A DNA stretch of 35,623 nucleotides. Source: Candidatus Omnitrophota bacterium (GTDB lineage: Bacteria; Omnitrophota; Gorgyraeia; B26-G9). Location of the stretch: contig QNCH01000001.1 of assembly GCA_003645745.1 (NCBI GenBank), forward strand, positions 1 through 35,623, written 5' to 3'. The stretch's first letter is position 1, and every line of letters starts with the position of its first letter. This document shows, piece after piece, positions 1 to 35,623 of this stretch. The notes under the pieces are model-generated. The model was not told where the DNA came from. It saw only the letters and a list, made by a program, of their open reading frames with translations, and searched no databases. The position numbers and the translations under genes were made by a program.

Positions 1-62
1 AGGCAAATACAGTAAATATTATTGATAATGGACAGCAGCGCCAAATAAGTAAACATGAGTTT

Positions 63-3000
63 TTGAATAATTTTAGCGGGTATATCTTGGCGCAGGGAGA
101 AATTTCTTTTGGGGAGAAGTTAACTCAGGAGCAGACAAAGGATATTACGGGCTCCTTCTCCTCAGCAGCTCTTTTTAAGGCAATAACTGGAAGAAGTAGG
201 AAATCATCGGCTACTACTTTAAAGGATATTACGGTATCCTCATCCTCATCGGATCTGGTGGTAACAGATACTAATCATAACGGGAATTTAGATACCCAAG
301 ACAGGGTAACTATTTCTTCAAGCCAGGGAGAGGTAGAGACTATTTCAGGTTCGCAGGCAGTTGAGCGTATACAAAAACAAACAGGGTTAGAGCAGTCTGT
401 TTTTAATCTAACAGAGCTTAATAATTCTACTTATAATGTGAATATGGTTGATATCACTGGAACGCAAACCAGAATAACATCTGTTGCGAGACAGGACGTA
501 GTGAGAGTTGAGACAATTAATTATACTCAGTTATCAGAGGTTCAGAATAGTTCTTATACAAACTATGTTAGTAAAGGGAATTTTGAGCAGGCTGAATATT
601 TTTTAAAACAGAATAATTTATATCAGAATGAAAATACTACTGAGTATATGAGTGACGGCACAAACAAAGTTTTAGAGAGCAGTCAAGTTTTGGTTAGTGA
701 TTCTACAACGTGTGTTACGCGTACAGAGTCTGCGGGAGAAGATACAGTTGTTTCAGTAGAACAGATTGAAGATGGCAAACTTAGTCACAAAGATGTATAT
801 GCAGTTGCTGAAACAATAGAAAATAATATGTGTGGAGTTTCAGGGCTTAGTTTTGAATTACAAAAAGAAGATATAGTTGGGATTAAGTCAGCAATGGATT
901 ATAGTTATACAGATGGAGAAGTTGATTATGAGATTAGCCAGGTAAATTTTAAAGACGGCGCAGCAGTTAATTTTCAGAAAATTAGCCTTAAGTTGGATAA
1001 CTCTGATTATTGCCATATTAATGAGATAGGCTTTATTTATAATCGGGATCAAAATGGCGCTATTGTTAAAAATGAAGCTAAGGACTCAGAAGATTCTGAT
1101 GGCCAGCAGAGCGAGCAGACAGAAAATGAATATGTAAAAAATGCTCAGGCAGTGTTAGAAAACATCTCAAAATTAGAAGTTAACCAGACAGAAGAGATTT
1201 ACAAAGGTTCTGAGTTTGTTTCAGGAGTATATATTAAGGGTTTTACATTTGCTGAATATGACTCTGTTGATTTCGCGAATAATTCATTAAGTTATACTGA
1301 TGATGATAGTATTGTTTGGGAAGCAACGCAGATTACATTTAATGATCTTAATTTTTTATCAGATTCTTATGTAATAAACCCGGATTTTCTTGTTGCTAAG
1401 TTCAGTAAGAAGACAGAAAACGGTGTGTTAATTTTTGTAGCTCGAAATACCAGTATTACAGATGTTACAGATATTACTACAGCTGCTTACGATTTGTCAG
1501 ATACTTCCTTTAATTCTATCCAATATGTAAATAATAACGGAGATGTTTTTTTTGCGGATAATGTAAGTTTTGAAAGCCAGTCTTTACGCGGCGCATATAC
1601 CTTAGATATGCAAAAAGACTCAAGCGGCTGTTTTGAACATATTAATGTTCAAAATACTGATTCAGATGGCGTTGTAAGAGTAACTACTAATTTGGTAATT
1701 GATCCAAATGATTTAAGCAAGTCCAGCTATGACCTCTCAGATACATCTAAAAATTCAGTACAGCATAGGAATGAAAACGGAGACATTTATTCAGCGGATA
1801 ATGTAAGTTTTAATAGCGAGTCTTTAAGTGGTACTTATACATTGGATTTAACTAAGAATGGGGCGGGTAATTTTAAACATCTTAGTGTTTATAATATTGG
1901 CGATGATGGAGTGGTGCGGTTTACTTCCAATATTTCAGTAGAAGATGAACATAATATTAGGTCTGTTGAGTATGACCTTTCAGATACGTCTAAGAATTTT
2001 ATTCAATACAAAGGAGAAGACGGCGAGCGGCATACTGAAAATGTGAGTTTTTCTGGAGATAATTTAAGCAGTGCTTACACAGTTGTTGAAGTTGAAGAAC
2101 AGACAGAAGTGGAAACAGAGCCTGAAAGAAGCGCGGCTTTAGAAGCAATTACTACTTACGAATATGACGATCAGGGCAGAGTAATCGAGGAACGCAGGGA
2201 TGGCAATGTTTTATATCAAAATGAGAATGGCGACATAGCAGCAGTTACTGTGTATAAAGATTGGGTGATTAAATACGAGTATGATGAGAGCGGCAACAAG
2301 TCTTCAGAAGTTTTAAATGGAACAGTAGTAACTTATAACATAAAACCTGGGATTAGCTGTACTGCGGAAGATATAGATGCGTTATTGAGTTCTGATACAG
2401 CAAATATAACTGAGCTTGATTATAATCAGGATGGTGTATTAACAGCTGCGGATATGCAGGCTGCGATAAATCAGCAGCAATACTTGATTGATCGGATTGA
2501 CCGGTACAGCAGTAGGAGGCATAGAAGTAGCTCTCGTGTTAGAAGTGCTTCTAATGAGCTATCATCTCTTTTATCCCAATATGATTTAAATATTGACGGC
2601 ACGATTGATTCAGCTGATCTGGCTATTTTTGAAAAATCTGCTGAGTTTGTTGAAATTATCAGTAATATAACAGTGTCTATTACAGAATATCAGGATTTAA
2701 GTACTCAATATTCCTATGATAGTAATGGAAATGTAAGTTCTAAGGTTTTAAGTGGAAAAACTTATTCTATAGAGAACGTTAGTGATTATGAGATAGGGAA
2801 ATACACAATAGAAGAGATTTTGAATTCAAACGCGGATAAAGTTGATTTTAATCATGACGGCAAAGTAACTGTTAGTGATGTAAACTTAGTAAGTTCCGCG
2901 GTAGAGGAAGCGAATGAATTGATGAAAAGAATACAGCAGTATCAGGGGTATATTGATAACGGCAGCCATTATCAGGTTCCGTTAGCACAATGTGAGCGGC

Positions 3001-6000
3001 AGTTTTCAGCTCTTTTAGCTAAATATGATTTAACCGGAGACGGAGTGATTGACTTAGCTGATTTTGCTTTTTGTCAGGAAAATGTTGGGCTTTATAAAAT
3101 TTTCGATATTGGGGGATCTATTGCAGTTACTGAATATAAGGCATTTACTACTGACTATACATACGATAGTAATGGCGAAATAAAATCTGAGACTTTAAAT
3201 GGCAGTGTGGCAAATTATTCTTATTCCATCAAAAATGGGACTGCACATAAATATACTGTAGAAGAAATGCTGAATTTAGATACGGATAAAATTAACTATA
3301 TTATTGAAAAACAAAAAAATTATAGCAGCCATAGGCATATTATTGAGCTTTACGTGGAGCGCTATGCCAGATATGGAGTTTCTGCAGAGGAATTATCTCA
3401 ATATGATTTAACCGGAGACGGAGTGATTGATTCAGCTGATTTTGCTTTTTATAACAGGGCTCTTGAACTTGTTGCAATTCGCAAAGACAATTCGTTTTCA
3501 GTAACTGAATATAAAGATTTAGTCACAGAGTATAATTATGATGGACAGGGCAATGTGATTTCAGAAATTAAGAACGGAAAAATGATGGAGTGTTCTATAT
3601 TTAGCGGGGGTAAAAATACTGAACTGACCGAGTATGAAAATTACGAGGTAAATTATACTTATAATGAGCAAGCGCAAGTTACTTCAATGTCATATTCCGG
3701 AAAAATAACCACGTATCAGATAAAAAATAAAAATGTTACTTTTGATAATATTGAAGAAATTTGCCAGCAGATGGGAAATTCGGCAGGGGCAATAGAGAAA
3801 TCTGTTACAGAATATGATAATTATCAGATTACAAACATAAATTATAATGAAGATGGAGAGATTATTTCTCAGGCTCAGGATGGCAAAATTATCATTACGA
3901 CTTTATCCGGAGTAGTAACAAAAACCTACACCTCAGAAGTCGCTGATGGCCAGGTTGTCAGCCAGATAATTGACAAATACGCGGATATGGAAGACAAAGA
4001 TTTATCCGGGCATTTTAAAGAAGTATATACTTACAAGCGCAATGATCAGGGAGATATGTTAGAGGAAACTGTAGAGCAGTTTGCGTCTAATATTGGGGAT
4101 TCAGAATTAACTCTTATTGAGAAACAGGTAAAAACTTATGAGTACAACAGTGATGGAAAAATAACTAAGCAGGCCACAGATGTTTATAAATTACAGGTAG
4201 TGGAAGCAGAACATTGGACATATAAACCTGCCGGATATATGTCTAAAGTAGATCAGAAAGATGAGTTGATTCCAGAGATAAGAGACTTTGTGCTTACAGC
4301 TCAGGAAATTATTACTTATACCTACGATAGTGAAGGGGTGTTGTCAGGAAAAACAACAGATACATATGAACTGCTGGTAATGCGTGACGCGCATTGGACA
4401 TATTTGCCGCCGCAAAACAGATCTGTTTGTCTTAAAGATGAATGGGTTCCTGCTGAAAGAGAGCTTGTGCTGACAAAACAGGAAGCTGCTGTTTATGACA
4501 ATGCCGGGACAATGGTTGAAAACACCATAAATACTTACGCTGCACAGAAAACAGGAGGTCATTGGGTAAGGTCATATGATGACTCTGGGAAAAGGAAGAG
4601 CATCTGGATCGCTGATAAAAAAGTAATGGTTAACACCAAACAGGAAGTTACTACTTATGAGCATAACAGCAGTGCCGGAACAATTAAGGAGAGTACAGAT
4701 ATTTATGTTCTTCCCTCAGATGAACACAAACAAGAACTTGTCCTTAGCGGACGCGTGGTTAATCTCAGGCAATATAATAGTATGGGAACGCTTTTAAGTG
4801 TTACTACAGATACTTACGGAACTCCTGAAGATAAGCGGGATCTTCGTGATTGGCAGAGGGCGAATCCATCTGAGGATTTAATGCATTTAAAACAAGATGT
4901 TGTTACTTATGAATATGACAATACAGGAAAACTGTCTAAAGTGACTACTGATTCCGCATGGTATCGCGATAGACAAAATACACAGACCAGTATTATGTAT
5001 ACATATTCAGGCAATACTACAGCGATTGTCACTACAGTCAAAAATTATGCAGGAAATGTTACGTCTAAGGAAGTCACATTAACATTTTCTAATGGAGGAA
5101 GTTATACTCAAGGCAAAGCGGGAACCAGATGGTGGAGTGAAATAAAGAGTGTGGCTGGAGACGTAATTTCTAAAGGAGGGGCTGCTGGCAAAGGGGGGAG
5201 TTCAAATTGGATTAAGAAATATGATTTACAGGGTAATTTGCGTATGAGTCAAAGCTCATCTCATTTTTCAGGCCGCGATACAGGTTATCACACAACCAAA
5301 GAAACGCAGGAAGATGGAAGTGTGGTAACTGTAAACACCCTATGGGAGTCTTCCTGGAGTAATTCGTCATTTTCTTTGCAGAGATGGGATGTTTTTGGCA
5401 TTAGAACTGCGAATAAGAATAATAGCTCATCTTCGTCTTCGTCTTCTAATCTGCGGAAAACAGTAACTGTGCAATACGCGGATACTACTAATAGCGCTGG
5501 AGAGACAATAAAAGGCGGCAAAACTGTTACTGAGTATAGGAAGGGTGAATTCAAGTCTTCTGAAGTTTTTAACGGCTCAGGCAAAAAGATTCTTGCTTGT
5601 AACACTTCAGGTATTACATACGCTGACGCTTTATATGAACCAAAGTTAACCGCGTTTTTCAATGATAATCCTGATTTTAGTAATCGTGCTGTAACCGGAA
5701 GTTTTGACACGCAAAGCAACCTTGTAGTTTCTCTTGTTTTGTCTGAAGGCGCTTTATTTAATGTTATTTCTTTTGCCGGTGCAGCATGTACAAGTAAAAA
5801 TATTGCCGGCGGAGACGCTGTAATCGGCGATGTAATTGGACAAATACAGACAATGGATTCTGGAGCTGTTGTTGCGGAATTAGGGCTTAACGCGGGCACA
5901 GCTGCTGCTGAGAGCCTTAACGAAACAGCGTATGGCTGGACAACTTACAGAGGCACAGAAGATATTTACGCGCAGGATTTGAGCCGTATAGCAACAGTTA

Positions 6001-9000
6001 CATATACTCCTATGGATAAACTTAAAAATCTCGTTACATATAAAGATAATAGTATTGACCAAACTTACGCGTTAGAAGAATTGCCTGAAGAAGATGCCCC
6101 TATTATAGAGCCTGCGGCTGATGCTGACGCGGATAGCGGAGCAAATACTTTTGCTGATTGGACTGGGGCTGGAACTAATCTGACGATTATAGATAATAAC
6201 AATAATGGAATTATGGATGATGGAGATAGTGTGAATATCAGTAATGGCGACTCAACAGCAAATATGACAGTCTCTGAGGCGATTGGAGTTATACAACAGC
6301 AAACAGGCGTGAATTTGTCTGAAGGAATTGAGCTTAGCGCGGCAGAGATTAATAACCAAATTAGCAGTTCTGGTTATGGCGTGAATATGATTAATATAAA
6401 TTCTAATCAAACTACAATAACTTCCGCGAATAGCCAGGGCACGAGAATTTATACAATGGAGCATAGCCAGTTATCAGATGCGCAAAATAGTTCATATACA
6501 AATTATCTGAGCGCCGGTAATTTTCAGCAAGCAGAATGGCTGTTAAAAGCGAACCATTTATATACAGGCGGTAATGTCAGAGAAAATTTAAGTGACGGCA
6601 CAAATGTAGAGCTATCCCGTACTAATTTGTTAGCGTATGGTGATAATTTGTGTGTTACACGCACTGAATATGCGGAAATGCCTGCCATTGTTTCAGTAGA
6701 AGCATTTAAAGATGAGAAACTTAGCCACAAAGATGTGTACGGAGTTGCTGAAAGCAGCGCGGAGAATACAATATATGAAGTTTCAGGATTTGAGTTTGGC
6801 TTATCCGGAGAAGAAATAGTTGGGATTAGTTCAGCAGCTGATTATAGTTATACAGAAGGCGAAGATGATTATGAGATTAGCCAGGTAAATTTTGAAAATG
6901 GAACAGCAGTTAATTTTCAGAAGATCAATCGCAGATTAAGTGATTCAGATTATTGCCTGATTGAAGAAACAGGTTTTATTTATCACCGTGATGAAAACGG
7001 TAATATTATTAAGATTGAGACTGAAGAGACAAAAGCAACAAATAGCAGCGGCGGGCAGCAGGAGAATGAATCTATTAAGAACGCGCAAGATGTATTATCC
7101 AATATATCAGAGGTAGAAACAGAGAGCGAAGGCAATATTTATGAAGGTGTTGCAATGCTTTCTTCAGAATATATCAGCGGGTTTATCACAGCTGTTTATG
7201 ACTCTTCCAACATAGAAGAAAATACATTAAGGTACACTGATGAAAATAACATAACCTGGGAAGCAAGTAATGTTACTTTTGCTGACCTTAATTCTTTGAC
7301 AAACACTTATACAATAGATGCTGATTCTCTTGTTGCGTTGTCAAAAACGGAGAAAAATGGCGGGCTTTTGATTTGTTCCACCACAAATACCAGTATTACA
7401 GATGTTAATGATATTACTACAGGCGCATACAGCCTTTCAGACACGGAACAAAATGCGGTAATGTATGTAAAGGACAATGGAGACACCTATACTGCCCTTA
7501 ATGTAACTTTTAATACTGAAAGTTTAACTGGAGGCTATGATTTGGATTTAAGCGTTGATGCAAACGATAATTTAAAATATATCAGTGTTTATAATAAAGG
7601 CGAAGACGGTATAACCAGATCCACAATTAATATTGTGCTTAATCGCGGTAATGATTTGAGCCGCGCCAGTTATAGCTTGGCGGATTCTGCTCAGAATTCA
7701 TTAGAGTATAGGGATGAGAATGGGGATATTTATACAGCTGAGAATGTTAGTTTCGCTGGGAGAACTTTAGACAGCGAATATACTTTGGATTTAAGCGCGG
7801 ATGAAAATGGCGGTTTGAATTATGTTAGTGTTTATAACACAGACGAAAATGGAGTGGCAACAGGGACTACAAATATTTCCATTGAAGATGAACATAACCT
7901 TAAATCCGCGAGTTACAGCCTAACAGAAACCGCGAATAATTTTGTTCAATACACAGATGATGATGGGTGCAAATATAGCGCAGAGAATGTAAGTTTTTCA
8001 GGAGAAACATTGGATAGTGAGTACACCCTGGATCTAAGCCGTAACACAGATGGGGGGCTAAATAATATTAGTGTTTACGCTGTTGCCCAGGATGGGACAA
8101 TCAGAGGCACAGCAAATGTGGTAATTGAGGATGAGCATAACCTTAGTTTAGCGAGTTATGATGTTTCTAACGCGAAGCATAATTATATGCAATATATAGA
8201 CGAATCAGGTGTAGTGTGGAAAGTTTCTAATGTAGAATTTAGCGAAGGTACTTTAAGCGGTGCGTATCAATTGCATGATATTGCGGGTTTTAGTGATGAG
8301 GAGTTGCTCGGCAAGACATTGCCTAAAATAGCATCTGAATTTAGTGAATTAGTCAGTTCAGGGCCTTCTCAATATGCTGGATTAAAAGAAAGCAGGTTTG
8401 GCGCAGCCGGGAAGTATGATATTTCAGTTGATTTAAATGAAGGAATCGCGACTTACGTTCAAGACAGTGATTTTATTTTTGCGATTACATTAACAGAAAA
8501 AGAAGGAGCAGGCGAAGGAGTTAGTTTTCAGGCAGGTGATCTGATCAGCTATCGCAGCGTGAGGATTATAACAGAAGATAGAGTAATGACAGATGTTATT
8601 ACAGGCGGCGAATTTACGCTTTCAGCAGGCACATATACGTCAATGGTAGATTTATTAGAAGGCACAGAAACAGTATTTGCTGAGGATGAGAACGATTCCT
8701 CTTATATTTTTACTACTGTTGACCGGACAGCTACCTTTGATGACTCGCAGGAAACAGTTGATTTTAACGCCGGAGATCTTATTGGCGGCAGGTACAGCAT
8801 TGATTTAACTGAGGCTAAATTTATCACTGATCCTATAACTCAGCAGCAGGTAAGTATTGCCCCTGGCACATATACAGTAGCATTGGATTTATTGGAAGGC
8901 ACAGAAACAATAATTACTGATCAGGATAAAGGTTTTTATTATACATTCACCACCATTGATAGAGAAATAATGATTGAGAACGCGACTAACTTAGTTAATT

Positions 9001-12000
9001 TTAATGCGGGAGATTTTGTTGCGGGCAGATATGAAATTACTTTAACTGAAGACATCCGCCTTCCTGATTTAAATATAAGCGGCAAAGGCATAGGCGCTGT
9101 GATGCCGCAAGGCACGTATATCGTAGTTGTTGATATGAAGAGCGCGACACAGACATTTTTGGCCCCAAACAATGAAGAATTTTATTATACATTTACTACA
9201 GTAGGCCGCAGGGTAAAATTTGAAGGTATTGAAAATGATGTGATTATTAGTGTAGATGCCGGAGGTTTTATTGCAGGCAGGTTTGCGGTGCATATTGGCA
9301 AAGGTGTAAGCTATGAATTATTTGCAAGTAGGCTGCGTTCTTCTGGGGATATTAGCGCGTATGGATGGAGTGATGAGATGTCTGTAGAGTATGGTTACGC
9401 TGTTGAAGGTGACCATATTGCGGAATCTGATGTATTAGGCGGCACAAATACCATAATAGATGAAGAAAATGATTCTTTTTGGACATTTACTACTGTTAGG
9501 CGGGATCTTGCCTTGCCAGAACCAGCTGAAGGTTGGGGGCGTAGAGATAGTAGAACCAGACGCATTGAAAAAGGCGCTCTTATCTCTTTCAGATATCAGG
9601 CAAGAGTTGAGAAAGATATATCTCTTGACTACGGCGAAATTTTGGCAAAAGGAAATTATATTGTTGAAAAAGACTGTATAGCAAGAACGGAAACATATAC
9701 TAATAAAAGCGATGCTTCTTATTATACCTTTTATGTTGGGAGCAAAGAGGATTTATCCAGCTCCTATGATCGGTTAAGCAATCAGGGTATGAAAACAAGC
9801 CGGGGAAGGGCCAGGAGAAATCGGCAGATAGAAGAAGTGAGGAAACAGTTGATTTATATCAATGGCCCTGGCATATTAATCAAATCCGGAAAAGAAAAGA
9901 CTATAAGCTCAGAAGATAATGTAGGTTTTAATGATTTTCTTACCGGTCAACAGAAGCAGGTACAGGAGGGGAAATATTTTTGTGAGATTGATTATCTTGA
10001 AAAAATAGAGACTTTGAGTAACAAAGAAACCGGAAATATTTATAGTTTTGCCCTTAATAGTGTAGAGGTTGGCAAAGGATGGGAGAAGGGGTATATATTA
10101 GAGCGAGGAGATTTTATTGGCGGTAGATATACGGTTAACTTGGAGCAGGATTTGCCGATAACTGATTGGAAAACAAATCAGCAGGTAAATATAGGGGCAG
10201 GAGAATATACTGCTGTAGTTGATTTGCTGGAAGGTACAGAAACACTGGTTGACGCAGAGAATGATTTTTATTATACATTTACTACTATTGACCGAAGTTT
10301 GGCTGATACAGAACAAAGAGACGGTTATAATTTTTCTGCCGGCGATTTTATCCAGGGCAGGTATAGTTTGACCATTGGGCAAGAGACTGATGCTTCTTTG
10401 AGCTTGGAGGATGGAGTAGATGATATATCCGCGCAACAGGAATTATCTGTAACAGATCCTGTATCCAGCCAGCAGGTAAATTTTGCTGCAGGTGAATACA
10501 TTGCGCAGGTTGATTTATTAAAGGGCATAGAAATACTTATAGACCAGCAAAACACAGATGATAATTTTCACTATACCTTTACTACAGTGAGAATAAACCT
10601 TGCGCCTGAAGGTGTGGCTGCTGCTAATGTGCAGGCTGGAACACTTATTGAAGGCAGATATGAGGTTATTTTAAGCAGCAATATAAACATACTGGATGTA
10701 GAAACTAATCAAACCACAACTTTACAGGCAGGTGAGAGTTATATTGCTGCTTTAAATTTACTCGCTGGGCAGGAGGTTTTGACCACAAATTCAGGGGATA
10801 ATTTAGAGGCCACTTCTTACACTTTTATAATCAATAATCCTGCTGTTTCAAATGCAGCGGATAATTATATTTTTGATTTAAAAACAGGAAATGTGGTTGC
10901 CCCAAGGAATGTAACATATGATGCAGGGGGCCAGATTACCGGTTATGAATATTCTGAAATGTATGGGGCTTTAAATCATACAATTTCAGGCATAACCAGG
11001 GAAAATGACATAGCCGAGCCTGAAACACTGTCCACATTCCCGCAGTCTCAGATTATTGGCAATAAGGTTACAGGCTGGCAATGTATTAGTGATGACCTGA
11101 TTTCTGGGGAAATAGAAACAACTCAGAGAACAGGCATTACTTATGATCAGGAATTAAGGATTGCCGGATATACAGACAGAATTACATCTCCTGCTACACC
11201 TGAGTTGGTAACCACAAATATTGTTTCAGATGTAATGAAATGGGACGCGCAGGGCAATCCTTTAGAATATACTCAGGTTAACAGACAGCAGTCTCTTCTC
11301 GCGGAAGAATTTGAAAGACTTGGCGGCGGGCCTCAGGAAGTAACAATTAGTGTGACCGCGCGCGGCGGCGGCAATCATTCTATGCCTTATTTTGGAGTAT
11401 TTGTAAATGGAGAAGAAGTTAGCAGATGGCAGTTAGGGCATGACGTAAGTAATGTATATACAGTAACCTTAACGTTATCTCTAGGAGATAGCATAGAAAT
11501 CAGGCAGATTGATATTCCTAAACATGGCTCAACAAATTTAACTAAAGTAGAGGTTACGCTTGGAGATACTACTTTTAGTACAAATATGGATGACAAGCGT
11601 AATTCTGCTTCATGGGCGAGCGACTATCGTTTAGCAACAGACCAGATTATGCAGGGAGAGGATGTATCTGATGGATACTATCAACTTTATCCATACAAAG
11701 GCCGGGGGGCGGGATCAGTTGATATCACCGGCCAGATTTTTCTTAATAGTATAGAAACAAAAGTTGTCTCAGACACGCAATTAGATTCTGGGGGCAATCT
11801 TATTTCGTGGAAAGAAACTATAGTTACTAATGCCGCGCCGAATTTAACGACAGAAAGTGTATATACACGCACCAGTACTGGAGTGATTATTAAGTCTCAT
11901 CTTTTTGGCACAGATCCAAACGGCAATCTCAGAGGCAATAAAGACATTGAAAATGAAGTTACCCAGTCTTTAATTAACGTTTATAACAGCAGCTCTGAAC

Positions 12001-15000
12001 TTCAGCAGCAGTTTCCAGACGCGCTTAATCCTGACAATTCTTCTGCTAAACAAGAGCTGATTAACTGGGCACAGCAAACAGGTTACGCGGAAAACGCGGA
12101 ACTTTCAGCGTATGCTCCGGCTGAACAATTAACCATAGATTATTATACTACCAGCAAGATTACCTTTCTTGATGACAATGGTTCGTACAAAAGCGAATTA
12201 GCTGACGGCCGCGGCAATATAATTGTCACTAAAGAAATACATAATGCAGATGGCAGTATAACAACCACAACTTTAGGCGGATATGATGATGAAAACGCGC
12301 CTGGTTCAAATAAGAAGCATCGCGACCAGTCATGGGATACAAATATGGTGTTTAATTCAACGCAGTTTTCTACAGTTACACAATCGCAGTTTCAATATAA
12401 CGGCCTGGGGCAAAAAATTGCTTATGAGCAAAAAATAAACGGCGGCGATACACAGCATATTTACGGCATTACTTATAATCAGTACGGCCAGATGAGCGGC
12501 AAGGTAATGAAGGAAGGCCGCTCAACGACCTGGACCCATGATATAAAATATAATGCTTTAGATTTAAAAACATTTGAAATTGGAAATGCCGGTTATAAAT
12601 CGAGCAAATTTTCTTCATTGACAATTACTGAAACTACTTATCAGTATGACCAATACGGTATGGTCAAACATATAGATAAAGATGTTACCTATCATAAAGA
12701 ATGGGTGAAGAAGAGTTTTATGTCTAATCCAGTAGTTATGATTGTAGCTGCGATAATTATTGCTATAATCGCGGTATTTACTGCTGGAGCGGGGTTGGCA
12801 TTATTGGGAGTAGGTGGTGCGGCTGGGGCCAGCGCTATAGGCGCTGGTATGGCAGCAGTAAGCTCGATGTTTACAATGAGTTTGACTGTTGGCAGTTTAA
12901 TTGCTACATGCGGCGGCGCATTTATTGGCAGTATGGGCGCGAGTTTACTTGCTGGTAATAGTTTTGGTGATGCTTTAACAGCTGGCGCAATTGGAGCAGT
13001 TGGCGGACTTGTGGGCAGTGCGCTTGGCCCGCTAATGCAGGGATTCGGCGCTGGTTGGGCTGGAAATGCTGGCAATATAGTTAGTGGATTCAATCAAATG
13101 GGTACTATTGCCCAGGGGCTGGTGAAAGCTGGAGCTTGGGTTGGCAGTAAACTTGGTGGAGCTGCCAATTTGATTTCATCAGGAATTGGCAAAATTGGCA
13201 ATTTTTTCAGCCCTGCGATAAGCGGGATAAAAGATTTTTTTGCTCCGCTTACGTCGAAATTTTCAGAATTTGGCGGCAAGATTGCTGGAGCCTGGGGCAA
13301 AGTGAAGAATTTTGTAAAAACAAATATTGGCGATAAAGTGAAGAATTTTTATAATCACGGCACAGCTACTGTGCCGGCAACTACTACGCAGAAAGTTGTA
13401 ACTAGTATTGCTGACCGTGCAATGTATATTGGCGCGGTGGAAGGCTTAGACAGCGTTGGTGTAGGCAACGACGGCGCAATGATTATTGGGGGAGCAATTG
13501 TTGGCGGAATTATTGGGGGCAGCGGAGCTGGCACAACCTTTGAGCAGGGATTTACCTCAGGCGCAGTACAGGCAGGAGTTAGCCAGCTTGATTTAGGCGG
13601 CTGGGAAAATGTGGTTGGAGTTGCCGCAAGTGTTGCTGTGGATGCTAAGATTTCAGGTACTAAAATTTCAAAGATTCCAGCTGCTGAAATACAAAAGATA
13701 GCCGGATCTGCGGTATATACAGGTATGCAGAAGGTTGGGCAAGCTTTGGGTATTGATCCAACATTAACCAGTATTAACAGTATTTTGCTGCGGTCTCAAT
13801 GTTTAGATAAGCCTGAAACAGCGTTAGTTTCCGGAGTAACTAATTTAGCAGTAACCAGCGCGATTCAAGCTATAACCGGCAAAGAATGGTCTGAGCTTTC
13901 AAACACAGAAAGGCTTTTAGCTGCTGGAGTCGCGGATATATTCAGCATTGCTGCAACAGAAGCGTATTTTGCCTCAGACTCTGGGAATTTTAAAGATAAT
14001 TTTGAAAACAAGTTAAGGAGCGGGTTAGAAGCTGCATATACATTTGGAGCGCCTGATAATCTTACAACTGGTAATTTAAGCGATTATTTAGGCTCAGTAA
14101 TTGATTTTGGCAATGATTATATGGAAAACGGGTTAGCAGATTCTTTAGTTAACATCACCACAGATACCTGGATAAACCAGGCAGTTGATGAAATTGGCGG
14201 ACAGTACGGATTAATTGCCGGGATTTTCGGGGATGTGGAAACTGGCGGAGATATTGATGGCAGCCGGTATATTTTGCAGGAAAATGAAGATGGGACAAAA
14301 ATCAGAGTTTGGAATAACGGCAGTATTACTTATGAAAATAGTCTGGGTGAAGAGATTGGGCACAGGAGAAGCTTTAATTCTAATTTTGATCCTGCGCAGC
14401 TTGAGGGTAAGGTTGTATATGTAGAAGCGTGGGATAGTGGGAAACGTGATTATTATGCTTATAATCAGGATACGAATAAATTTATTCTCATTGGGAGTAC
14501 AGAACAACAGAAGATTCCTGAGCGTCCTGTATATAGTTTTAATTCTGAGTATACAGAAGAGTTTACCGAGATAATTAATAATGGGCTAACCAGTATAGAT
14601 GTACTTAATAACGGCTTAATGCCGATTACACAATATGATTATTTATCTACCTATATGCCTCAAATGTATGAGGGTAATTTTTCTCTTCTCAGTTCTGTGC
14701 CTGATCAAACAGCTCCGGCAATAACAGCAATTACCTATAATCCAATCGCTCAGATTTATCAATATCAATATACAGACGGCAATACAGGATTATATAACCA
14801 GAACAACCACAATTTTGCCTTAGCTAACCAGAATGGGCAGGTTTTAGGCAATTGGACATTTAATCCTGCGCAGGGAACATCTTTATATGATTATTATATA
14901 AACAATAACGCGGTTAATCAGGTTACTGGTCAGTCACCAGCGTTTTCAGGCATTGATTTTAATAATGGTATTGTGTATTCACAGGACAATGATCCTAATG

Positions 15001-18000
15001 CTGCTCATAACCAGGCTTATCTGCTTTCCGGCCAGGGCGAAGTTGCAGGAGAGGTTTATTTTACCCCTAATCGTACAATTGTAGATACCGGTTATGATAC
15101 ATTAACTACAAATATTGGCCTTTATCCTGGAAACAGCCTGATGCAAAATAGCGCTGGTACTTTTGATGTATATTTTGACCCTACGCAAGGCACAATCATT
15201 AACGCGCAGGATTCTAATGTAGGCTTTAATTCGGTTATTCCGGCAAACGCAAATTTCTTTACCGGAGATGCTGGTATAAACGCAACTACAATTAATTTAC
15301 ACGGCAATACAGATATTATAGATACAGGAGTAGAAGAGATTTCTACTTCATCTGGACAGGGAGGCTCAGGCGGCCAAGCAGGGACTGCGTATTTACAGGA
15401 AAATAACGGCAGTGTCTGGGTGCATGCAGGTGAGAATGCGTCTCTTACAGTAAATTATAATCTGCAAAACCAGGCAGTATTTAATCATGGCCAGAAATTT
15501 ATGATTGATGGCAATTATCCGGTTACGATAAATAATGTTAATACACATTCAGGCCTGGTTACAGGAATAGAAGGCGGGATTCAGCCTTCCATTGACGCGA
15601 TATTTGAAACTGAAAGTTTAGGCTTTGTACAATCCGTTAATTACGAAGGAGTAATTGGTTTGCATTCAATGTCAGTGCCTGCAAATGACGCAGTAATATT
15701 AGACAACAGCCTGCTCGGTACATCATTGCCTGAGCTTGGCATAGGTGTTAGCGGCCAACAACTTAAAATAAATAATATTAACGCGGACGGCAGGGTAGTT
15801 GGGCTGGGCATTGATTCGAGTTTAGGCGTAAACGCGCAAAGCCAGATAGGTTTTAGGGACAATTATTCAGAGCAGACAATAAGTTTAAGCAGTGATTTGT
15901 CACCGGGGCAGGAAGTTCATATAGGCTTAGGCTTAAATGGTGGTTATGTATTAACCAAAGATTTAGAGATTGACCCGTTTGCTGGAGGCGGCAGAATAAA
16001 CGCTGGATCTGCTGTTTCTGATTTAACCATTGGCGCTGATGGGAGTGTGACAAGTTTAGAATTTTCCAATATGGGTGTAAGCGTTGATCTGTTTAAAGGA
16101 GAATCTTTTGGCATAGGCCAGAATATTTATGATTACAGCCAGAACGATAATTATTCATCAGGTACTTCTACAGGCGCGGGCAATGATGTTTGGGTAAACA
16201 AAGATTTAAGTAATAATTTTAGTTTGCAAAACGGCAGAATAAACATTTCAGAAAACAAAGGCGTAACATTTAACAGCGGAGATAGCGTAAGATTCTCCGG
16301 TTTATCTGATCAGGACGTGATTACAATTCATAATGGAGATGCGATTGAGTTTAAGGGCAATACGTTTGGCTTACACTTAACCAATGCCCTTCCATACACA
16401 GAAGACATTAATCAGCAGATTACCCTGATAACTAATCAGGGCAAAACAAGGACTGATTTATCAGCTACAGAAGTAATCGGCGCTGACGGTAAAGTTCAAG
16501 CGTACTATGGATTTGAAGGTTTTAGCAGTCAGGACGCTGGAGATGAAGTAAGGTTAGGCGAAATTGCGTATCAGGTAACCAATGTTGGCGGCAAATATAA
16601 ATTAACTACTGCCCTTGAAACTGAAAATTTGCAGCAGCAATACACCTATAATAATAAAGAGTATTCTCTTGGATTAGAAAAGGGCAATATTTTATTTACC
16701 CCTGATCTTATGGGCAGGCTTGTGTCAGCAGAAGAAGTAAATATGGGCAATGGCTCTAAGCTAAAAGAGCTTTCAATTAATCCTGGGGCAATAAATAAAG
16801 AAGGAGTAATTACACAGGCAGGCATAAACACAGCGACTGTGTATTTATCTTCTGCTGACGGTCTTGATATTGCAGAGGATTTGGTAATTAATTCAGATAA
16901 AATGATGTCCAGCGCTCAAACAACGAATAATTTCTTAGAAGTTTCTAAAGATCCTGAAAACATGACTTATCTTGACCGCGATAATCAGATAATGCACGGT
17001 ATTGTGCATTTGCAATCAGACGCATCAGGCCAGGTTGGAGTTCATTATGTTTATGGTCAGCAGTTTGAGATTAGTAATGCAGACACAGTAAGAGACAGTG
17101 TTTTAATTAATGGAGTTGCCGCAGGCAACGGAGAGTGGATGGTATTAAACAATACAGCTGTGTTAATTAGTGAAACTGGCCAAATGTGGGATCTTGACGT
17201 TCTAAACGGCCAGGGCCAAAACGCGAGCGCTCTGGTAAATATAGATACACATATGGAACAGGGAGAAAAAGCAAATCAATATACTATTTATGGGCATACA
17301 GCTAAATACGAGTTTACGCAGGAAAACATTGGGTACACAGTTTTAAAGAACGGGCAGGAATTTAAGGTACAGGAAATTGACGGCGAGATAGGGTTAGGGC
17401 TGGATAATCTTAGTGTAACCAATCCTGAAGACAATAAAGTTTATTTGCACACTGATTATATTTCAAATGCAGAACTGATTAAAGGCGGGTTAAATCTTTA
17501 TGACATTGACAACAGGCTGAACACACAGATTGCTTTTAGGGGACAGGATAGTGCAGGCCCGTCCAATGGTGTGCTTAATTATGTATACACCTCTGGAATG
17601 GACGCAAATAAAGATTTTTATATACAGCAGAAAACATATCAATTTTCTAAAGATCATAAATACACTGGTTTTAATCTAAATACAAGCACATATTTTAATG
17701 ATCAGAGTCTGCAGGTAAGGACAGAAAATCAAACTGGCGCGTATAGTTTACGAAAGATTGACGCAAACGGCAGAGTAACAGAGTATAGTTTTTCCACGCA
17801 AAAGACACAAACAGATATCTCTAAAGAAATTAATGATTTAGGCATTCATGGCGTAAGCATAAATGATCAGGACAAGTTCAGAGTAGTCAGCTTAGGTTCT
17901 GAGGCAGTTACGTGGCTGCAAGGCAAAGAACTTGGGATTAAAGCAGACGGCATATTTGGGGCAAACACACAAACCTCGGTGTCTAATTATCTTAATCCTG

Positions 18001-21000
18001 AACTGGGCAGAAACACACGTGAGCATAATCTTGGAGTTATTGGTTATTACAGCGGATTCCTAAATTCTGAGAACACTGGTTTACTTTTAGGCGGCATAAA
18101 TACGCTTCAAACACAGCAGGCAATAGAGCAAAGTAAAGATGCTCTTACCGGCAATTGGGTGCAGGGGGAAAATGGCGGCAAAATTTATACTGGTGATATT
18201 ATGCTTGGCGGTTTATCTGTTGAAAATGTTACGGTTGAATTTAATTCTGATGAAAAGATTGAAAAGATTAAGCTTAATGAAGAAAATAGCGGCAAAGTAT
18301 ATCTTATGCCGGGAGAAAAGGGCAATGTAGGTATAGATAAGCAAGCATATGAATTTAGCGCTGGAGCAGAAGGAGCACAGGAGAAAATTTATCTTGGGCA
18401 AATGGATGAAAAATTCAATGTAACCTTGTCTGCTGATTTAGCAGTTAAAGATTTTGAAAATGATTTTATCATTATGGCTGATTATCAGGGAGTGCAGGCA
18501 GAGTTAACTTTAGGCGCAAACGGGCTAACCCTAATAAATGGCGTGTATCAAGCTAATCAGAAAGTTTATCTGCATACAATCCCAGACGGCGGCGGCAGTA
18601 CCAGCCCAACTACTAATATTACAAATGTTAATATTCGAGATTATAATTCGCCTGACACATATTTAATCAGCGGCATAGTTGAAGTTAGAGGCGGGCAGGA
18701 ACTTATTTTTACCGAGGGTGCGAGTTTAAGTGTTTGGCAGGAACCAGGTTCTACGTTTACATATAATGGCCAAACCTGGGTGCAAGGCTCCTGGGATGTT
18801 GGCGCGAATGGCCAGTTAGAGGCGCGTAAAGATGAGTCTTATGTTCAGTTATTTAAAGAAGGCGGGCTTGATTGCAGAGTATCAGGCATTGGAAGGCCTG
18901 ATCATGGGATTACCTGGAAAGAGATTACCGGAGATACCAGTATTGACTCAAAAGTAAGTCTTGCTTCAGTTGATCCTACATCTATATTTTATGGAGGTAC
19001 ATTAGGCATAGAAAGCGGCTCTTTAGTAGCTAGGAACGCGCCTTATCTGCGTGTAAGCACAGATGAGATGGGTAATAAAGTTATGTTTGCTGGGCACACA
19101 GATGAAAATGGCTTAAGGCATGATATGCGGTATAGTTCTTCTTATAGCCATCCTTCAGAAACAGATTCTTCTATAGACCCTTATTTCGCAAGGATGGATG
19201 CCATACATCCTGAGGACGCGATTAATTTTACAGTGTCTAATTTAGCAGCCAATAATGAATCTGCCTGGCGTGTGTTCAGCGCGCAAGTAGAGATTAGTGA
19301 CGCGTCTTTTGCGGAATTTTTGGCTGATATTGACGCGGGAATTGCATCAGGGGCAATCAGCGAAAACCCGACATTTAATTTTTCTGTAGAAAGTACAGAC
19401 GGCAAAATCGCGAGTGTAACAAGCACCTGGGAATTAAAAAATGGCAGAGAATATGTTCCTGTTTATGAGCAGGAGTATGACGGCAATCCAATAGCTTTGG
19501 GCCAGACATTTGATGTAATCTTCAATCAGGGAACAGACAAAGAAATAACCAGGAGTTATGTTGTAGAAGAGTTTGGCAGCGAGCTGAGGTTTATGTCTGC
19601 GAGCCGGGTTACAGAAAATAAACAAGCAGTTATTTTAAACCAAACTCGTGAGATTGATTTAGCACAAGGCCCGGTTTATGAACTCTATAATTTGCAAAAC
19701 AATGTTTTCAGCTTAAGAGGCACAAAAGAAGTAAACGGGCATACTGGAGTTGGTTTTATTGGTGATAATGAAGAATTTTTATTGCTTAACGGCAATAAAG
19801 TTTCTAAAACAGAAAATACCTATTTTGTTAATCAAGGCATAGGTTACAGCATAACTGACTTAGGCACAGGCCTTGACAACGCGTATATTTCTTCAGGTGT
19901 TGGAGGAGCAGGTGGAGAGTCTAAAGAAAATAAGATCAGGATTTTTGATAGAAACGGCGAAGTTTATATTGCCAAGGATTGTTTGTTTACCATCCAGAAT
20001 AACCAGTGGATGGTTACCGGCTCAGATTCTTTAGAAAATATTGGAGATACAAAGATAAAAGTAATTAATGCTAATGGAGACGACCAGTTTCTCAGGGGCG
20101 GTGTATATGCAAGAATTAGTGAAGGCAAACTCAATACTTATGTTTCAGGAGGAGTTGTAGATTATAATGATAAATGGTCTCGTTATGGCAAGAATGTTTT
20201 AGAACTTCCAGGCCGCGGAATTAAAGCAGTGTTTGACGAAACAGACGGTGTTTGGAGCGCTCTTGGCAAAACTGTAAGTATTGGCTTAATTGGCGGCGCA
20301 GCAGTTACCGCTTCAGTATTTGGCGCAGTAGAAATGGGCTCTTTAATTCCAGGAGCAATTAAGAGTGTTGAGGGTGGATTTATCAGCAAAAGCGCGCTTG
20401 GTTTAACCGGGCTTGAAAGCGGTTCAATTAGTTATGGTTTAGCAGTAGGCGCGATAAAATTAGCAGGAAGTGTAGCTGTCGGGTCAGCAGGTATGGCTGG
20501 GATAGAAGCAGTTAGGGGCGGTTCATCTGAAGAGATTAAAGAAGCAGCATTTGAAGGCGCGAAAATGGGCGCTTATTATTGGGGACTGTCAGGAGCTTTG
20601 GGCCTTGTTTCACACGCTTCTAAATTAGAGCTTAGCGCGGAAGCCGGAGAGTTGTTTACTGGTAATGTGTTTCAACGCGCGGGACAGCGCTTAGCTGCTT
20701 ATGTTGGGCGCGGCCAGAGTACTCAAAAATTGGCTAATGTGTTAGGCAAAGGAGCTACGCGTGCAACTTACGCTGGACGTATGGCAGCAGATACAGCTTT
20801 AGGAGTAGCAGAAACCAGCCTTGGTGTTGGCCGGATATCTATACCTTTCCATGCAGGGGCAAAAGTAGTTGAAGCATTAATAGAGACTACTCCAATAGAA
20901 GATCATATCTGGGGAGTAGAAAAGCTTGCTGAATTTGGGCAGGGTAATATTGAAGACGCGATTTTACAGGGTTTTGTTTTTGGCGCAGTGCTTGGACTTC

Positions 21001-24000
21001 CGCCTTTGAGATGGGCTACCGGAGCAGCAGCTGGGCTGGGCAGGAAAATGTTAAGTAAACCTGGAGAGATTTTGTATGCAACCCCTCTTGGCTCTACTGT
21101 TGGCAGAGCAGCGGCAAAATTAGTTAATGACCCAGTGCTTAAAGCAGCAAGTATGGGCGGAGTATTTAGCGCGATTTCTTCAGGCTCAGAGATTTATCAG
21201 ATTCTTAATGATGATTCCCGTGATTTATTCAGCAAAGAATCACTTGAAGATATTGCTATCTCAGGAGCGGTTGGCTTTGGTATGGGTGTTGCTTGGTCTT
21301 TAGGCAGCAGTGCTGCTCAAGGCATTGGTAATTTAGCTAAATCAAGTTTGTTAAAGCGAACTGCTAATGCAGGGGTAAAAGCGGTTACGTCTGCAAAGAA
21401 TACTTTTTCTATGCTTGCTCGTGAAGGTTATGTAGAAAATACATTTTCTGGAATGCTGCAAACCTGCGGTGTTGATCCTTATACAGCAGAGATATTAGCT
21501 GAACTTTTGCCTGAAAAAGGCGGCGGGGCATCTGCTAAGGCGTTTGCATATACAAATATGGGTTCAGTAATTAGTTATTCTGAGGATAGCCAAGGCTTAG
21601 GAAATAAGATTAATTTAAGCTCGTTAAATACAGAAGAAGACAGCAGAATAGAAGCAAACTTAACTAGATTAGAGGCAAAGTATAATTTAGAAGATGGAAC
21701 ATTAACTAACCGATTAAATTCAGGCAGTTTAACTGCAACTGGTGTGATGAGTACAATTAATGAAAGCGGCAGTTCAGGTATAAGCGTATCAGAGGTATGC
21801 TCAGAGGTTGGCATTAGCGTTGGCATGGTTCAGGAAAGCCTGAGTTTGGATGCAGCGCAAATGGAGAATGAGTTTGGCATAAGTATTGAAAAAGGCAATG
21901 CTTTTGAAGGCACAACATTATCAGAGCTTTCTATACTTGGCGGCACTCCTGAGCATTGGGAAAATCAAGTAAGTTTAGAAGAAGCTAAAAAGCTGGGCAT
22001 AGATATTTCAGAATTTCAATCACCGGGAATAAGTGATACAGATACTATAATCAGTATAGAAGCGAAATTAGGCAAAGATTCTGAGTCTGCGCAAAAATTA
22101 CGCAGCCGGATTGGAGATATCAGCATAGCAGAGTATGCTAAAGTTAAAGGAGTTAGTCTTGAAAGTTTAGCAGAAAAGAGCAATTGTGAGCTTAAAGCCT
22201 CATTAGTTAGCGGGGATTCCGCAATGAGTGAATTTGCCAGAGCAAAAGGTTTAAGTATTAATGCGGAGTTTTTGGCGCAATATGATTTAAATCTAGGATC
22301 TATACAAGGCAGATTAGAAGGCAAAACAATTGAAGATAAATTAAGCGAAACAATAGACGCGGAATTAGCGGAAGTTAAAAAGGATTTAAAATTCAACGCG
22401 GAGCAATTAGCGAGCTTGCCTGCAAAGGGAGAGACAAGGACAAAAGAGAGATTAGGTTTAGAGCAGACAAAACTAATAAGCGCTAAACAACAATTAGAAA
22501 CCTTGCGGGAAAACATAGGGCAAATAGAAACAACAAATGAGCTTAGTGCAATTTCAGAAAAACTTGGAATAGAAACTGGCCAGTTATTAGATAAGGTTGG
22601 GATTAAAGTCAGTGATTTATGGAAGATTAATGGAAAGGATAAAGAACAATTTGCAAAAGATGAGAATGTGAAAATAGCTCCTAAGTACGCGCTTGATCAG
22701 GAGCAATTAATGGGTGAGGGTGAGAATGTAAACGCTTTAATTGAAAGCTTGATTGCCGGCAATCAAGCGATAAGTTTGGTTGTTAAAGATGATGCAGGGA
22801 ATCTTGTTTTAGAATTTAATCAGGCAAGCAAGATTGAAGTAAAAGCATTTGACAAAAAGACTGGTATTATTCATATAGCAGTGGATAGTTCAGGGATAAA
22901 ACAGGAATTTGATCTTACAATTGATCAAGATGGCGGGCTTTTAAAAGTTGAAAGCGGCAAAATTTCAATTAACAGCGAGGTATTTGAACTTGAATCTGCG
23001 GAAGATGATGATGGCAATATTATCTGGAAAATCAAAGAAGATATTGGCAATAAGGCGCAGCAGAAAATGGCAAGAAGAATGAACACGATTTTAGATAAAT
23101 TTGCGCAGTCTAGAGGTTATGAGCTGAGTGTGCGCAATGATGTAAACCAGTTGGAATCAGTCTTAAAATTAGCTTTTGACCCTGAAACATTCTGGGAAAT
23201 ACCTGCAGGCACAGGAAAAACCAAAGCTATTTTTACAGTAGCTGCAGCATTTACTGCTGAGTTTACAGGCAGAAAAATAGTAAATGTTTTGCATAATAAG
23301 CCCTTACTTAAAGATGCAGTACAGGATGATTTTAAAGGAAACGGAGAATTAGGAGAAAGAGGCGAATTTTTCCAAAGCCTTGCTGTAGTTTCTCAAGCTG
23401 ATTTTGCTGATCTTGTGGGGCAGGATAATGTTGATGCTTTGATTGAAGATTTAATAGATCAGGGCTATATTGATGCTGAATTAAATATTTTGCCCGCGTT
23501 CAGGCAGACAAATGAGAAAGATTTTAGTTTAGTATGTCAGGATAAAGGTTATGCAATGCAGAGCGCGCAAATATATACGGTTTTAGAAACAGCAAGCAAA
23601 GGCATAACTTCATTGCAATTTACGCAGGAAGATTTAAAGATTTTAGAAAAGGGCGGAGATAACGCAGAAAAGCTGATTCAAAGAATTAATGATGCTGATG
23701 TTATTTACATAGAGTCTGATGCCTGGGGATTTCTTGCACTTGAAGCGCAGCAGGCAAATAAATTTAATTGGGGCGAGAAAAAATGGGTTAAGCAGGCACA
23801 TAACGCGATTTTTGGAGACAGTAAGGTAATCCATGACGAAGTTGATACAATGTTCGGCAAGAATCGTTTTCAGCAGGGACAAGATGCGCGCATATTAACA
23901 GACACAGAAATAGACGCGATTTTATTTGTGCACAAAGCAATGCAGGGAATAGTTAAGCAGGGAATGGTTGAATCTAAACAAGACTTTGATAATCCTGTAG

Positions 24001-27000
24001 AGCGGGTTAAAGCAGAAAGAGGGTTATTAGAATTTAGTGTGCAGCATCGGGACACTTTTGAAGATAGTACAATGTCTTATGAAGAGTATAAAAGCTTAGC
24101 AGACCCGTATAATTATAATGTTAAAGGCGTAGCTTATAATAAAAAAGCTAAAGAGGCTTTAGTTGAGTATATTAATGAAAACGGTATAACTACTGAATCT
24201 GGGGATAAACACGAGTTTGAAGTAAAGTATGACAACGGAGATATTGTGCTGGTTAATGAGAATGGGACAAACGAGAAAATATTAACTACAGTTAAAGCTT
24301 CTTTATCCGGCAGAGTAAAAGTTCTGCGCCAGTATGAAGGCGGGGCAATGGGTTATGATGATGCGAGCGGCTTAATGAAACCTTTTGCCAATAAAAACTT
24401 AGCGCCTGATTTACAGATTAGCGACCCTTATCTTGCCGGCCATACAGAAGTTGTGGGCAAGGATTTAATGTCAGAGGAATTAAAAACCAAAGGACAGCAA
24501 GTAGAGCCTCTGCTCAGGAAAATGCGTCTTTCAGGCCGTGCATTAATTACCACCATGGCCAGGGCAATGAGAATGGCCAGGAAAGTTGGCGCAGATATAA
24601 GCGGATTTTCCGGCACCATTGCTCCTGTTTCGCAGTTATCCAGCGCGTTTTACGGCATAAACACAGTTTTAAATAATGCTGAAAATAAAGGTATGCGTTT
24701 ATTTGATTCTGAAAATAAATTAGAGAGAACAGATACTGAATCAGAAGCTTTGCAAAGCATAGATTTAGAGAACGGCAAAGTTCATGTGTGCTTAACAGGC
24801 TTAAAAGGAATAGATGAACAGGTTATTACAACCGAAATGCTGGAAATGTATCAAAGAGAAGGCTATACAGTAATATTTAAAGATCAGCAAACAGGCTGGC
24901 TTGTGTATAGGACAGATAAACTTGAAGCTGGAGAGCTAAGTGGTTTAGTTACCGCAGAACTCCAGGAAAACACAGAATTTAAAGAAAAGAAATTAACTGC
25001 TGAGCAAGTAAACCAGGCTTGCGCGTTAATTGTAAATAAAGTTAACAATGATACAGAGATTAATTTAGAAGTAGTGTCTAATTTGCATAACGCGAAAATT
25101 AAAGCAGAGCTTATTACAGAGATAGAAACAGAATTGAAGATAACTTCAGAGCAGGCACAAGCTTTGGTTGATACAGCTTTAAATTCAGCGAACAATTTAT
25201 TAGTTGAACAAAGGGACACAAATCAGATTGAAGGATATTTAGAGAAAGAAAGAACAGCTGAAGAAAAAGTTATGTTTTTCTATAATCTTAGCGCTTGCCG
25301 CGGCACAGACGTTAGTTTTGCTGACCGTTCAATTAAAGGAGTAATGGATAAAGTTGAAGGCGAAGTTGATGTTCATGCTTTTTTTGACCCATTAAGTGTT
25401 GATTTTGATGTGGAACAATTATTAAAAAGGGACCGCGGCTTGAAATTGCAGAATCCAGCCAACAATGGTAAATGGGAATTTGTGTTTAATGAGACAAATT
25501 CAGAAAACAGCGGATTTGTTTTTGAGAATCAAAAAGATCCTGAGAAAAATTATACACCTGTTTATAACGCGTTAACCGTGCATTATGTGGGCAAAGTCAG
25601 TGATGACGCGCAAACAGTTGATCAGAGAACCGCGAAATATATTTTGGAACAATATGTTAGCCCTGAGCAGGCGCAAGCAGTAATGGCAGGATTAGGAAAT
25701 GCTCAGGTTGAAGTAAGCGCGTTTACTCAAAAATTAAAGGACAATGGAATCAGCGAAGAGACAATTGCAAAGGTTACTGATTTTATCAAAATAAGTTATG
25801 TTTTTGCGCAAAACGGTATTTCCGAGCAAAAGGATATGATGTATAAAGGGTTGTCAGACATCTATGACACACTTACCGGCGAATTTATCGACAGTTTAAT
25901 TGAAACAGCACATAATCCAATAGAAATGAAAAAGATACAGGAAATGCAAAAAGATTTTTATGAATCTTTTGGTTCAGACACAAACATTAAATTAATTGAA
26001 AGCGCGCCAAGCGCTGTGGACGCGTTACAAACAAAATTAAATAATATTATTGATTTTTTTGAGTCCAGAAAAAATAAGGGCAATGACCCAGTATTTAGCG
26101 TATTATCGAAAACAAACAAGCAAAAGATTCAGGCATTTATTGATGCGCGCCCAAAGTTAAATTTAACTGGCAAAATTGATCATAGAGCTGTTCCTATAGG
26201 TATGGCAGATAGTTTAGCGCAGGCAGTTGATTCAACCAATAAATTAATTAAAGTATCTGATTTGCCGACAATAGTTTCAATGAGCGGTAAAGCGCACACT
26301 ACAATTACCGCGCAGTCTTATGAATCCAGAGAAGATAGTATGCAAAATTTTACAGACTCTGAAAAGAAAGAGTTTAAACAGGGACTTGAACAAAGAGGCC
26401 TTTTAGACGGCAATACTTTGAGCGCTTCAGGTGTAGTTGCGATGAATGCATTGGAAACTCTGGAAAAAGCGGATGATAAAGTTAAAACTGAGTTAATGAA
26501 GCTCGCGGAATCCAGAGGCAAAGACCTGAGGAATTCAATTGCAATGCTGCTTTGGTTTTTATTGGATGAAGATTTGTTTTCAGTAAATGAGCTATCGTCT
26601 GCAACAATGGATAAACTAATTCATATAATCGCAGTGATCCAGTCTTTTGGAAAAGCGGTTAATCGGAACGCGCTGATTGGCAAAATAAAAAATATTCAGC
26701 ATACAGATGATCCTCTTGCTCTGCCAAAAGCAGTATTAGCAGAGCTTGAGAAAGATATAGGGCAATACAAAGATTTATCTAAGAAGATTACTTCTGAGGT
26801 ATCTTCTATTGCTCAGGAAGACAGGCTCAACACTGCAAAAGCAATAGTTTTAGAATCATCTTTTGATCATGCAACAAAAGTAAAGATTATTACCAATTTA
26901 GAAGGGATTCAGAATATAGATGATCCTTTTGCTTTAGGCAAAGCAGTGTTTGGCGCGATTGAATCCAAAGGCAGCATTGGGAAACTATCATTATATGAAG

Positions 27001-30000
27001 CATTATCTACTCAAATTGCAGTTCTGGATTTAGTTGCTAATGATCTTAAAGATACAAAATTAAAGATAGCGTATTTAGAACAGGCAATTGCCAAAGATCA
27101 GAGTAACCTAAATCTGAGCAATGGCCTTAAAAAACTGCCATTAATGTTGAGTTTAGGCCTTAAAGCAAACCAATTACAAGGCTCTGGATTAAAACAAATT
27201 CTTAAGAAACTAAAAGAAACTTTAACAATGTCTGGGATGCCGATTAATACAGGCTTAAAAGAGAAATTAGAGAATTTAAAGCAGGTTTATGCAAAATTTG
27301 AATTAAGTATTCCAGAGTTAAAAGAAATAGCAGATAATTCAGGCATAGATCAGTTAAAAGAAAATCCTTTAAGTTTAGGTTTATTATTTAATCCTGAGCT
27401 TGAGCAAACTCAAGTTACTAATGCGGAAAAATTAAGTGTTGTGTTAGAATTTTTAAGCGAACACTCAGCTGAACTTGCAGATGAGTTTGGCAAGCTGAGC
27501 TTAACAAATGTAACTGATTTTGGCAGTTTATCAAAGGATCAGCAGGAAACTATACTTAGTTATTTTGCAAAAGCAGGCCATGATTTAAAACCTGAAGAGT
27601 TTTCTAATTTACGGAGTATGCAGTCTATGCTGGGGAATGTCGGCGGATTTGGCATAGCTTCAATGCTGCAAGGGCTAATGGACAAGGTTTCAGATGATAA
27701 ATTTGCTGGGCAGGCCTCTGGTGCAGAGGCTGCAAGCTTGAGCGTAGAAGCTGAGGAGCAGAAAATTACTTTAGTGAACTGGTTTGCCGGCACAGATGTT
27801 AGTATTGGAGAATATTATGTAGCTGCAGCAGAGAGTAAAATAAAAGAAGCTCAGAAACCTGAGAATACGGAAAATAAAGCAGATTTAATTAGAAATGCAG
27901 TTGGTAATTTTAATAAAGTTATTGATAATCTTGAGAGTAGCGCAGCAGAAAGAATTAGCGCGTGTTTGGGGTTAGCAAGTATTTATACTGATCAGAATTT
28001 GGGTTATCTAACCCCTGGTAATTTAACGCATATAGACGGCTTGCTTGATGGAAAAACTAATAATGTAAACTCTTTGCTTAAAAACAAAGAACTTTCCGCC
28101 AAGCAAAAGAAGCAGTTTTTAAATCAATTAGCCCAGACAGAGCTTAGATTAAGTGATGCTTATCTGGGGCTTAAAACTCCTATGCCGATAAATTCTGTTA
28201 CCTATGGCATAAAAGCATTAAATAATATTAAAAAATTGCCTGAAGATGCAAGAGAAGATTTTGATTTTGATTCTGCGGCTTCTACACTTGCGCAAAGAGC
28301 GCTTAAAATTGAAGACAAAGGCTCTGCGATTATGTTCTTAAAACAAATCAGCGGGTTTGTTCCTGATCATGGCACAGTGCATTATTGTTTAGGCACAGTT
28401 CATCTAGAGCAGAAAAATCTGACTAAAGCAGAGCAAAGTTTTAAGCAGGCAATAGCTAAAATGCCAGATACAGATAAATTAAGAAATAACGCGTATTTGA
28501 GCTTAGCTGAAATTTACCTGGAACAGGAAGAAGCAGAAAAAGCAGAGCAAATTCTTGTGCAGGGTATGGAGAATTTTGTTGCGCCGAACGTTAAGCTTAG
28601 CGCAGCAAAAAGAAATCAGGCCATAGATGCTTATTTTGTTCCGGCATTTAATATGGCAAAAGATAAATTAGGCAATCTCAACCTTTGCGCTGAAATTCTG
28701 CAAAAGCGTCATTCTAAATCTAATATCCCGCTGGTGTCTTTATCAGACAGAGTCAAGGCAGCAGCGTATGCAGCAGCAGTAAAGATTGAACAGGGAAAAG
28801 CATTTAGCGCAGATGATTTTGCACGTGCTTATGGAATCAAAGATGTTGAACTGATTAATAAGTTTGGTGGGGCAGTAGGTAATTTGCGTGCAGCTAAAGG
28901 AGCATATAATGCAGACAAGTATGCAACTGCTGCAATTAATATTATTGCAGAGTTGGTAGGAACAATAAATACTCCATTAGAAAAAGCAGAAGTTATTGAT
29001 TCTCAAACAGTATTATCTGCTGATCCGAAATTTCAGTCCGCAGTTGATACTTTGTTAGCAAGCTTTAATGATTTAGCGCTTACAGAACAAGAACAAGTTG
29101 CGGCAAATAAATCTTTAGAGTCTTTCCGCAAAGGAGAGGTTGAACAGGCATTTAATATTTTGCACACAGGCTTAACCGTAAATAGTTCTAAAGATTATAG
29201 AATGTTGGTTGTTGGTTTTGCGATTGTGAACAAATTAGAAAGCGGAGCTGGTTTGGATAAAATAAGTAATTTAGTAACTAATTATGCGATGAATGCTGAA
29301 CCGAAAAGTAAATTACTGAATTTTGCGAATAGATTGATTAGTAATAAAGACAGCTATTCAGAATCAAATTATTTGATCAGTGTGTGTTCTCAGACAAAAG
29401 CTTTGTTTGAAAAAGACGTAGAATTAAGTTCGAATGTTGCTGGCTTTACTGAAACAAACGATATGTATAAAATGCAGGTTGGCAAAGATGTGTCTGAACA
29501 AGCAACTGTTGCGCAGGAATTAGCTGGTTTAGGTATTGTTTTGGGACAGGGCAAAGATTCAAAATATGTTACTATAAATGATTTTCTTAACGACAATGGA
29601 ATTACTGAAGCTAATTCAGCAATTAAAATTACTGCTGGGAATATAACCTATTTTGCGCGAACAGAAGGATTGGGAAATACTCCTGAATTAAGTATGCTGA
29701 TAAAAGTAAACAAAGGCAAAGTAGAAACAGTTGAAATTTATACTGCAGGAGTTTTCTCAAGACAGGTTCAAAAACAAGAAGATAAAGACAATTATTTATC
29801 AGCAATGCAGAGCCAGCCTGATCTGAAGAGGTTTGTGGTTGCCGCAGACGGACAGGTTGTTCAGGAACAGATTAGAGTTGACTCGCAGACTCAAGGTACA
29901 AAACAAAGCATGGGTTTTGATTCATTACGTAACCAGGTACTTGAAGCAGTCAGCGGGACTTTTAGAGAAAATAATGCTGGTAAGATTAACACTTTGCCCG

Positions 30001-30044
30001 TACAATTAATAGATGCGTTGCATACAGTAGGCGCGAGATTGTAA
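63..30044 (+). CDS. Giant (>=9,993 aa) multidomain membrane-anchored protein: EF-hand/dockerin-like loops, YD(RHS)-like repeats, novel tandem arrays, two Gly-zipper TM clusters, PG-binding-like motif, SecA/SF2-like ATPase, TPR-like tail; 5' end unresolved
   Basis: Single open frame of 29,982 nt with a TAA stop at 30042-30044, in AT-rich DNA. Every nested ORF in the other frames is <=203 aa. The translation shows coherent repeat and domain structure along its whole length (see sub-features). TTG at 63 is only the first start-like codon. The frame has no stop back to nt 3, there is no Shine-Dalgarno motif before 63, and there is no N-terminal signal peptide. Confidence 0.9.
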   Translation: MNNFSGYILAQGEISFGEKLTQEQTKDITGSFSSAALFKAITGRSRKSSATTLKDITVSSSSSDLVVTDTNHNGNLDTQDRVTISSSQGEVETISGSQAVERIQKQTGLEQSVFNLTELNNSTYNVNMVDITGTQTRITSVARQDVVRVETINYTQLSEVQNSSYTNYVSKGNFEQAEYFLKQNNLYQNENTTEYMSDGTNKVLESSQVLVSDSTTCVTRTESAGEDTVVSVEQIEDGKLSHKDVYAVAETIENNMCGVSGLSFELQKEDIVGIKSAMDYSYTDGEVDYEISQVNFKDGAAVNFQKISLKLDNSDYCHINEIGFIYNRDQNGAIVKNEAKDSEDSDGQQSEQTENEYVKNAQAVLENISKLEVNQTEEIYKGSEFVSGVYIKGFTFAEYDSVDFANNSLSYTDDDSIVWEATQITFNDLNFLSDSYVINPDFLVAKFSKKTENGVLIFVARNTSITDVTDITTAAYDLSDTSFNSIQYVNNNGDVFFADNVSFESQSLRGAYTLDMQKDSSGCFEHINVQNTDSDGVVRVTTNLVIDPNDLSKSSYDLSDTSKNSVQHRNENGDIYSADNVSFNSESLSGTYTLDLTKNGAGNFKHLSVYNIGDDGVVRFTSNISVEDEHNIRSVEYDLSDTSKNFIQYKGEDGERHTENVSFSGDNLSSAYTVVEVEEQTEVETEPERSAALEAITTYEYDDQGRVIEERRDGNVLYQNENGDIAAVTVYKDWVIKYEYDESGNKSSEVLNGTVVTYNIKPGISCTAEDIDALLSSDTANITELDYNQDGVLTAADMQAAINQQQYLIDRIDRYSSRRHRSSSRVRSASNELSSLLSQYDLNIDGTIDSADLAIFEKSAEFVEIISNITVSITEYQDLSTQYSYDSNGNVSSKVLSGKTYSIENVSDYEIGKYTIEEILNSNADKVDFNHDGKVTVSDVNLVSSAVEEANELMKRIQQYQGYIDNGSHYQVPLAQCERQFSALLAKYDLTGDGVIDLADFAFCQENVGLYKIFDIGGSIAVTEYKAFTTDYTYDSNGEIKSETLNGSVANYSYSIKNGTAHKYTVEEMLNLDTDKINYIIEKQKNYSSHRHIIELYVERYARYGVSAEELSQYDLTGDGVIDSADFAFYNRALELVAIRKDNSFSVTEYKDLVTEYNYDGQGNVISEIKNGKMMECSIFSGGKNTELTEYENYEVNYTYNEQAQVTSMSYSGKITTYQIKNKNVTFDNIEEICQQMGNSAGAIEKSVTEYDNYQITNINYNEDGEIISQAQDGKIIITTLSGVVTKTYTSEVADGQVVSQIIDKYADMEDKDLSGHFKEVYTYKRNDQGDMLEETVEQFASNIGDSELTLIEKQVKTYEYNSDGKITKQATDVYKLQVVEAEHWTYKPAGYMSKVDQKDELIPEIRDFVLTAQEIITYTYDSEGVLSGKTTDTYELLVMRDAHWTYLPPQNRSVCLKDEWVPAERELVLTKQEAAVYDNAGTMVENTINTYAAQKTGGHWVRSYDDSGKRKSIWIADKKVMVNTKQEVTTYEHNSSAGTIKESTDIYVLPSDEHKQELVLSGRVVNLRQYNSMGTLLSVTTDTYGTPEDKRDLRDWQRANPSEDLMHLKQDVVTYEYDNTGKLSKVTTDSAWYRDRQNTQTSIMYTYSGNTTAIVTTVKNYAGNVTSKEVTLTFSNGGSYTQGKAGTRWWSEIKSVAGDVISKGGAAGKGGSSNWIKKYDLQGNLRMSQSSSHFSGRDTGYHTTKETQEDGSVVTVNTLWESSWSNSSFSLQRWDVFGIRTANKNNSSSSSSSSNLRKTVTVQYADTTNSAGETIKGGKTVTEYRKGEFKSSEVFNGSGKKILACNTSGITYADALYEPKLTAFFNDNPDFSNRAVTGSFDTQSNLVVSLVLSEGALFNVISFAGAACTSKNIAGGDAVIGDVIGQIQTMDSGAVVAELGLNAGTAAAESLNETAYGWTTYRGTEDIYAQDLSRIATVTYTPMDKLKNLVTYKDNSIDQTYALEELPEEDAPIIEPAADADADSGANTFADWTGAGTNLTIIDNNNNGIMDDGDSVNISNGDSTANMTVSEAIGVIQQQTGVNLSEGIELSAAEINNQISSSGYGVNMININSNQTTITSANSQGTRIYTMEHSQLSDAQNSSYTNYLSAGNFQQAEWLLKANHLYTGGNVRENLSDGTNVELSRTNLLAYGDNLCVTRTEYAEMPAIVSVEAFKDEKLSHKDVYGVAESSAENTIYEVSGFEFGLSGEEIVGISSAADYSYTEGEDDYEISQVNFENGTAVNFQKINRRLSDSDYCLIEETGFIYHRDENGNIIKIETEETKATNSSGGQQENESIKNAQDVLSNISEVETESEGNIYEGVAMLSSEYISGFITAVYDSSNIEENTLRYTDENNITWEASNVTFADLNSLTNTYTIDADSLVALSKTEKNGGLLICSTTNTSITDVNDITTGAYSLSDTEQNAVMYVKDNGDTYTALNVTFNTESLTGGYDLDLSVDANDNLKYISVYNKGEDGITRSTINIVLNRGNDLSRASYSLADSAQNSLEYRDENGDIYTAENVSFAGRTLDSEYTLDLSADENGGLNYVSVYNTDENGVATGTTNISIEDEHNLKSASYSLTETANNFVQYTDDDGCKYSAENVSFSGETLDSEYTLDLSRNTDGGLNNISVYAVAQDGTIRGTANVVIEDEHNLSLASYDVSNAKHNYMQYIDESGVVWKVSNVEFSEGTLSGAYQLHDIAGFSDEELLGKTLPKIASEFSELVSSGPSQYAGLKESRFGAAGKYDISVDLNEGIATYVQDSDFIFAITLTEKEGAGEGVSFQAGDLISYRSVRIITEDRVMTDVITGGEFTLSAGTYTSMVDLLEGTETVFAEDENDSSYIFTTVDRTATFDDSQETVDFNAGDLIGGRYSIDLTEAKFITDPITQQQVSIAPGTYTVALDLLEGTETIITDQDKGFYYTFTTIDREIMIENATNLVNFNAGDFVAGRYEITLTEDIRLPDLNISGKGIGAVMPQGTYIVVVDMKSATQTFLAPNNEEFYYTFTTVGRRVKFEGIENDVIISVDAGGFIAGRFAVHIGKGVSYELFASRLRSSGDISAYGWSDEMSVEYGYAVEGDHIAESDVLGGTNTIIDEENDSFWTFTTVRRDLALPEPAEGWGRRDSRTRRIEKGALISFRYQARVEKDISLDYGEILAKGNYIVEKDCIARTETYTNKSDASYYTFYVGSKEDLSSSYDRLSNQGMKTSRGRARRNRQIEEVRKQLIYINGPGILIKSGKEKTISSEDNVGFNDFLTGQQKQVQEGKYFCEIDYLEKIETLSNKETGNIYSFALNSVEVGKGWEKGYILERGDFIGGRYTVNLEQDLPITDWKTNQQVNIGAGEYTAVVDLLEGTETLVDAENDFYYTFTTIDRSLADTEQRDGYNFSAGDFIQGRYSLTIGQETDASLSLEDGVDDISAQQELSVTDPVSSQQVNFAAGEYIAQVDLLKGIEILIDQQNTDDNFHYTFTTVRINLAPEGVAAANVQAGTLIEGRYEVILSSNINILDVETNQTTTLQAGESYIAALNLLAGQEVLTTNSGDNLEATSYTFIINNPAVSNAADNYIFDLKTGNVVAPRNVTYDAGGQITGYEYSEMYGALNHTISGITRENDIAEPETLSTFPQSQIIGNKVTGWQCISDDLISGEIETTQRTGITYDQELRIAGYTDRITSPATPELVTTNIVSDVMKWDAQGNPLEYTQVNRQQSLLAEEFERLGGGPQEVTISVTARGGGNHSMPYFGVFVNGEEVSRWQLGHDVSNVYTVTLTLSLGDSIEIRQIDIPKHGSTNLTKVEVTLGDTTFSTNMDDKRNSASWASDYRLATDQIMQGEDVSDGYYQLYPYKGRGAGSVDITGQIFLNSIETKVVSDTQLDSGGNLISWKETIVTNAAPNLTTESVYTRTSTGVIIKSHLFGTDPNGNLRGNKDIENEVTQSLINVYNSSSELQQQFPDALNPDNSSAKQELINWAQQTGYAENAELSAYAPAEQLTIDYYTTSKITFLDDNGSYKSELADGRGNIIVTKEIHNADGSITTTTLGGYDDENAPGSNKKHRDQSWDTNMVFNSTQFSTVTQSQFQYNGLGQKIAYEQKINGGDTQHIYGITYNQYGQMSGKVMKEGRSTTWTHDIKYNALDLKTFEIGNAGYKSSKFSSLTITETTYQYDQYGMVKHIDKDVTYHKEWVKKSFMSNPVVMIVAAIIIAIIAVFTAGAGLALLGVGGAAGASAIGAGMAAVSSMFTMSLTVGSLIATCGGAFIGSMGASLLAGNSFGDALTAGAIGAVGGLVGSALGPLMQGFGAGWAGNAGNIVSGFNQMGTIAQGLVKAGAWVGSKLGGAANLISSGIGKIGNFFSPAISGIKDFFAPLTSKFSEFGGKIAGAWGKVKNFVKTNIGDKVKNFYNHGTATVPATTTQKVVTSIADRAMYIGAVEGLDSVGVGNDGAMIIGGAIVGGIIGGSGAGTTFEQGFTSGAVQAGVSQLDLGGWENVVGVAASVAVDAKISGTKISKIPAAEIQKIAGSAVYTGMQKVGQALGIDPTLTSINSILLRSQCLDKPETALVSGVTNLAVTSAIQAITGKEWSELSNTERLLAAGVADIFSIAATEAYFASDSGNFKDNFENKLRSGLEAAYTFGAPDNLTTGNLSDYLGSVIDFGNDYMENGLADSLVNITTDTWINQAVDEIGGQYGLIAGIFGDVETGGDIDGSRYILQENEDGTKIRVWNNGSITYENSLGEEIGHRRSFNSNFDPAQLEGKVVYVEAWDSGKRDYYAYNQDTNKFILIGSTEQQKIPERPVYSFNSEYTEEFTEIINNGLTSIDVLNNGLMPITQYDYLSTYMPQMYEGNFSLLSSVPDQTAPAITAITYNPIAQIYQYQYTDGNTGLYNQNNHNFALANQNGQVLGNWTFNPAQGTSLYDYYINNNAVNQVTGQSPAFSGIDFNNGIVYSQDNDPNAAHNQAYLLSGQGEVAGEVYFTPNRTIVDTGYDTLTTNIGLYPGNSLMQNSAGTFDVYFDPTQGTIINAQDSNVGFNSVIPANANFFTGDAGINATTINLHGNTDIIDTGVEEISTSSGQGGSGGQAGTAYLQENNGSVWVHAGENASLTVNYNLQNQAVFNHGQKFMIDGNYPVTINNVNTHSGLVTGIEGGIQPSIDAIFETESLGFVQSVNYEGVIGLHSMSVPANDAVILDNSLLGTSLPELGIGVSGQQLKINNINADGRVVGLGIDSSLGVNAQSQIGFRDNYSEQTISLSSDLSPGQEVHIGLGLNGGYVLTKDLEIDPFAGGGRINAGSAVSDLTIGADGSVTSLEFSNMGVSVDLFKGESFGIGQNIYDYSQNDNYSSGTSTGAGNDVWVNKDLSNNFSLQNGRINISENKGVTFNSGDSVRFSGLSDQDVITIHNGDAIEFKGNTFGLHLTNALPYTEDINQQITLITNQGKTRTDLSATEVIGADGKVQAYYGFEGFSSQDAGDEVRLGEIAYQVTNVGGKYKLTTALETENLQQQYTYNNKEYSLGLEKGNILFTPDLMGRLVSAEEVNMGNGSKLKELSINPGAINKEGVITQAGINTATVYLSSADGLDIAEDLVINSDKMMSSAQTTNNFLEVSKDPENMTYLDRDNQIMHGIVHLQSDASGQVGVHYVYGQQFEISNADTVRDSVLINGVAAGNGEWMVLNNTAVLISETGQMWDLDVLNGQGQNASALVNIDTHMEQGEKANQYTIYGHTAKYEFTQENIGYTVLKNGQEFKVQEIDGEIGLGLDNLSVTNPEDNKVYLHTDYISNAELIKGGLNLYDIDNRLNTQIAFRGQDSAGPSNGVLNYVYTSGMDANKDFYIQQKTYQFSKDHKYTGFNLNTSTYFNDQSLQVRTENQTGAYSLRKIDANGRVTEYSFSTQKTQTDISKEINDLGIHGVSINDQDKFRVVSLGSEAVTWLQGKELGIKADGIFGANTQTSVSNYLNPELGRNTREHNLGVIGYYSGFLNSENTGLLLGGINTLQTQQAIEQSKDALTGNWVQGENGGKIYTGDIMLGGLSVENVTVEFNSDEKIEKIKLNEENSGKVYLMPGEKGNVGIDKQAYEFSAGAEGAQEKIYLGQMDEKFNVTLSADLAVKDFENDFIIMADYQGVQAELTLGANGLTLINGVYQANQKVYLHTIPDGGGSTSPTTNITNVNIRDYNSPDTYLISGIVEVRGGQELIFTEGASLSVWQEPGSTFTYNGQTWVQGSWDVGANGQLEARKDESYVQLFKEGGLDCRVSGIGRPDHGITWKEITGDTSIDSKVSLASVDPTSIFYGGTLGIESGSLVARNAPYLRVSTDEMGNKVMFAGHTDENGLRHDMRYSSSYSHPSETDSSIDPYFARMDAIHPEDAINFTVSNLAANNESAWRVFSAQVEISDASFAEFLADIDAGIASGAISENPTFNFSVESTDGKIASVTSTWELKNGREYVPVYEQEYDGNPIALGQTFDVIFNQGTDKEITRSYVVEEFGSELRFMSASRVTENKQAVILNQTREIDLAQGPVYELYNLQNNVFSLRGTKEVNGHTGVGFIGDNEEFLLLNGNKVSKTENTYFVNQGIGYSITDLGTGLDNAYISSGVGGAGGESKENKIRIFDRNGEVYIAKDCLFTIQNNQWMVTGSDSLENIGDTKIKVINANGDDQFLRGGVYARISEGKLNTYVSGGVVDYNDKWSRYGKNVLELPGRGIKAVFDETDGVWSALGKTVSIGLIGGAAVTASVFGAVEMGSLIPGAIKSVEGGFISKSALGLTGLESGSISYGLAVGAIKLAGSVAVGSAGMAGIEAVRGGSSEEIKEAAFEGAKMGAYYWGLSGALGLVSHASKLELSAEAGELFTGNVFQRAGQRLAAYVGRGQSTQKLANVLGKGATRATYAGRMAADTALGVAETSLGVGRISIPFHAGAKVVEALIETTPIEDHIWGVEKLAEFGQGNIEDAILQGFVFGAVLGLPPLRWATGAAAGLGRKMLSKPGEILYATPLGSTVGRAAAKLVNDPVLKAASMGGVFSAISSGSEIYQILNDDSRDLFSKESLEDIAISGAVGFGMGVAWSLGSSAAQGIGNLAKSSLLKRTANAGVKAVTSAKNTFSMLAREGYVENTFSGMLQTCGVDPYTAEILAELLPEKGGGASAKAFAYTNMGSVISYSEDSQGLGNKINLSSLNTEEDSRIEANLTRLEAKYNLEDGTLTNRLNSGSLTATGVMSTINESGSSGISVSEVCSEVGISVGMVQESLSLDAAQMENEFGISIEKGNAFEGTTLSELSILGGTPEHWENQVSLEEAKKLGIDISEFQSPGISDTDTIISIEAKLGKDSESAQKLRSRIGDISIAEYAKVKGVSLESLAEKSNCELKASLVSGDSAMSEFARAKGLSINAEFLAQYDLNLGSIQGRLEGKTIEDKLSETIDAELAEVKKDLKFNAEQLASLPAKGETRTKERLGLEQTKLISAKQQLETLRENIGQIETTNELSAISEKLGIETGQLLDKVGIKVSDLWKINGKDKEQFAKDENVKIAPKYALDQEQLMGEGENVNALIESLIAGNQAISLVVKDDAGNLVLEFNQASKIEVKAFDKKTGIIHIAVDSSGIKQEFDLTIDQDGGLLKVESGKISINSEVFELESAEDDDGNIIWKIKEDIGNKAQQKMARRMNTILDKFAQSRGYELSVRNDVNQLESVLKLAFDPETFWEIPAGTGKTKAIFTVAAAFTAEFTGRKIVNVLHNKPLLKDAVQDDFKGNGELGERGEFFQSLAVVSQADFADLVGQDNVDALIEDLIDQGYIDAELNILPAFRQTNEKDFSLVCQDKGYAMQSAQIYTVLETASKGITSLQFTQEDLKILEKGGDNAEKLIQRINDADVIYIESDAWGFLALEAQQANKFNWGEKKWVKQAHNAIFGDSKVIHDEVDTMFGKNRFQQGQDARILTDTEIDAILFVHKAMQGIVKQGMVESKQDFDNPVERVKAERGLLEFSVQHRDTFEDSTMSYEEYKSLADPYNYNVKGVAYNKKAKEALVEYINENGITTESGDKHEFEVKYDNGDIVLVNENGTNEKILTTVKASLSGRVKVLRQYEGGAMGYDDASGLMKPFANKNLAPDLQISDPYLAGHTEVVGKDLMSEELKTKGQQVEPLLRKMRLSGRALITTMARAMRMARKVGADISGFSGTIAPVSQLSSAFYGINTVLNNAENKGMRLFDSENKLERTDTESEALQSIDLENGKVHVCLTGLKGIDEQVITTEMLEMYQREGYTVIFKDQQTGWLVYRTDKLEAGELSGLVTAELQENTEFKEKKLTAEQVNQACALIVNKVNNDTEINLEVVSNLHNAKIKAELITEIETELKITSEQAQALVDTALNSANNLLVEQRDTNQIEGYLEKERTAEEKVMFFYNLSACRGTDVSFADRSIKGVMDKVEGEVDVHAFFDPLSVDFDVEQLLKRDRGLKLQNPANNGKWEFVFNETNSENSGFVFENQKDPEKNYTPVYNALTVHYVGKVSDDAQTVDQRTAKYILEQYVSPEQAQAVMAGLGNAQVEVSAFTQKLKDNGISEETIAKVTDFIKISYVFAQNGISEQKDMMYKGLSDIYDTLTGEFIDSLIETAHNPIEMKKIQEMQKDFYESFGSDTNIKLIESAPSAVDALQTKLNNIIDFFESRKNKGNDPVFSVLSKTNKQKIQAFIDARPKLNLTGKIDHRAVPIGMADSLAQAVDSTNKLIKVSDLPTIVSMSGKAHTTITAQSYESREDSMQNFTDSEKKEFKQGLEQRGLLDGNTLSASGVVAMNALETLEKADDKVKTELMKLAESRGKDLRNSIAMLLWFLLDEDLFSVNELSSATMDKLIHIIAVIQSFGKAVNRNALIGKIKNIQHTDDPLALPKAVLAELEKDIGQYKDLSKKITSEVSSIAQEDRLNTAKAIVLESSFDHATKVKIITNLEGIQNIDDPFALGKAVFGAIESKGSIGKLSLYEALSTQIAVLDLVANDLKDTKLKIAYLEQAIAKDQSNLNLSNGLKKLPLMLSLGLKANQLQGSGLKQILKKLKETLTMSGMPINTGLKEKLENLKQVYAKFELSIPELKEIADNSGIDQLKENPLSLGLLFNPELEQTQVTNAEKLSVVLEFLSEHSAELADEFGKLSLTNVTDFGSLSKDQQETILSYFAKAGHDLKPEEFSNLRSMQSMLGNVGGFGIASMLQGLMDKVSDDKFAGQASGAEAASLSVEAEEQKITLVNWFAGTDVSIGEYYVAAAESKIKEAQKPENTENKADLIRNAVGNFNKVIDNLESSAAERISACLGLASIYTDQNLGYLTPGNLTHIDGLLDGKTNNVNSLLKNKELSAKQKKQFLNQLAQTELRLSDAYLGLKTPMPINSVTYGIKALNNIKKLPEDAREDFDFDSAASTLAQRALKIEDKGSAIMFLKQISGFVPDHGTVHYCLGTVHLEQKNLTKAEQSFKQAIAKMPDTDKLRNNAYLSLAEIYLEQEEAEKAEQILVQGMENFVAPNVKLSAAKRNQAIDAYFVPAFNMAKDKLGNLNLCAEILQKRHSKSNIPLVSLSDRVKAAAYAAAVKIEQGKAFSADDFARAYGIKDVELINKFGGAVGNLRAAKGAYNADKYATAAINIIAELVGTINTPLEKAEVIDSQTVLSADPKFQSAVDTLLASFNDLALTEQEQVAANKSLESFRKGEVEQAFNILHTGLTVNSSKDYRMLVVGFAIVNKLESGAGLDKISNLVTNYAMNAEPKSKLLNFANRLISNKDSYSESNYLISVCSQTKALFEKDVELSSNVAGFTETNDMYKMQVGKDVSEQATVAQELAGLGIVLGQGKDSKYVTINDFLNDNGITEANSAIKITAGNITYFARTEGLGNTPELSMLIKVNKGKVETVEIYTAGVFSRQVQKQEDKDNYLSAMQSQPDLKRFVVAADGQVVQEQIRVDSQTQGTKQSMGFDSLRNQVLEAVSGTFRENNAGKINTLPVQLIDALHTVGARL
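219..2085 (+). repeat. Paralogous module A1 of the giant ORF (~620 aa; EF-hand-like loop, conserved blocks, ~80-aa tandem units at 1455..2085)
   Basis: EF-hand-like loop DTNHNGNLDTQD at 267..302. Conserved blocks are NSSYTNY..GNFEQAE, KLSHKDVY.VAE and DYEISQVNF..G.AVNFQKI. About three tandem units follow with the pattern Y.LSDT..N..Y....GD.Y.A.NVSF....L...YTLDL. A1 aligns along its whole length to 6180..8280. An exact 27-nt match (gattatgagattagccaggtaaatttt) occurs at 924 and 6867, an in-frame offset of 5,943 nt. Confidence 0.85.
2148..5100 (+). other. YD/RHS-like repeat block 1 of the giant ORF
   Basis: Many copies of the Y.YD..G..(hydrophobic) beta-hairpin motif: YEYDDQGRVIEE, YEYDESGNKSSE, YSYDSNGNVSSK, YTYDSNGEIKSE, YNYDGQGNVISE, INYNEDGEIISQ, YEYNSDGKITKQ, YTYDSEGVLSGK, VYDNAGTMVEN, YEYDNTGKLSKV. 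This matches the consensus of RHS/YD repeats (Pfam RHS_repeat PF05593, TIGR01643) by eye only. Confidence 0.7.
2340..3480 (+). repeat. Three ~125-150 aa units carrying paired dockerin/EF-hand-type Ca-loop motifs, interleaved with YD hairpins
   Basis: D.N.DG.(I/V)...D loops are DYNQDGVLTAADM (2418..), DLNIDGTIDSADL (~2582..), DFNHDGKVTVSDV (2844..), DLTGDGVIDLADF (3027..) and DLTGDGVIDSADF (3405..). Loops occur in pairs ~40 aa apart, as in the two-segment dockerin module (Pfam Dockerin_1 PF00404). The third unit has lost its first loop. A 50-nt stretch at 3023 and 3401 differs at only 2 positions. Confidence 0.6.
6180..8280 (+). repeat. Paralogous module A2 of the giant ORF (~700 aa; one extra ~80-aa tandem unit; tandem part 7395..8280)
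   Basis: EF-hand-like loop DNNNNGIMDDGD at 6192..6227. It has the same ordered blocks as A1: NSSYTNYLSAGNFQQAE, KLSHKDVYGVAE, DYEISQVNFENGTAVNFQKI. Four to five tandem units follow (e.g. SYSLADSAQNSLEYRDENGDIYTAENVSFAGRTLDSEYTLDLS). An acidic linker EELPEEDAPIIEPAADADAD precedes it at ~6075..6135. Confidence 0.85.
8521..10850 (+). repeat. Tandem array of ~9-10 copies of an unrecognised ~80-105 aa repeat in the giant ORF
   Basis: Recurrent grammar: (F/V)(N/Q)AGD(L/F)I.GRY...L......(I/V).....QQV....G(T/E)Y.(A/V).(V/L)DLLEGTET......(D/N)..(F/Y)YTFTT(V/I)(D/G)R. The cleanest copies start near 8521, 8761, 9001, 10098, 10330 and 10618. Central copies (9240-10090) are degenerate and contain Arg-rich inserts. 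Confidence 0.85.
10908..12690 (+). other. YD-like repeat block 2 of the giant ORF, ending directly at the first TM cluster
   Basis: Motifs NVTYDAGGQITGYEY, GITYDQELRIAGY, KWDAQGNPLEY, FQYNGLGQKIAYE, ITYNQYGQMSGKV and YQYDQYGMVKHI. The last hairpin ends ~10 codons before the hydrophobic run at 12729. No Rhs core motif (P....DP.GL) was seen. Confidence 0.55.
11331..11567 (+). other. Small beta-sandwich/CBM-like insert (tentative)
   Basis: The sequence PQEVTISVTARGGGNHSMPYFGVFVNGEEVSRWQLGHDVSNVYTVTLTLSLGDSIEIRQIDIPKHGSTNLTKVEVTLGD has alternating beta-strand periodicity. Its pattern (I.V.A.G....P.F.V.VNG..V..W.......Y.V...L..G..I.I) is common in carbohydrate-binding jelly-roll modules. This is pattern resemblance only. 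Confidence 0.3.
12729..13060 (+). other. Transmembrane / glycine-zipper cluster 1 (~aa 4223-4333; about 3-4 helices)
   Basis: PVVMIVAAIIIAIIAVFTAGAGLALLGVGGAAGASAIGAGMAAVSSMFTMSLTVGSLIATCGGAFIGSMGASLLAGNSFGDALTAGAIGAVGGLVGSALGPLMQGFGAGWAG. The run is ~110 aa with almost no charged residues (a single Asp), is rich in G...G/A...A zipper spacing, and is flanked by KEWVKKSF on the N side. Confidence 0.8.
13474..13535 (+). other. Additional glycine-zipper hydrophobic segment
   Basis: GAMIIGGAIVGGIIGGSGAG is a single ~20 aa G..G zipper, ~140 aa after cluster 1. It could be one further membrane pass, which changes the topology parity. Confidence 0.5.
17892..18135 (+). other. Peptidoglycan-binding-like motif (PG_binding_1-type) in the inter-TM region
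   Basis: LGSEAVTWLQGKELGIKADGIFGANTQTSVSNYL fits the PF01471 core pattern G..V..LQ..L.....DG.FG..T...V..(F/Y). A second degenerate copy follows: LGVIGYYSGFLNSENTGLLLGGINTLQTQQAIEQ. Confidence 0.55.
20270..21330 (+). other. Transmembrane / Gly-Ala-rich hydrophobic cluster 2 (~aa 6737-7090; several helices separated by short polar loops)
   Basis: Hydrophobic segments are TVSIGLIGGAAVTASVFGAVEMGSLIPGAI, ISYGLAVGAIKLAGSVAVGSAGMAGI, GAYYWGLSGALGLVSHA, FVFGAVLGLPPLRWATGAAAGLG and IAISGAVGFGMGVAWSLGSSAAQGIG. Confidence 0.7.
21787..22630 (+). repeat. About seven short helix-turn-helix-like repeats ((A/E)..(K/E).G(I/V/L)(S/D/E)(I/V/L)......)
   Basis: Instances are SEVGISVGMVQESL, NEFGISIEKGNAF, EEAKKLGIDISEFQ, AEYAKVKGVSLESLAEK, SEFARAKGLSINAEFLAQ and SEKLGIETGQLLDKVGIKVSDLWK. 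They are spaced ~25-45 aa apart. Confidence 0.45.
23150..25450 (+). other. SF2 (DEAD/DEAH-type) two-lobe ATPase module with a SecA-like motif set and large inserts
   Basis: Walker A is EIPAGTGKTKA (23202..23225, aa 7714). Walker B/motif II is VIHDEVDTMF (DEVD at 23835..23846, aa 7925). Motif III-like is ISGFSGTIAP (24603..24617, aa 8181). Motif V-like is SACRGTDVSF (25293..25313, aa 8411). A possible degenerate motif VI is QLLKRDRG (~25413..25440). For comparison, the SecA motifs are TGEGKT, DEVD, GMTGTA, AGRGTDI and QLRGR.GRQG. A ~250 aa insert sits between motifs II and III, the position of the SecA preprotein cross-linking domain. Confidence 0.65.
28368..28578 (+). other. Two TPR-like helical hairpins in the C-terminal tail
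   Basis: HGTVHYCLGTVHLEQKNLTKAEQSFKQAIAKMPDTDKLRNNAYLSLAEIYLEQEEAEKAEQILVQGMENF shows the 34-aa TPR signature spacing (G..Y/H......A...F..AI...P). Confidence 0.6.
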
Positions 30045-30115
30045 GAAGAATGGCGGCAGCTATCGCAATTGGAGAAAAGTAAAAATGAAAATTAATAAAA
30101 ACAATAATCCTGTAG

Positions 30116-30135
30116 GGTATGGGCATGCCCATACC
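30116..30135 (+). promoter_or_regulatory. Perfect 20-bp GC-rich palindrome/hairpin 72 nt after the giant ORF stop (possible 3' stabiliser or protein-binding site)
   Basis: ggtatgggcatgcccatacc equals its own reverse complement. It is not followed by a T-tract, so it is not a canonical intrinsic terminator. Confidence 0.3.
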
Positions 30136-30227
30136 TCTAATAGAAATAAAATAACCATCTAATTTAATATATAAGGAGTTTTTTTAATTTGTTTAAATTT
30201 TTAAGGGGTTACAAAAAGGAGCTGTGT

Positions 30228-30410
30228 TATACTCAAATGTAATAGGTTTGCAATTTTATGACGTTCCCCTCACACTGCATCTTGAAACGTTTTTTTATCT
30301 CCAAACCTTAACGCAGCAAGCTGCGCCTGCGGTTTGTCTTAGGTCAGATCGTTCCAATCTACAGTACAGGGAAATGTCTAAATTTTACAAACCTATTACG
30401 TTTGAGTATA
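30228..30410. repeat. Palindromic MITE/REP-like element, copy A (183 bp)
   Basis: Its termini tatactcaaatgtaataggtttgcaatttta ... aaattttacaaacctattacgtttgagtata are inverted repeats. The inner segment acgttcccctcacactgcatcttgaaacg has a degenerate inverted partner at ~30351-30380. It shares ~80% identity with the left arm of copies B and C. Confidence 0.8.
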
Positions 30411-30431
30411 GGTTGAATTTTGCCTATGTGG

Positions 30432-30456
30432 ATTCCCGCTAAAAGATTGCGGGAAT
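30432..30456 (+). promoter_or_regulatory. 8-bp perfect hairpin in the leader of the 30629 CDS
   Basis: attcccgc (30432-30439), a 9-nt loop, then gcgggaat (30449-30456). Sequence-related arms recur at 30515-30523 (atttcctgc) and 30574-30582 (gcaggaaat). Confidence 0.35.
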
Positions 30457-30491
30457 GACACAAAATGGTGATGATAAAGCGGGTAGGATTG

Positions 30492-30511
30492 ATTATAGGA
30501 TATCCTATAAT
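30492..30511. promoter_or_regulatory. Perfect 20-bp AT-rich palindrome (candidate operator)
   Basis: attataggatatcctataat equals its own reverse complement. It lies 118 nt upstream of the 30629 start codon. Confidence 0.3.
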
Positions 30512-30514
30512 GTC

Positions 30515-30600
30515 ATTTCCTGCATAGCAAGCAGGACAGACTCCTGCAATTTTTTAGCGGGTATGTCTTGCTTGCAGGAAATCTAATTTATTTTTATTTT
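30515..30600 (+). terminator. Long imperfect hairpin followed by a T-rich tract (candidate terminator or attenuator directly upstream of the 30629 RBS)
   Basis: atttcctgca (30515-24) pairs with tgcaggaaat (30573-82). agcaag (30526-31) pairs with cttgct (30567-72). The hairpin is followed by ctaatttatttttatttttt (to 30600). Confidence 0.35.
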
Positions 30601-30611
30601 TTAACCTTTTG

Positions 30612-30620
30612 AAAGGAGGA
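30612..30620 (+). promoter_or_regulatory. Shine-Dalgarno site for the 30629 CDS
   Basis: The sequence is aaaggagga, with core aggagg at 30614-30619, 9 nt before ATG 30629. Confidence 0.75.
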
Positions 30621-30628
30621 TAGGGGGG

Positions 30629-33600
30629 ATGAAGAAGTACGGATTTTTTAGGCAGGTAAGTGTTGTGGTAGTTTGGTCTTTTTTAATTGCTAATTTAGGG
30701 ATGTATTTGCCTGCAGCTCGTTTAGTTTATGCTCAGCCAGCGGTTGGCGTAGGTGGGCAGGAATTTGTTATGCAGGTTAAAAGCGCGTTACAGGTTTTAG
30801 TAGAAGTTGACAAAGAAAACAGCGCGAAGCTTACTCAATTTCAGGCTGATACAGTGGGGAAAACTGAAGAGCTCAAAGATAAAGAGCAATTAGCGGGTTT
30901 GGTAGTGCAGACTGTTGGCGCGGTAGCTGCCCAGAAACCTCAGATGAATGCGGCACAGATAAAAGCTGAAGTTACAAAGATATTTGAGGGCATAGTTGAA
31001 AAAGCGGAAACACAAGGCCAGACAACGATAGGTGAGATCGAAACAGCTGATTTTAATACTCTGGTCAGCCAAATGCTTGAGCCTTTAGAGGTAAGCAGCG
31101 CGGGTGATAAAATTGTTATTGACATTGGAGATAATAGCAGCGTATTAGTTTATAACGCGACAGATAAGCAGTTGGCACAAATGCCGCGTAATGAAGCAAA
31201 TGTATTATTAGCTAAAGCTGAAACTGCTCAATCAGCAGTTATGCCAGTTGTGTCTTTAGCTTTAACAGAAATTGATTTTAGCGCTGATCCCGGACAAATT
31301 TTAGCTGACTTAGCCGATAGTTTAATTAGTACAGGCCAATCCAGCCCTGTGGCAAAGGCGCAAACAGCAGTGGTAACACGTGAATTAAGCGCGCAGATGA
31401 GTGATCCTGCAATAAATTTAGATACGGTAAAAGGGGAAGTGGTTAGTGCTATAGAGCAGAAAGGCCTGATCGGAACAGGTAAACTGTTTGCAGACACAGG
31501 TAAAGTTGAGACATTAGTAAACACTATAATTACCAGCATAAGCGGCAAGGCTATGGAACAAAGTAAAGTTATTACAAAATCCGCGAATATTTTAATTGCG
31601 CAGCTTGGCATAGAAAAATCAGATGCTTTGACTGCAATAATGCCTCAGGTAAAAACTACAGCAGCAATAATGATCACAGGAACACAAGATCAAAAAACAG
31701 AAGCAGTGCAGGTTTTAGCAAATAATTTAAATAGTGTTGGTGTAAACACAAACGTTGATAATTTGAGCAAAGACATTAGTACAAGCATATTTCAGGCTGA
31801 ATGCAGCACAAAAGAAGTAGTTACAAGCGCGGCGCATTCAATATTAGCAGATTTAGGCATAGGTGAAGACAGAGCCGCAGTTGTAATGCCTGTGCTTGAA
31901 AACGCGGTAACAGCAGTGCTTACTGGTAATCCTGAACAAAAAACAGCAGCAGTACAGGCTTTATCAGCTAAATTAACTAATTTAGGGGCAGCAGATCTGA
32001 ATGTAGATGAATTGGAAACAAAGATTATTTCAAATATTTCTTCTGTAATGGCTGAGAAACAGGAAATTGTTGCGCAGGCATCTGTGCTTGCAGCGGATAA
32101 TCTGAATATAAATATAACAGATGCTCAAACAGAGACAATTTTGCCTCAGGTAAAGAGTACAGTGGCAGCAGTAATCATTGGCACGCAAGAGCAAAAAACA
32201 GAAGCAATCTCAAAATTAGAGAATTTGATTGCTCAGGAAACTGGGGCAAGTATAGAACCTGGCCAAATAGAATCAACCATTATAACAAGTATATCTCAGT
32301 CACAGATTATGGGTACAGATGTAGTGGGAAAGGCATCTGCATTTGTAGTTAATAGTTTAAATATAACAACGGAGCAGGCAGAGACAATTTTGCCTCAGGT
32401 AAAGACTACATTAGCAGCAGTGATTGGCGGCACGCAAAAGCAGAAAACAGAAGCTGTAGTGGTTTTAGCTGACAGCTTAGCTGATGTTGGTGTAAGTATT
32501 GATAATTTAGAAGCAAAGATTGATTTGGGTTTAGCTCAGGCAGCAATTAATACTTCTCCTGTTGTCTATAATCAAGTTAGTTTGAATGAATTTGTTACGC
32601 AAAAACAAGCTCAGGTTTTGTCAGGGCAACTTCCCGGAGCGCAGGTTGCTGCGATACAGAACGCGGCAGCAGAGCAGTTAAACGTTGCGCCGCAAGAGCA
32701 GGGAATTGTATTTGACTCGGATAATTTGCCGCAAGCGGTTCAGACAGCTTGCGTGCAAGCTGGAATTAATACACAAGATGTTGCTTATATCAGGGTTAAT
32801 CCTGGTGATTATAAGACAGGAGAGGTGAGTGTAAAAATTGTTTCTGCTGATAAACAGAGCAACCAGGGTAAAGTGAATATTGAAATCAGCCCGGTAAATT
32901 TAAATACAGACAACAAGCAAGATAGGGCAATGTTGAGCAAAGCTGCGGAAGGTATGGATGCATTAGATACAAATATTGCTAATATTGGCGGAGTATTGGT
33001 AAATTTTCAGAAAATGCTGCGTACAGTAAATGCTGAAGCTGTAATTGAACCAATTTCTGATACGGAAAGAAATACACCGCAAGTAAATGAAAGCAATTAT
33101 CTGGTTGTGTCTGCAAAGGCATTTGGACAGGTTTCGTCTAAGACTGAGCAGGGAGTTGAAGTAAAGGTTAATGGCATAGCCACACAACCAATGCTTAATT
33201 TGTTGAGCCAGACTAATAAAATTGTGGTTGTATTTGAGGGAGAAGATGTAAATCCCGAGAGTTTTCTTACAGAAATGGGGTATGAAACCAAGCAAATTGA
33301 AGTTATCGATTCTTATAATGTTGGAGAATTTGAGGGTAAGGGGATAAATACAGCAAGTACAATTACCGCGGAATCAGTTAAAGGTGTGCTTGAGGCAAGG
33401 CATGGTAAGTTAGGCGCAGTGCATTATCTGGTTGCTAATGAAGAAAAACAGGGAAGTTTAAAAACTCAGGTTATAGAAATGAAAAAACAGGAAGGTAATG
33501 AAAATGTAAGTTATTCTCTTTTTCCCTTGGACTTAGGTAAAGGTGAGGTAATTAACCTTGATGTTTGCTTATGCCAGGCAGTAAGCACAATGATTTTTGG

Positions 33601-33814
33601 TACAGGCAATAATTTAACCACAGAGGATAAAAAGACCTATGGCGCAATGATTAGGGCTGTTTTAGGCAATAATTCTCCATTGATTATTAATCTTGGAGAC
33701 CAGCAAATTGCTGAAGCAATGAATGATAAATTACAGTCAATTAGTGCGACATCTACTACAAATATTGAAACTGAGTATATGACAGTTTACGTTAAACCAG
33801 GCAAGTGGGCATAA
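30629..33814 (+). CDS. Secreted (Sec signal peptide) 1,061 aa repeat protein of unknown function
   Basis: Strong RBS and ATG. The N-terminus MKKYGFFRQVSVVVVWSFLIANLGMYLPAARLVYA|QP has a basic n-region, a hydrophobic core and a V-Y-A cleavage-type site, with no lipobox Cys. Four ~83 aa Ala/Val/Gln-rich repeats are followed by a ~330 aa non-repetitive C-terminal region. An intrinsic terminator follows the gene. Confidence 0.85.
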   Translation: MKKYGFFRQVSVVVVWSFLIANLGMYLPAARLVYAQPAVGVGGQEFVMQVKSALQVLVEVDKENSAKLTQFQADTVGKTEELKDKEQLAGLVVQTVGAVAAQKPQMNAAQIKAEVTKIFEGIVEKAETQGQTTIGEIETADFNTLVSQMLEPLEVSSAGDKIVIDIGDNSSVLVYNATDKQLAQMPRNEANVLLAKAETAQSAVMPVVSLALTEIDFSADPGQILADLADSLISTGQSSPVAKAQTAVVTRELSAQMSDPAINLDTVKGEVVSAIEQKGLIGTGKLFADTGKVETLVNTIITSISGKAMEQSKVITKSANILIAQLGIEKSDALTAIMPQVKTTAAIMITGTQDQKTEAVQVLANNLNSVGVNTNVDNLSKDISTSIFQAECSTKEVVTSAAHSILADLGIGEDRAAVVMPVLENAVTAVLTGNPEQKTAAVQALSAKLTNLGAADLNVDELETKIISNISSVMAEKQEIVAQASVLAADNLNINITDAQTETILPQVKSTVAAVIIGTQEQKTEAISKLENLIAQETGASIEPGQIESTIITSISQSQIMGTDVVGKASAFVVNSLNITTEQAETILPQVKTTLAAVIGGTQKQKTEAVVVLADSLADVGVSIDNLEAKIDLGLAQAAINTSPVVYNQVSLNEFVTQKQAQVLSGQLPGAQVAAIQNAAAEQLNVAPQEQGIVFDSDNLPQAVQTACVQAGINTQDVAYIRVNPGDYKTGEVSVKIVSADKQSNQGKVNIEISPVNLNTDNKQDRAMLSKAAEGMDALDTNIANIGGVLVNFQKMLRTVNAEAVIEPISDTERNTPQVNESNYLVVSAKAFGQVSSKTEQGVEVKVNGIATQPMLNLLSQTNKIVVVFEGEDVNPESFLTEMGYETKQIEVIDSYNVGEFEGKGINTASTITAESVKGVLEARHGKLGAVHYLVANEEKQGSLKTQVIEMKKQEGNENVSYSLFPLDLGKGEVINLDVCLCQAVSTMIFGTGNNLTTEDKKTYGAMIRAVLGNNSPLIINLGDQQIAEAMNDKLQSISATSTTNIETEYMTVYVKPGKWA
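31577..32570 (+). repeat. Four tandem ~82-85 aa helical repeats inside the 30629 CDS
   Basis: Core motif is (I/V)(M/L)PQVK(T/S)T.AA(V/I)I.GTQ.QKTEA...L. It starts near 31636, 31882 (diverged: VMPVLENAVTAVLTGNPEQKTAA), 32138 and 32388. An exact 26-nt DNA repeat (agagacaattttgcctcaggtaaaga) links copies 3 and 4. Confidence 0.85.
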
Positions 33815-33841
33815 GGTTATTTATTGCTAGGCAAATATTTC

Positions 33842-33876
33842 AGGGGCACATTACAATGTGCCCTTGATTTTTTGTT
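33842..33876 (+). terminator. Rho-independent terminator of the 30629 CDS
   Basis: The gggcaca (33844-50) / tgtgccc (33857-63) stem has a 6-nt loop and is followed by ttgattttttgtt. It lies 29 nt after the stop codon. Confidence 0.75.
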
Positions 33877-33911
33877 ATGGCTGCTTTAGAAGGCCATAAA
33901 TTCAGGGAATT

Positions 33912-33940
33912 TATACTCAAACCTATTACGGTTGAGTATA
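33912..33940. repeat. Palindromic element, minimal copy D (29 bp; fused termini only)
   Basis: tatactcaaacctattacggttgagtata has a 9-bp terminal stem, tatactcaa/ttgagtata. It corresponds to the outer ends of copies A and B without the interior. It ends 2 nt from the stop codon of the minus-strand permease gene. Confidence 0.6.
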
Positions 33941-33942
33941 TT

Positions 33943-35031
33943 TTATTTTTTCACTCTGCTAACCATAAGAATTCCAACAAATAAAAAAATAAAATTTGTC
34001 AGCCATGCTGCTGCTAAGGCAGGCAACACGTTTATTTTACCTAAAGATAAGCAGGCCGCGTTTATGCCCCAGTAGCTGAATCCGCTGATAATACTCAGAG
34101 TTATGGCAAAGAGATTGTTAGATGAGCGCGTATGCCTTAAGCTCGCTGGCACAGCAAAGAAGATGAGCAGCAGGTTAGCTAAGGGAAAGGCTATTTTGTT
34201 GTAAAAAATAACAAGTTCTTTTTGTACGTCAAATCCATTTGCCTTGAGCCTGCGGATATATTTTTTTAATTGCCAATAATTCATAAACAAAGGCTTTACA
34301 TTGGCTCTTTTTATGTCTTTTGGCTGTTCGTCAATAGGAATAACTTTTTCTGCAAAATACTGCGGATCCTTTGCTAATTCACCGTTGTTGTATTCAGTAA
34401 TAACACAATCATAGAATATCCAACAATTTTCTATCCATAGGGCTTGTTTTGCTGCTATTTGCCTGGATAATTGGTTCTGGGCGTTGTTTTCAGAAATAGT
34501 TACATTTTGCATTTTCCTGCGTTTTATGTCATAGCTGTTAATAATAAAAATTCTGTTGTGTGAACCATAGAAAGTAAGATTTTTTATAATTTTATTTTTT
34601 TGTTTTTTTTGTACTGTTTTAAAGTACGTTTCTTTAAGTTCTTCAGCATGCAATGACGCGTTTGGTTTAACTATTTCATTTACCGTAAAACTAATCGCGC
34701 TAAGCAAAAAGCCAAGGATTAGAAAAATCCAGATAATGCTCCAGAGATTAATCCCGATTGCTTTAATTGCTGTTATTTCATTATGTTTATTCAAGCTGCC
34801 CAAAGTAAACATAACTGAGAGAATCATTATGATTGGGCTGATATTGGTAAAGATAAAAGGTGTTAGAGATAAATAATAATCGCAAAGCACAAATAAAGGA
34901 ACGTTTGCTTTAGCAATTTCATCTAAATGTTCAAAAAGGTCAATGACCCATGATAAACAGATAAAAGTAGTTAAGCAAAACAAAAAAAATTTTAAAAATT
35001 TATCCAGAATATATTGTTTTATAAGTTTCAT
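33943..35031 (-). CDS. LptF/LptG (YjgP/YjgQ) family LPS export ABC transporter permease, 362 aa
   Basis: The N-terminus MKLIKQYILDKFLKFFLFCLTTFICLSWVIDLFEHLDEI is typical of the family (Pfam PF03739). Three N-terminal TM helices are followed by a ~150 aa soluble beta-jellyroll-length insert and three C-terminal TM helices (FYNKIAFPLANLLLIFFAVPASL...). The start is set at ATG 35031 because the 40 upstream codons of the ORF-track call translate the palindromic repeat. Confidence 0.85.
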   Translation of the reverse strand: MKLIKQYILDKFLKFFLFCLTTFICLSWVIDLFEHLDEIAKANVPLFVLCDYYLSLTPFIFTNISPIIMILSVMFTLGSLNKHNEITAIKAIGINLWSIIWIFLILGFLLSAISFTVNEIVKPNASLHAEELKETYFKTVQKKQKNKIIKNLTFYGSHNRIFIINSYDIKRRKMQNVTISENNAQNQLSRQIAAKQALWIENCWIFYDCVITEYNNGELAKDPQYFAEKVIPIDEQPKDIKRANVKPLFMNYWQLKKYIRRLKANGFDVQKELVIFYNKIAFPLANLLLIFFAVPASLRHTRSSNNLFAITLSIISGFSYWGINAACLSLGKINVLPALAAAWLTNFIFLFVGILMVSRVKK

Positions 35032-35034
35032 TGT

Positions 35035-35194
35035 TAGGCTCAAACGTAATTGGTTTGTAATTTTATGACATTCCCCTGTGCTGCATCTTGAAACGTTTTT
35101 CATTCGCAAATCTTTAGTGCGCCTAAGGTAGAACGTTTCAAGATGCAGCACATGAAAACGCCTAAATTTTACAAACTAATTGCGTTTGAGTATA
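35035..35194. repeat. Palindromic MITE/REP-like element, copy B (160 bp)
   Basis: The outer arms are ctcaaacgtaattggtttgtaa / ttacaaactaattgcgtttgag. The perfect 21-bp inner stem is tgtgctgcatcttgaaacgtt (35078-98) / aacgtttcaagatgcagcaca (35132-52). The two stems are separated by 16-nt internal loops. The element abuts the permease start codon with a 3-nt gap. Confidence 0.85.
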
Positions 35195-35587
35195 TTAAAA
35201 CATATAGGGTATAGCGACGCTTCTGCGTTTACTCCTTCAAGCTATCTTAGCAAAAATCCATTAACGTTTAAATTTCGTTATCATTTATATTATAGCATTT
35301 CATTGATAAAATTTGGAAAAATTATTAAAATTTTTGGCTCTTTTACAGAATCTGTGGGGAAAAATACAAAAAAATAGCATTGTTGACTGGTTTGGTATAA
35401 TTGTTTTGACAAAAAGAAACCTAACCAGAAAGACCAACAAGGCTAATAAAAACAATACTAAATAAAACATATCCTGTCAAAGGATTTGTTTTTGGCAAAG
35501 TCAGCTTTTTAAACAATGTGATAACAATTGAAGTGATGTCACGTAAAAGATCTAAAGCAATATGCTCGTGTTGCAGTTTCCCCAATT

Positions 35588-35623
35588 TATACTCAAACGT
35601 AATTGGTTTGTAATTTTATGACA
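35588..35623. repeat. Palindromic element, copy C (left arm only; truncated by the window edge)
   Basis: tatactcaaacgtaattggtttgtaattttatgaca contains a 32-nt segment (ctcaaacg...tgaca) identical to copy B at 35039-35070. Confidence 0.75.

Follow-up and report, generated by a model that had tools for sequence, protein, structure and literature searches.

The window analyzed here, meaning the whole stretch of 35,623 nucleotides, contains one giant open reading frame (ORF) followed by two further genes (Table 1). No stop interrupts the giant frame between base 3 and the TAA codon at 30042-30044 on the forward strand, a span of 10,013 sense codons. A first-pass annotation of this DNA had placed the start of the ORF at position 63, and the ORF listing does report 63..30044 (+), or 9,993 amino acids. 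However, there is no in-frame stop 5′ of the TTG at 63, so the window boundary must cut off the 5′ end of the gene, whose product must have at least 10,013 residues. Residues are numbered here from that TTG (the 9,993-residue ORF). The N-terminus of the protein and the upstream genes, where a T2SS-like locus would be expected, lie outside the window. An lptF/G gene does adjoin the giant gene on its 3′ side, as first annotated. Neither an Rfam nor a tRNA scan found anything in the window.

Table 1. Positions of genes, predicted domains, and motifs in the window (residues counted from the TTG at position 63)
Feature	Position	Strand	Residues	Remarks
Giant ORF	3..30044	+		At least 10,013 codons plus TAA; 5′ end cut off by window
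Head module, copy 1	165..1232	+	35-390	Non-repetitive; no Pfam/PDB relative; 49% identical to copy 2
RepA array 1	1233..2198	+	391-712	Four 81-aa units
YD/RHS-like repeats interleaved with dockerin/EF-hand Ca-binding loops	2148..4952	+		Pfam, motif, BLAST
Head module, copy 2	6096..7172	+	2012-2370	
RepA array 2	7173..8360	+	2371-2766	Five 81-aa units
RepB array	8409..10955	+	2783-3631	Ten ~76-aa units; no Pfam/PDB sequence relative
Pre-anchor region	10956..12731	+	3632-4223	No family match; YD-like motif at aa 4193, just before TM helix
Transmembrane (TM) helix VVMIVAAIIIAIIAVFTAG	12732..12788	+	4224-4242	Only unambiguous TM helix; hydrophobicity
Gly/Ala-rich region	12789..13982	+	4243-4640	Several marginally hydrophobic segments
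Asn/Gly-rich low-charge region	13983..20249	+	4641-6729	~2,100 aa
Second Gly/Ala-rich cluster	20250..21362	+	6730-7100	Marginally hydrophobic; peaks 6738-6756, 6789-6807, 7064-7082
Ser/Glu/Leu-rich linker	21363..23114	+	7101-7684	Conserved in P0001 and P0003; no significant family match
Predicted SecA-like SF2 motor ATPase	23115..25622	+	7685-8520	Motifs, family alignment, Foldseek
Motif I, PAGTGKT	23202-23222	+	from 7716	E. coli SecA 105
Motif Ia, VLHNKP		+	from 7742	SecA-motif alignment; E. coli SecA 131
Motif II, DEVD	23835-23846	+	from 7925	E. coli SecA 209
Motif III, GFSGT	24603-24617	+	from 8181	E. coli SecA 389
Motif V, CRGTDV	25296-25313	+	from 8412	E. coli SecA 508
Motif VI, QLLKRDRG	25416-25439	+	from 8452	E. 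coli SecA 570
Conserved alpha-helical region after motor	25623..27995	+	8521-9311	
TPR repeats	28269..28604	+	9403-9514	TPR_19, TPR_2 above cut-off
C-terminal remainder	28605..30041	+	9515-9993	No family match
Downstream neighbor	30629..33814	+	1,061 aa	Signal-peptide-like N-terminus; internal ~83-aa repeats; no Pfam match
LptF/LptG-family LPS export permease	33943..35151	-		PF03739, E 1e-78; real start probably near 35031

Several measures indicate that the giant frame is a real gene. Between bases 3 and 30044, one stop is found among its 10,014 codons, compared with 774 and 1,195 in the other two forward frames and 387-679 in each of the three reverse frames, and the runner-up ORF in this span has 203 residues (5288..5899, reverse strand), just as initially reported. 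Base composition gives a probability of about 1e-335 for a frame without stops, and this value, together with hundreds of stops in each of the five other frames, excludes a chance origin, in agreement with the initial view. Because TGA and TAG are both absent in frame, the result is independent of the genetic code. GC content by codon position is even over ten 3-kb blocks (GC1 0.45-0.53 > GC2 0.33-0.43 > GC3 0.27-0.34), the purine fraction at codon position 1 is about 0.70 across the ORF, and codon-position composition is like that of the downstream 1,061-residue gene. Collapsed repeats and misassembly had been raised as a concern. DNA repeats within the ORF reach at most 76% identity over more than 100 nt, one 58-nt pair is 93% identical, and TRF detects no tandem array at the DNA level. 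Because these repeats are so diverged, collapse or a chimeric join through near-identical copies is unlikely, a judgment made from the sequence alone. On these coding statistics, the window holds the 3′ 30 kb of a single genuine gene with over 10,000 codons.

The encoded protein is a mosaic, and its N-terminal half holds the parts that the first-pass annotation had listed as two paralogous modules, dockerin-like loops with YD repeats, and a novel tandem array. The modules (aa 35-705 and 2012-2740) are 46-54% identical, and each joins a head to 81-residue RepA units, of which there are nine in total. Pfam, run on the giant protein as two overlapping tilings at E ≤ 0.01, matches Dockerin_1 at 54.5 bits (E 1.4e-14; cut-off 22.9), EF-hand_5, _7, _1, and _6 above cut-off, and RHS_repeat and YD_repeat_2x at 39 and 35 bits, also both above cut-off. 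Three units of about 145 residues carrying YD motifs and dockerin loops cover aa 771-1187; their boundaries were taken from BLAST, and an iterative HMM that drifted to spurious segments was discarded. Five calcium loops begin at aa 786, 841, 928, 989, and 1115 (span 786-1126), and about ten YD motifs are scattered over aa 699-1616. The RepB units, which form the novel array, are 18-43% identical to their reference unit.

The calcium loops resemble those of cellulosomal type I dockerins, with paired copies of D-x-[DN]-x-[DN]-G-x-[IV]-x-x-[AS]-D. However, the paired loops are 55-61 residues apart, start to start, and the Pfam match to the 57-position Dockerin model is therefore stretched over 71 residues. 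Each pair also lies inside a ~145-residue unit that bears a YD motif, and neither a cohesin partner nor a glycoside hydrolase is found in the window.

Membrane segments were called with hydrophobicity scales rather than with a trained predictor. No strongly hydrophobic window occurs in aa 1-4223, where the sole candidate, at aa 1887, is marginal. The region once annotated as TM cluster 1 does include one clear helix (aa 4224-4242; Kyte-Doolittle 2.97, summed biological hydrophobicity -3.5 kcal/mol), but the remainder consists of marginal Gly/Ala-rich segments (G+A 36% in aa 4251-4500), and the first 60 residues after the helix, from aa 4243, contain no charged residue. What had been called TM cluster 2 is marginally hydrophobic only, with a best window of +2.3 kcal/mol; its peaks recur at matching places in two related proteins, P0001 and P0003. 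The Asn/Gly-rich middle region is present as described (Table 1); it lacks internal repeats, matches nothing in Pfam, PHROG, or the PDB, and is collinear with P0001 over its last ~1,080 residues (from aa 5648). The peptidoglycan-binding-like motif of the first-pass annotation finds no Pfam hit even at E ≤ 1, and its HTH-like repeats, in the linker at aa 7101-7684, reach at best E = 0.02 in Pfam. The absence of PHROG hits spoke against a phage tape-measure-like nature of the Gly/Ala-rich clusters, and the absence of tblastn hits among 50,697 phage records against a phage origin; both readings were rejected.

Beyond the linker lies the SF2 ATPase that had been annotated, an assignment now backed by motifs, by ResIII and DEAD matches in relatives (10 and 6 of 12 family members, respectively; Pfam), and by Foldseek. 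Motifs I, Ia, II, III, V, and VI are spread over its two RecA-like lobes in the same order as in E. coli SecA (paired start positions in Table 1), with an offset of 26 residues from I to Ia in both proteins. The motif forms also agree: DEVD for II, G-x-[ST]-G-T for III, A-x-R-G-T-D for V, and Q-L-x-x-R-x-[GR] for VI. Across the family, the invariant positions are the P-loop, DE(V/A)D, GAxxxGxxGT, AxRxxD, and QLxxRxRG, and hhalign pairs the family ATRGTD with SecA residues 507-517 (AGRGTDIVLGG). An alpha/beta insertion between motifs II and III sits where SecA has its preprotein-binding domain, the folds being compared by position only, and a long helix follows lobe 2 (50 residues in the model, aa 8565-8614). 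AlphaFold models of the motor have pLDDT 73 and 66 (complete motor 66). For the complete motor, SecA accounts for each of the top five Foldseek matches in the PDB (E 3e-6 to 7e-5, probability 1.00, ~1,100 columns), but TM-scores are low, at 0.21-0.39.

The resemblance is distant at the level of sequence. The motor is about 10% identical to SecA, has larger insertions between motifs I and II and between III and V, and, unlike SecA, is fused into a polypeptide exceeding 10,000 residues, where it lies toward the C-terminus and downstream of its own membrane segments. SecA HMMs (Pfam SecA_DEAD, SecA_PP_bind, and SecA_SW; NCBIfam SecA) gave no hit at E ≤ 1 in the window protein or in 7-11 relatives, and hmmsearch with the family HMM found nothing significant in E. 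coli SecA, DinG, or RhlE. Against these three as single sequences, hhalign gave low probabilities of 30%, 8%, and 3% with alignment A1, and of 2%, 12%, and 1% with a longer local alignment, so that the ranking depended on the alignment. As a single sequence, the ATPase has a sub-threshold ResIII match in Pfam (E 0.0075) and none in the PDB; searching PDB sequences with the family profile yields weak helicase P-loop hits (Slh1/Brr2, E 0.009), or none in another run. Judging from the motifs and the models, this domain is most likely an SF2 motor of a very diverged, SecA-like kind with all catalytic motifs intact. The TPR-like tail noted at first is also borne out by Pfam (Table 1).

An exact 40-mer from the window does not occur in the genome_contigs or metagenome_contigs collections, and the 1,061-residue neighbor is likewise not on record. 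A search of 1.84 billion representative proteins found only 28 relatives of the ATPase region, P0001 among them (E 7e-147). All 8 looked-up clusters with an organism name are Candidatus Omnitrophota MAGs, as are the four best matches of the LptF/G protein among GTDB species genomes (30-34% identity), which supports the earlier guess that the DNA comes from this phylum. By BLAST, P0001 is collinear with aa 5648-9311 of the giant and P0003 with aa 6110-8909, and no relative aligns to residues before aa 5648. In P0003, TPRs occur at the same distance after the ATPase as in the giant protein. By motif, dockerin loops and YD arrays are absent from the nine larger relatives. At the loci examined, relatives lie in ORFs of at least 4,400 residues, and P0003 has 4,041; synteny of a giant gene with lptF/G was seen in none of eleven other loci. 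By these alignments, the C-terminal ~4,000 residues are a conserved, Omnitrophota-specific cassette, and the N-terminal part of at least 5,600 residues is lineage-specific, with arrays that appear to be interchangeable.

The first-pass annotation held that this protein fits no standard family, but published Omnitrophota giants share its layout. Thousands of proteins of at least 10 kaa have been catalogued in this phylum, among them a "dockerin-bearing" class (Nielsen & Lui 2026; bioRxiv 10.64898/2026.06.07.730766). West-Roberts et al. 2023 (bioRxiv 10.1101/2023.11.21.568195) described "Dockerin-type" giants that have dockerin/EF-hand repeats, an N-terminal part mostly without TM helices, and, close to the C-terminus, TM anchors followed by a SecA-related domain. 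Like these, the window protein is placed in Omnitrophota by its relatives and by LptF/G, is encoded by a single giant ORF, has dockerin/EF-hand calcium-binding repeats in a long N-terminal part without strong TM helices, has membrane segments in its C-terminal half with a probably SecA-related ATPase downstream, and is Pfam-unannotated over most of its length. It differs in having about 2.5 dockerin modules, fewer than the type examples, and in interleaving its dockerin loops with YD repeats. Furthermore, its ATPase is too diverged for Pfam SecA_DEAD, the model that recognized the published examples, and at least 10,013 residues are visible here (5′ cut) versus at least 30,000 in the three type examples. 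No pilZ was identified downstream, where the next ORFs encode the 1,061-residue protein and LptF/G, and TSP3 repeats, discoidin, DUF1080, and GNAT were not found in the visible part (two Pfam tilings, E ≤ 0.01). Compared by description, the giant protein is a further example of the published dockerin-bearing class and not a new kind of system.

We consider it probable that the giant protein belongs to a diderm Omnitrophota bacterium, falls in this class of dockerin-bearing giant membrane proteins, and has a two-part architecture for which an anchored cassette, a surface fiber, and a SecA-like motor form a reasonable working model. The N-terminal part of at least 5,600 residues would supply components of the surface-adhesin type (the duplicated head and 81-residue repeat module, the YD/dockerin/EF-hand region, and the 76-residue array) and would also take in the strong TM helix, Gly/Ala-rich segments, and the first ~1,000 residues of the Asn/Gly-rich stretch. 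The cassette of ~4,000 residues would run from the end of that stretch through the second Gly/Ala-rich cluster, the helical linker, the SecA-like two-RecA ATPase, and the long helical region to the TPR repeats. It might sit at the inner membrane with its ATPase and TPR tail in the cytoplasm, and the repeat arrays might extend outside the cell as a calcium-stabilized fiber that attaches to a cohesin-like partner or to the surface of a host or prey cell. The motor would then spend ATP to move polypeptide across the membrane. Its substrate might be the giant protein after translation or else partner proteins. One point against the model is that a C-terminal motor is synthesized last and has no way of exporting its own N-terminus while translation is under way.

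A more tentative idea, which we regard as possible but doubtful, is that the cassette is a previously unrecognized, Omnitrophota-specific "anchor-and-motor" unit, in which a SecA-derived ATPase is now dedicated as a built-in export or remodeling engine for giant surface fibers. The cassette stands almost alone in P0003, whereas in the window protein it is fused to at least 5,600 residues of dockerin/YD/repeat arrays, and it may have served as a foundation to which unrelated giant arrays were joined at the N-terminus. If this idea is true, it would represent a way of secretion unlike any known type and would explain part of the "Pfam-dark" fraction of Omnitrophota giants.

It could be argued instead that the ORF is an assembly or annotation artifact, or that internal starts or obligatory proteolysis turn it into several separate products, such that no 10,000-residue protein exists in the cell. 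The contig is of the metagenome type, other Omnitrophota giants have been suggested to be cut by peptidase domains of the C39 or S8 kind, and proteomic coverage of such giants is sparse (bioRxiv 10.1101/2023.11.21.568195). Nevertheless, we find this very unlikely given one stop in 10,014 codons versus hundreds in every other frame, coding statistics that are even along the whole ORF, no near-identical repeats able to misjoin, a final ~4,300 residues collinear with independent relatives from other assemblies, and no peptidase domain in the visible part by the Pfam tilings. A Rhs/YD-type polymorphic toxin, or a CdiA-, RTX-, or Bap-like secreted adhesin-toxin, is highly improbable and largely refuted. 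The RHS_repeat and YD_repeat_2x matches reflect a YxYDxxG(R/N) hairpin motif shared with Rhs and teneurin proteins, and the large repetitive arrays are of extracellular type. However, the YD motifs are too few, too scattered, and too interleaved with dockerin loops to form a continuous shell, the Rhs core DPxGL (scanned as DPxG[LWF]) and the RTX nonapeptide GGxGxD are absent, and the C-terminus consists of an ATPase and TPRs with no toxin. Searches of Pfam and NCBIfam gave no match to TPS, FHA, PAAR, toxin, or T1SS-signal families in the visible part, which is also devoid of the BIg- or cadherin-type Pfam repeats expected, along with GGxGxD, of RTX/MARTX and Bap/LapA T1SS adhesins. For CdiA, neither FHA nor pretoxin families occur in the visible 10,013 residues, the N-terminus lying beyond the window.

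Alternatively, the ATPase might act on nucleic acids as a helicase or translocase like XPD/DinG/DdmD or Cas3, in a cassette that handles DNA or RNA (in uptake, defense, or attack on host nucleic acid) rather than protein. XPD, DinG, and DdmD are close competitors in Foldseek and give the best E-values for a shorter model (aa 7685-8300), relatives match Pfam ResIII and DEAD, and a few of them have weak Cas3 or type IV DinG matches (PADLOC, NCBIfam). Moreover, NCBI names P0003 a "DEAD/DEAH box helicase family protein," and DinG surpassed SecA in one local hhalign run. Even so, this proposal seems quite improbable, because the complete motor places SecA first to fifth over ~1,100 columns versus ~650 for XPD, and because motifs II (DEVD), III, V (ARGTD), and VI (QLxxRxRG) follow the SecA/DEAD pattern, which motif V of XPD and DinG is not known to follow. 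In addition, the ATPase is linked to membrane segments in one polypeptide, and no nucleic-acid-binding domain was found. PADLOC gave no hit for the window protein, and a defense-helicase reading was rejected on this basis. The topology of the SecA-like protein is also subject to an alternative, in which the N-terminus is inside, the arrays and motor are cytoplasmic, and only the Asn/Gly-rich 2,100 residues are periplasmic or surface-exposed, leaving a mostly cytoplasmic, membrane-tethered protein. The strong TM helix has a net charge of +2 on its N-terminal flank versus 0 on the other side, and by the positive-inside rule the arrays of "extracellular type" would thus be cytoplasmic. The uncharged 60 residues after this helix, the lack of a signal peptide in the visible part (the true N-terminus is outside the window), and the two hydrophobic clusters that flank the low-charge stretch fit the same arrangement. 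Of 916 analyzed Omnitrophota long proteins, 46% have predicted TM helices, no signal peptide, and a predicted cytoplasmic bulk (bioRxiv 10.64898/2026.06.07.730766). However, a two-residue charge difference is weak evidence, and the marginal Gly/Ala-rich segments might add passes that alter the count. Furthermore, type I dockerins, EF-hand calcium loops, and YD repeats function outside the cell in characterized systems, and we therefore judge a cytoplasmic location of the arrays to be unlikely.

Few large features of bacterial genomes are as poorly understood as the giant genes of Omnitrophota, which have been proposed to help ultra-small bacteria attach to host or prey cells and attack them. 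The present analysis does not overturn current views, but it sharpens a testable hypothesis on how giant envelope proteins are anchored and energized. The C-terminal third of one such protein is a cassette that is both conserved and rare (28 representatives in 1.84 billion). Because the ATPase matches SecA best by Foldseek yet is invisible to SecA HMMs, Pfam surveys probably undercount SecA-like motors in these giants. With 4,041 residues, P0003 is far more tractable than a 10,000-residue protein for expression, ATPase assays, and topology mapping.

The giant frame (residues numbered from the TTG at position 63) is real and lies far outside chance, as the first-pass annotation had claimed. The longest ORF, 63..30044 on the forward strand, encodes 9,993 aa, and the runner-up in the span encodes 203 aa. 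Across bases 3-30044 this frame has 1 stop in 10,014 codons, whereas the other five have 387-1,195 stops, and the probability of such a stop-free frame, calculated from base composition, is ~1e-335. Because in-frame TGA and TAG codons are entirely absent from the ORF, the genetic code is not an issue. Codon-position composition is alike in all ten 3-kb blocks (GC1 > GC2 > GC3, with position 1 ~70% purine) and similar to that of the next gene. No DNA repeat within the ORF exceeds 76% identity over >100 nt, and TRF detected no tandem arrays in its DNA; with near-identical repeats lacking, misassembly through them is unlikely. The end and frame originally assigned to the ORF thus stand. However, its start does not, since the translated window shows the frame already open at base 3, and the TTG is merely the first start-like codon past the window edge. 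The gene is truncated at its 5′ end by the window, and its product has at least 10,013 aa.

Segment by segment, the anatomy first proposed for this protein proved largely right. Self-comparison recovers two paralogous modules (aa 35-705 and aa 2012-2740, 46-54% identical), each consisting of a ~360-aa non-repetitive head followed by 81-aa repeats (four copies in module 1, five in module 2). The heads are 49% identical to each other. Three ~145-aa units span aa 771-1187, and the tandem array described as novel comprises ten ~76-aa units at aa 2783-3631, with 18-43% identity to the reference unit; neither the 81-aa nor the ~76-aa repeat profile has PDB relatives. Past aa 3631, self-comparison found no internal repetition. 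Two overlapping Pfam tilings and one NCBIfam tiling recognize only RHS/YD repeats (39 bits in Pfam, 35 bits in NCBIfam), Dockerin_1 (54.5 bits, E 1.4e-14 in Pfam) accompanied by EF-hand families, and TPR repeats, in agreement with the dockerin-like loops, YD repeats and TPR-like tail already recognized. Over 90% of the protein is Pfam-dark, and phmmer found no PDB sequence relatives for three stretches: 4,223 aa at the N-terminus, 2,096 aa in the middle and 1,113 aa at the end. Two smaller assignments fell away: the peptidoglycan-binding-like motif (aa ~5958) has no Pfam match even at E<=1, and for the HTH-like repeats (aa ~7150-7600) Pfam reaches only E 0.02.

The two transmembrane clusters that had been proposed reduce to one clear helix at aa 4224-4242 (VVMIVAAIIIAIIAVFTAG; Kyte-Doolittle 2.97, summed biological scale -3.5 kcal/mol), and the remainder is marginal. 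Gly/Ala-rich, marginally hydrophobic segments trail this helix until ~aa 4640, and a weaker second cluster at aa 6730-7100 has a best window of +2.3 kcal/mol. Between the clusters lies the Asn/Gly-rich region already recognized, which is ~2,100 aa long and poor in charge. A further segment at aa 1887-1905 (window 5721-5777; LVVSLVLSEGALFNVISFA), in the unannotated linker leading from the YD/dockerin region to the second head module, is marginally hydrophobic (Kyte-Doolittle 1.89, +3.5 kcal/mol, one Glu) and probably does not span the membrane but forms a buried strand or helix.

Features of the giant protein (aa) and its neighborhood (window positions). ATPase motif positions, with E. coli SecA equivalents in parentheses, are invariant or nearly so in the family alignment.
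Feature	Position	Strand or pattern	Basis or remark
Dockerin-type Ca loops (5)	starts aa 786, 841, 928, 989, 1115		motif scan
YD motifs (~10)	between aa 699 and 1616; one extra at aa 4193
Motif I	aa 7716 (105)	PxGxGK[TS]	family alignment
Motif Ia	aa 7742 (131)	H/T-N strand	family alignment; 26 residues after motif I
Motif II	aa 7925 (209)	hhhDE(V/A)D	family alignment
Motif III	aa 8181 (389)	GAxxxGF[ST]GT	family alignment
Motif V	aa 8412 (508)	A-x-R-[GA]-x-D	family alignment
Motif VI	aa 8452 (570)	Q-L-x-x-R-x-R-G	family alignment
TPR repeats	aa 9403-9514		Pfam/NCBIfam tilings
Palindromic element, full copies	30227-30410 and 35039-35194		intergenic; hairpin folding
Palindromic element, partial copy	35587-35622
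Palindromic element, lone arm	33918-33940
1,061-aa protein gene	30629-33814	+	next after giant ORF
LptF/LptG-family permease gene	33943-35151	-	convergent with 1,061-aa gene

Relatives of the ATPase region reveal which part of the giant is conserved. When aa 7600-8499 were searched exhaustively with HMMER against 1.84 billion representative proteins, 28 relatives came up, nearly all of 1,300-7,800 aa, the top match having E 7e-147 and 43% identity. A word-indexed protein search, which stopped at 8,000 candidates, returned nothing, yet relatives of 40-46% identity exist in that collection, so for compositionally biased giant proteins such a result does not signify absence. In four more metagenome loci, relatives lie within ORFs that reach the locus edge and are at least 4,400 aa long. 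Among ten clusters examined, all eight that bear an organism name are Candidatus Omnitrophota MAGs, and the best four matches of the neighboring LptF/G protein in GTDB species genomes (30-34% identity) likewise all come from Omnitrophota MAGs. The DNA thus very probably comes from an Omnitrophota bacterium, as had been guessed, and as far as sampled the ATPase family is rare and restricted to this phylum.

In full-length comparison, two relatives are collinear with the giant: P0001 over aa 5648-9311, and P0003 (MBU1043415.1) over aa 6110-8909. The latter has 4,041 aa, a Met start and no partial flag, and consists of little besides the shared region. Its ResIII match (1774-1849) and TPRs (3425-3670) are offset from each other by ~1,650 aa, which matches the window protein, and hydrophobic clusters lie ~700-2,000 aa upstream of motif I in the relatives, likewise in the giant. 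No relative aligns to residues before aa 5648, and a motif check of nine larger relatives found dockerin loops or YD arrays in none. On these alignments, the giant is a conserved ~4,000-aa cassette preceded by at least 5,600 aa of lineage-specific N-terminal sequence. NCBI names P0003 a 'DEAD/DEAH box helicase family protein' and another relative only a 'tetratricopeptide repeat protein', labels that mask their common ~4,000-aa architecture.

The proposed SF2 ATPase is supported. Among 12 single members, Pfam detects ResIII in 10 (best E 2e-6) and DEAD in six (7e-7), SecA_DEAD in none, and no member matches the NCBIfam SecA models. All six motifs are nonetheless of SecA-like type, occur in order and are collinear with those of E. 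coli SecA; the I-to-Ia spacing is equal, and motif II is DEVD in both. By hhalign, the family ATRGTD was paired with SecA 507-517, over 11 columns only, and against single sequences probabilities were low and ranking unstable. An AlphaFold model of aa 7685-8300 built from a 12-sequence alignment (pLDDT 73) shows a two-lobed RecA-type fold with two insertions, a helical one between motifs I and II and an alpha/beta one between II and III. Foldseek places DdmD, XPD, DinG and SecA together, SecA being best in TM-score and rmsd. Because this model lacks motifs V and VI, aa 7685-8880 was also modelled (pLDDT 66, pTM 0.60). The top five PDB matches are then all SecA (B. subtilis, M. tuberculosis, T. 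thermophilus; E 3e-6 to 7e-5), with ~1,100 aligned columns versus 650-950 for XPD and DdmD. A 50-residue helix after lobe 2 (aa 8565-8614) would sit at the place of SecA's helical scaffold. Neither PADLOC nor phage records gave a match to the window protein. Our reading is that the ATPase is a very diverged SecA-like SF2 motor whose predicted catalytic site is intact and which is only a candidate member of the SecA family proper.

The first-pass annotation held that the protein fits no standard family. Indeed, an Rhs toxin is ruled out (no core motif, no toxin), as is an RTX adhesin (no nonapeptides), and the Pfam/NCBIfam tilings show no CdiA features in the visible part. However, the giant probably belongs to a known, recently described kind of Omnitrophota giant protein. 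These have been described in two types, of which the 'Dockerin-type' carries EF-hand/dockerin and TSP3 repeats, has most of its N-terminal part free of TM helices, places its TM anchors toward the C-terminal end ahead of a SecA-related domain, and forms ladder-like repeats of beta modules flanked by dockerin-like helices (West-Roberts et al., bioRxiv 10.1101/2023.11.21.568195); CAILPI010000004_73 is one such sequence. Antiparallel beta-helix tubes and ladders of dockerin and CBM35 modules are reported for the class, and a typical Omnitrophota giant gene would be expected to have a T2SS/Tad-like locus upstream. Compared by published description, the layout agrees. In contrast to that type, dockerins here are few and interleaved with YD repeats; TSP3, discoidin and GNAT domains are absent from the visible part; the SecA-like domain escapes detection by HMMs; no pilZ gene is apparent in the downstream part of the window; and the visible length is only 10 kaa or more. 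A survey of the authors' own Omnitrophota genomes and NCBI high-quality MAGs counted 5,761 proteins of at least 10 kaa, and its 916-protein catalogue lists dockerin domains in 21, SecA_DEAD in one 20-protein architecture group, and 137 proteins without a match in any InterProScan database (Nielsen & Lui, bioRxiv 10.64898/2026.06.07.730766). What our analysis adds is a rare conserved cassette of anchor, cryptic SecA-like motor and TPRs, evidence that N-terminal arrays are swapped onto it, and, in P0003, a 4,041-aa stand-alone relative fit for experiments.

The analysis itself shows which parts there are and in what order, that the cassette is conserved and its ATPase motifs intact, and from which phylum the giant very probably comes. 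In general, extracellular adhesive fibres stabilised by Ca are built from elements such as dockerin/EF-hand loops, YD hairpins and beta-rich tandem arrays; an ATPase requires the cytoplasm, and TPRs make protein-protein contacts. These general roles suggest a working model in which the cassette would anchor the giant in the inner membrane, the motor and TPR tail would face the cytoplasm, and the arrays would be displayed at the surface, where they might bind a cohesin-like partner or a cell of the host or prey. Polypeptide might then be driven through the membrane by the SecA-like motor.

The simplest surface-fibre version is hard to square with two observations. The strong TM helix is flanked by a net charge of +2 on its N-terminal side versus 0 on the other, followed by 60 uncharged residues, which favors an N-in orientation. 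Furthermore, the C-terminal motor is made last and so could not export its own N-terminus co-translationally. The main rival is thus a mostly cytoplasmic, membrane-tethered giant with only the Asn/Gly-rich stretch outside, and this 'TM-only' kind of topology is predicted for 46% of the 916 Omnitrophota long proteins (bioRxiv 10.64898/2026.06.07.730766). A further reading, in which the cassette serves as a dedicated engine derived from SecA that exports giant surface fibres, seems to us rather unlikely.

The 1,061-aa protein encoded next to the giant could be its putative secreted partner. Its N-terminus resembles a signal peptide (MKKYGFFRQVSVVVVWSFLIANLGMYLPAARLVYAQ), and it contains several ~83-aa repeats rich in Ala, Val, Thr and Gln (63-82% identical at the DNA level, positions 31608, 32109 and 32358); neither a Pfam family nor an exact entry in the contig index matches it. 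A palindromic intergenic element of ~160-185 nt, with terminal inverted repeats of ~24-30 nt (TATACTCAAAYGTAATWGGTTTGYAATTTTA ... TAAATTTTACAAACYWATTRCGTTTGAGTATA), occurs in at least two full copies, each forming a single long hairpin when folded (-71.9 kcal/mol, z -12.3; -66.9 kcal/mol, z -8.0). It has no Rfam match and resembles either a structured RNA or an element of the MITE/REP type. This element is probably the source of the spurious ORF 30224..30442 and of an N-terminal extension of the lptF/G ORF. The adjacent LptF/G protein matches PF03739 (E 1e-78); the window shows one such gene, and three related Omnitrophota loci (L003, L004 and L007) have two tandem paralogues. With the GTG at 35151 that is listed as its start, the protein gains ~40 residues in a stretch shared with the palindromic element, and because the Pfam match begins only at residue 46, the true start is probably the Met near 35031.

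Follow-up and report, generated by a model that had tools for sequence, protein, structure and literature searches.

How a protein of roughly 10,000 residues or longer, interrupted by two hydrophobic clusters, lies across a bacterial membrane is the question raised by a 35,623-nt stretch of DNA (hereafter the window) from a Candidatus Omnitrophota bacterium. In this stretch, nt 63-30044 form a single ORF of 9,993 codons counted from a TTG at nt 63, a numbering in which nt 12729-21330 correspond to aa 4223-7090, as given in an earlier note on this DNA. That note described two transmembrane (TM) clusters separating three super-regions, and a topology puzzle in which some 4,200 residues of normally extracellular repeats would either be cytoplasmic or be exported without a signal peptide. 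Both hydrophobic stretches are real, but the puzzle depends for the most part on where the protein starts, a point that the window does not reach. The frame of the giant ORF is free of stops from window base 3 to nt 63, so that the true start is off-window and the absence of a signal peptide, which presupposed a start at nt 63, cannot be claimed. In addition, the architecture has already been described, since Omnitrophota giant proteins with a TM-free N-terminal dockerin region, TM anchors and a SecA-related domain have been published together with the uncertainty of their topology (bioRxiv 10.1101/2023.11.21.568195; 10.64898/2026.06.07.730766). The reading favoured here, held with about even confidence, is that of a giant surface or adhesion protein of the Omnitrophota, anchored in the inner membrane and of the ‘dockerin type’, with the N-terminal and middle regions outside and the ATPase tail inside. 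It is built on the hydrophobic and amphipathic anatomy, the conservation of cluster 2, family signature and ATPase, the compositional match of the N-terminal and middle regions, and the Omnitrophota neighbourhood, from which the side of each region, the number of spans per cluster and the role of the ATPase are deduced.

Features of the window, with residues of the giant protein counted from the TTG at nt 63
Feature	Position (nt)	Strand	Residues (aa)	Description
Giant ORF	3..30044	+		TTG at nt 63; frame runs open into the 5′ window edge, N-terminus off-window
Dockerin type I, EF-hand and RHS(YD) repeats	2130..3452	+	~690-1130	Extracellular-type Ca-binding modules
TM1	12732..12800	+	4224-4246	VVMIVAAIIIAIIAVFTAGAGLA; only strongly hydrophobic helix of the protein
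Gly/Ala-zipper block	12801..13124	+	4247-4354	1 charged residue in 108; 3-4 marginal hydrophobic segments
Lys-rich amphipathic helix region	13125..13382	+	4355-4440	86 residues; hydrophobic moment peak at 98-100 degrees
Second glycine zipper	13473..13541	+	4471-4493	GAMIIGGAIVGGIIGGSGAGTTF; candidate membrane return span
Middle super-region	13542..20270	+	4494-6736	2,243 aa; Asn/Gly/Thr/Ser-rich, acidic, Lys-poor
PG_binding_1-like motif	17895..17993	+	5945-5977	GSEAVTWLQGKELGIKADGIFGANTQTSVSNYL; without statistical support
Cluster 2	20271..21338	+	6737-7092	Gly/Ala/aromatic hydrophobic domain of several segments, conserved in relatives; local copy
Family signature EAYVEG..S..LQ..GvP...AE.IVEfIPGxGG	21423..21527	+	7121-7155	Here EGYVENTFSGMLQTCGVDPYTAEILAELLPEKGGG
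SF2 two-RecA ATPase	23019..25535	+	7653-8491	Motifs I, II, III, V and VI
TPR repeats	28374..28577	+	~9438-9505	
Downstream ORF	30629..33814	+		1,061 aa; signal-peptide-like N-terminus; weakly homologous to the gene downstream of P0002
LptF/LptG permease	33943..35151	-		Marks a diderm organism; best relative in a Candidatus Omnitrophota MAG, 57% identity

Cluster 1 (aa 4224-4493) was examined with the Kyte-Doolittle and Hessa scales. Hydrophobicity over 19 residues is highest in the protein at aa 4224-4242, with a Kyte-Doolittle value of 2.97 and a summed Hessa energy of -3.45 kcal/mol, against minima that average +1.2 and reach -3.6 at the extreme in 200 whole-protein shuffles, and TM1 is the only window of the giant protein with a negative insertion energy. 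Runs free of D/E/K/R extend over 85 residues (aa 4218-4302) and 51 residues (aa 4304-4354), compared with a longest run of 59 (mean 33) in 500 shuffles, and GxxxG motifs occur at 5.1 per 100 aa versus 0.4-0.5 in the flanking super-regions. Apart from TM1, each Gly/Ala segment costs +2 to +5 kcal/mol, and windows below 5.5 kcal/mol are as frequent in the real sequence (10) as in shuffles (about 10); the significance of these segments lies only in their clustering and lack of charge. With TM1 and the uncharged block beyond shuffle expectation, cluster 1 is statistically exceptional and holds a genuine membrane anchor, as had been proposed.

The uncharged block is followed by a segment (aa 4355-4440, with 11 Lys) whose hydrophobic moment of 1.07 is reached by none of 2000 shuffles (0.27+-0.14) and which probably lies as an amphipathic helix on the membrane surface, where the cytoplasmic face would be its side. 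Between the block and the second zipper (aa 4355-4470, 116 residues), K+R number 13 versus 7 D+E, an excess that fits a cytoplasmic loop by the positive-inside rule. The zipper itself, placed at aa 4471-4491 by the earlier note, was found again with two more residues. On the other hand, a slight positive charge lies on the N-flank of TM1 (DKDVTYHKEWVKKSF) and none on its C-flank for 108 residues, so that the charge-difference rule alone would favour N-in, against the favoured layout. No detectable homologue of cluster 1 was found, which leaves its layout without evolutionary support.

Cluster 2 is taken as real because it is conserved, not because it is hydrophobic. Protein search recovered P0001 and P0002 as the two closest giant-protein relatives; the closest, P0001, aligns with aa 5648-9311 (phmmer 1.4e-96) and the next, P0002, with aa 6110-8909. 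Nine other giant-protein fragments, namely seven protein-search relatives (P0001, P0002, P0005, P0006, P0009, P0011 and P0012) and the metagenome loci L005 and L006, share one cassette order: hydrophobic cluster, EAYVEG signature, about 600-700 aa, ATPase motif I. The domain carries the conserved motifs G(F/L)GVG..x.F..GK and FGxG…QGFxFG..LxP and reaches TM grade in some relatives (P0005, -0.3; L005, -0.1 kcal/mol). The relatives contain 3 to 8 candidate segments, so that the parity of cluster 2 is not established, and the number of spans in either cluster cannot be fixed by hydropathy. The copy found here is only weakly hydrophobic, with three marginal windows (aa 6738-56, 6793-6811 and 7064-82), positive Hessa insertion energies (+2 to +5) throughout and 15.7% charged residues. 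Family-mean hydropathy of the domain never exceeds about 1.5, the AF2 model of cluster 2 (pLDDT 36) is uninformative, and neither cluster has a match in Pfam, PHROG or PDB.

These weak values would suit a protein in which TM1 alone spans the membrane and in which the helical Gly/Ala runs and cluster 2 stay soluble or peripheral. The whole chain beyond aa 4246, including the beta-looking middle region, would then be cytoplasmic together with the ATPase, and the N-terminal repeats would be outside. Such an arrangement agrees with the single negative insertion energy, the shuffle-like number of marginal windows, the charge and low mean hydropathy of cluster 2 and the lack of a confident helical bundle in its AF2 model. 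It is nevertheless unlikely, since the 85+51-residue uncharged stretch would be very unusual in a soluble segment, the cluster-2 domain of relatives contains TM-grade helices, and its conserved Gly/aromatic motifs (e.g. QGFxFGxxLAPF) look membrane-embedded. The composition of the middle region, which matches that of the dockerin-bearing N-terminal region and not that of the C-terminal region, also argues against it.

This composition bears out the division into three super-regions, with switch points at aa ~4200-4500 and ~6600 that coincide with the clusters. The N-terminal and middle regions are both acidic, Lys-poor and rich in Asn/Thr/Ser/Gly, nearly identical by Jensen–Shannon (JS) divergence (0.009), whereas both differ from the helical, Lys- and Glu-rich C-terminal region (0.023). 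Hydropathy reveals no TM segment in the N-terminal region up to cluster 1, and Pfam matches above cut-offs identify Dockerin_1 (5.6e-15), EF-hand_7 (8.6e-11) and RHS_repeat (1.5e-10); the YD label once given to this region applies to aa ~690-1130 and not to the 3,000 residues adjoining cluster 1. The middle region is Asn/Gly/Thr-rich as stated earlier, although shorter than the ~2,400 aa then estimated; it is poor in Lys/Arg and, from aa ~5648 onward, homologous to P0001 and P0002. The PG-binding-like motif by which it had been placed in the periplasm is present, and similar strings occur in P0001 and P0002, but Pfam and PDB profile/structure searches give the motif no support and the placement cannot be drawn from it.

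The P-loop ATPase reported earlier is confirmed by SF2 motifs I (IPAGTGKT, aa 7713), II (HDEVDT, 7924), III (GFSGT, 8181), V (SACRGTD, 8410) and VI (QLLKRDRG, 8452), and an ATP-dependent two-RecA motor places the C-terminal region in the cytoplasm. Family profiles match ResIII in nine of 10 members and DEAD in four. The AF2 model of the ATPase (mean pLDDT 66) retrieves SecA structures as top Foldseek PDB matches (3jv2, 6e-6; 5eul, 1tf2, 6itc, 5k9t), with DinG/XPD helicases nearly level and TM-scores of about 0.3. SecA combines DEAD-like NBD1 and NBD2 with a PPXD insertion. The ATPase shares with it the two-RecA SF2 core, motifs I, II (DEVD), III (GxxGT), V (RGTD) and VI, and a large insertion (~250 aa) after motif II, at the position of the PPXD. 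Unlike SecA, it has an extra expansion of ~100 aa between motifs I and II and is fused to a preceding membrane domain of its own within a giant protein, in which no SecA scaffold or wing domain was identified. Pfam and PDB profile searches give no sequence-level SecA signal, no family member matches Pfam SecA_DEAD or SecA_PP_bind, and viral contigs contain no homologue of the ATPase region.

In the dockerin-type giants of West-Roberts et al. 2023, C-terminal TM anchors are likewise followed by SecA-related domains; the same paper reports PilZ genes immediately downstream of Omnitrophota giant genes (bioRxiv 10.1101/2023.11.21.568195), as is also seen with two relatives of the present protein. 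Further shared features are the dockerin/EF-hand repeats, the long TM-free N-terminal part, the TM anchors toward the C-terminus preceding a SecA-like ATPase, and the neighbourhood, where the LptF/G gene points to the Omnitrophota. The differences concern the visible length (about 10,000 aa here versus at least 30,000 aa), the TSP3, discoidin, GNAT and C39 domains, which were not found here, an ATPase that stays below Pfam SecA_DEAD, and an extra anchor (cluster 1) located 2,243 aa upstream of the conserved one. Moreover, a word-indexed search of 5.8 billion protein clusters yielded no close homologue of the giant protein. Another comparison is offered by giant Ca-dependent surface adhesins such as LapA and MpIBP, which are of RTX type, exported by T1SS and kept in the cell envelope. 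The resemblance lies in a very large, acidic, repeat-rich, Ca-binding region of extracellular type and in the retention of a part in the envelope; in contrast, RTX nonapeptide repeats, a T1SS C-terminal signal and a retention module were not detected here, and the C-terminus consists of a cytoplasmic-type ATPase and a TPR region.

Retention in the envelope is not the only fate to be considered, since the protein or processed pieces of it might leave the cell, the clusters being latent pore-forming or translocation modules for a prey or host membrane. Such effectors would have analogues in large clostridial toxins with their hydrophobic delivery regions, in MARTX toxins with their Gly-rich repeats and in glycine-zipper toxin domains. 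Compared with glycine-zipper modules (Pfam Gly-zipper families, pore-forming toxins/bacteriocins and hydrophobic segments of phage tape-measure proteins), the protein shares long stretches without charge in which GxxxG and small-xxx-small motifs recur, and a marginal hydrophobicity that suggests helix-helix packing in the membrane. Gly-zipper composition combined with marginal hydrophobicity is typical of amphitropic pore-formers. Here, however, the module sits in the middle of 10,000 aa beside TM1, which is very hydrophobic, and the amphipathic helix of 86 aa, without Pfam, PHROG or PDB matches and with an ATPase lacking viral-contig homologues. The predatory or epibiotic lifestyle proposed for Omnitrophota and the toxin- or adhesin-like RHS and dockerin repeats would accord with secretion, which is nonetheless improbable: TM1 is too hydrophobic to remain soluble, a SecA-like ATPase and TPR tail needing ATP make little sense outside the cell, searches of the window revealed neither a toxin domain nor a T1SS signal or C39 domain, and the family is chromosomal, with at least one relative among housekeeping genes.

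A slightly less probable possibility is that proteolysis or internal initiation gives rise to several products from the ORF, each cluster serving as the N-terminal signal-anchor of the product that follows it; with a product starting, for example, at Met4220 (MSNPVVMIVAAIII…), the topology problem would vanish. Indeed, KKSF-MSNP followed by a hydrophobic helix resembles a classical N-terminal signal-anchor, C39 or S8 peptidase domains have been proposed in the literature to cleave giant proteins, and conservation of the core does not set in before aa ~5648, upstream parts not being visible in relatives. Yet the relatives that seem to start near this core are all 5′-truncated by contig ends or gaps, the ATG at nt 12720 lacks an upstream Shine-Dalgarno-like sequence whereas the next gene has AAAGGAGG, no peptidase domain was detected in the window, and the ORF runs for 29,982 nt without stop or frame change. 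Finally, an assembly chimera or an error-made fusion of neighbouring genes, with the clusters as membrane parts of separate ordinary proteins, is highly improbable although public sequence collections contain no match to the window and homologues were found neither for the N-terminal part nor for cluster 1, because the frame is unbroken, GC skew is positive (G over C) on the + strand and uniform along the ORF, internal repeats are diverged (31-52% identity) and thus not assembly duplicates, and relatives are collinear over aa 5648-9311, a span that takes in cluster 2 and the ATPase.

In the favoured layout of an anchored surface protein, the N-terminal repeat region (at least 4,217 aa, with Ca-binding dockerin/EF-hand modules) would lie outside the cytoplasmic membrane, and a signal sequence encoded farther upstream, beyond the window, probably initiates its first crossing. 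Cluster 1 would form a membrane hairpin joining the N-terminal and middle regions, with TM1 running out-to-in, the Gly/Ala-zipper block buried or interfacial, the Lys-rich amphipathic helix on the cytoplasmic face and the second zipper (aa 4471-4493) running in-to-out, so that the middle region would be on the same side as the N-terminal one. Cluster 2, as a conserved polytopic or re-entrant membrane domain, would then return the chain inward, leaving the EAYVEG…IPGxGG motif, a helical linker, the SecA-like ATPase and the TPR region in the cytoplasm. The protein is a very divergent one among the Omnitrophota giant proteins, of an architecture type already published, in which cluster 2 would keep the ATPase at the membrane and the ATPase probably helps to move or insert segments of the giant protein, in cis or on newly made copies.

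The division of the giant protein into three super-regions by two Gly/Ala-rich hydrophobic clusters, proposed in an earlier note, is real, since a sliding classifier of composition changes its call near aa 4200, 4500 and 6600. The N-terminal region (before cluster 1) and the middle region (between the clusters) hardly differ in composition (JS divergence 0.009): each is acidic, poor in Lys and enriched in Asn, Thr, Ser and Gly; the C-terminal region (after cluster 2) is helical and rich in Lys and Glu (JS divergence 0.023 from the other two). Pfam matches to Dockerin_1 (5.6e-15; 55.7 bits, cut-off 22.9), EF-hand_7 (8.6e-11) and RHS are restricted to a single stretch of the N-terminal region, TPR repeats are matched in the tail (NCBIfam returned TPR-type matches only), and neither the two clusters nor the middle region have any Pfam match. 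The YD/RHS repeats seen in the earlier reading stand only in part: RHS_repeat matches exist, but nothing RHS-like was found in aa 3600-4300 beside cluster 1. The layout of RHS/YD-repeat toxins (a shell ending in an RHS core with the toxin domain directly after it) was not found. Residues 1-4217 contain a single weak hydrophobic window. All internal repeats lie within the N-terminal region (aa 35-3615), in the form of a large duplication (48-52% identity) and several tandem families whose copies are spaced some 80-150 aa apart and have diverged to 24-44% identity, and none connects both hydrophobic clusters.

Positions of features in the giant protein and its surroundings
Feature	Residues (aa)	Position (nt)	Strand	Remark
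Giant ORF		63-30044	+	9,993 codons visible
Duplication, first copy	35-674	165-2084
Duplication, second copy	2012-2656	6096-8030
Further repeats	394-705, 723-1277, 2376-3615
Dockerin_1, EF-hand and RHS matches	~690-1130
RHS_repeat matches	~696-711
Cluster 1	4218-4493
TM1	4224-4246
Amphipathic helix	4355-4440
Zipper	4471-4493			GAMIIGGAIVGGIIGGSGAGTTF
Antisense ORF		12692-13093	-	133 codons
PG-binding-like motif	5945-5977
Cassette part 1 (here cluster 2)	6737-7092			across the family, 3-8 moderately hydrophobic Gly/Ala/aromatic segments within ~540 aa
Cassette part 2, signature	7121-7155			EAYVEG..S..LQ..GvP...AE.IVEFIPGxGG
Cassette part 3, helical linker				~600-700 aa
Sub-threshold matches in linker	~7231-7277	21750-21890
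Cassette part 4, ATPase	7653-8491
SF2 motif I	7713			IPAGTGKT
SF2 motif II	7924			HDEVDT
SF2 motif III	8181			GFSGT
SF2 motif V	8410			SACRGTD
SF2 motif VI	8452			QLLKRDRG
TPR repeats	~9440-9505
Intergenic region		30045-30628		584 nt
Perfect palindromes, 20 nt		30116-30135, 30492-30511
Inverted repeat, 23 nt		30432-30454 / 30542-30564		87 nt apart
Inverted repeat, 10 nt		30515-30524 / 30573-30582
Downstream ORF		30629-33814	+	1,061 aa; signal-peptide-like N-terminus MKKYGFFRQVSVVVVWSFLIANLGMYLPAARLVYAQ

Cluster 1 contains TM1, the sole strongly hydrophobic helix in ~10,000 residues (Kyte-Doolittle mean 2.97; Hessa-scale sum -3.45 kcal/mol). The runs free of D, E, K and R that it opens extend over 85 and 51 residues, the longest in 500 shuffles being 59, and GxxxG is about ten-fold more frequent in this uncharged block than in the rest of the giant protein, with a density of 5.1 to 17 per 100 aa. 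The Gly/Ala segments other than TM1 all have positive insertion energies (+2 to +5) and are equally common in shuffled sequence, so that the true number of spans is not readable from hydropathy; the Wimley-White octanol scale is non-discriminating (25 windows in the real sequence versus ~66 in shuffles). A Lys-rich, strikingly alpha-helical amphipathic segment precedes the zipper and has a hydrophobic moment of 1.07 at 98-100 degrees; shuffled sequences give 0.27±0.14, and not one of 2,000 attained 1.07. The Pfam glycine-zipper families (Gly-zipper_Omp, Gly-zipper_YMGG and glycine zipper 2TM) gave no match at E<=5, and self-comparison of the giant protein revealed no similarity between clusters 1 and 2. 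The antisense ORF that overlaps the Gly/Ala-rich cluster 1 is most likely not a genuine gene, arising instead from the abundance of GGN/GCN on the coding strand.

Searched exhaustively by phmmer, aa 6735-7934 retrieved 12 related proteins (P0001 and P0002 among them), nearly all of them fragments of 3,300-5,200 aa. By local alignment, the closest (P0001) is collinear with aa 5648-9311 of the giant protein and the next (P0002) with aa 6110-8909; no relative covers aa 1-5600, cluster 1 included. Word-indexed homology searches with aa 4100-4720, 7600-8400 and 2011-2700 gave no match at E<=1e-3, PHROGs returned nothing useful, PDB sequence and profile searches of cluster 1, cluster 2 and the PG-binding-like motif returned nothing significant, and neither viral contigs (scan) nor plasmids (tblastn) yielded a homologue of the ATPase region. 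One subfamily of the relatives (P0005, P0006, P0007, P0009, P0011 and locus L007) shares, in the C-terminal part, a conserved motif resembling that of zincins (ERFGHELCHTD or RHELTHED), together with additional strongly hydrophobic helices after the ATPase (e.g. P0011 aa 2936-2984); the giant protein of the window has neither an HExxH motif nor a strong hydrophobic segment beyond aa 7092.

Cluster 2 consists of 32% Gly/Ala, yet 15.7% charged residues, and contains three marginal hydrophobic windows only. It opens a cassette of constant order (hydrophobic cluster, signature, helical linker, ATPase) that is present in the giant protein, in P0001, P0002, P0005, P0006, P0009, P0011 and P0012, and at the metagenome loci L005 and L006; the complete cassette is seen in seven other giant-protein fragments, and two more end before the full ATPase. 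Its first part displays the conserved motifs G(F/L)GVG…F…GK and FGxG…QGFxFG..LAPF, and some relatives have hydrophobic segments of TM grade (-0.3 kcal/mol in P0005; seven segments in L005, minimum -0.1). Owing to this conservation and to the TM-grade segments of relatives, cluster 2 is best interpreted as a variant of a conserved membrane domain that is here rich in Gly/Ala and only weakly hydrophobic, rather than as a set of random glycine-rich loops. Its AF2 model (8-sequence alignment) was uninformative at a pLDDT of 36 and was left out of the fold search. The linker shows weak sub-threshold Pfam matches to DUF7646 (E 0.0011) and HTH_41.

The P-loop ATPase recognized earlier was confirmed by the presence of SF2 motifs I, II, III, V and VI; whichever its family, such a motor depends on ATP, and the C-terminal region is accordingly assigned to the cytoplasm. 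The strict Walker A expression [AG]x4GK[ST] gave no match, the actual motif being PAGTGKT. Two RecA-like domains, DEAD-motor motifs and an insertion of ~250 aa after motif II (between II and III) make up a SecA-type layout. Across ten family members, Pfam detected ResIII (9/10) and DEAD (4/10), and SecA_DEAD (PF07517) and SecA_PP_bind had no match in the giant protein or nine relatives at E<=1; PDB sequence and profile searches matched the P-loop alone, with nothing significant. When an AF2 model of the ATPase (ten-sequence alignment; mean pLDDT 66) was compared with the PDB by Foldseek, the best match was SecA 3jv2 (6e-6), followed by 5eul, 1tf2, 6itc and 5k9t; SecA provided most of the top 15 matches (E 6e-6 to 1e-4) at TM-scores of just 0.23-0.31, with the helicases DinG (rank 4), XPD and DdmD close behind. 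The ATPase is tentatively called SecA-like in layout and nearest fold, which does not establish membership of the SecA family.

The frame of the giant ORF is stop-free from base 3 of the window to the TTG at nt 63 and is thus open at the 5′ edge, so the gene extends upstream and its N-terminus lies outside the window. The earlier note counts residues correctly (aa n = nt 63+3(n-1)), and its coordinates are right, but since the window, or its contig, starts inside the gene, all such numbers are offsets and the full protein must exceed 9,993 aa (the published working definition of a giant is at least 30,000 aa). The first 640 visible residues, which are a diverged copy of aa 2012-2656, are unlike a signal region. 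The window's gene and all nine relatives' loci examined are 5′-truncated, the genes of P0001, P0002, P0003, P0005 and P0009 and the ORFs at L005, L006 and L007 being cut off by a gap in the scaffold or the end of the contig. Statements that such genes have no signal peptide are unsafe as long as the genes are 5′-truncated.

A shared, extracytoplasmic location of the N-terminal and middle regions is probable, as argued by their matching composition, the Ca-binding dockerin/EF-hand modules and the positively charged amphipathic loop (13 K+R versus 7 D+E between the TM1 block and the zipper). The PG-binding-like motif, used earlier to place the middle region in the periplasm, exists and has similar strings in P0001 and P0002, but is without profile or structure support (no Pfam match to PG_binding_1, PF01471, a three-helix domain of ~57 aa, at E<=5 in fragments covering aa 5300-6599; aa 5937-6000 unmatched in the PDB at E<=10), and is weak evidence on sidedness. 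With moderate confidence, we favour a topology in which both regions would be outside the inner membrane, cluster 1 would anchor the protein as a hairpin that crosses the membrane an even number of times, and cluster 2 would take the chain back to the cytoplasm, where the signature, the linker, the SecA-like motor and the TPR repeats would be found. This corresponds to the case of an even number of helices in the earlier note, for which export without a signal peptide was held to be a difficulty; that absence of a signal peptide is not established, because the gene start is missing. Counted against this topology are the N-flank of TM1, slightly more positive than its C-flank, and the span counts of the clusters, which are not determinable.

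The main rival, in which TM1 alone crosses the membrane, is unlikely; it agrees with the hydropathy of TM1, and would part the two regions of matching composition. A secreted pore-forming effector is improbable. A polyprotein or internal-start product is slightly less probable again; an internal start at Met4220 is unlikely, as no ribosome-binding site precedes it. An artefact is very improbable.

An LptF/LptG permease is encoded on the opposite strand, and its sole relative in a scan of species-representative genomes (GTDB r232) belongs to a Candidatus Omnitrophota MAG (57% identity), which is indirect evidence that the host is a diderm Omnitrophota-like bacterium. Exact matching of the first 49 nt of the window against genome contigs and metagenome contigs gave no match. 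The ORF downstream of the giant gene, preceded by a strong AAAGGAGG ribosome-binding site, encodes repeated helical units with the motif ILPQVK(S/T)T.AAV..GT.EQKTEA and has neither a Pfam match nor an identical protein recorded (exact look-up). Over about 160 aa it shows homology (E 1e-9) to the gene that immediately follows P0002 in locus L002, which suggests a conserved partner gene. The intergenic region between the two genes is unusually long and symmetry-rich; Rfam matched nothing in the window, this region included. Small PilZ-domain genes lie directly downstream of P0005 and P0009 (L003 12998-13372; L004 13218-13577), and PilZ genes are reported to follow most Omnitrophota giant genes (10.1101/2023.11.21.568195); the gene next to the giant gene of the window is not PilZ.

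In the Omnitrophota ‘dockerin-type’ giants, most of the N-terminal part is without TM segments, and adjacent TM regions might anchor a SecA-like module, which might export the giant itself; full-length members have signal peptides near their N-termini, their SecA-like domains are without scaffold and wing, and TMHMM and DeepTMHMM disagree about localisation and the number of spans (West-Roberts et al., bioRxiv 10.1101/2023.11.21.568195). Among 916 long Omnitrophota proteins classified, 39% have a signal peptide plus TM segments and 46% are TM-only, according to a 2026 preprint, which points out that membrane insertion at such lengths still awaits validation (10.64898/2026.06.07.730766). The protein of the window shares with dockerin-type giants an Omnitrophota genome (judged indirectly, from the adjacent LptF/G relative), dockerin/EF-hand modules, a TM-poor N-terminal majority and two hydrophobic clusters followed by an SF2 ATPase (SecA assignment tentative), and differs from them in that TSP3 and discoidin (F5_F8_type_C) repeats have no Pfam match anywhere in the giant ORF. 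It is a very divergent addition to the Omnitrophota giant-protein group, and its topology puzzle is the acknowledged open question of the field. The absence of any close homologue, the unusual anatomy of cluster 1 and the explicit definition of the cluster-2/signature/ATPase cassette may be new.

How tiny-celled bacteria produce proteins of 10,000 to >100,000 residues, export them and anchor them is a question explicitly raised for Omnitrophota giants, and the cassette, at ~1,800 aa, offers a concrete, clonable unit for testing topology and translocation. A bolder reading, which we consider improbable, is that the cassette works as an autonomous protein-translocation device to which its own cargo is fused, with a tethered ATPase independent of SecYEG. 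Cluster 2 would then form or gate a channel, the ATPase would thread thousands of residues of a Ca-folding ectodomain across the inner membrane, and cluster 1 would be a lineage-specific second anchor setting the register between two exported segments. If true, this would represent a new export route for giant proteins.

Follow-up and report, generated by a model that had tools for sequence, protein, structure and literature searches.

The window examined here, a 35,623-nt stretch of Omnitrophota DNA, encodes what sequence comparison and a predicted structure suggest, with a probability of roughly 60%, to be an ATPase motor of the SecA type (DEAD-like SF2), highly divergent and placed C-terminally, in the cytoplasmic part of a "Dockerin-type" giant envelope protein. 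The protein is a new, unusually divergent member among the Omnitrophota giant proteins with SecA-like motors. SecA-like motors placed in the cytoplasmic tail in this way are so far the main lead on how bacteria export and anchor surface proteins of 10,000 to >100,000 residues.

The motor lies in a single ORF of 9,993 codons, which probably runs on 5′ of the window because the sequence upstream of its first position has no in-frame stop. Dockerin, EF-hand, and RHS-like repeats lie in the N-terminal part and are followed by two hydrophobic clusters and then by a presumed cytoplasmic tail with the motor and a TPR region. The main features are as follows.

63..30044, + strand: giant ORF, 9,993 aa, its 5′ end probably upstream of the window
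12729..13541, + strand: hydrophobic cluster 1, aa 4223–4493, from hydropathy
20271..21317, + strand: hydrophobic cluster 2, aa 6737–7085, from hydropathy
23013..25505, + strand: putative SecA-like SF2 motor module, aa ~7651–8481, bounds from family homology
25530..26942, + strand: family-specific extension after the motor, mostly helical, aa ~8490–8960
28365..28577, + strand: TPR repeats in the presumed cytoplasmic tail, aa ~9435–9505

The membrane topology of the giant protein is read from hydropathy alone. In cluster 1, one strong transmembrane (TM) segment (Kyte–Doolittle 2.97) is accompanied by a Gly/Ala-rich stretch of 76 aa free of charged residues and by two more segments, and cluster 2 contains four Gly/Ala-rich segments that are moderately hydrophobic (peak Kyte–Doolittle 1.62). 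Cluster 2 is presumed to be the last membrane anchor ahead of the cytoplasmic tail. It ends at aa 7085, ~570 aa upstream of the motor start at aa 7651, which agrees with the earlier placement of the motor C-terminal to the last hydrophobic cluster. Relatives carry comparable clusters 600–1500 aa upstream of their motors, and in larger relatives the motor is placed between TM clusters. RNA genes and competing long ORFs were looked for on both strands of the motor region, and none were found.

The five ordered motifs named in the first-pass annotation all fall within this ORF at the positions given there. Together with the inserts, they are arranged as follows.

23205..23222, + strand: motif I (Walker A) AGTGKT, aa 7715–7720, catalytic lysine K7719
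23385..23597, + strand: lineage-specific insert of ~70 aa between motifs Ia and Ib, aa ~7775–7845, common to relative P0004 only
23694..23732, + strand: motif Ib-like strand ADVIYIESDAWGF, paired with its SecA counterpart in the alignment
23829..23846, + strand: motif II (Walker B) IHDEVD, aa 7923–7928, with D7925 and E7926
23850..24542, + strand: inserted alpha/beta domain between motifs II and III, aa ~7930–8160, at the position of the SecA preprotein cross-linking domain (PPXD)
24603..24617, + strand: motif III GFSGT, aa 8181–8185
24930..25217, + strand: lineage-specific helical insert in RecA lobe 2, ~100 aa long, between motifs III and V, aa ~8290–8385, low model confidence
25296..25313, + strand: motif V CRGTDV, aa 8412–8417
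25416..25439, + strand: motif VI QLLKRDRG, arginine-finger region, aa 8452–8459

A HMMER scan of 1.84 billion representative proteins retrieved 28 relatives (9 below 1e-30), every one embedded in a very long protein. The module occurs at 11 genome loci, all in very long ORFs, and seven of these loci are titled Ca. Omnitrophota (MAGs). In an alignment of 11 sequences (A1), the invariant columns coincide exactly with the five motifs: P65/G69/K70 in motif I, D276/E277/D279 in motif II, G527/A528/G532/T536 in motif III, N759/A762/R764/D767 in motif V, and Q803/R807/R809/G810 in motif VI. Motif VI had been called only as possible; since its Q/R/R/G residues are invariant in A1, it is real and strongly conserved, and the form Q[LMW]xxR[DT]RG is present in 16 relatives. 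Motif II takes the forms DEVD, DEAD, or DECD across the family. With every catalytic motif conserved, the module is predicted to be a two-lobe SF2-type ATPase, as the first-pass annotation had proposed for a two-RecA-lobe engine.

This conservation bears on whether the module could be a degenerate, catalytically dead RecA-like relic, serving as structural filler in a fast-evolving giant protein. The family stands extremely far from every curated family, and relatives P0016 and P0017 have no recognizable motifs V and VI, both of which would fit such a relic. However, the catalytic residues are all invariant among relatives only 24–45% identical overall, which points to purifying selection on ATP binding and hydrolysis and makes a dead relic very improbable.

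Individual motifs pair closely with those of SecA. Walker A aligns with SecA MxTGEGKT, motif III in register with GMTGTA, and motif V with AGRGTDI, and SecA has VDEVDS at motif II; an unbiased alignment thus reproduced the motif III and V pairings proposed earlier. E. coli SecA does carry the DEVD tetrad on which the original SecA comparison had drawn. Motif spacings, first put at ~200, ~250, and ~230 aa, measure ~210 (I–II), 256 (II–III), and ~231 (III–V) in the window protein, against 105, 180, and 119 in E. coli SecA and ~130, ~232, and ~145 in the shortest relatives; the V–VI spacing is ~40, 62, and ~30, respectively. The expanded spacing of the window protein is due in part to its lineage-specific inserts.

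Family members differ in the size of the domain inserted between motifs II and III (232–525 aa). Judged from the alignment, it is located where SecA carries its PPXD, in line with the earlier comparison; sequence similarity to PPXD is not significant (a third-rank hhalign match), and a PPXD fold is at most a candidate. After motif VI, a ~450-aa extension is conserved across the family. Comparing it with the SecA scaffold and wing using hhalign and a 10-sequence SecA profile, a comparison of limited sensitivity, aligned only motif V, and Pfam returned nothing relevant for it. Likewise, the SecA scaffold helix, two-helix finger, wing, and C-terminal linker were not detected by hhalign within the same limited sensitivity; canonical SecA contacts SecY through the scaffold helix and the two-helix finger.

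Standard profile searches went against the SecA assignment that the first-pass annotation had proposed to check in this way. The window protein has no match to Pfam SecA_DEAD (PF07517) or SecA_PP_bind (PF01043) at E ≤ 10, neither model matches any of the 11 family members (window protein plus 10 relatives) at E ≤ 1, and an NCBIfam search of the window protein returned nothing. Instead, ResIII matches 9 of the 11 (best 2e-6) and DEAD 5 of the 11 (best 1e-6), while Helicase_C matches none. The window protein itself scores 16.4–16.8 bits against ResIII (PF04851), with a gathering cut-off of 22.5, and P0003 reaches 25.4 bits over the Walker A segment only. A profile search of PDB sequences gave no SecA, only weak matches to BLM, RIG-I, Hel308, and Brr2. 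Pfam and PDB-sequence matches cover mainly the Walker A region, and the Pfam signal is that of a generic SF2 N-lobe.

Targeted comparisons gave a different picture. The family HMM scored Mycoplasma SecA at 16.6 bits, Paenibacillus SecA at 12.9, Acinetobacter SecA at 11.6, and Listeria SecA2 at 9.8, compared with 2.2 bits or less for the control helicases UvrB, RhlE, RhlB, DinG, RecQ, Rep, and UvrD. Among 2,000 shuffled SecAs, the maximum was 10.0 bits and the 99th percentile 3.4 bits. In the reverse test, a SecA profile did not detect the family. With the 10-sequence SecA profile, hhalign aligned family positions 468–580 with SecA 385–486 (42%, E 2.7e-4) and, as a second match, 63–185 with SecA 106–207; both are colinear and in register, and the alignments to SecA hold register at motifs I–Ib, from motif III to "LNAK", and at motif V. 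The best single templates were Listeria SecA2 (67%, E 5e-5) and Mycoplasma SecA (44%), so that probabilities are modest, at 67% at most. Alignments to the control helicases were mostly short and Walker-A-centred, the longest being RhlE at 3.5% probability.

An MSA-based AlphaFold model of the module has a pLDDT of 68, with 70–90 over lobe 1 and the insert and low confidence in the second lobe. Searched against PDB with Foldseek, it retrieved SecA at ranks 1–4 and 6–9 (E 7.7e-7 to 1.3e-5) and also SecA2 (4uaq, 6t4h), all at low TM-scores (0.25–0.29). Among solved structures, the modelled module therefore resembles SecA and SecA2 most. DinG (rank 5, E 3.4e-6), XPD, and DdmD (both below 1e-3) are interleaved with SecA and follow closely behind the best matches.

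These last matches, together with the ResIII, DEAD, and PDB-sequence results, would suit an SF2 helicase or translocase of the ResIII, DEAD, or XPD/DinG/DdmD type that depends on nucleic acid and is fused to a membrane protein (e.g. for defence or envelope DNA handling), rather than a polypeptide motor. The module shares with XPD, DinG, and DdmD two RecA lobes, an accessory insertion in lobe 1, and an SGT-type motif III (Foldseek E 3e-6 to 1e-3 for this group), and a domain insertion between motifs II and III is found in XPD-type helicases too. We consider a helicase unlikely, however, because the Pfam and PDB-sequence signal is concentrated at Walker A, and SecAs exceed the DinG, RecQ, UvrB, and DEAD-box controls in both HMM score and aligned length, with colinear matches over several segments. 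With the family HMM, E. coli DinG comes out at −1.9 bits, and its hhalign alignment covers just 47 Walker-A columns. Motif II is DEVD and not the DEAH of XPD/DinG, motif V (ACRGTD) is likewise SecA/DEAD-like, no FeS-cluster cysteine set of the XPD/DinG kind was seen in the family alignment, and no nuclease or nucleic-acid-binding domains were found in the tail. The SecA-like reading is largely supported by the targeted sequence comparisons and the structural model. As in canonical SecA and SecA2, the module combines a DEAD-like two-lobe motor with DEVD in Walker B, G(M/F)(T/S)GT in motif III, a similar lobe-2 start after motif III (up to "LNAK"/"vivKdq"), RGTD in motif V, QLxGR in motif VI, and a domain inserted between motifs II and III. 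It differs in a similarity below Pfam detection, in extra lineage-specific inserts, and in being covalently embedded in a predicted membrane-anchored giant protein, whereas canonical SecA and SecA2 are soluble.

The first-pass annotation was aware of no described system with this layout, but West-Roberts et al. (bioRxiv 2023, 10.1101/2023.11.21.568195) had already reported Omnitrophota giant proteins in which divergent SecA DEAD and preprotein-binding domains come after TM anchors. Their SecA-like domains, in "Dockerin-type" and "Archaeovorin" giant proteins, are without scaffold and wing, and the authors propose self-export or export of accessory or partner proteins. Because both architecture and hypothesis are published, the locus opens no new category; a PF07517 architecture cluster also appears in bioRxiv 10.64898/2026.06.07.730766. 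Set beside the West-Roberts proteins by their published description, the window protein is alike in its Omnitrophota origin, its N-terminal Dockerin and EF-hand repeats, its TM anchors followed by a motor, its very long branches, and the scaffold and wing not being found. In contrast, the published clade was found with Pfam models, whereas the SecA-likeness seen here is visible only via structure prediction and targeted profile tests. The window protein is also smaller (about 10,000 aa against 30,000 aa or more), and the conserved post-motor extension is documented here. This Pfam-undetected family may be a separate clade, more divergent than the published giant-protein SecA. Standard Pfam annotation misses part of the motor family, so giant-protein surveys may under-count the motor.

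If the SecA-type reading holds, the motor would work as an ATPase on the inner side of the membrane, tethered by the TM segments of the giant protein in place of SecA-type C-terminal domains. The domain inserted between motifs II and III could act as a clamp that pushes or holds unfolded polypeptide, and the substrate, either extracytoplasmic segments of the giant protein or a partner, would cross by way of SecYEG or a different channel. Because ~7,600 residues are translated ahead of the motor, it cannot help to export its own N-terminus co-translationally and would have to work after translation or in trans on copies made later.

This late translation is awkward for self-export and lends some weight to a SecA-derived motor with a non-export role, either as an ATP-driven switch or clamp that remodels its own tail (TPR, extension) or as a device by which the surface domains receive force or a signal via the TM clusters. 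A conserved family-specific extension where scaffold, wing, and two-helix finger are undetectable, a TPR protein-interaction module C-terminal to the motor in both the window protein and P0003, and the motor's position between TM clusters in larger relatives would all fit such a role. No precedent for it is known among SecA-like motors, however, the data fit export equally, and a domain inserted where SecA has its PPXD speaks for clamping of polypeptide, so that we regard a non-export function as unlikely. Quite doubtful is a further reading, in which the Pfam-invisible family, with its motor, extension, and upstream glycine-rich TM cluster, is a SecA-derived lineage of its own that has given up SecYEG as a partner and instead uses the TM clusters of the giant protein as a dedicated conduit or to transmit force. 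If true, multi-thousand-residue surface proteins would here have an export or mechanotransduction machine that is self-contained and encoded in cis.

For the preferred SecA-type motor, the locus shows the TM-anchor and SecA-like motor architecture in compact form (about 10 kaa), and it offers a defined, excisable module (aa ~7650–8960) with clear catalytic residues.

SecA-like motors also occur in large proteins elsewhere. A hypothetical protein of ~2,948 aa on a Legionella geestiana plasmid (NZ_CP041715) carries a motor of SecA type that lacks the C-terminal domains of SecA; its module is plainly SecA (141 bits with the SecA HMM) and has no specific similarity to the window family (1.5 bits). 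"SecA-like helicase-related domains" have been described in Amoebophilus effectors (Zhang et al. 2012, PMC3482391). Both sets of fusions differ from the window family in organism and in flanking domains.

The C-terminal part of the giant protein carries an intact, conserved SF2 ATPase with a SecA-like fold, lying C-terminal to the last hydrophobic cluster. The open reading frame (ORF) that encodes it dominates the window. Its frame is already open at base 3, and no stop precedes the first listed start (nt 63); the true start of the gene therefore probably lies upstream of the window, whose 5′ edge would truncate it. The first in-frame residues (NTVNIIDNGQQRQISKHEFLNNFSGYILA; window 1-122) are reminiscent of the C-terminal part of a C39 peptidase, a domain that the literature places close to the N-termini of giant Omnitrophota proteins; the 60-aa fragment had no Pfam match, and the assignment was not retained.

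Features of the window (nucleotide coordinates with strand; aa, residues of the giant protein)
63..30044, + strand: giant ORF, 9,993 codons
N-terminal 1,200 aa: Dockerin_1, EF-hand and RHS-repeat signal (Pfam)
12729-13541, + strand (aa 4223-4493): hydrophobic cluster 1, one very strong transmembrane (TM) segment (hydropathy)
20271-21317, + strand (aa 6737-7085): hydrophobic cluster 2, weaker, peak 1.62 (hydropathy)
aa 7715: Walker A, AGTGKT
aa 7923: Walker B, IHDEVD
aa 8181: motif III, GFSGT
aa 8412: motif V, CRGTDV
aa 8452: motif VI, QLLKRDRG
aa ~9435-9505: TPR repeats (Pfam)
30629-33814, + strand: 1,061-aa ORF, signal-peptide-like N-terminus, ~100-aa internal repeats
33943-35151, - strand: LptF/LptG permease (Pfam E 1e-78)

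Pfam recognizes only these few pieces of the giant protein. A ~650-aa segment is duplicated internally, aa 35-674 (window 165-2084) recurring ~2,000 aa downstream as aa 2012-2656 (window 6096-8030) with 48% identity (E 8e-164), and window ~8400-10900 (aa ~2780-3615) holds ~100-aa tandem-like repeats, 24-38% identical between copies, with consensus pieces 'YYTFTTIDR...FNAGDLIxGRY...GTYT..VDLLEGTET' and no Pfam family match. Both hydrophobic clusters are unusually Gly/Ala-rich, cluster 1 including a 76-aa Gly/Ala-rich stretch free of charged and amide residues, and a single segment qualifies as a classical, strongly hydrophobic TM. Hydropathy, from which the clusters were called, does not by itself fix the number of membrane crossings or, hence, the side on which aa 4500-6730 lie. 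Hydropathy found no hydrophobic segment past cluster 2, so that aa ~7100-9993 form a soluble tail.

The five motifs reported by the first-pass annotation were all recovered at the residues listed. With aa 7650-8500 as query, HMMER run in full against 1.84 billion cluster representatives returned 28 relatives (nine below 1e-30), and every full-length relative carries the module inside a protein of 1,600-7,800 aa; a word-indexed homologue search gave zero matches with either the single sequence or the family alignment as query. Because the motifs are invariant among sequences only 24-45% identical overall (Walker A, P/G/K; Walker B, D-E-x-D; region of motif III, GAxxxGxxxT; motif V, NxxAxRxxD; motif VI, QxxxRxRG), a functional ATPase is favored over a chance motif set; that it is a dead relic is highly improbable. 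The long spacings described in the first-pass annotation are present, but two owe part of their length to private inserts, one of ~70 aa after motif Ia and the other a helical segment of ~100 aa in lobe 2. Minimal family spacings for I-II, II-III, III-V, and V-VI are about 130, 232, 145, and 30 aa, compared with 105, 180, 119, and 62 aa in Escherichia coli SecA. Two relatives, P0016 (module aa 2193-2960) and P0017 (aa 4893-5680), keep motifs I-III with V and VI not recognizable; the second lobe may have degenerated in a sub-lineage to which they belong, or motifs V and VI may lie outside the chosen segment boundaries.

Curated profiles did not favor a SecA-like reading. SecA_DEAD and SecA_PP_bind, the Pfam models singled out for it, matched none of 11 family members at E ≤ 1, and the window protein drew only sub-threshold ResIII (E 0.007-0.009) and AAA_30 matches; across the 11 members, ResIII matched nine and DEAD five. 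NCBIfam, PHROGs, and PADLOC gave no match, phmmer against PDB sequences returned noise only, and the family profile searched against all PDB sequences yielded weak Walker-A matches (BLM, RIG-I, Hel308, and Brr2) and no SecA.

We compared the family directly with ten diverse SecA/SecA2 proteins plus E. coli SecA, using seven E. coli SF1/SF2 helicases (UvrB, RhlE, DinG, Rep, RhlB, UvrD, and RecQ) as controls. A family HMM built from 20 sequences and run without filters scored SecA from Mycoplasma at 16.6 bits, Paenibacillus at 12.9, Acinetobacter at 11.6, Fusobacterium at 4.8, and Nocardia at 4.0, and Listeria SecA2 at 9.8 bits, against ≤ 2.2 bits for all seven controls; 2,000 residue-shuffled SecAs reached at most 10.0 bits (99th percentile 3.4 bits). 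The pairing is in register at motif III, where family '...dlsGFSGTlsaVedlakllYGvnv...' aligns with SecA 'kLaGMTGTAkTEeeEFkkIYgLdV' and continues to 'vivKdq' versus 'vLNAK', and around Walker A, where family 'FxEIPtGtGKT ... ADVIYmeADtxxF' aligns with the SecA stretch starting 'AEMkTGEGKT'; at motif V, family ATRgtDi aligns with AGRGTDI.

Against a 10-sequence SecA profile, hhalign produced two colinear local alignments, family 468-580 with SecA 385-486 (42%, E 2.7e-4) and family 63-185 with SecA 106-207 (17%, E 1.4e-3). Single templates (Listeria SecA2, 67%, E 5e-5; Mycoplasma SecA, 44%) added further colinear segments at motifs III and V. The control helicases aligned over 21-56 columns, mostly around Walker A, apart from RhlE with 133 columns at a probability of only 3.5%. 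A near-global hhalign to E. coli SecA, which lost register past Walker B, was set aside, and in the reverse direction a SecA HMM missed the family modules, the full-length relatives, and the giant protein. The SecA signal is weak in absolute terms and asymmetric, yet it is specific and colinear and agrees with the fold search.

For that search, a single-sequence AlphaFold model of the motor was unusable (pLDDT 38), and a model built with an 11-sequence alignment reached pLDDT 68, with lobe 1 and the insert between motifs II and III at 70-90. Foldseek against the PDB with the latter gave ranks 1-4, 6-9, 11, and 12 (E 7.7e-7 to 2e-5) to SecA structures (E. coli, B. subtilis, M. tuberculosis, and T. 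maritima), and SecA2 (4uaq and 6t4h) was also matched. SecA therefore ranks first among PDB folds, the TM-scores being low (0.25-0.29), as expected of a flexible multi-domain model, so that the result is a ranking and not proof. DinG appeared at rank 5 (E 3.4e-6), and DinG, XPD, and DdmD were interleaved with SecA; a nucleic-acid helicase, to which these matches and the ResIII and DEAD hits point, is nevertheless quite unlikely given the control scores. Structure and targeted sequence tests together largely support the SecA-like reading proposed earlier, and we put at about 75% the probability that 'SecA-type motor' is the correct clade-level description of the module.

The II-III insert forms an alpha/beta domain in the model, at the position of the SecA preprotein cross-linking domain (PPXD), as the first-pass annotation had placed it; it is a candidate PPXD by position, and no other part of the family varies as much in length (232-525 aa). 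As read from model and alignment, its return to lobe 1 would run from a beta-hairpin through the helix 'DPYLAGHTE' and the strand and helix 'ITTMARAMRMA' to the strand 'ADISGFSGT', mirroring the SecA order 'DYIV..IVDE / GLHQAIEAKE / tlAsITfQNyFRlY / kLaGMTGTA'. Past motif VI, a mostly helical extension of ~450 aa is well conserved in the family; it showed no similarity to the SecA scaffold, wing, or two-helix-finger region and matched no Pfam family.

The setting of the motor recurs among its relatives, which also have hydrophobic clusters 600-1,500 aa upstream. In the closest, the entire cassette is shared, beginning with the pre-TM region and reaching past the ~450-aa extension, and one (P0003) has TPR repeats downstream of the motor as well. 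At all 11 genome loci the ORF that encodes the module runs to 3,100-7,000 codons or more; seven are Candidatus Omnitrophota MAGs or SAGs, and four are MAGs labeled Planctomycetia or Clostridia. At one locus (L011, a related MAG contig) the motor ORF appears to start within the locus (2183-2300), which raised the idea of a split gene with a stand-alone motor protein; an assembly gap, seen as a run of N, directly adjoins this start, which therefore carries no weight.

The N-terminal part of the giant protein bears extracellular-type Ca-binding, dockerin, and RHS-like repeats. The motor would sit at the cytoplasmic face, anchored by TM segments of the protein itself, which would stand in for the SecA C-terminal domains, and would spend ATP to move or hold polypeptide. 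Since it belongs to the last third made, action in cis on its own N-terminus would have to be post-translational; action in trans, whether on partners or on other copies, is just as possible. Neither this layout nor the hypothesis is new, despite an earlier statement that no such system had been described, because West-Roberts et al. (bioRxiv 10.1101/2023.11.21.568195) described both. [quoted passage not shown] A SecA-derived motor exapted to a non-export role, set against that proposal, is unlikely. A 2026 preprint (bioRxiv 10.64898/2026.06.07.730766) has, among long proteins of Omnitrophota, a cluster of PF07517 architecture. Specific to the present case are a clade whose divergence puts it beyond the Pfam SecA models and the delimitation of a conserved post-motor extension; the main interest lies in the export of giant envelope proteins and in what the motor does.

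Downstream, the 1,061-aa ORF (repeat 'ILPQVKTTxAAVIxGTQxQKTEAVxVLA') has no Pfam match; it was rejected as a conserved partner of the motor, since neither the 11 related loci nor the 28 relatives contain a homologue. The LptF/LptG permease indicates a diderm host. Its true start is likely an internal Met giving 362 aa, and that exact product was matched only on a 1.6-kb ENA metagenome contig (ERZ27227322).

The ten SecA/SecA2 test sequences came from PLSDB chromosomes mislabeled as plasmids. Many secA-bearing 'plasmid' records there are chromosomes or chromosome-sized (e.g. NZ_CP104448.1, 4.09 Mb; NZ_CP084075.1, 2.1 Mb), a caveat for plasmid statistics. Rhizobiales and Rhodobacterales plasmids also encode ~650-aa SecA homologues with motor and PPXD only and no C-terminal domains (L023, H32, H34, and H36), annotated as 'DEAD/DEAH box helicase' or under 'prepilin peptidase' features; L023 (Mesorhizobium ciceri NZ_CP088148, locus 2917-4878) adjoins an HlyD-family adaptor gene. 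A 13.8-kb plasmid of Legionella geestiana (NZ_CP041715, locus 3001-4500) encodes a 'hypothetical protein' of ~2,948 aa whose motor is clearly SecA-like (141 bits against the SecA HMM); here, too, a very large protein has a SecA motor within it, one unrelated to the family described here.

Follow-up and report, generated by a model that had tools for sequence, protein, structure and literature searches.

Every intergenic spacer in a 35,623-nucleotide stretch of DNA from an Omnitrophota bacterium (the whole of which we call the window) contains at least one copy of a palindromic repeat, as a first, sequence-only reading had noticed, which raises the question of what these repeats are and how they came to be there. 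That reading had distinguished four copies, A to D, and left open whether they were non-autonomous transposons (MITEs) or REP/BIME-type elements; all four were located where it had placed them (Table 1). Our analysis indicates that the repeats very probably constitute one TA-targeting MITE family, mobilised by an IS630-type transposase and resembling the RUP and Correia elements.

Table 1 Features of the window, the candidate partner IS and the filled/empty site pairs.
Feature	Position	Strand	Description
Host repeat unit around copy A	30160..30456 (30160–30227 + 30411–30456)	.	Copy A inserted within
Copy A	30228..30410	+	Full-length MITE, 183 bp including TA at each end
Copy A core	30230–30408	+	
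Copy A TIRs	30228–30250 and 30388–30410		
Copy D	33912..33940	+	29-bp derivative, TA + 25 nt + TA
lptG	33943..35031	-	LptF/LptG permease, 362 aa; D and B on either side
Copy B	35035..35194	+	160-bp MITE variant, 3 nt upstream of lptG ATG (35031)
Outward sigma-70-like match	35168..35196	+	Right end of B plus flank: TTTACA, 17 nt, TATATT
Copy C	35588..35623	+	Left end of a further copy, ended by the window edge
Candidate partner IS	L013:325–1456		1132 bp, TA-bounded; 349-aa ORF at L013:330–1379
Filled/empty pair	Window copy A vs L051		Empty paralogue L051:1488–1601, 181-nt gap
Filled/empty pair	L017 vs L043 and L018		
Filled/empty pair	L091 vs L077 and L123		
Filled/empty pair	L071 vs L039		
Filled/empty pair	L096 vs L086		
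Filled/empty pair	L030 vs L005		29-mer

The four copies have the terminus TATACTCAAAC in common, which, allowing up to one mismatch, occurs six times in the window, always at a copy end, compared to 0.96 occurrences expected; none of 100 shuffled windows reached six matches. A shared terminus was thus rightly recognised at the copy ends, but the left terminus of B is degenerate (TAGGCTC). Using a repeat finder, we recovered the left arms of A, B and C (84–100%), the right arms of A and B, and inverted-repeat arms of 43 nt in A (81%) and 66 nt in B (79%). The reported run of 32 identical nucleotides in B and C is present (35039–35070 = 35592–35623), and all 36 nt available of copy C are of the left-arm type. 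Copy A, with a left arm of type GCAATTTTATGAC and a right arm of type CTAAATTTTAC, shares 89% identity with the 182-bp consensus of the family; copy B has a central deletion relative to the consensus and is 88% identical to it over its own length. Copy D consists of the 23 nt at the end of one TIR joined to the final 6 nt of its counterpart, forming an 11-bp stem with one mismatch and a 7-nt loop, CTATTAC.

A position exactly at gene boundaries, initially ascribed to all copies, applies to B and to D, which lies 2 nt from the lptG stop, but not to A, which is found 184 nt past the stop of the giant ORF and 218 nt ahead of the next start. The lptG product matches Pfam PF03739 (266 bits), and its best named homologues (60–65% identity) come from Candidatus Omnitrophota/Omnitrophica MAGs, placing the host in Omnitrophota. 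An exact sequence look-up of the 1061-aa protein returned no record, and a tblastn search for a remnant of lptF in the interval from copy B to copy C had no match. An ISL3-like N-terminal remnant considered just upstream of copy C (35425–35587) was dropped, as it had no Pfam match. Part of the window is duplicated on a contig of just 1.6 kb.

Beyond the window locus, the family numbers hundreds of copies, supporting its interpretation as a dispersed mobile family. The terminal pattern matched several contigs of one MAG in a genome collection search and at least 119 stretches of metagenome DNA; viral contigs scanned with the same pattern yielded 0 matches, and a Bacteroidales match (L004) was rejected as a lone 22-nt chance match. 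Related contigs totalling 743 kb hold 454 termini and 154–188 two-ended copies, whose lengths have modes at 181–184 bp and 29 bp, with recurrent shorter classes of ~160–172, 120–122, 95–97 and 29 bp. At loci of at least 8 kb, in a sample biased to contigs holding a copy, we measured 0.54 termini per kb, with ~3% of the DNA being element-like. Since the window proteins have no homologues in the 743 kb of related loci, the window organism and the MITE-rich population (metagenome Ga0164318) are not shown to be one species.

The copies form a coherent family with a 182-bp consensus, including the flanking TA, that contains no gene; the longest ORFs within copies are artefacts of read-through, joined to genes next to them. 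Although 99 distinct sequences occur among 101 full-length copies, an alignment of 71 of them shows 90% mean column identity. All termini begin TATACTC, and the 23-bp TIRs are nearly perfect, with pairs between alignment columns 5–23 and 164–183 kept in 63–71 of the 71 copies, except at positions 13 and 17, where the paired positions 13/175 and 17/170 covary. At 183, 160 and 29 bp, the window copies are below the size of about 300 bp that delimits bacterial MITEs.

We then compared filled with empty insertion sites. Each of six such comparisons (Table 1) left exactly one TA at the empty site, with gap sizes equal to the element length minus 2, and therefore the element duplicates TA on insertion. 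None of the empty sites is a strain-level polymorphism; they are paralogous copies of repeats or homologues that have diverged, and so do not establish recent mobility. Outside the TA, flanks are AT-rich and carry no motif, and neighbouring elements have one TA in common in L100, L101 and L117. By itself, the duplication is also compatible with an element that ends in TA and inserts 3' of a TA. For copy A, the flanks belonging to its host unit, when joined at the TA, match uninterrupted sequences in L051 and L043, and the same host unit recurs at L106:10317–10627 with a MITE at the identical TA. This host unit includes, at 30431–30456, the hairpin GATTCCCGCTAAAAGATTGCGGGAAT of a second abundant repeat family, which has 92 hairpins of this kind across 693 kb of loci. 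Apparent nested insertions at TA within other copies (L006:39, L107:7078 and others) were excluded as evidence, because the host copy fails to resume after the inner copy; they are unexplained duplications of terminal fragments.

As previously stated for the window, ORF and profile searches detected no transposase-encoding gene there. Elsewhere, the search for an IS630/Tc1-like transposase led to an IS630-family IS with the same terminal 23–27 nt as the MITE (L013, Table 1). Its ORF scores 186 bits against the NCBIfam model NF033545 'IS630 family transposase' (cutoff 100) and also matches Pfam DDE_3, HTH_33 and HTH_29. The right IR of this IS is identical to the MITE consensus terminus (23/23) and matches the MITE right end at 27/30 nt, while the left IR differs from the MITE termini at positions 7–10 (GCTC not CAAA). 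The ends TATAC...TGGTTTG recur in a second insertion of the IS (L127) and in relatives with 65–69% identity (L124–L126). In the MITE-rich metagenome, one contig (L086) carries a MITE copy together with the last 124 nt of the IS at its edge, identical to L013 at 116/124 positions and encoding ...GKHFLQTNCV*; this contig-edge end is all that was recovered of the IS there, and no complete copy was recovered from that metagenome or from the window's own organism. Across all loci, a motif scan returned one IS630-type DDE gene, which bears the MITE's ends. ORFs bracketed by inverted termini at the loci, examined as candidates for an autonomous copy, proved to be housekeeping genes flanked by separate copies. 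Hundreds of copies, a single TA at empty sites and matching IS630 ends are the three predictions of the MITE reading, all of which were borne out, and the correspondence of the ends points to a transposase of the L013 type as the probable mover of the MITE.

Some IS200/IS605-type or IS5-group (IS427/ISL2) elements also give 2-bp duplications, and a TA duplication does not by itself specify a transposase family, so the repeats could in principle be non-autonomous derivatives of such an element (a PATE in the first case), a reading with which their subterminal hairpins would agree. However, the ends are symmetric 23-bp TIRs rather than asymmetric LE/RE, the flanks hold no fixed tetra- or pentanucleotide motif, neither a TnpA nor a TnpB gene accompanies the ends, and the all-loci motif scan contained no IS5-type candidate with MITE ends, leaving this origin scarcely any probability.

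REPs have a GTAG head placed 5' of an imperfect palindrome of 20–40 nt, do not duplicate their target and are tied to a RAYT gene. If the repeats were REP/BIME (REPIN) sequences, with hairpins recognised as ssDNA by RAYT (an HUH Y1 transposase), the 29-mer would correspond to a single REP and the 182-bp form to two REPs in inverted orientation. Each terminus does contain a small hairpin (CAAAC-7 nt-GTTTG), the 29-mers have REP-like stem compensation and orientation bias (see below), and RAYT-like Y1_Tnp genes are present in the same metagenome (L040:12783–13370, Pfam 27.9 bits, and seven paralogous fragments). However, the repeat that flanks this RAYT gene, and that interrupts it, is a different one, GTAG+GGACAGGTCGYGACCTGTCC, and when its cognate REP was sought, its flanks were found to carry GTAG+GGACAGGTC... 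hairpins and not the MITE. GTAG-headed hairpins are separate families, with other stems in the same DNA reading ATTCCCG, GGACAGG and GGGCATG. Together with MITE termini that start TATAC rather than GTAG, duplicate TA and equal the IR of an IS630-family IS, these observations leave the REP/BIME alternative of the sequence-only reading unsupported, and we consider it very unlikely.

RNA folding confirmed that A and B form long hairpins (A, −65.5 kcal/mol, z = −9.1; B, −71.9 kcal/mol, z = −12.3), and that B has two tiers, an outer stem of 23 bp and a perfect inner stem of 21 bp, in which the right arm is fully complementary to the left (35077–35097 / 35132–35152). The two differences in the outer stem of B pair G with T on the + strand, as the sequence-only reading had stated, but the whole molecules do not favour that strand: B folds equally well on both, and A folds better on the − strand (−80.7 vs −65.5). 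Such very stable predicted hairpins could instead identify the family as a structured RNA present in many copies, whose regulatory or stabilising hairpin is selected on the transcript, with mobility being secondary. Consistent with this, one particular strand folds ~20 kcal/mol better in 71/71 copies, TIR pairs 13/175 and 17/170 covary, and copies adjoin start and stop codons. On the other hand, RNAalifold supports just the TIR stem and small central hairpins, and an Rfam scan at a permissive threshold returned plant microRNA hairpin models only, at 32–39 bits compared to gathering thresholds of 90–119. Furthermore, full-length copies are oriented without bias relative to co-directional genes (24 to 23), which means that transcription does not favour the strand that folds better; strand-specific RNA selection on full-length copies was accordingly rejected. 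Being common to all copies, the strand asymmetry is most simply inherited from the founder, and a primary role as RNA appears highly improbable.

The family is confined to intergenic DNA, with 0/104 full-length copies located inside an ORF. At the right end of B, the outward sigma-70-like match (Table 1) agrees with the consensus at 10/12 positions, a consensus match only, and its −35 hexamer and spacer belong to the family consensus (TTTACA-17 nt-TATAnn). An outward promoter was nevertheless rejected, as the region's 20 promoter-like matches are in line with chance (17.3 expected). Likewise, a role of the 29-mers as intrinsic terminators was discarded, T-runs showing no enrichment (3.3 vs 3.5 T in 10 nt).

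Copy D had been regarded as a minimal form of the element, and its 29 bp correspond exactly to a recurrent class with ~60 copies. This class departs from a simple model of random deletion products: 29-mer stems contain 6 compensatory double substitutions, compared to 0.13 expected; a single loop variant makes up 71% of the 29-mers vs 27% of full-length termini; and in 19/23 co-directional spacers, CTATTAC is the loop sequence of the sense strand. Because of this stem compensation, loop-variant skew and orientation bias, the 29-mers may be a separately maintained, REP-like class, either self-amplifying or selected as RNA/ssDNA hairpins, a suggestion we make tentatively and regard as rather unlikely. 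If true, Omnitrophota would have a genomic system of REP-like hairpins that arose by conversion of MITE ends; the class is a small case in which the persistence of palindromic remnants can be tested.

In the mechanism we propose for the MITE, an IS630-family DDE transposase encoded by the 1.13-kb IS with matching ends would act in trans, with the 23-bp TIRs (TA followed by TACTCAAACGTAATWGGTTTG) as the putative sites at which it binds and cleaves. Transposition, presumably by cut-and-paste chemistry, would insert the element into a TA dinucleotide, which is thereby duplicated, and the TA preference, along with selection against gene disruption, would leave survivors in AT-rich spacers and at the TA of stop codons. 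An internal imperfect palindrome, probably inherited from the founder, would enable every copy to form a long hairpin, and deletions between short direct repeats within this palindrome may have produced the recurrent shorter classes, copy B being one putative deletion variant and copy D the 29-bp form.

Bacteria have for decades been known to carry IS630-related MITEs that duplicate TA, and so the mechanism is not new; what we describe is a new, very abundant family of this well-known element type in an uncultivated Omnitrophota bacterium. Omnitrophota are a phylum known almost solely from MAGs, and the literature we searched yielded no description of MITEs in them. A dense repeat family of the phylum now has a consensus, TIRs, a target site and a candidate transposase. 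Many family copies are located at contig ends, indicating that assemblies of these genomes break at spacers because MITE copies sit there. For annotation, the family is a warning, since ORFs are spuriously extended into the element (lptG, of 362 aa, was called as a 402-aa ORF), and seven 'protein' paralogues with 72% identity are element read-through. The MITE is co-resident with RAYT genes and at least two other hairpin families, and together they show the spacers of this lineage to be largely built of mobile palindromes.

Among known systems, REP/BIME/REPIN sequences are likewise abundant extragenic palindromes, which the 29-bp class resembles in size and stem maintenance, whereas the Omnitrophota MITE has a TATAC head, a duplicated TA and an IS630 partner; true GTAG-headed REPs coexist with it in the same community as separate families. 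Stowaway-type MITEs are eukaryotic elements derived from Tc1/mariner, within the IS630-Tc1-mariner superfamily. They share with the Omnitrophota MITE the transposase superfamily, TA duplication, small size, hairpin potential and a preference for genic neighbourhoods, but have eukaryotic hosts and unrelated sequences.

Correia/NEMIS elements of Neisseria have ends able to create outward promoters, and the Omnitrophota MITE has the promoter-like TTTACA-17 nt-TATAnn at its right end. The Neisseria elements are not known to have a transposase partner, whereas a candidate partner is identified for the Omnitrophota MITE. The two are unrelated in sequence and host. They are alike in termini that begin with TA, TA duplication and TIRs of ~24 bp, in having at least two size classes that differ by internal deletion, and in long RNA hairpins and placement close to genes (PMC2229807).

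RUP of Streptococcus pneumoniae, together with IS630-Spn1, is similarly non-coding, intergenic and present in more than 100 copies, with TIRs and insertion at TA; in both cases the link to an IS630-family IS is drawn from TIR similarity, and both often sit inside other repeats or ISs (PMC2229807). The two have no sequence similarity, RUP being 107 bp long with 9-bp TIRs, whereas the Omnitrophota MITE is 182 bp long with 23-bp TIRs, a long imperfect palindrome, a 29-bp derivative class and a host in another phylum. The features of the Omnitrophota element fit both the published definition of a bacterial MITE and the precedent of RUP/IS630-Spn1 (PMC2229807).

Direct inspection of the sequence bore out the positions previously assigned to the palindromic repeats A, D, B and C. 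With up to one mismatch allowed, six occurrences of the 11-mer TATACTCAAAC were counted across the 35.6-kb window against 0.96 expected, a number reached in 0 of 100 shuffles, and all six are confined to the ends of the four copies. A repeat finder showed left arms common to A, B and C and right arms common to A and B, and also detected that A and B are each built as inverted repeats. The long hairpin folded by the sequence-only reading from copy B (160 nt, z = -12.3) held up, and copy A (183 nt, z = -9.1) also forms one, both far stabler than shuffled controls; an Rfam scan of the window repeats gave no match above threshold.

Features of the window and of the loci compared with it
Feature	Location	Size	Remarks
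Giant ORF	63-30044	9993 aa	single ORF
GTAG-headed REP-like hairpin cctGTAGGGTATGGGCATGCCCATACCtc	30109-30140		just past giant ORF; same type as L040 hairpins
Wider unit holding GATTCCCGCTAAAAGATTGCGGGAAT hairpin	30160-30227 and 30411-30590
Copy A	30228-30410		after giant ORF, before repeat protein gene
Hairpin GATTCCCGCTAAAAGATTGCGGGAAT(GACA)	30431-30456		member of second, very abundant hairpin family
Repeat protein	30629-33814	1061 aa
Copy D	33912-33940		between repeat protein gene and lptG
lptG	33943-35031		- strand
Copy B	35035-35194		beyond lptG; then 393-nt non-coding stretch
Copy C	35588-window edge		after the 393-nt stretch
Insertion sequence	L013:325-1456	1132 bp	bounded by TA
GTAG+GGACAGGTCGYGACCTGTCC hairpins	L040:12750-13330		around RAYT-like Y1_Tnp gene
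Filled copy A	window	gap 181 nt	empty L051:1488-1601, ...gctgagt TA gattgaatttt
Filled	L017:4158-4340	gap 181 nt	empty L043, L018
Filled	L091:1245-1426	gap 180 nt	empty L077, L123
Filled	L071:6192-6372	gap 179 nt	empty L039
Filled	L096:325-475	gap 149 nt	empty L086
Filled 29-mer	L030:3829-3857	single TA	empty L005

The elements had been described as lying exactly at gene boundaries, which is true of D (separated by 2 nt from the stop codon of lptG) and B (3 nt from the lptG start codon, ATG) but not of A, about 200 nt from both neighbours. With lptG bracketed so closely by D and B (2-3 nt; 33912-35194), the ribosome-binding region of the gene has to fall within copy B, a terminus of which is mutated (TAGGCTC); neither lptF nor an lptF remnant was found upstream. 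Because the element is open in some phases, mechanical ORF calls extend genes into it: one call (33943-35151, - strand) lengthens the real 362-aa LptG to 402 aa by running into copy B, and seven 'paralogous proteins' of 72% identity (e.g. L037:2417-3379, L007:3055-3846, in other loci) are element read-through only. The giant ORF shows weak RHS-repeat, dockerin and EF-hand matches in its first 1000 aa and TPR matches in its last 1000. The 1061-aa protein, secreted-looking and with four internal DNA repeats of ~250 nt each (31635-32495), had no Pfam match and no exact copy on record in the assembly collection.

Using a degenerate pattern of the terminus, we searched species-representative genomes, where two contigs of one uncultured-bacterium MAG matched with several copies each (a single Bacteroidales match was rejected as chance), and JGI metagenomes, where at least 119 stretches matched; among the matches listed, all JGI stretches but one come from a single metagenome, Ga0164318. 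The 743 kb of retrieved loci hold 454 termini and 154-188 two-ended copies in sharply defined size classes, chiefly 181-184 bp (~72 copies) and exactly 29 bp (~60), with smaller groups at 160-172, 120-122 and 95-97 bp. The 101 full-length copies comprise 99 different sequences, and 71 aligned copies have a mean column identity of 90%; identity to the consensus is 89% for A and 88% for B. Polarity is identical in every copy (left arm GTAATTTTATGAC; right arm, as reverse complement, GTAAAATTTAGGCG), so the departures from a perfect palindrome are themselves conserved. Copy B is a variant with a central deletion and with a right inner arm that is now exactly complementary to the left; similar variants recur in other loci. 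In the 29-mer, the initial 23 nt of one terminus are fused to the final 6 nt of the other at a GTTTG (or CAAAC) present in both; deletions between short direct repeats likewise probably account for the 120- and 96-nt classes. At six places (L006:39, L042:936, L053:5751, L065:317, L097:8513 and L107:7078) a complete copy is immediately preceded by a 12-24-nt piece of the terminus; past the inner copy the 'host' copy does not continue, so these are not simple nested insertions.

Several elements sit inside other repeat families, whose uninterrupted copies elsewhere provide filled/empty pairs. Joining the flanks of each element by TA and comparing them with all loci, we found exactly one TA at the empty site of every pair, the target-site duplication that had been proposed as a check; this defines TACTCAAAC...GTTTGAGTA as the mobile unit, with duplication of TA. 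Two adjacent elements have one TA in common at three places (L100, L101, L117), and beyond the TA the flanks are AT-rich with no motif.

A transposase with matching ends, likewise proposed, was also found. A motif scan of six-frame translations of all loci revealed one IS630-type DDE gene, in L013; ORFs bracketed by inverted termini, considered as autonomous copies, proved to be ordinary genes. The L013 insertion sequence (IS) has inverted repeats TATACTCAAACGTAATTGGTTTGCAAAAAATG (right) and TATACTGCTCCGTAATTAGTTTGTAAAAAATT (left) and a 349-aa ORF, with its stop codon inside the right repeat, that matches the NCBIfam 'IS630 family transposase' (186 bits, cutoff 100) and Pfam DDE_3 (102 bits), HTH_33 and HTH_29. 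Its right inverted repeat equals the MITE consensus over the first 23 nt and matches the MITE right end at 27 of the first 30. A 98% identical copy lies at a different site in a marine metagenome (L127); this copy and three relatives of 65-69% identity (L124-L126) share the layout of the L013 IS and its TATAC...TGGTTTGCGAAAAATG ends. L086, from the MITE-rich metagenome, carries both a MITE copy and, at the contig edge, the last 124 nt of the IS (116/124 identical to L013, encoding ...GKHFLQTNCV*). The complete L013 IS is embedded in fragments of other transposase genes (1-324, 1457-1727), by eye an IS3-type integrase C-terminus on one side and an IS4/IS1634-like fragment on the other. This suggests an IS-rich 'graveyard' region, resembling the reported targets of RUP elements (PMC2229807).

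The evidence speaks against the REP/BIME alternative. The MITE-rich metagenome does contain RAYT-like Y1 transposase genes; the repeat found around and within the complete one (L040) is not the MITE but GTAG+GGACAGGTCGYGACCTGTCC. Perfect hairpins are two to three times commoner after GTAG than after control tetramers, and their stems are unrelated to the MITE, so canonical REPs co-exist with the TA-MITE but are separate from it. Seven RAYT-like fragments in the loci (~55% identity) suggest several REP/RAYT systems in this lineage. In 693 kb of the related loci, the GATTCCCGCTAAAAGATTGCGGGAAT family is represented by 92 hairpins; ...GACA invariably follows on one side, and NTAG, ACAG or ATGG precedes the other. 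A larger unit containing this hairpin is the insertion site of copy A; the unit recurs at L106:10317-10627 with a MITE at the identical TA, which raises the possibility that the composite was copied as a whole.

Of 104 full-length copies, none is inside an ORF, and in co-directional spacers 24 run with transcription and 23 against. One strand folds ~20 kcal/mol better as RNA in all 71 aligned copies (-91.7 vs -72.1), an effect of conserved A·C mismatches that turn into G·U on the opposite strand; since the orientation is random, the simplest explanation for this asymmetry is inheritance from the founder copy. In the RNAalifold analysis only the terminal stem and small central hairpins were supported, and the two ends covary at terminal positions 13/175 (UA 34, UG 17, CG 16, CA 3) and 17/170 (UA 47, AU 15). 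The right end carries an outward-facing TTTACA-17 nt-TATAnn (copy B: 35168-35196); promoter-like matches in the region were not above chance.

The 29-mers show peculiarities of their own. Their loop is GTAATAG in 41/58 copies vs 56/208 full-length termini (Fisher p = 3e-9), and in six different copies two compensating substitutions occur together in the outermost 6 bp of the stem (0.13 expected, p = 5e-9); full-length copies show this in 0/71. On the sense strand of co-directional spacers the loop is CTATTAC in 19/23 cases (p = 0.0026), and the hairpin is not followed by a T-run. The samples behind these figures are small, and genes were called crudely, as ORFs of 100 aa or more. The 29-mers may form a lineage that amplifies independently, may be corrected by quasi-palindrome template switching during replication, or may be selected for as RNA or ssDNA hairpins.

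Proteins named from Candidatus Omnitrophota/Omnitrophica MAGs match the window LptG at 60-65% identity, and an ORF of 9993 aa is in keeping with this phylum. In the relative with 65% LptG identity (L128:8900-11089), lptF and lptG lie 3 nt apart among tightly packed genes, and its 21 kb hold no MITE copies. Our literature search found no paper on MITEs in Omnitrophota; complete genomes of the phylum are the subject of a 2026 preprint, which names IS110, IS5 and IS1634, without IS630, MITEs or palindromic repeats. Taken together, the repeats very probably constitute a TA-targeting MITE family with ends matching an IS630-family insertion sequence, very densely distributed in a lineage of Omnitrophota. 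The family is new within a well-known kind, resembling RUP, Correia and Stowaway, and its link to an IS630-type element rests on evidence of the sort that connects RUP with IS630-Spn1 (PMC2229807).
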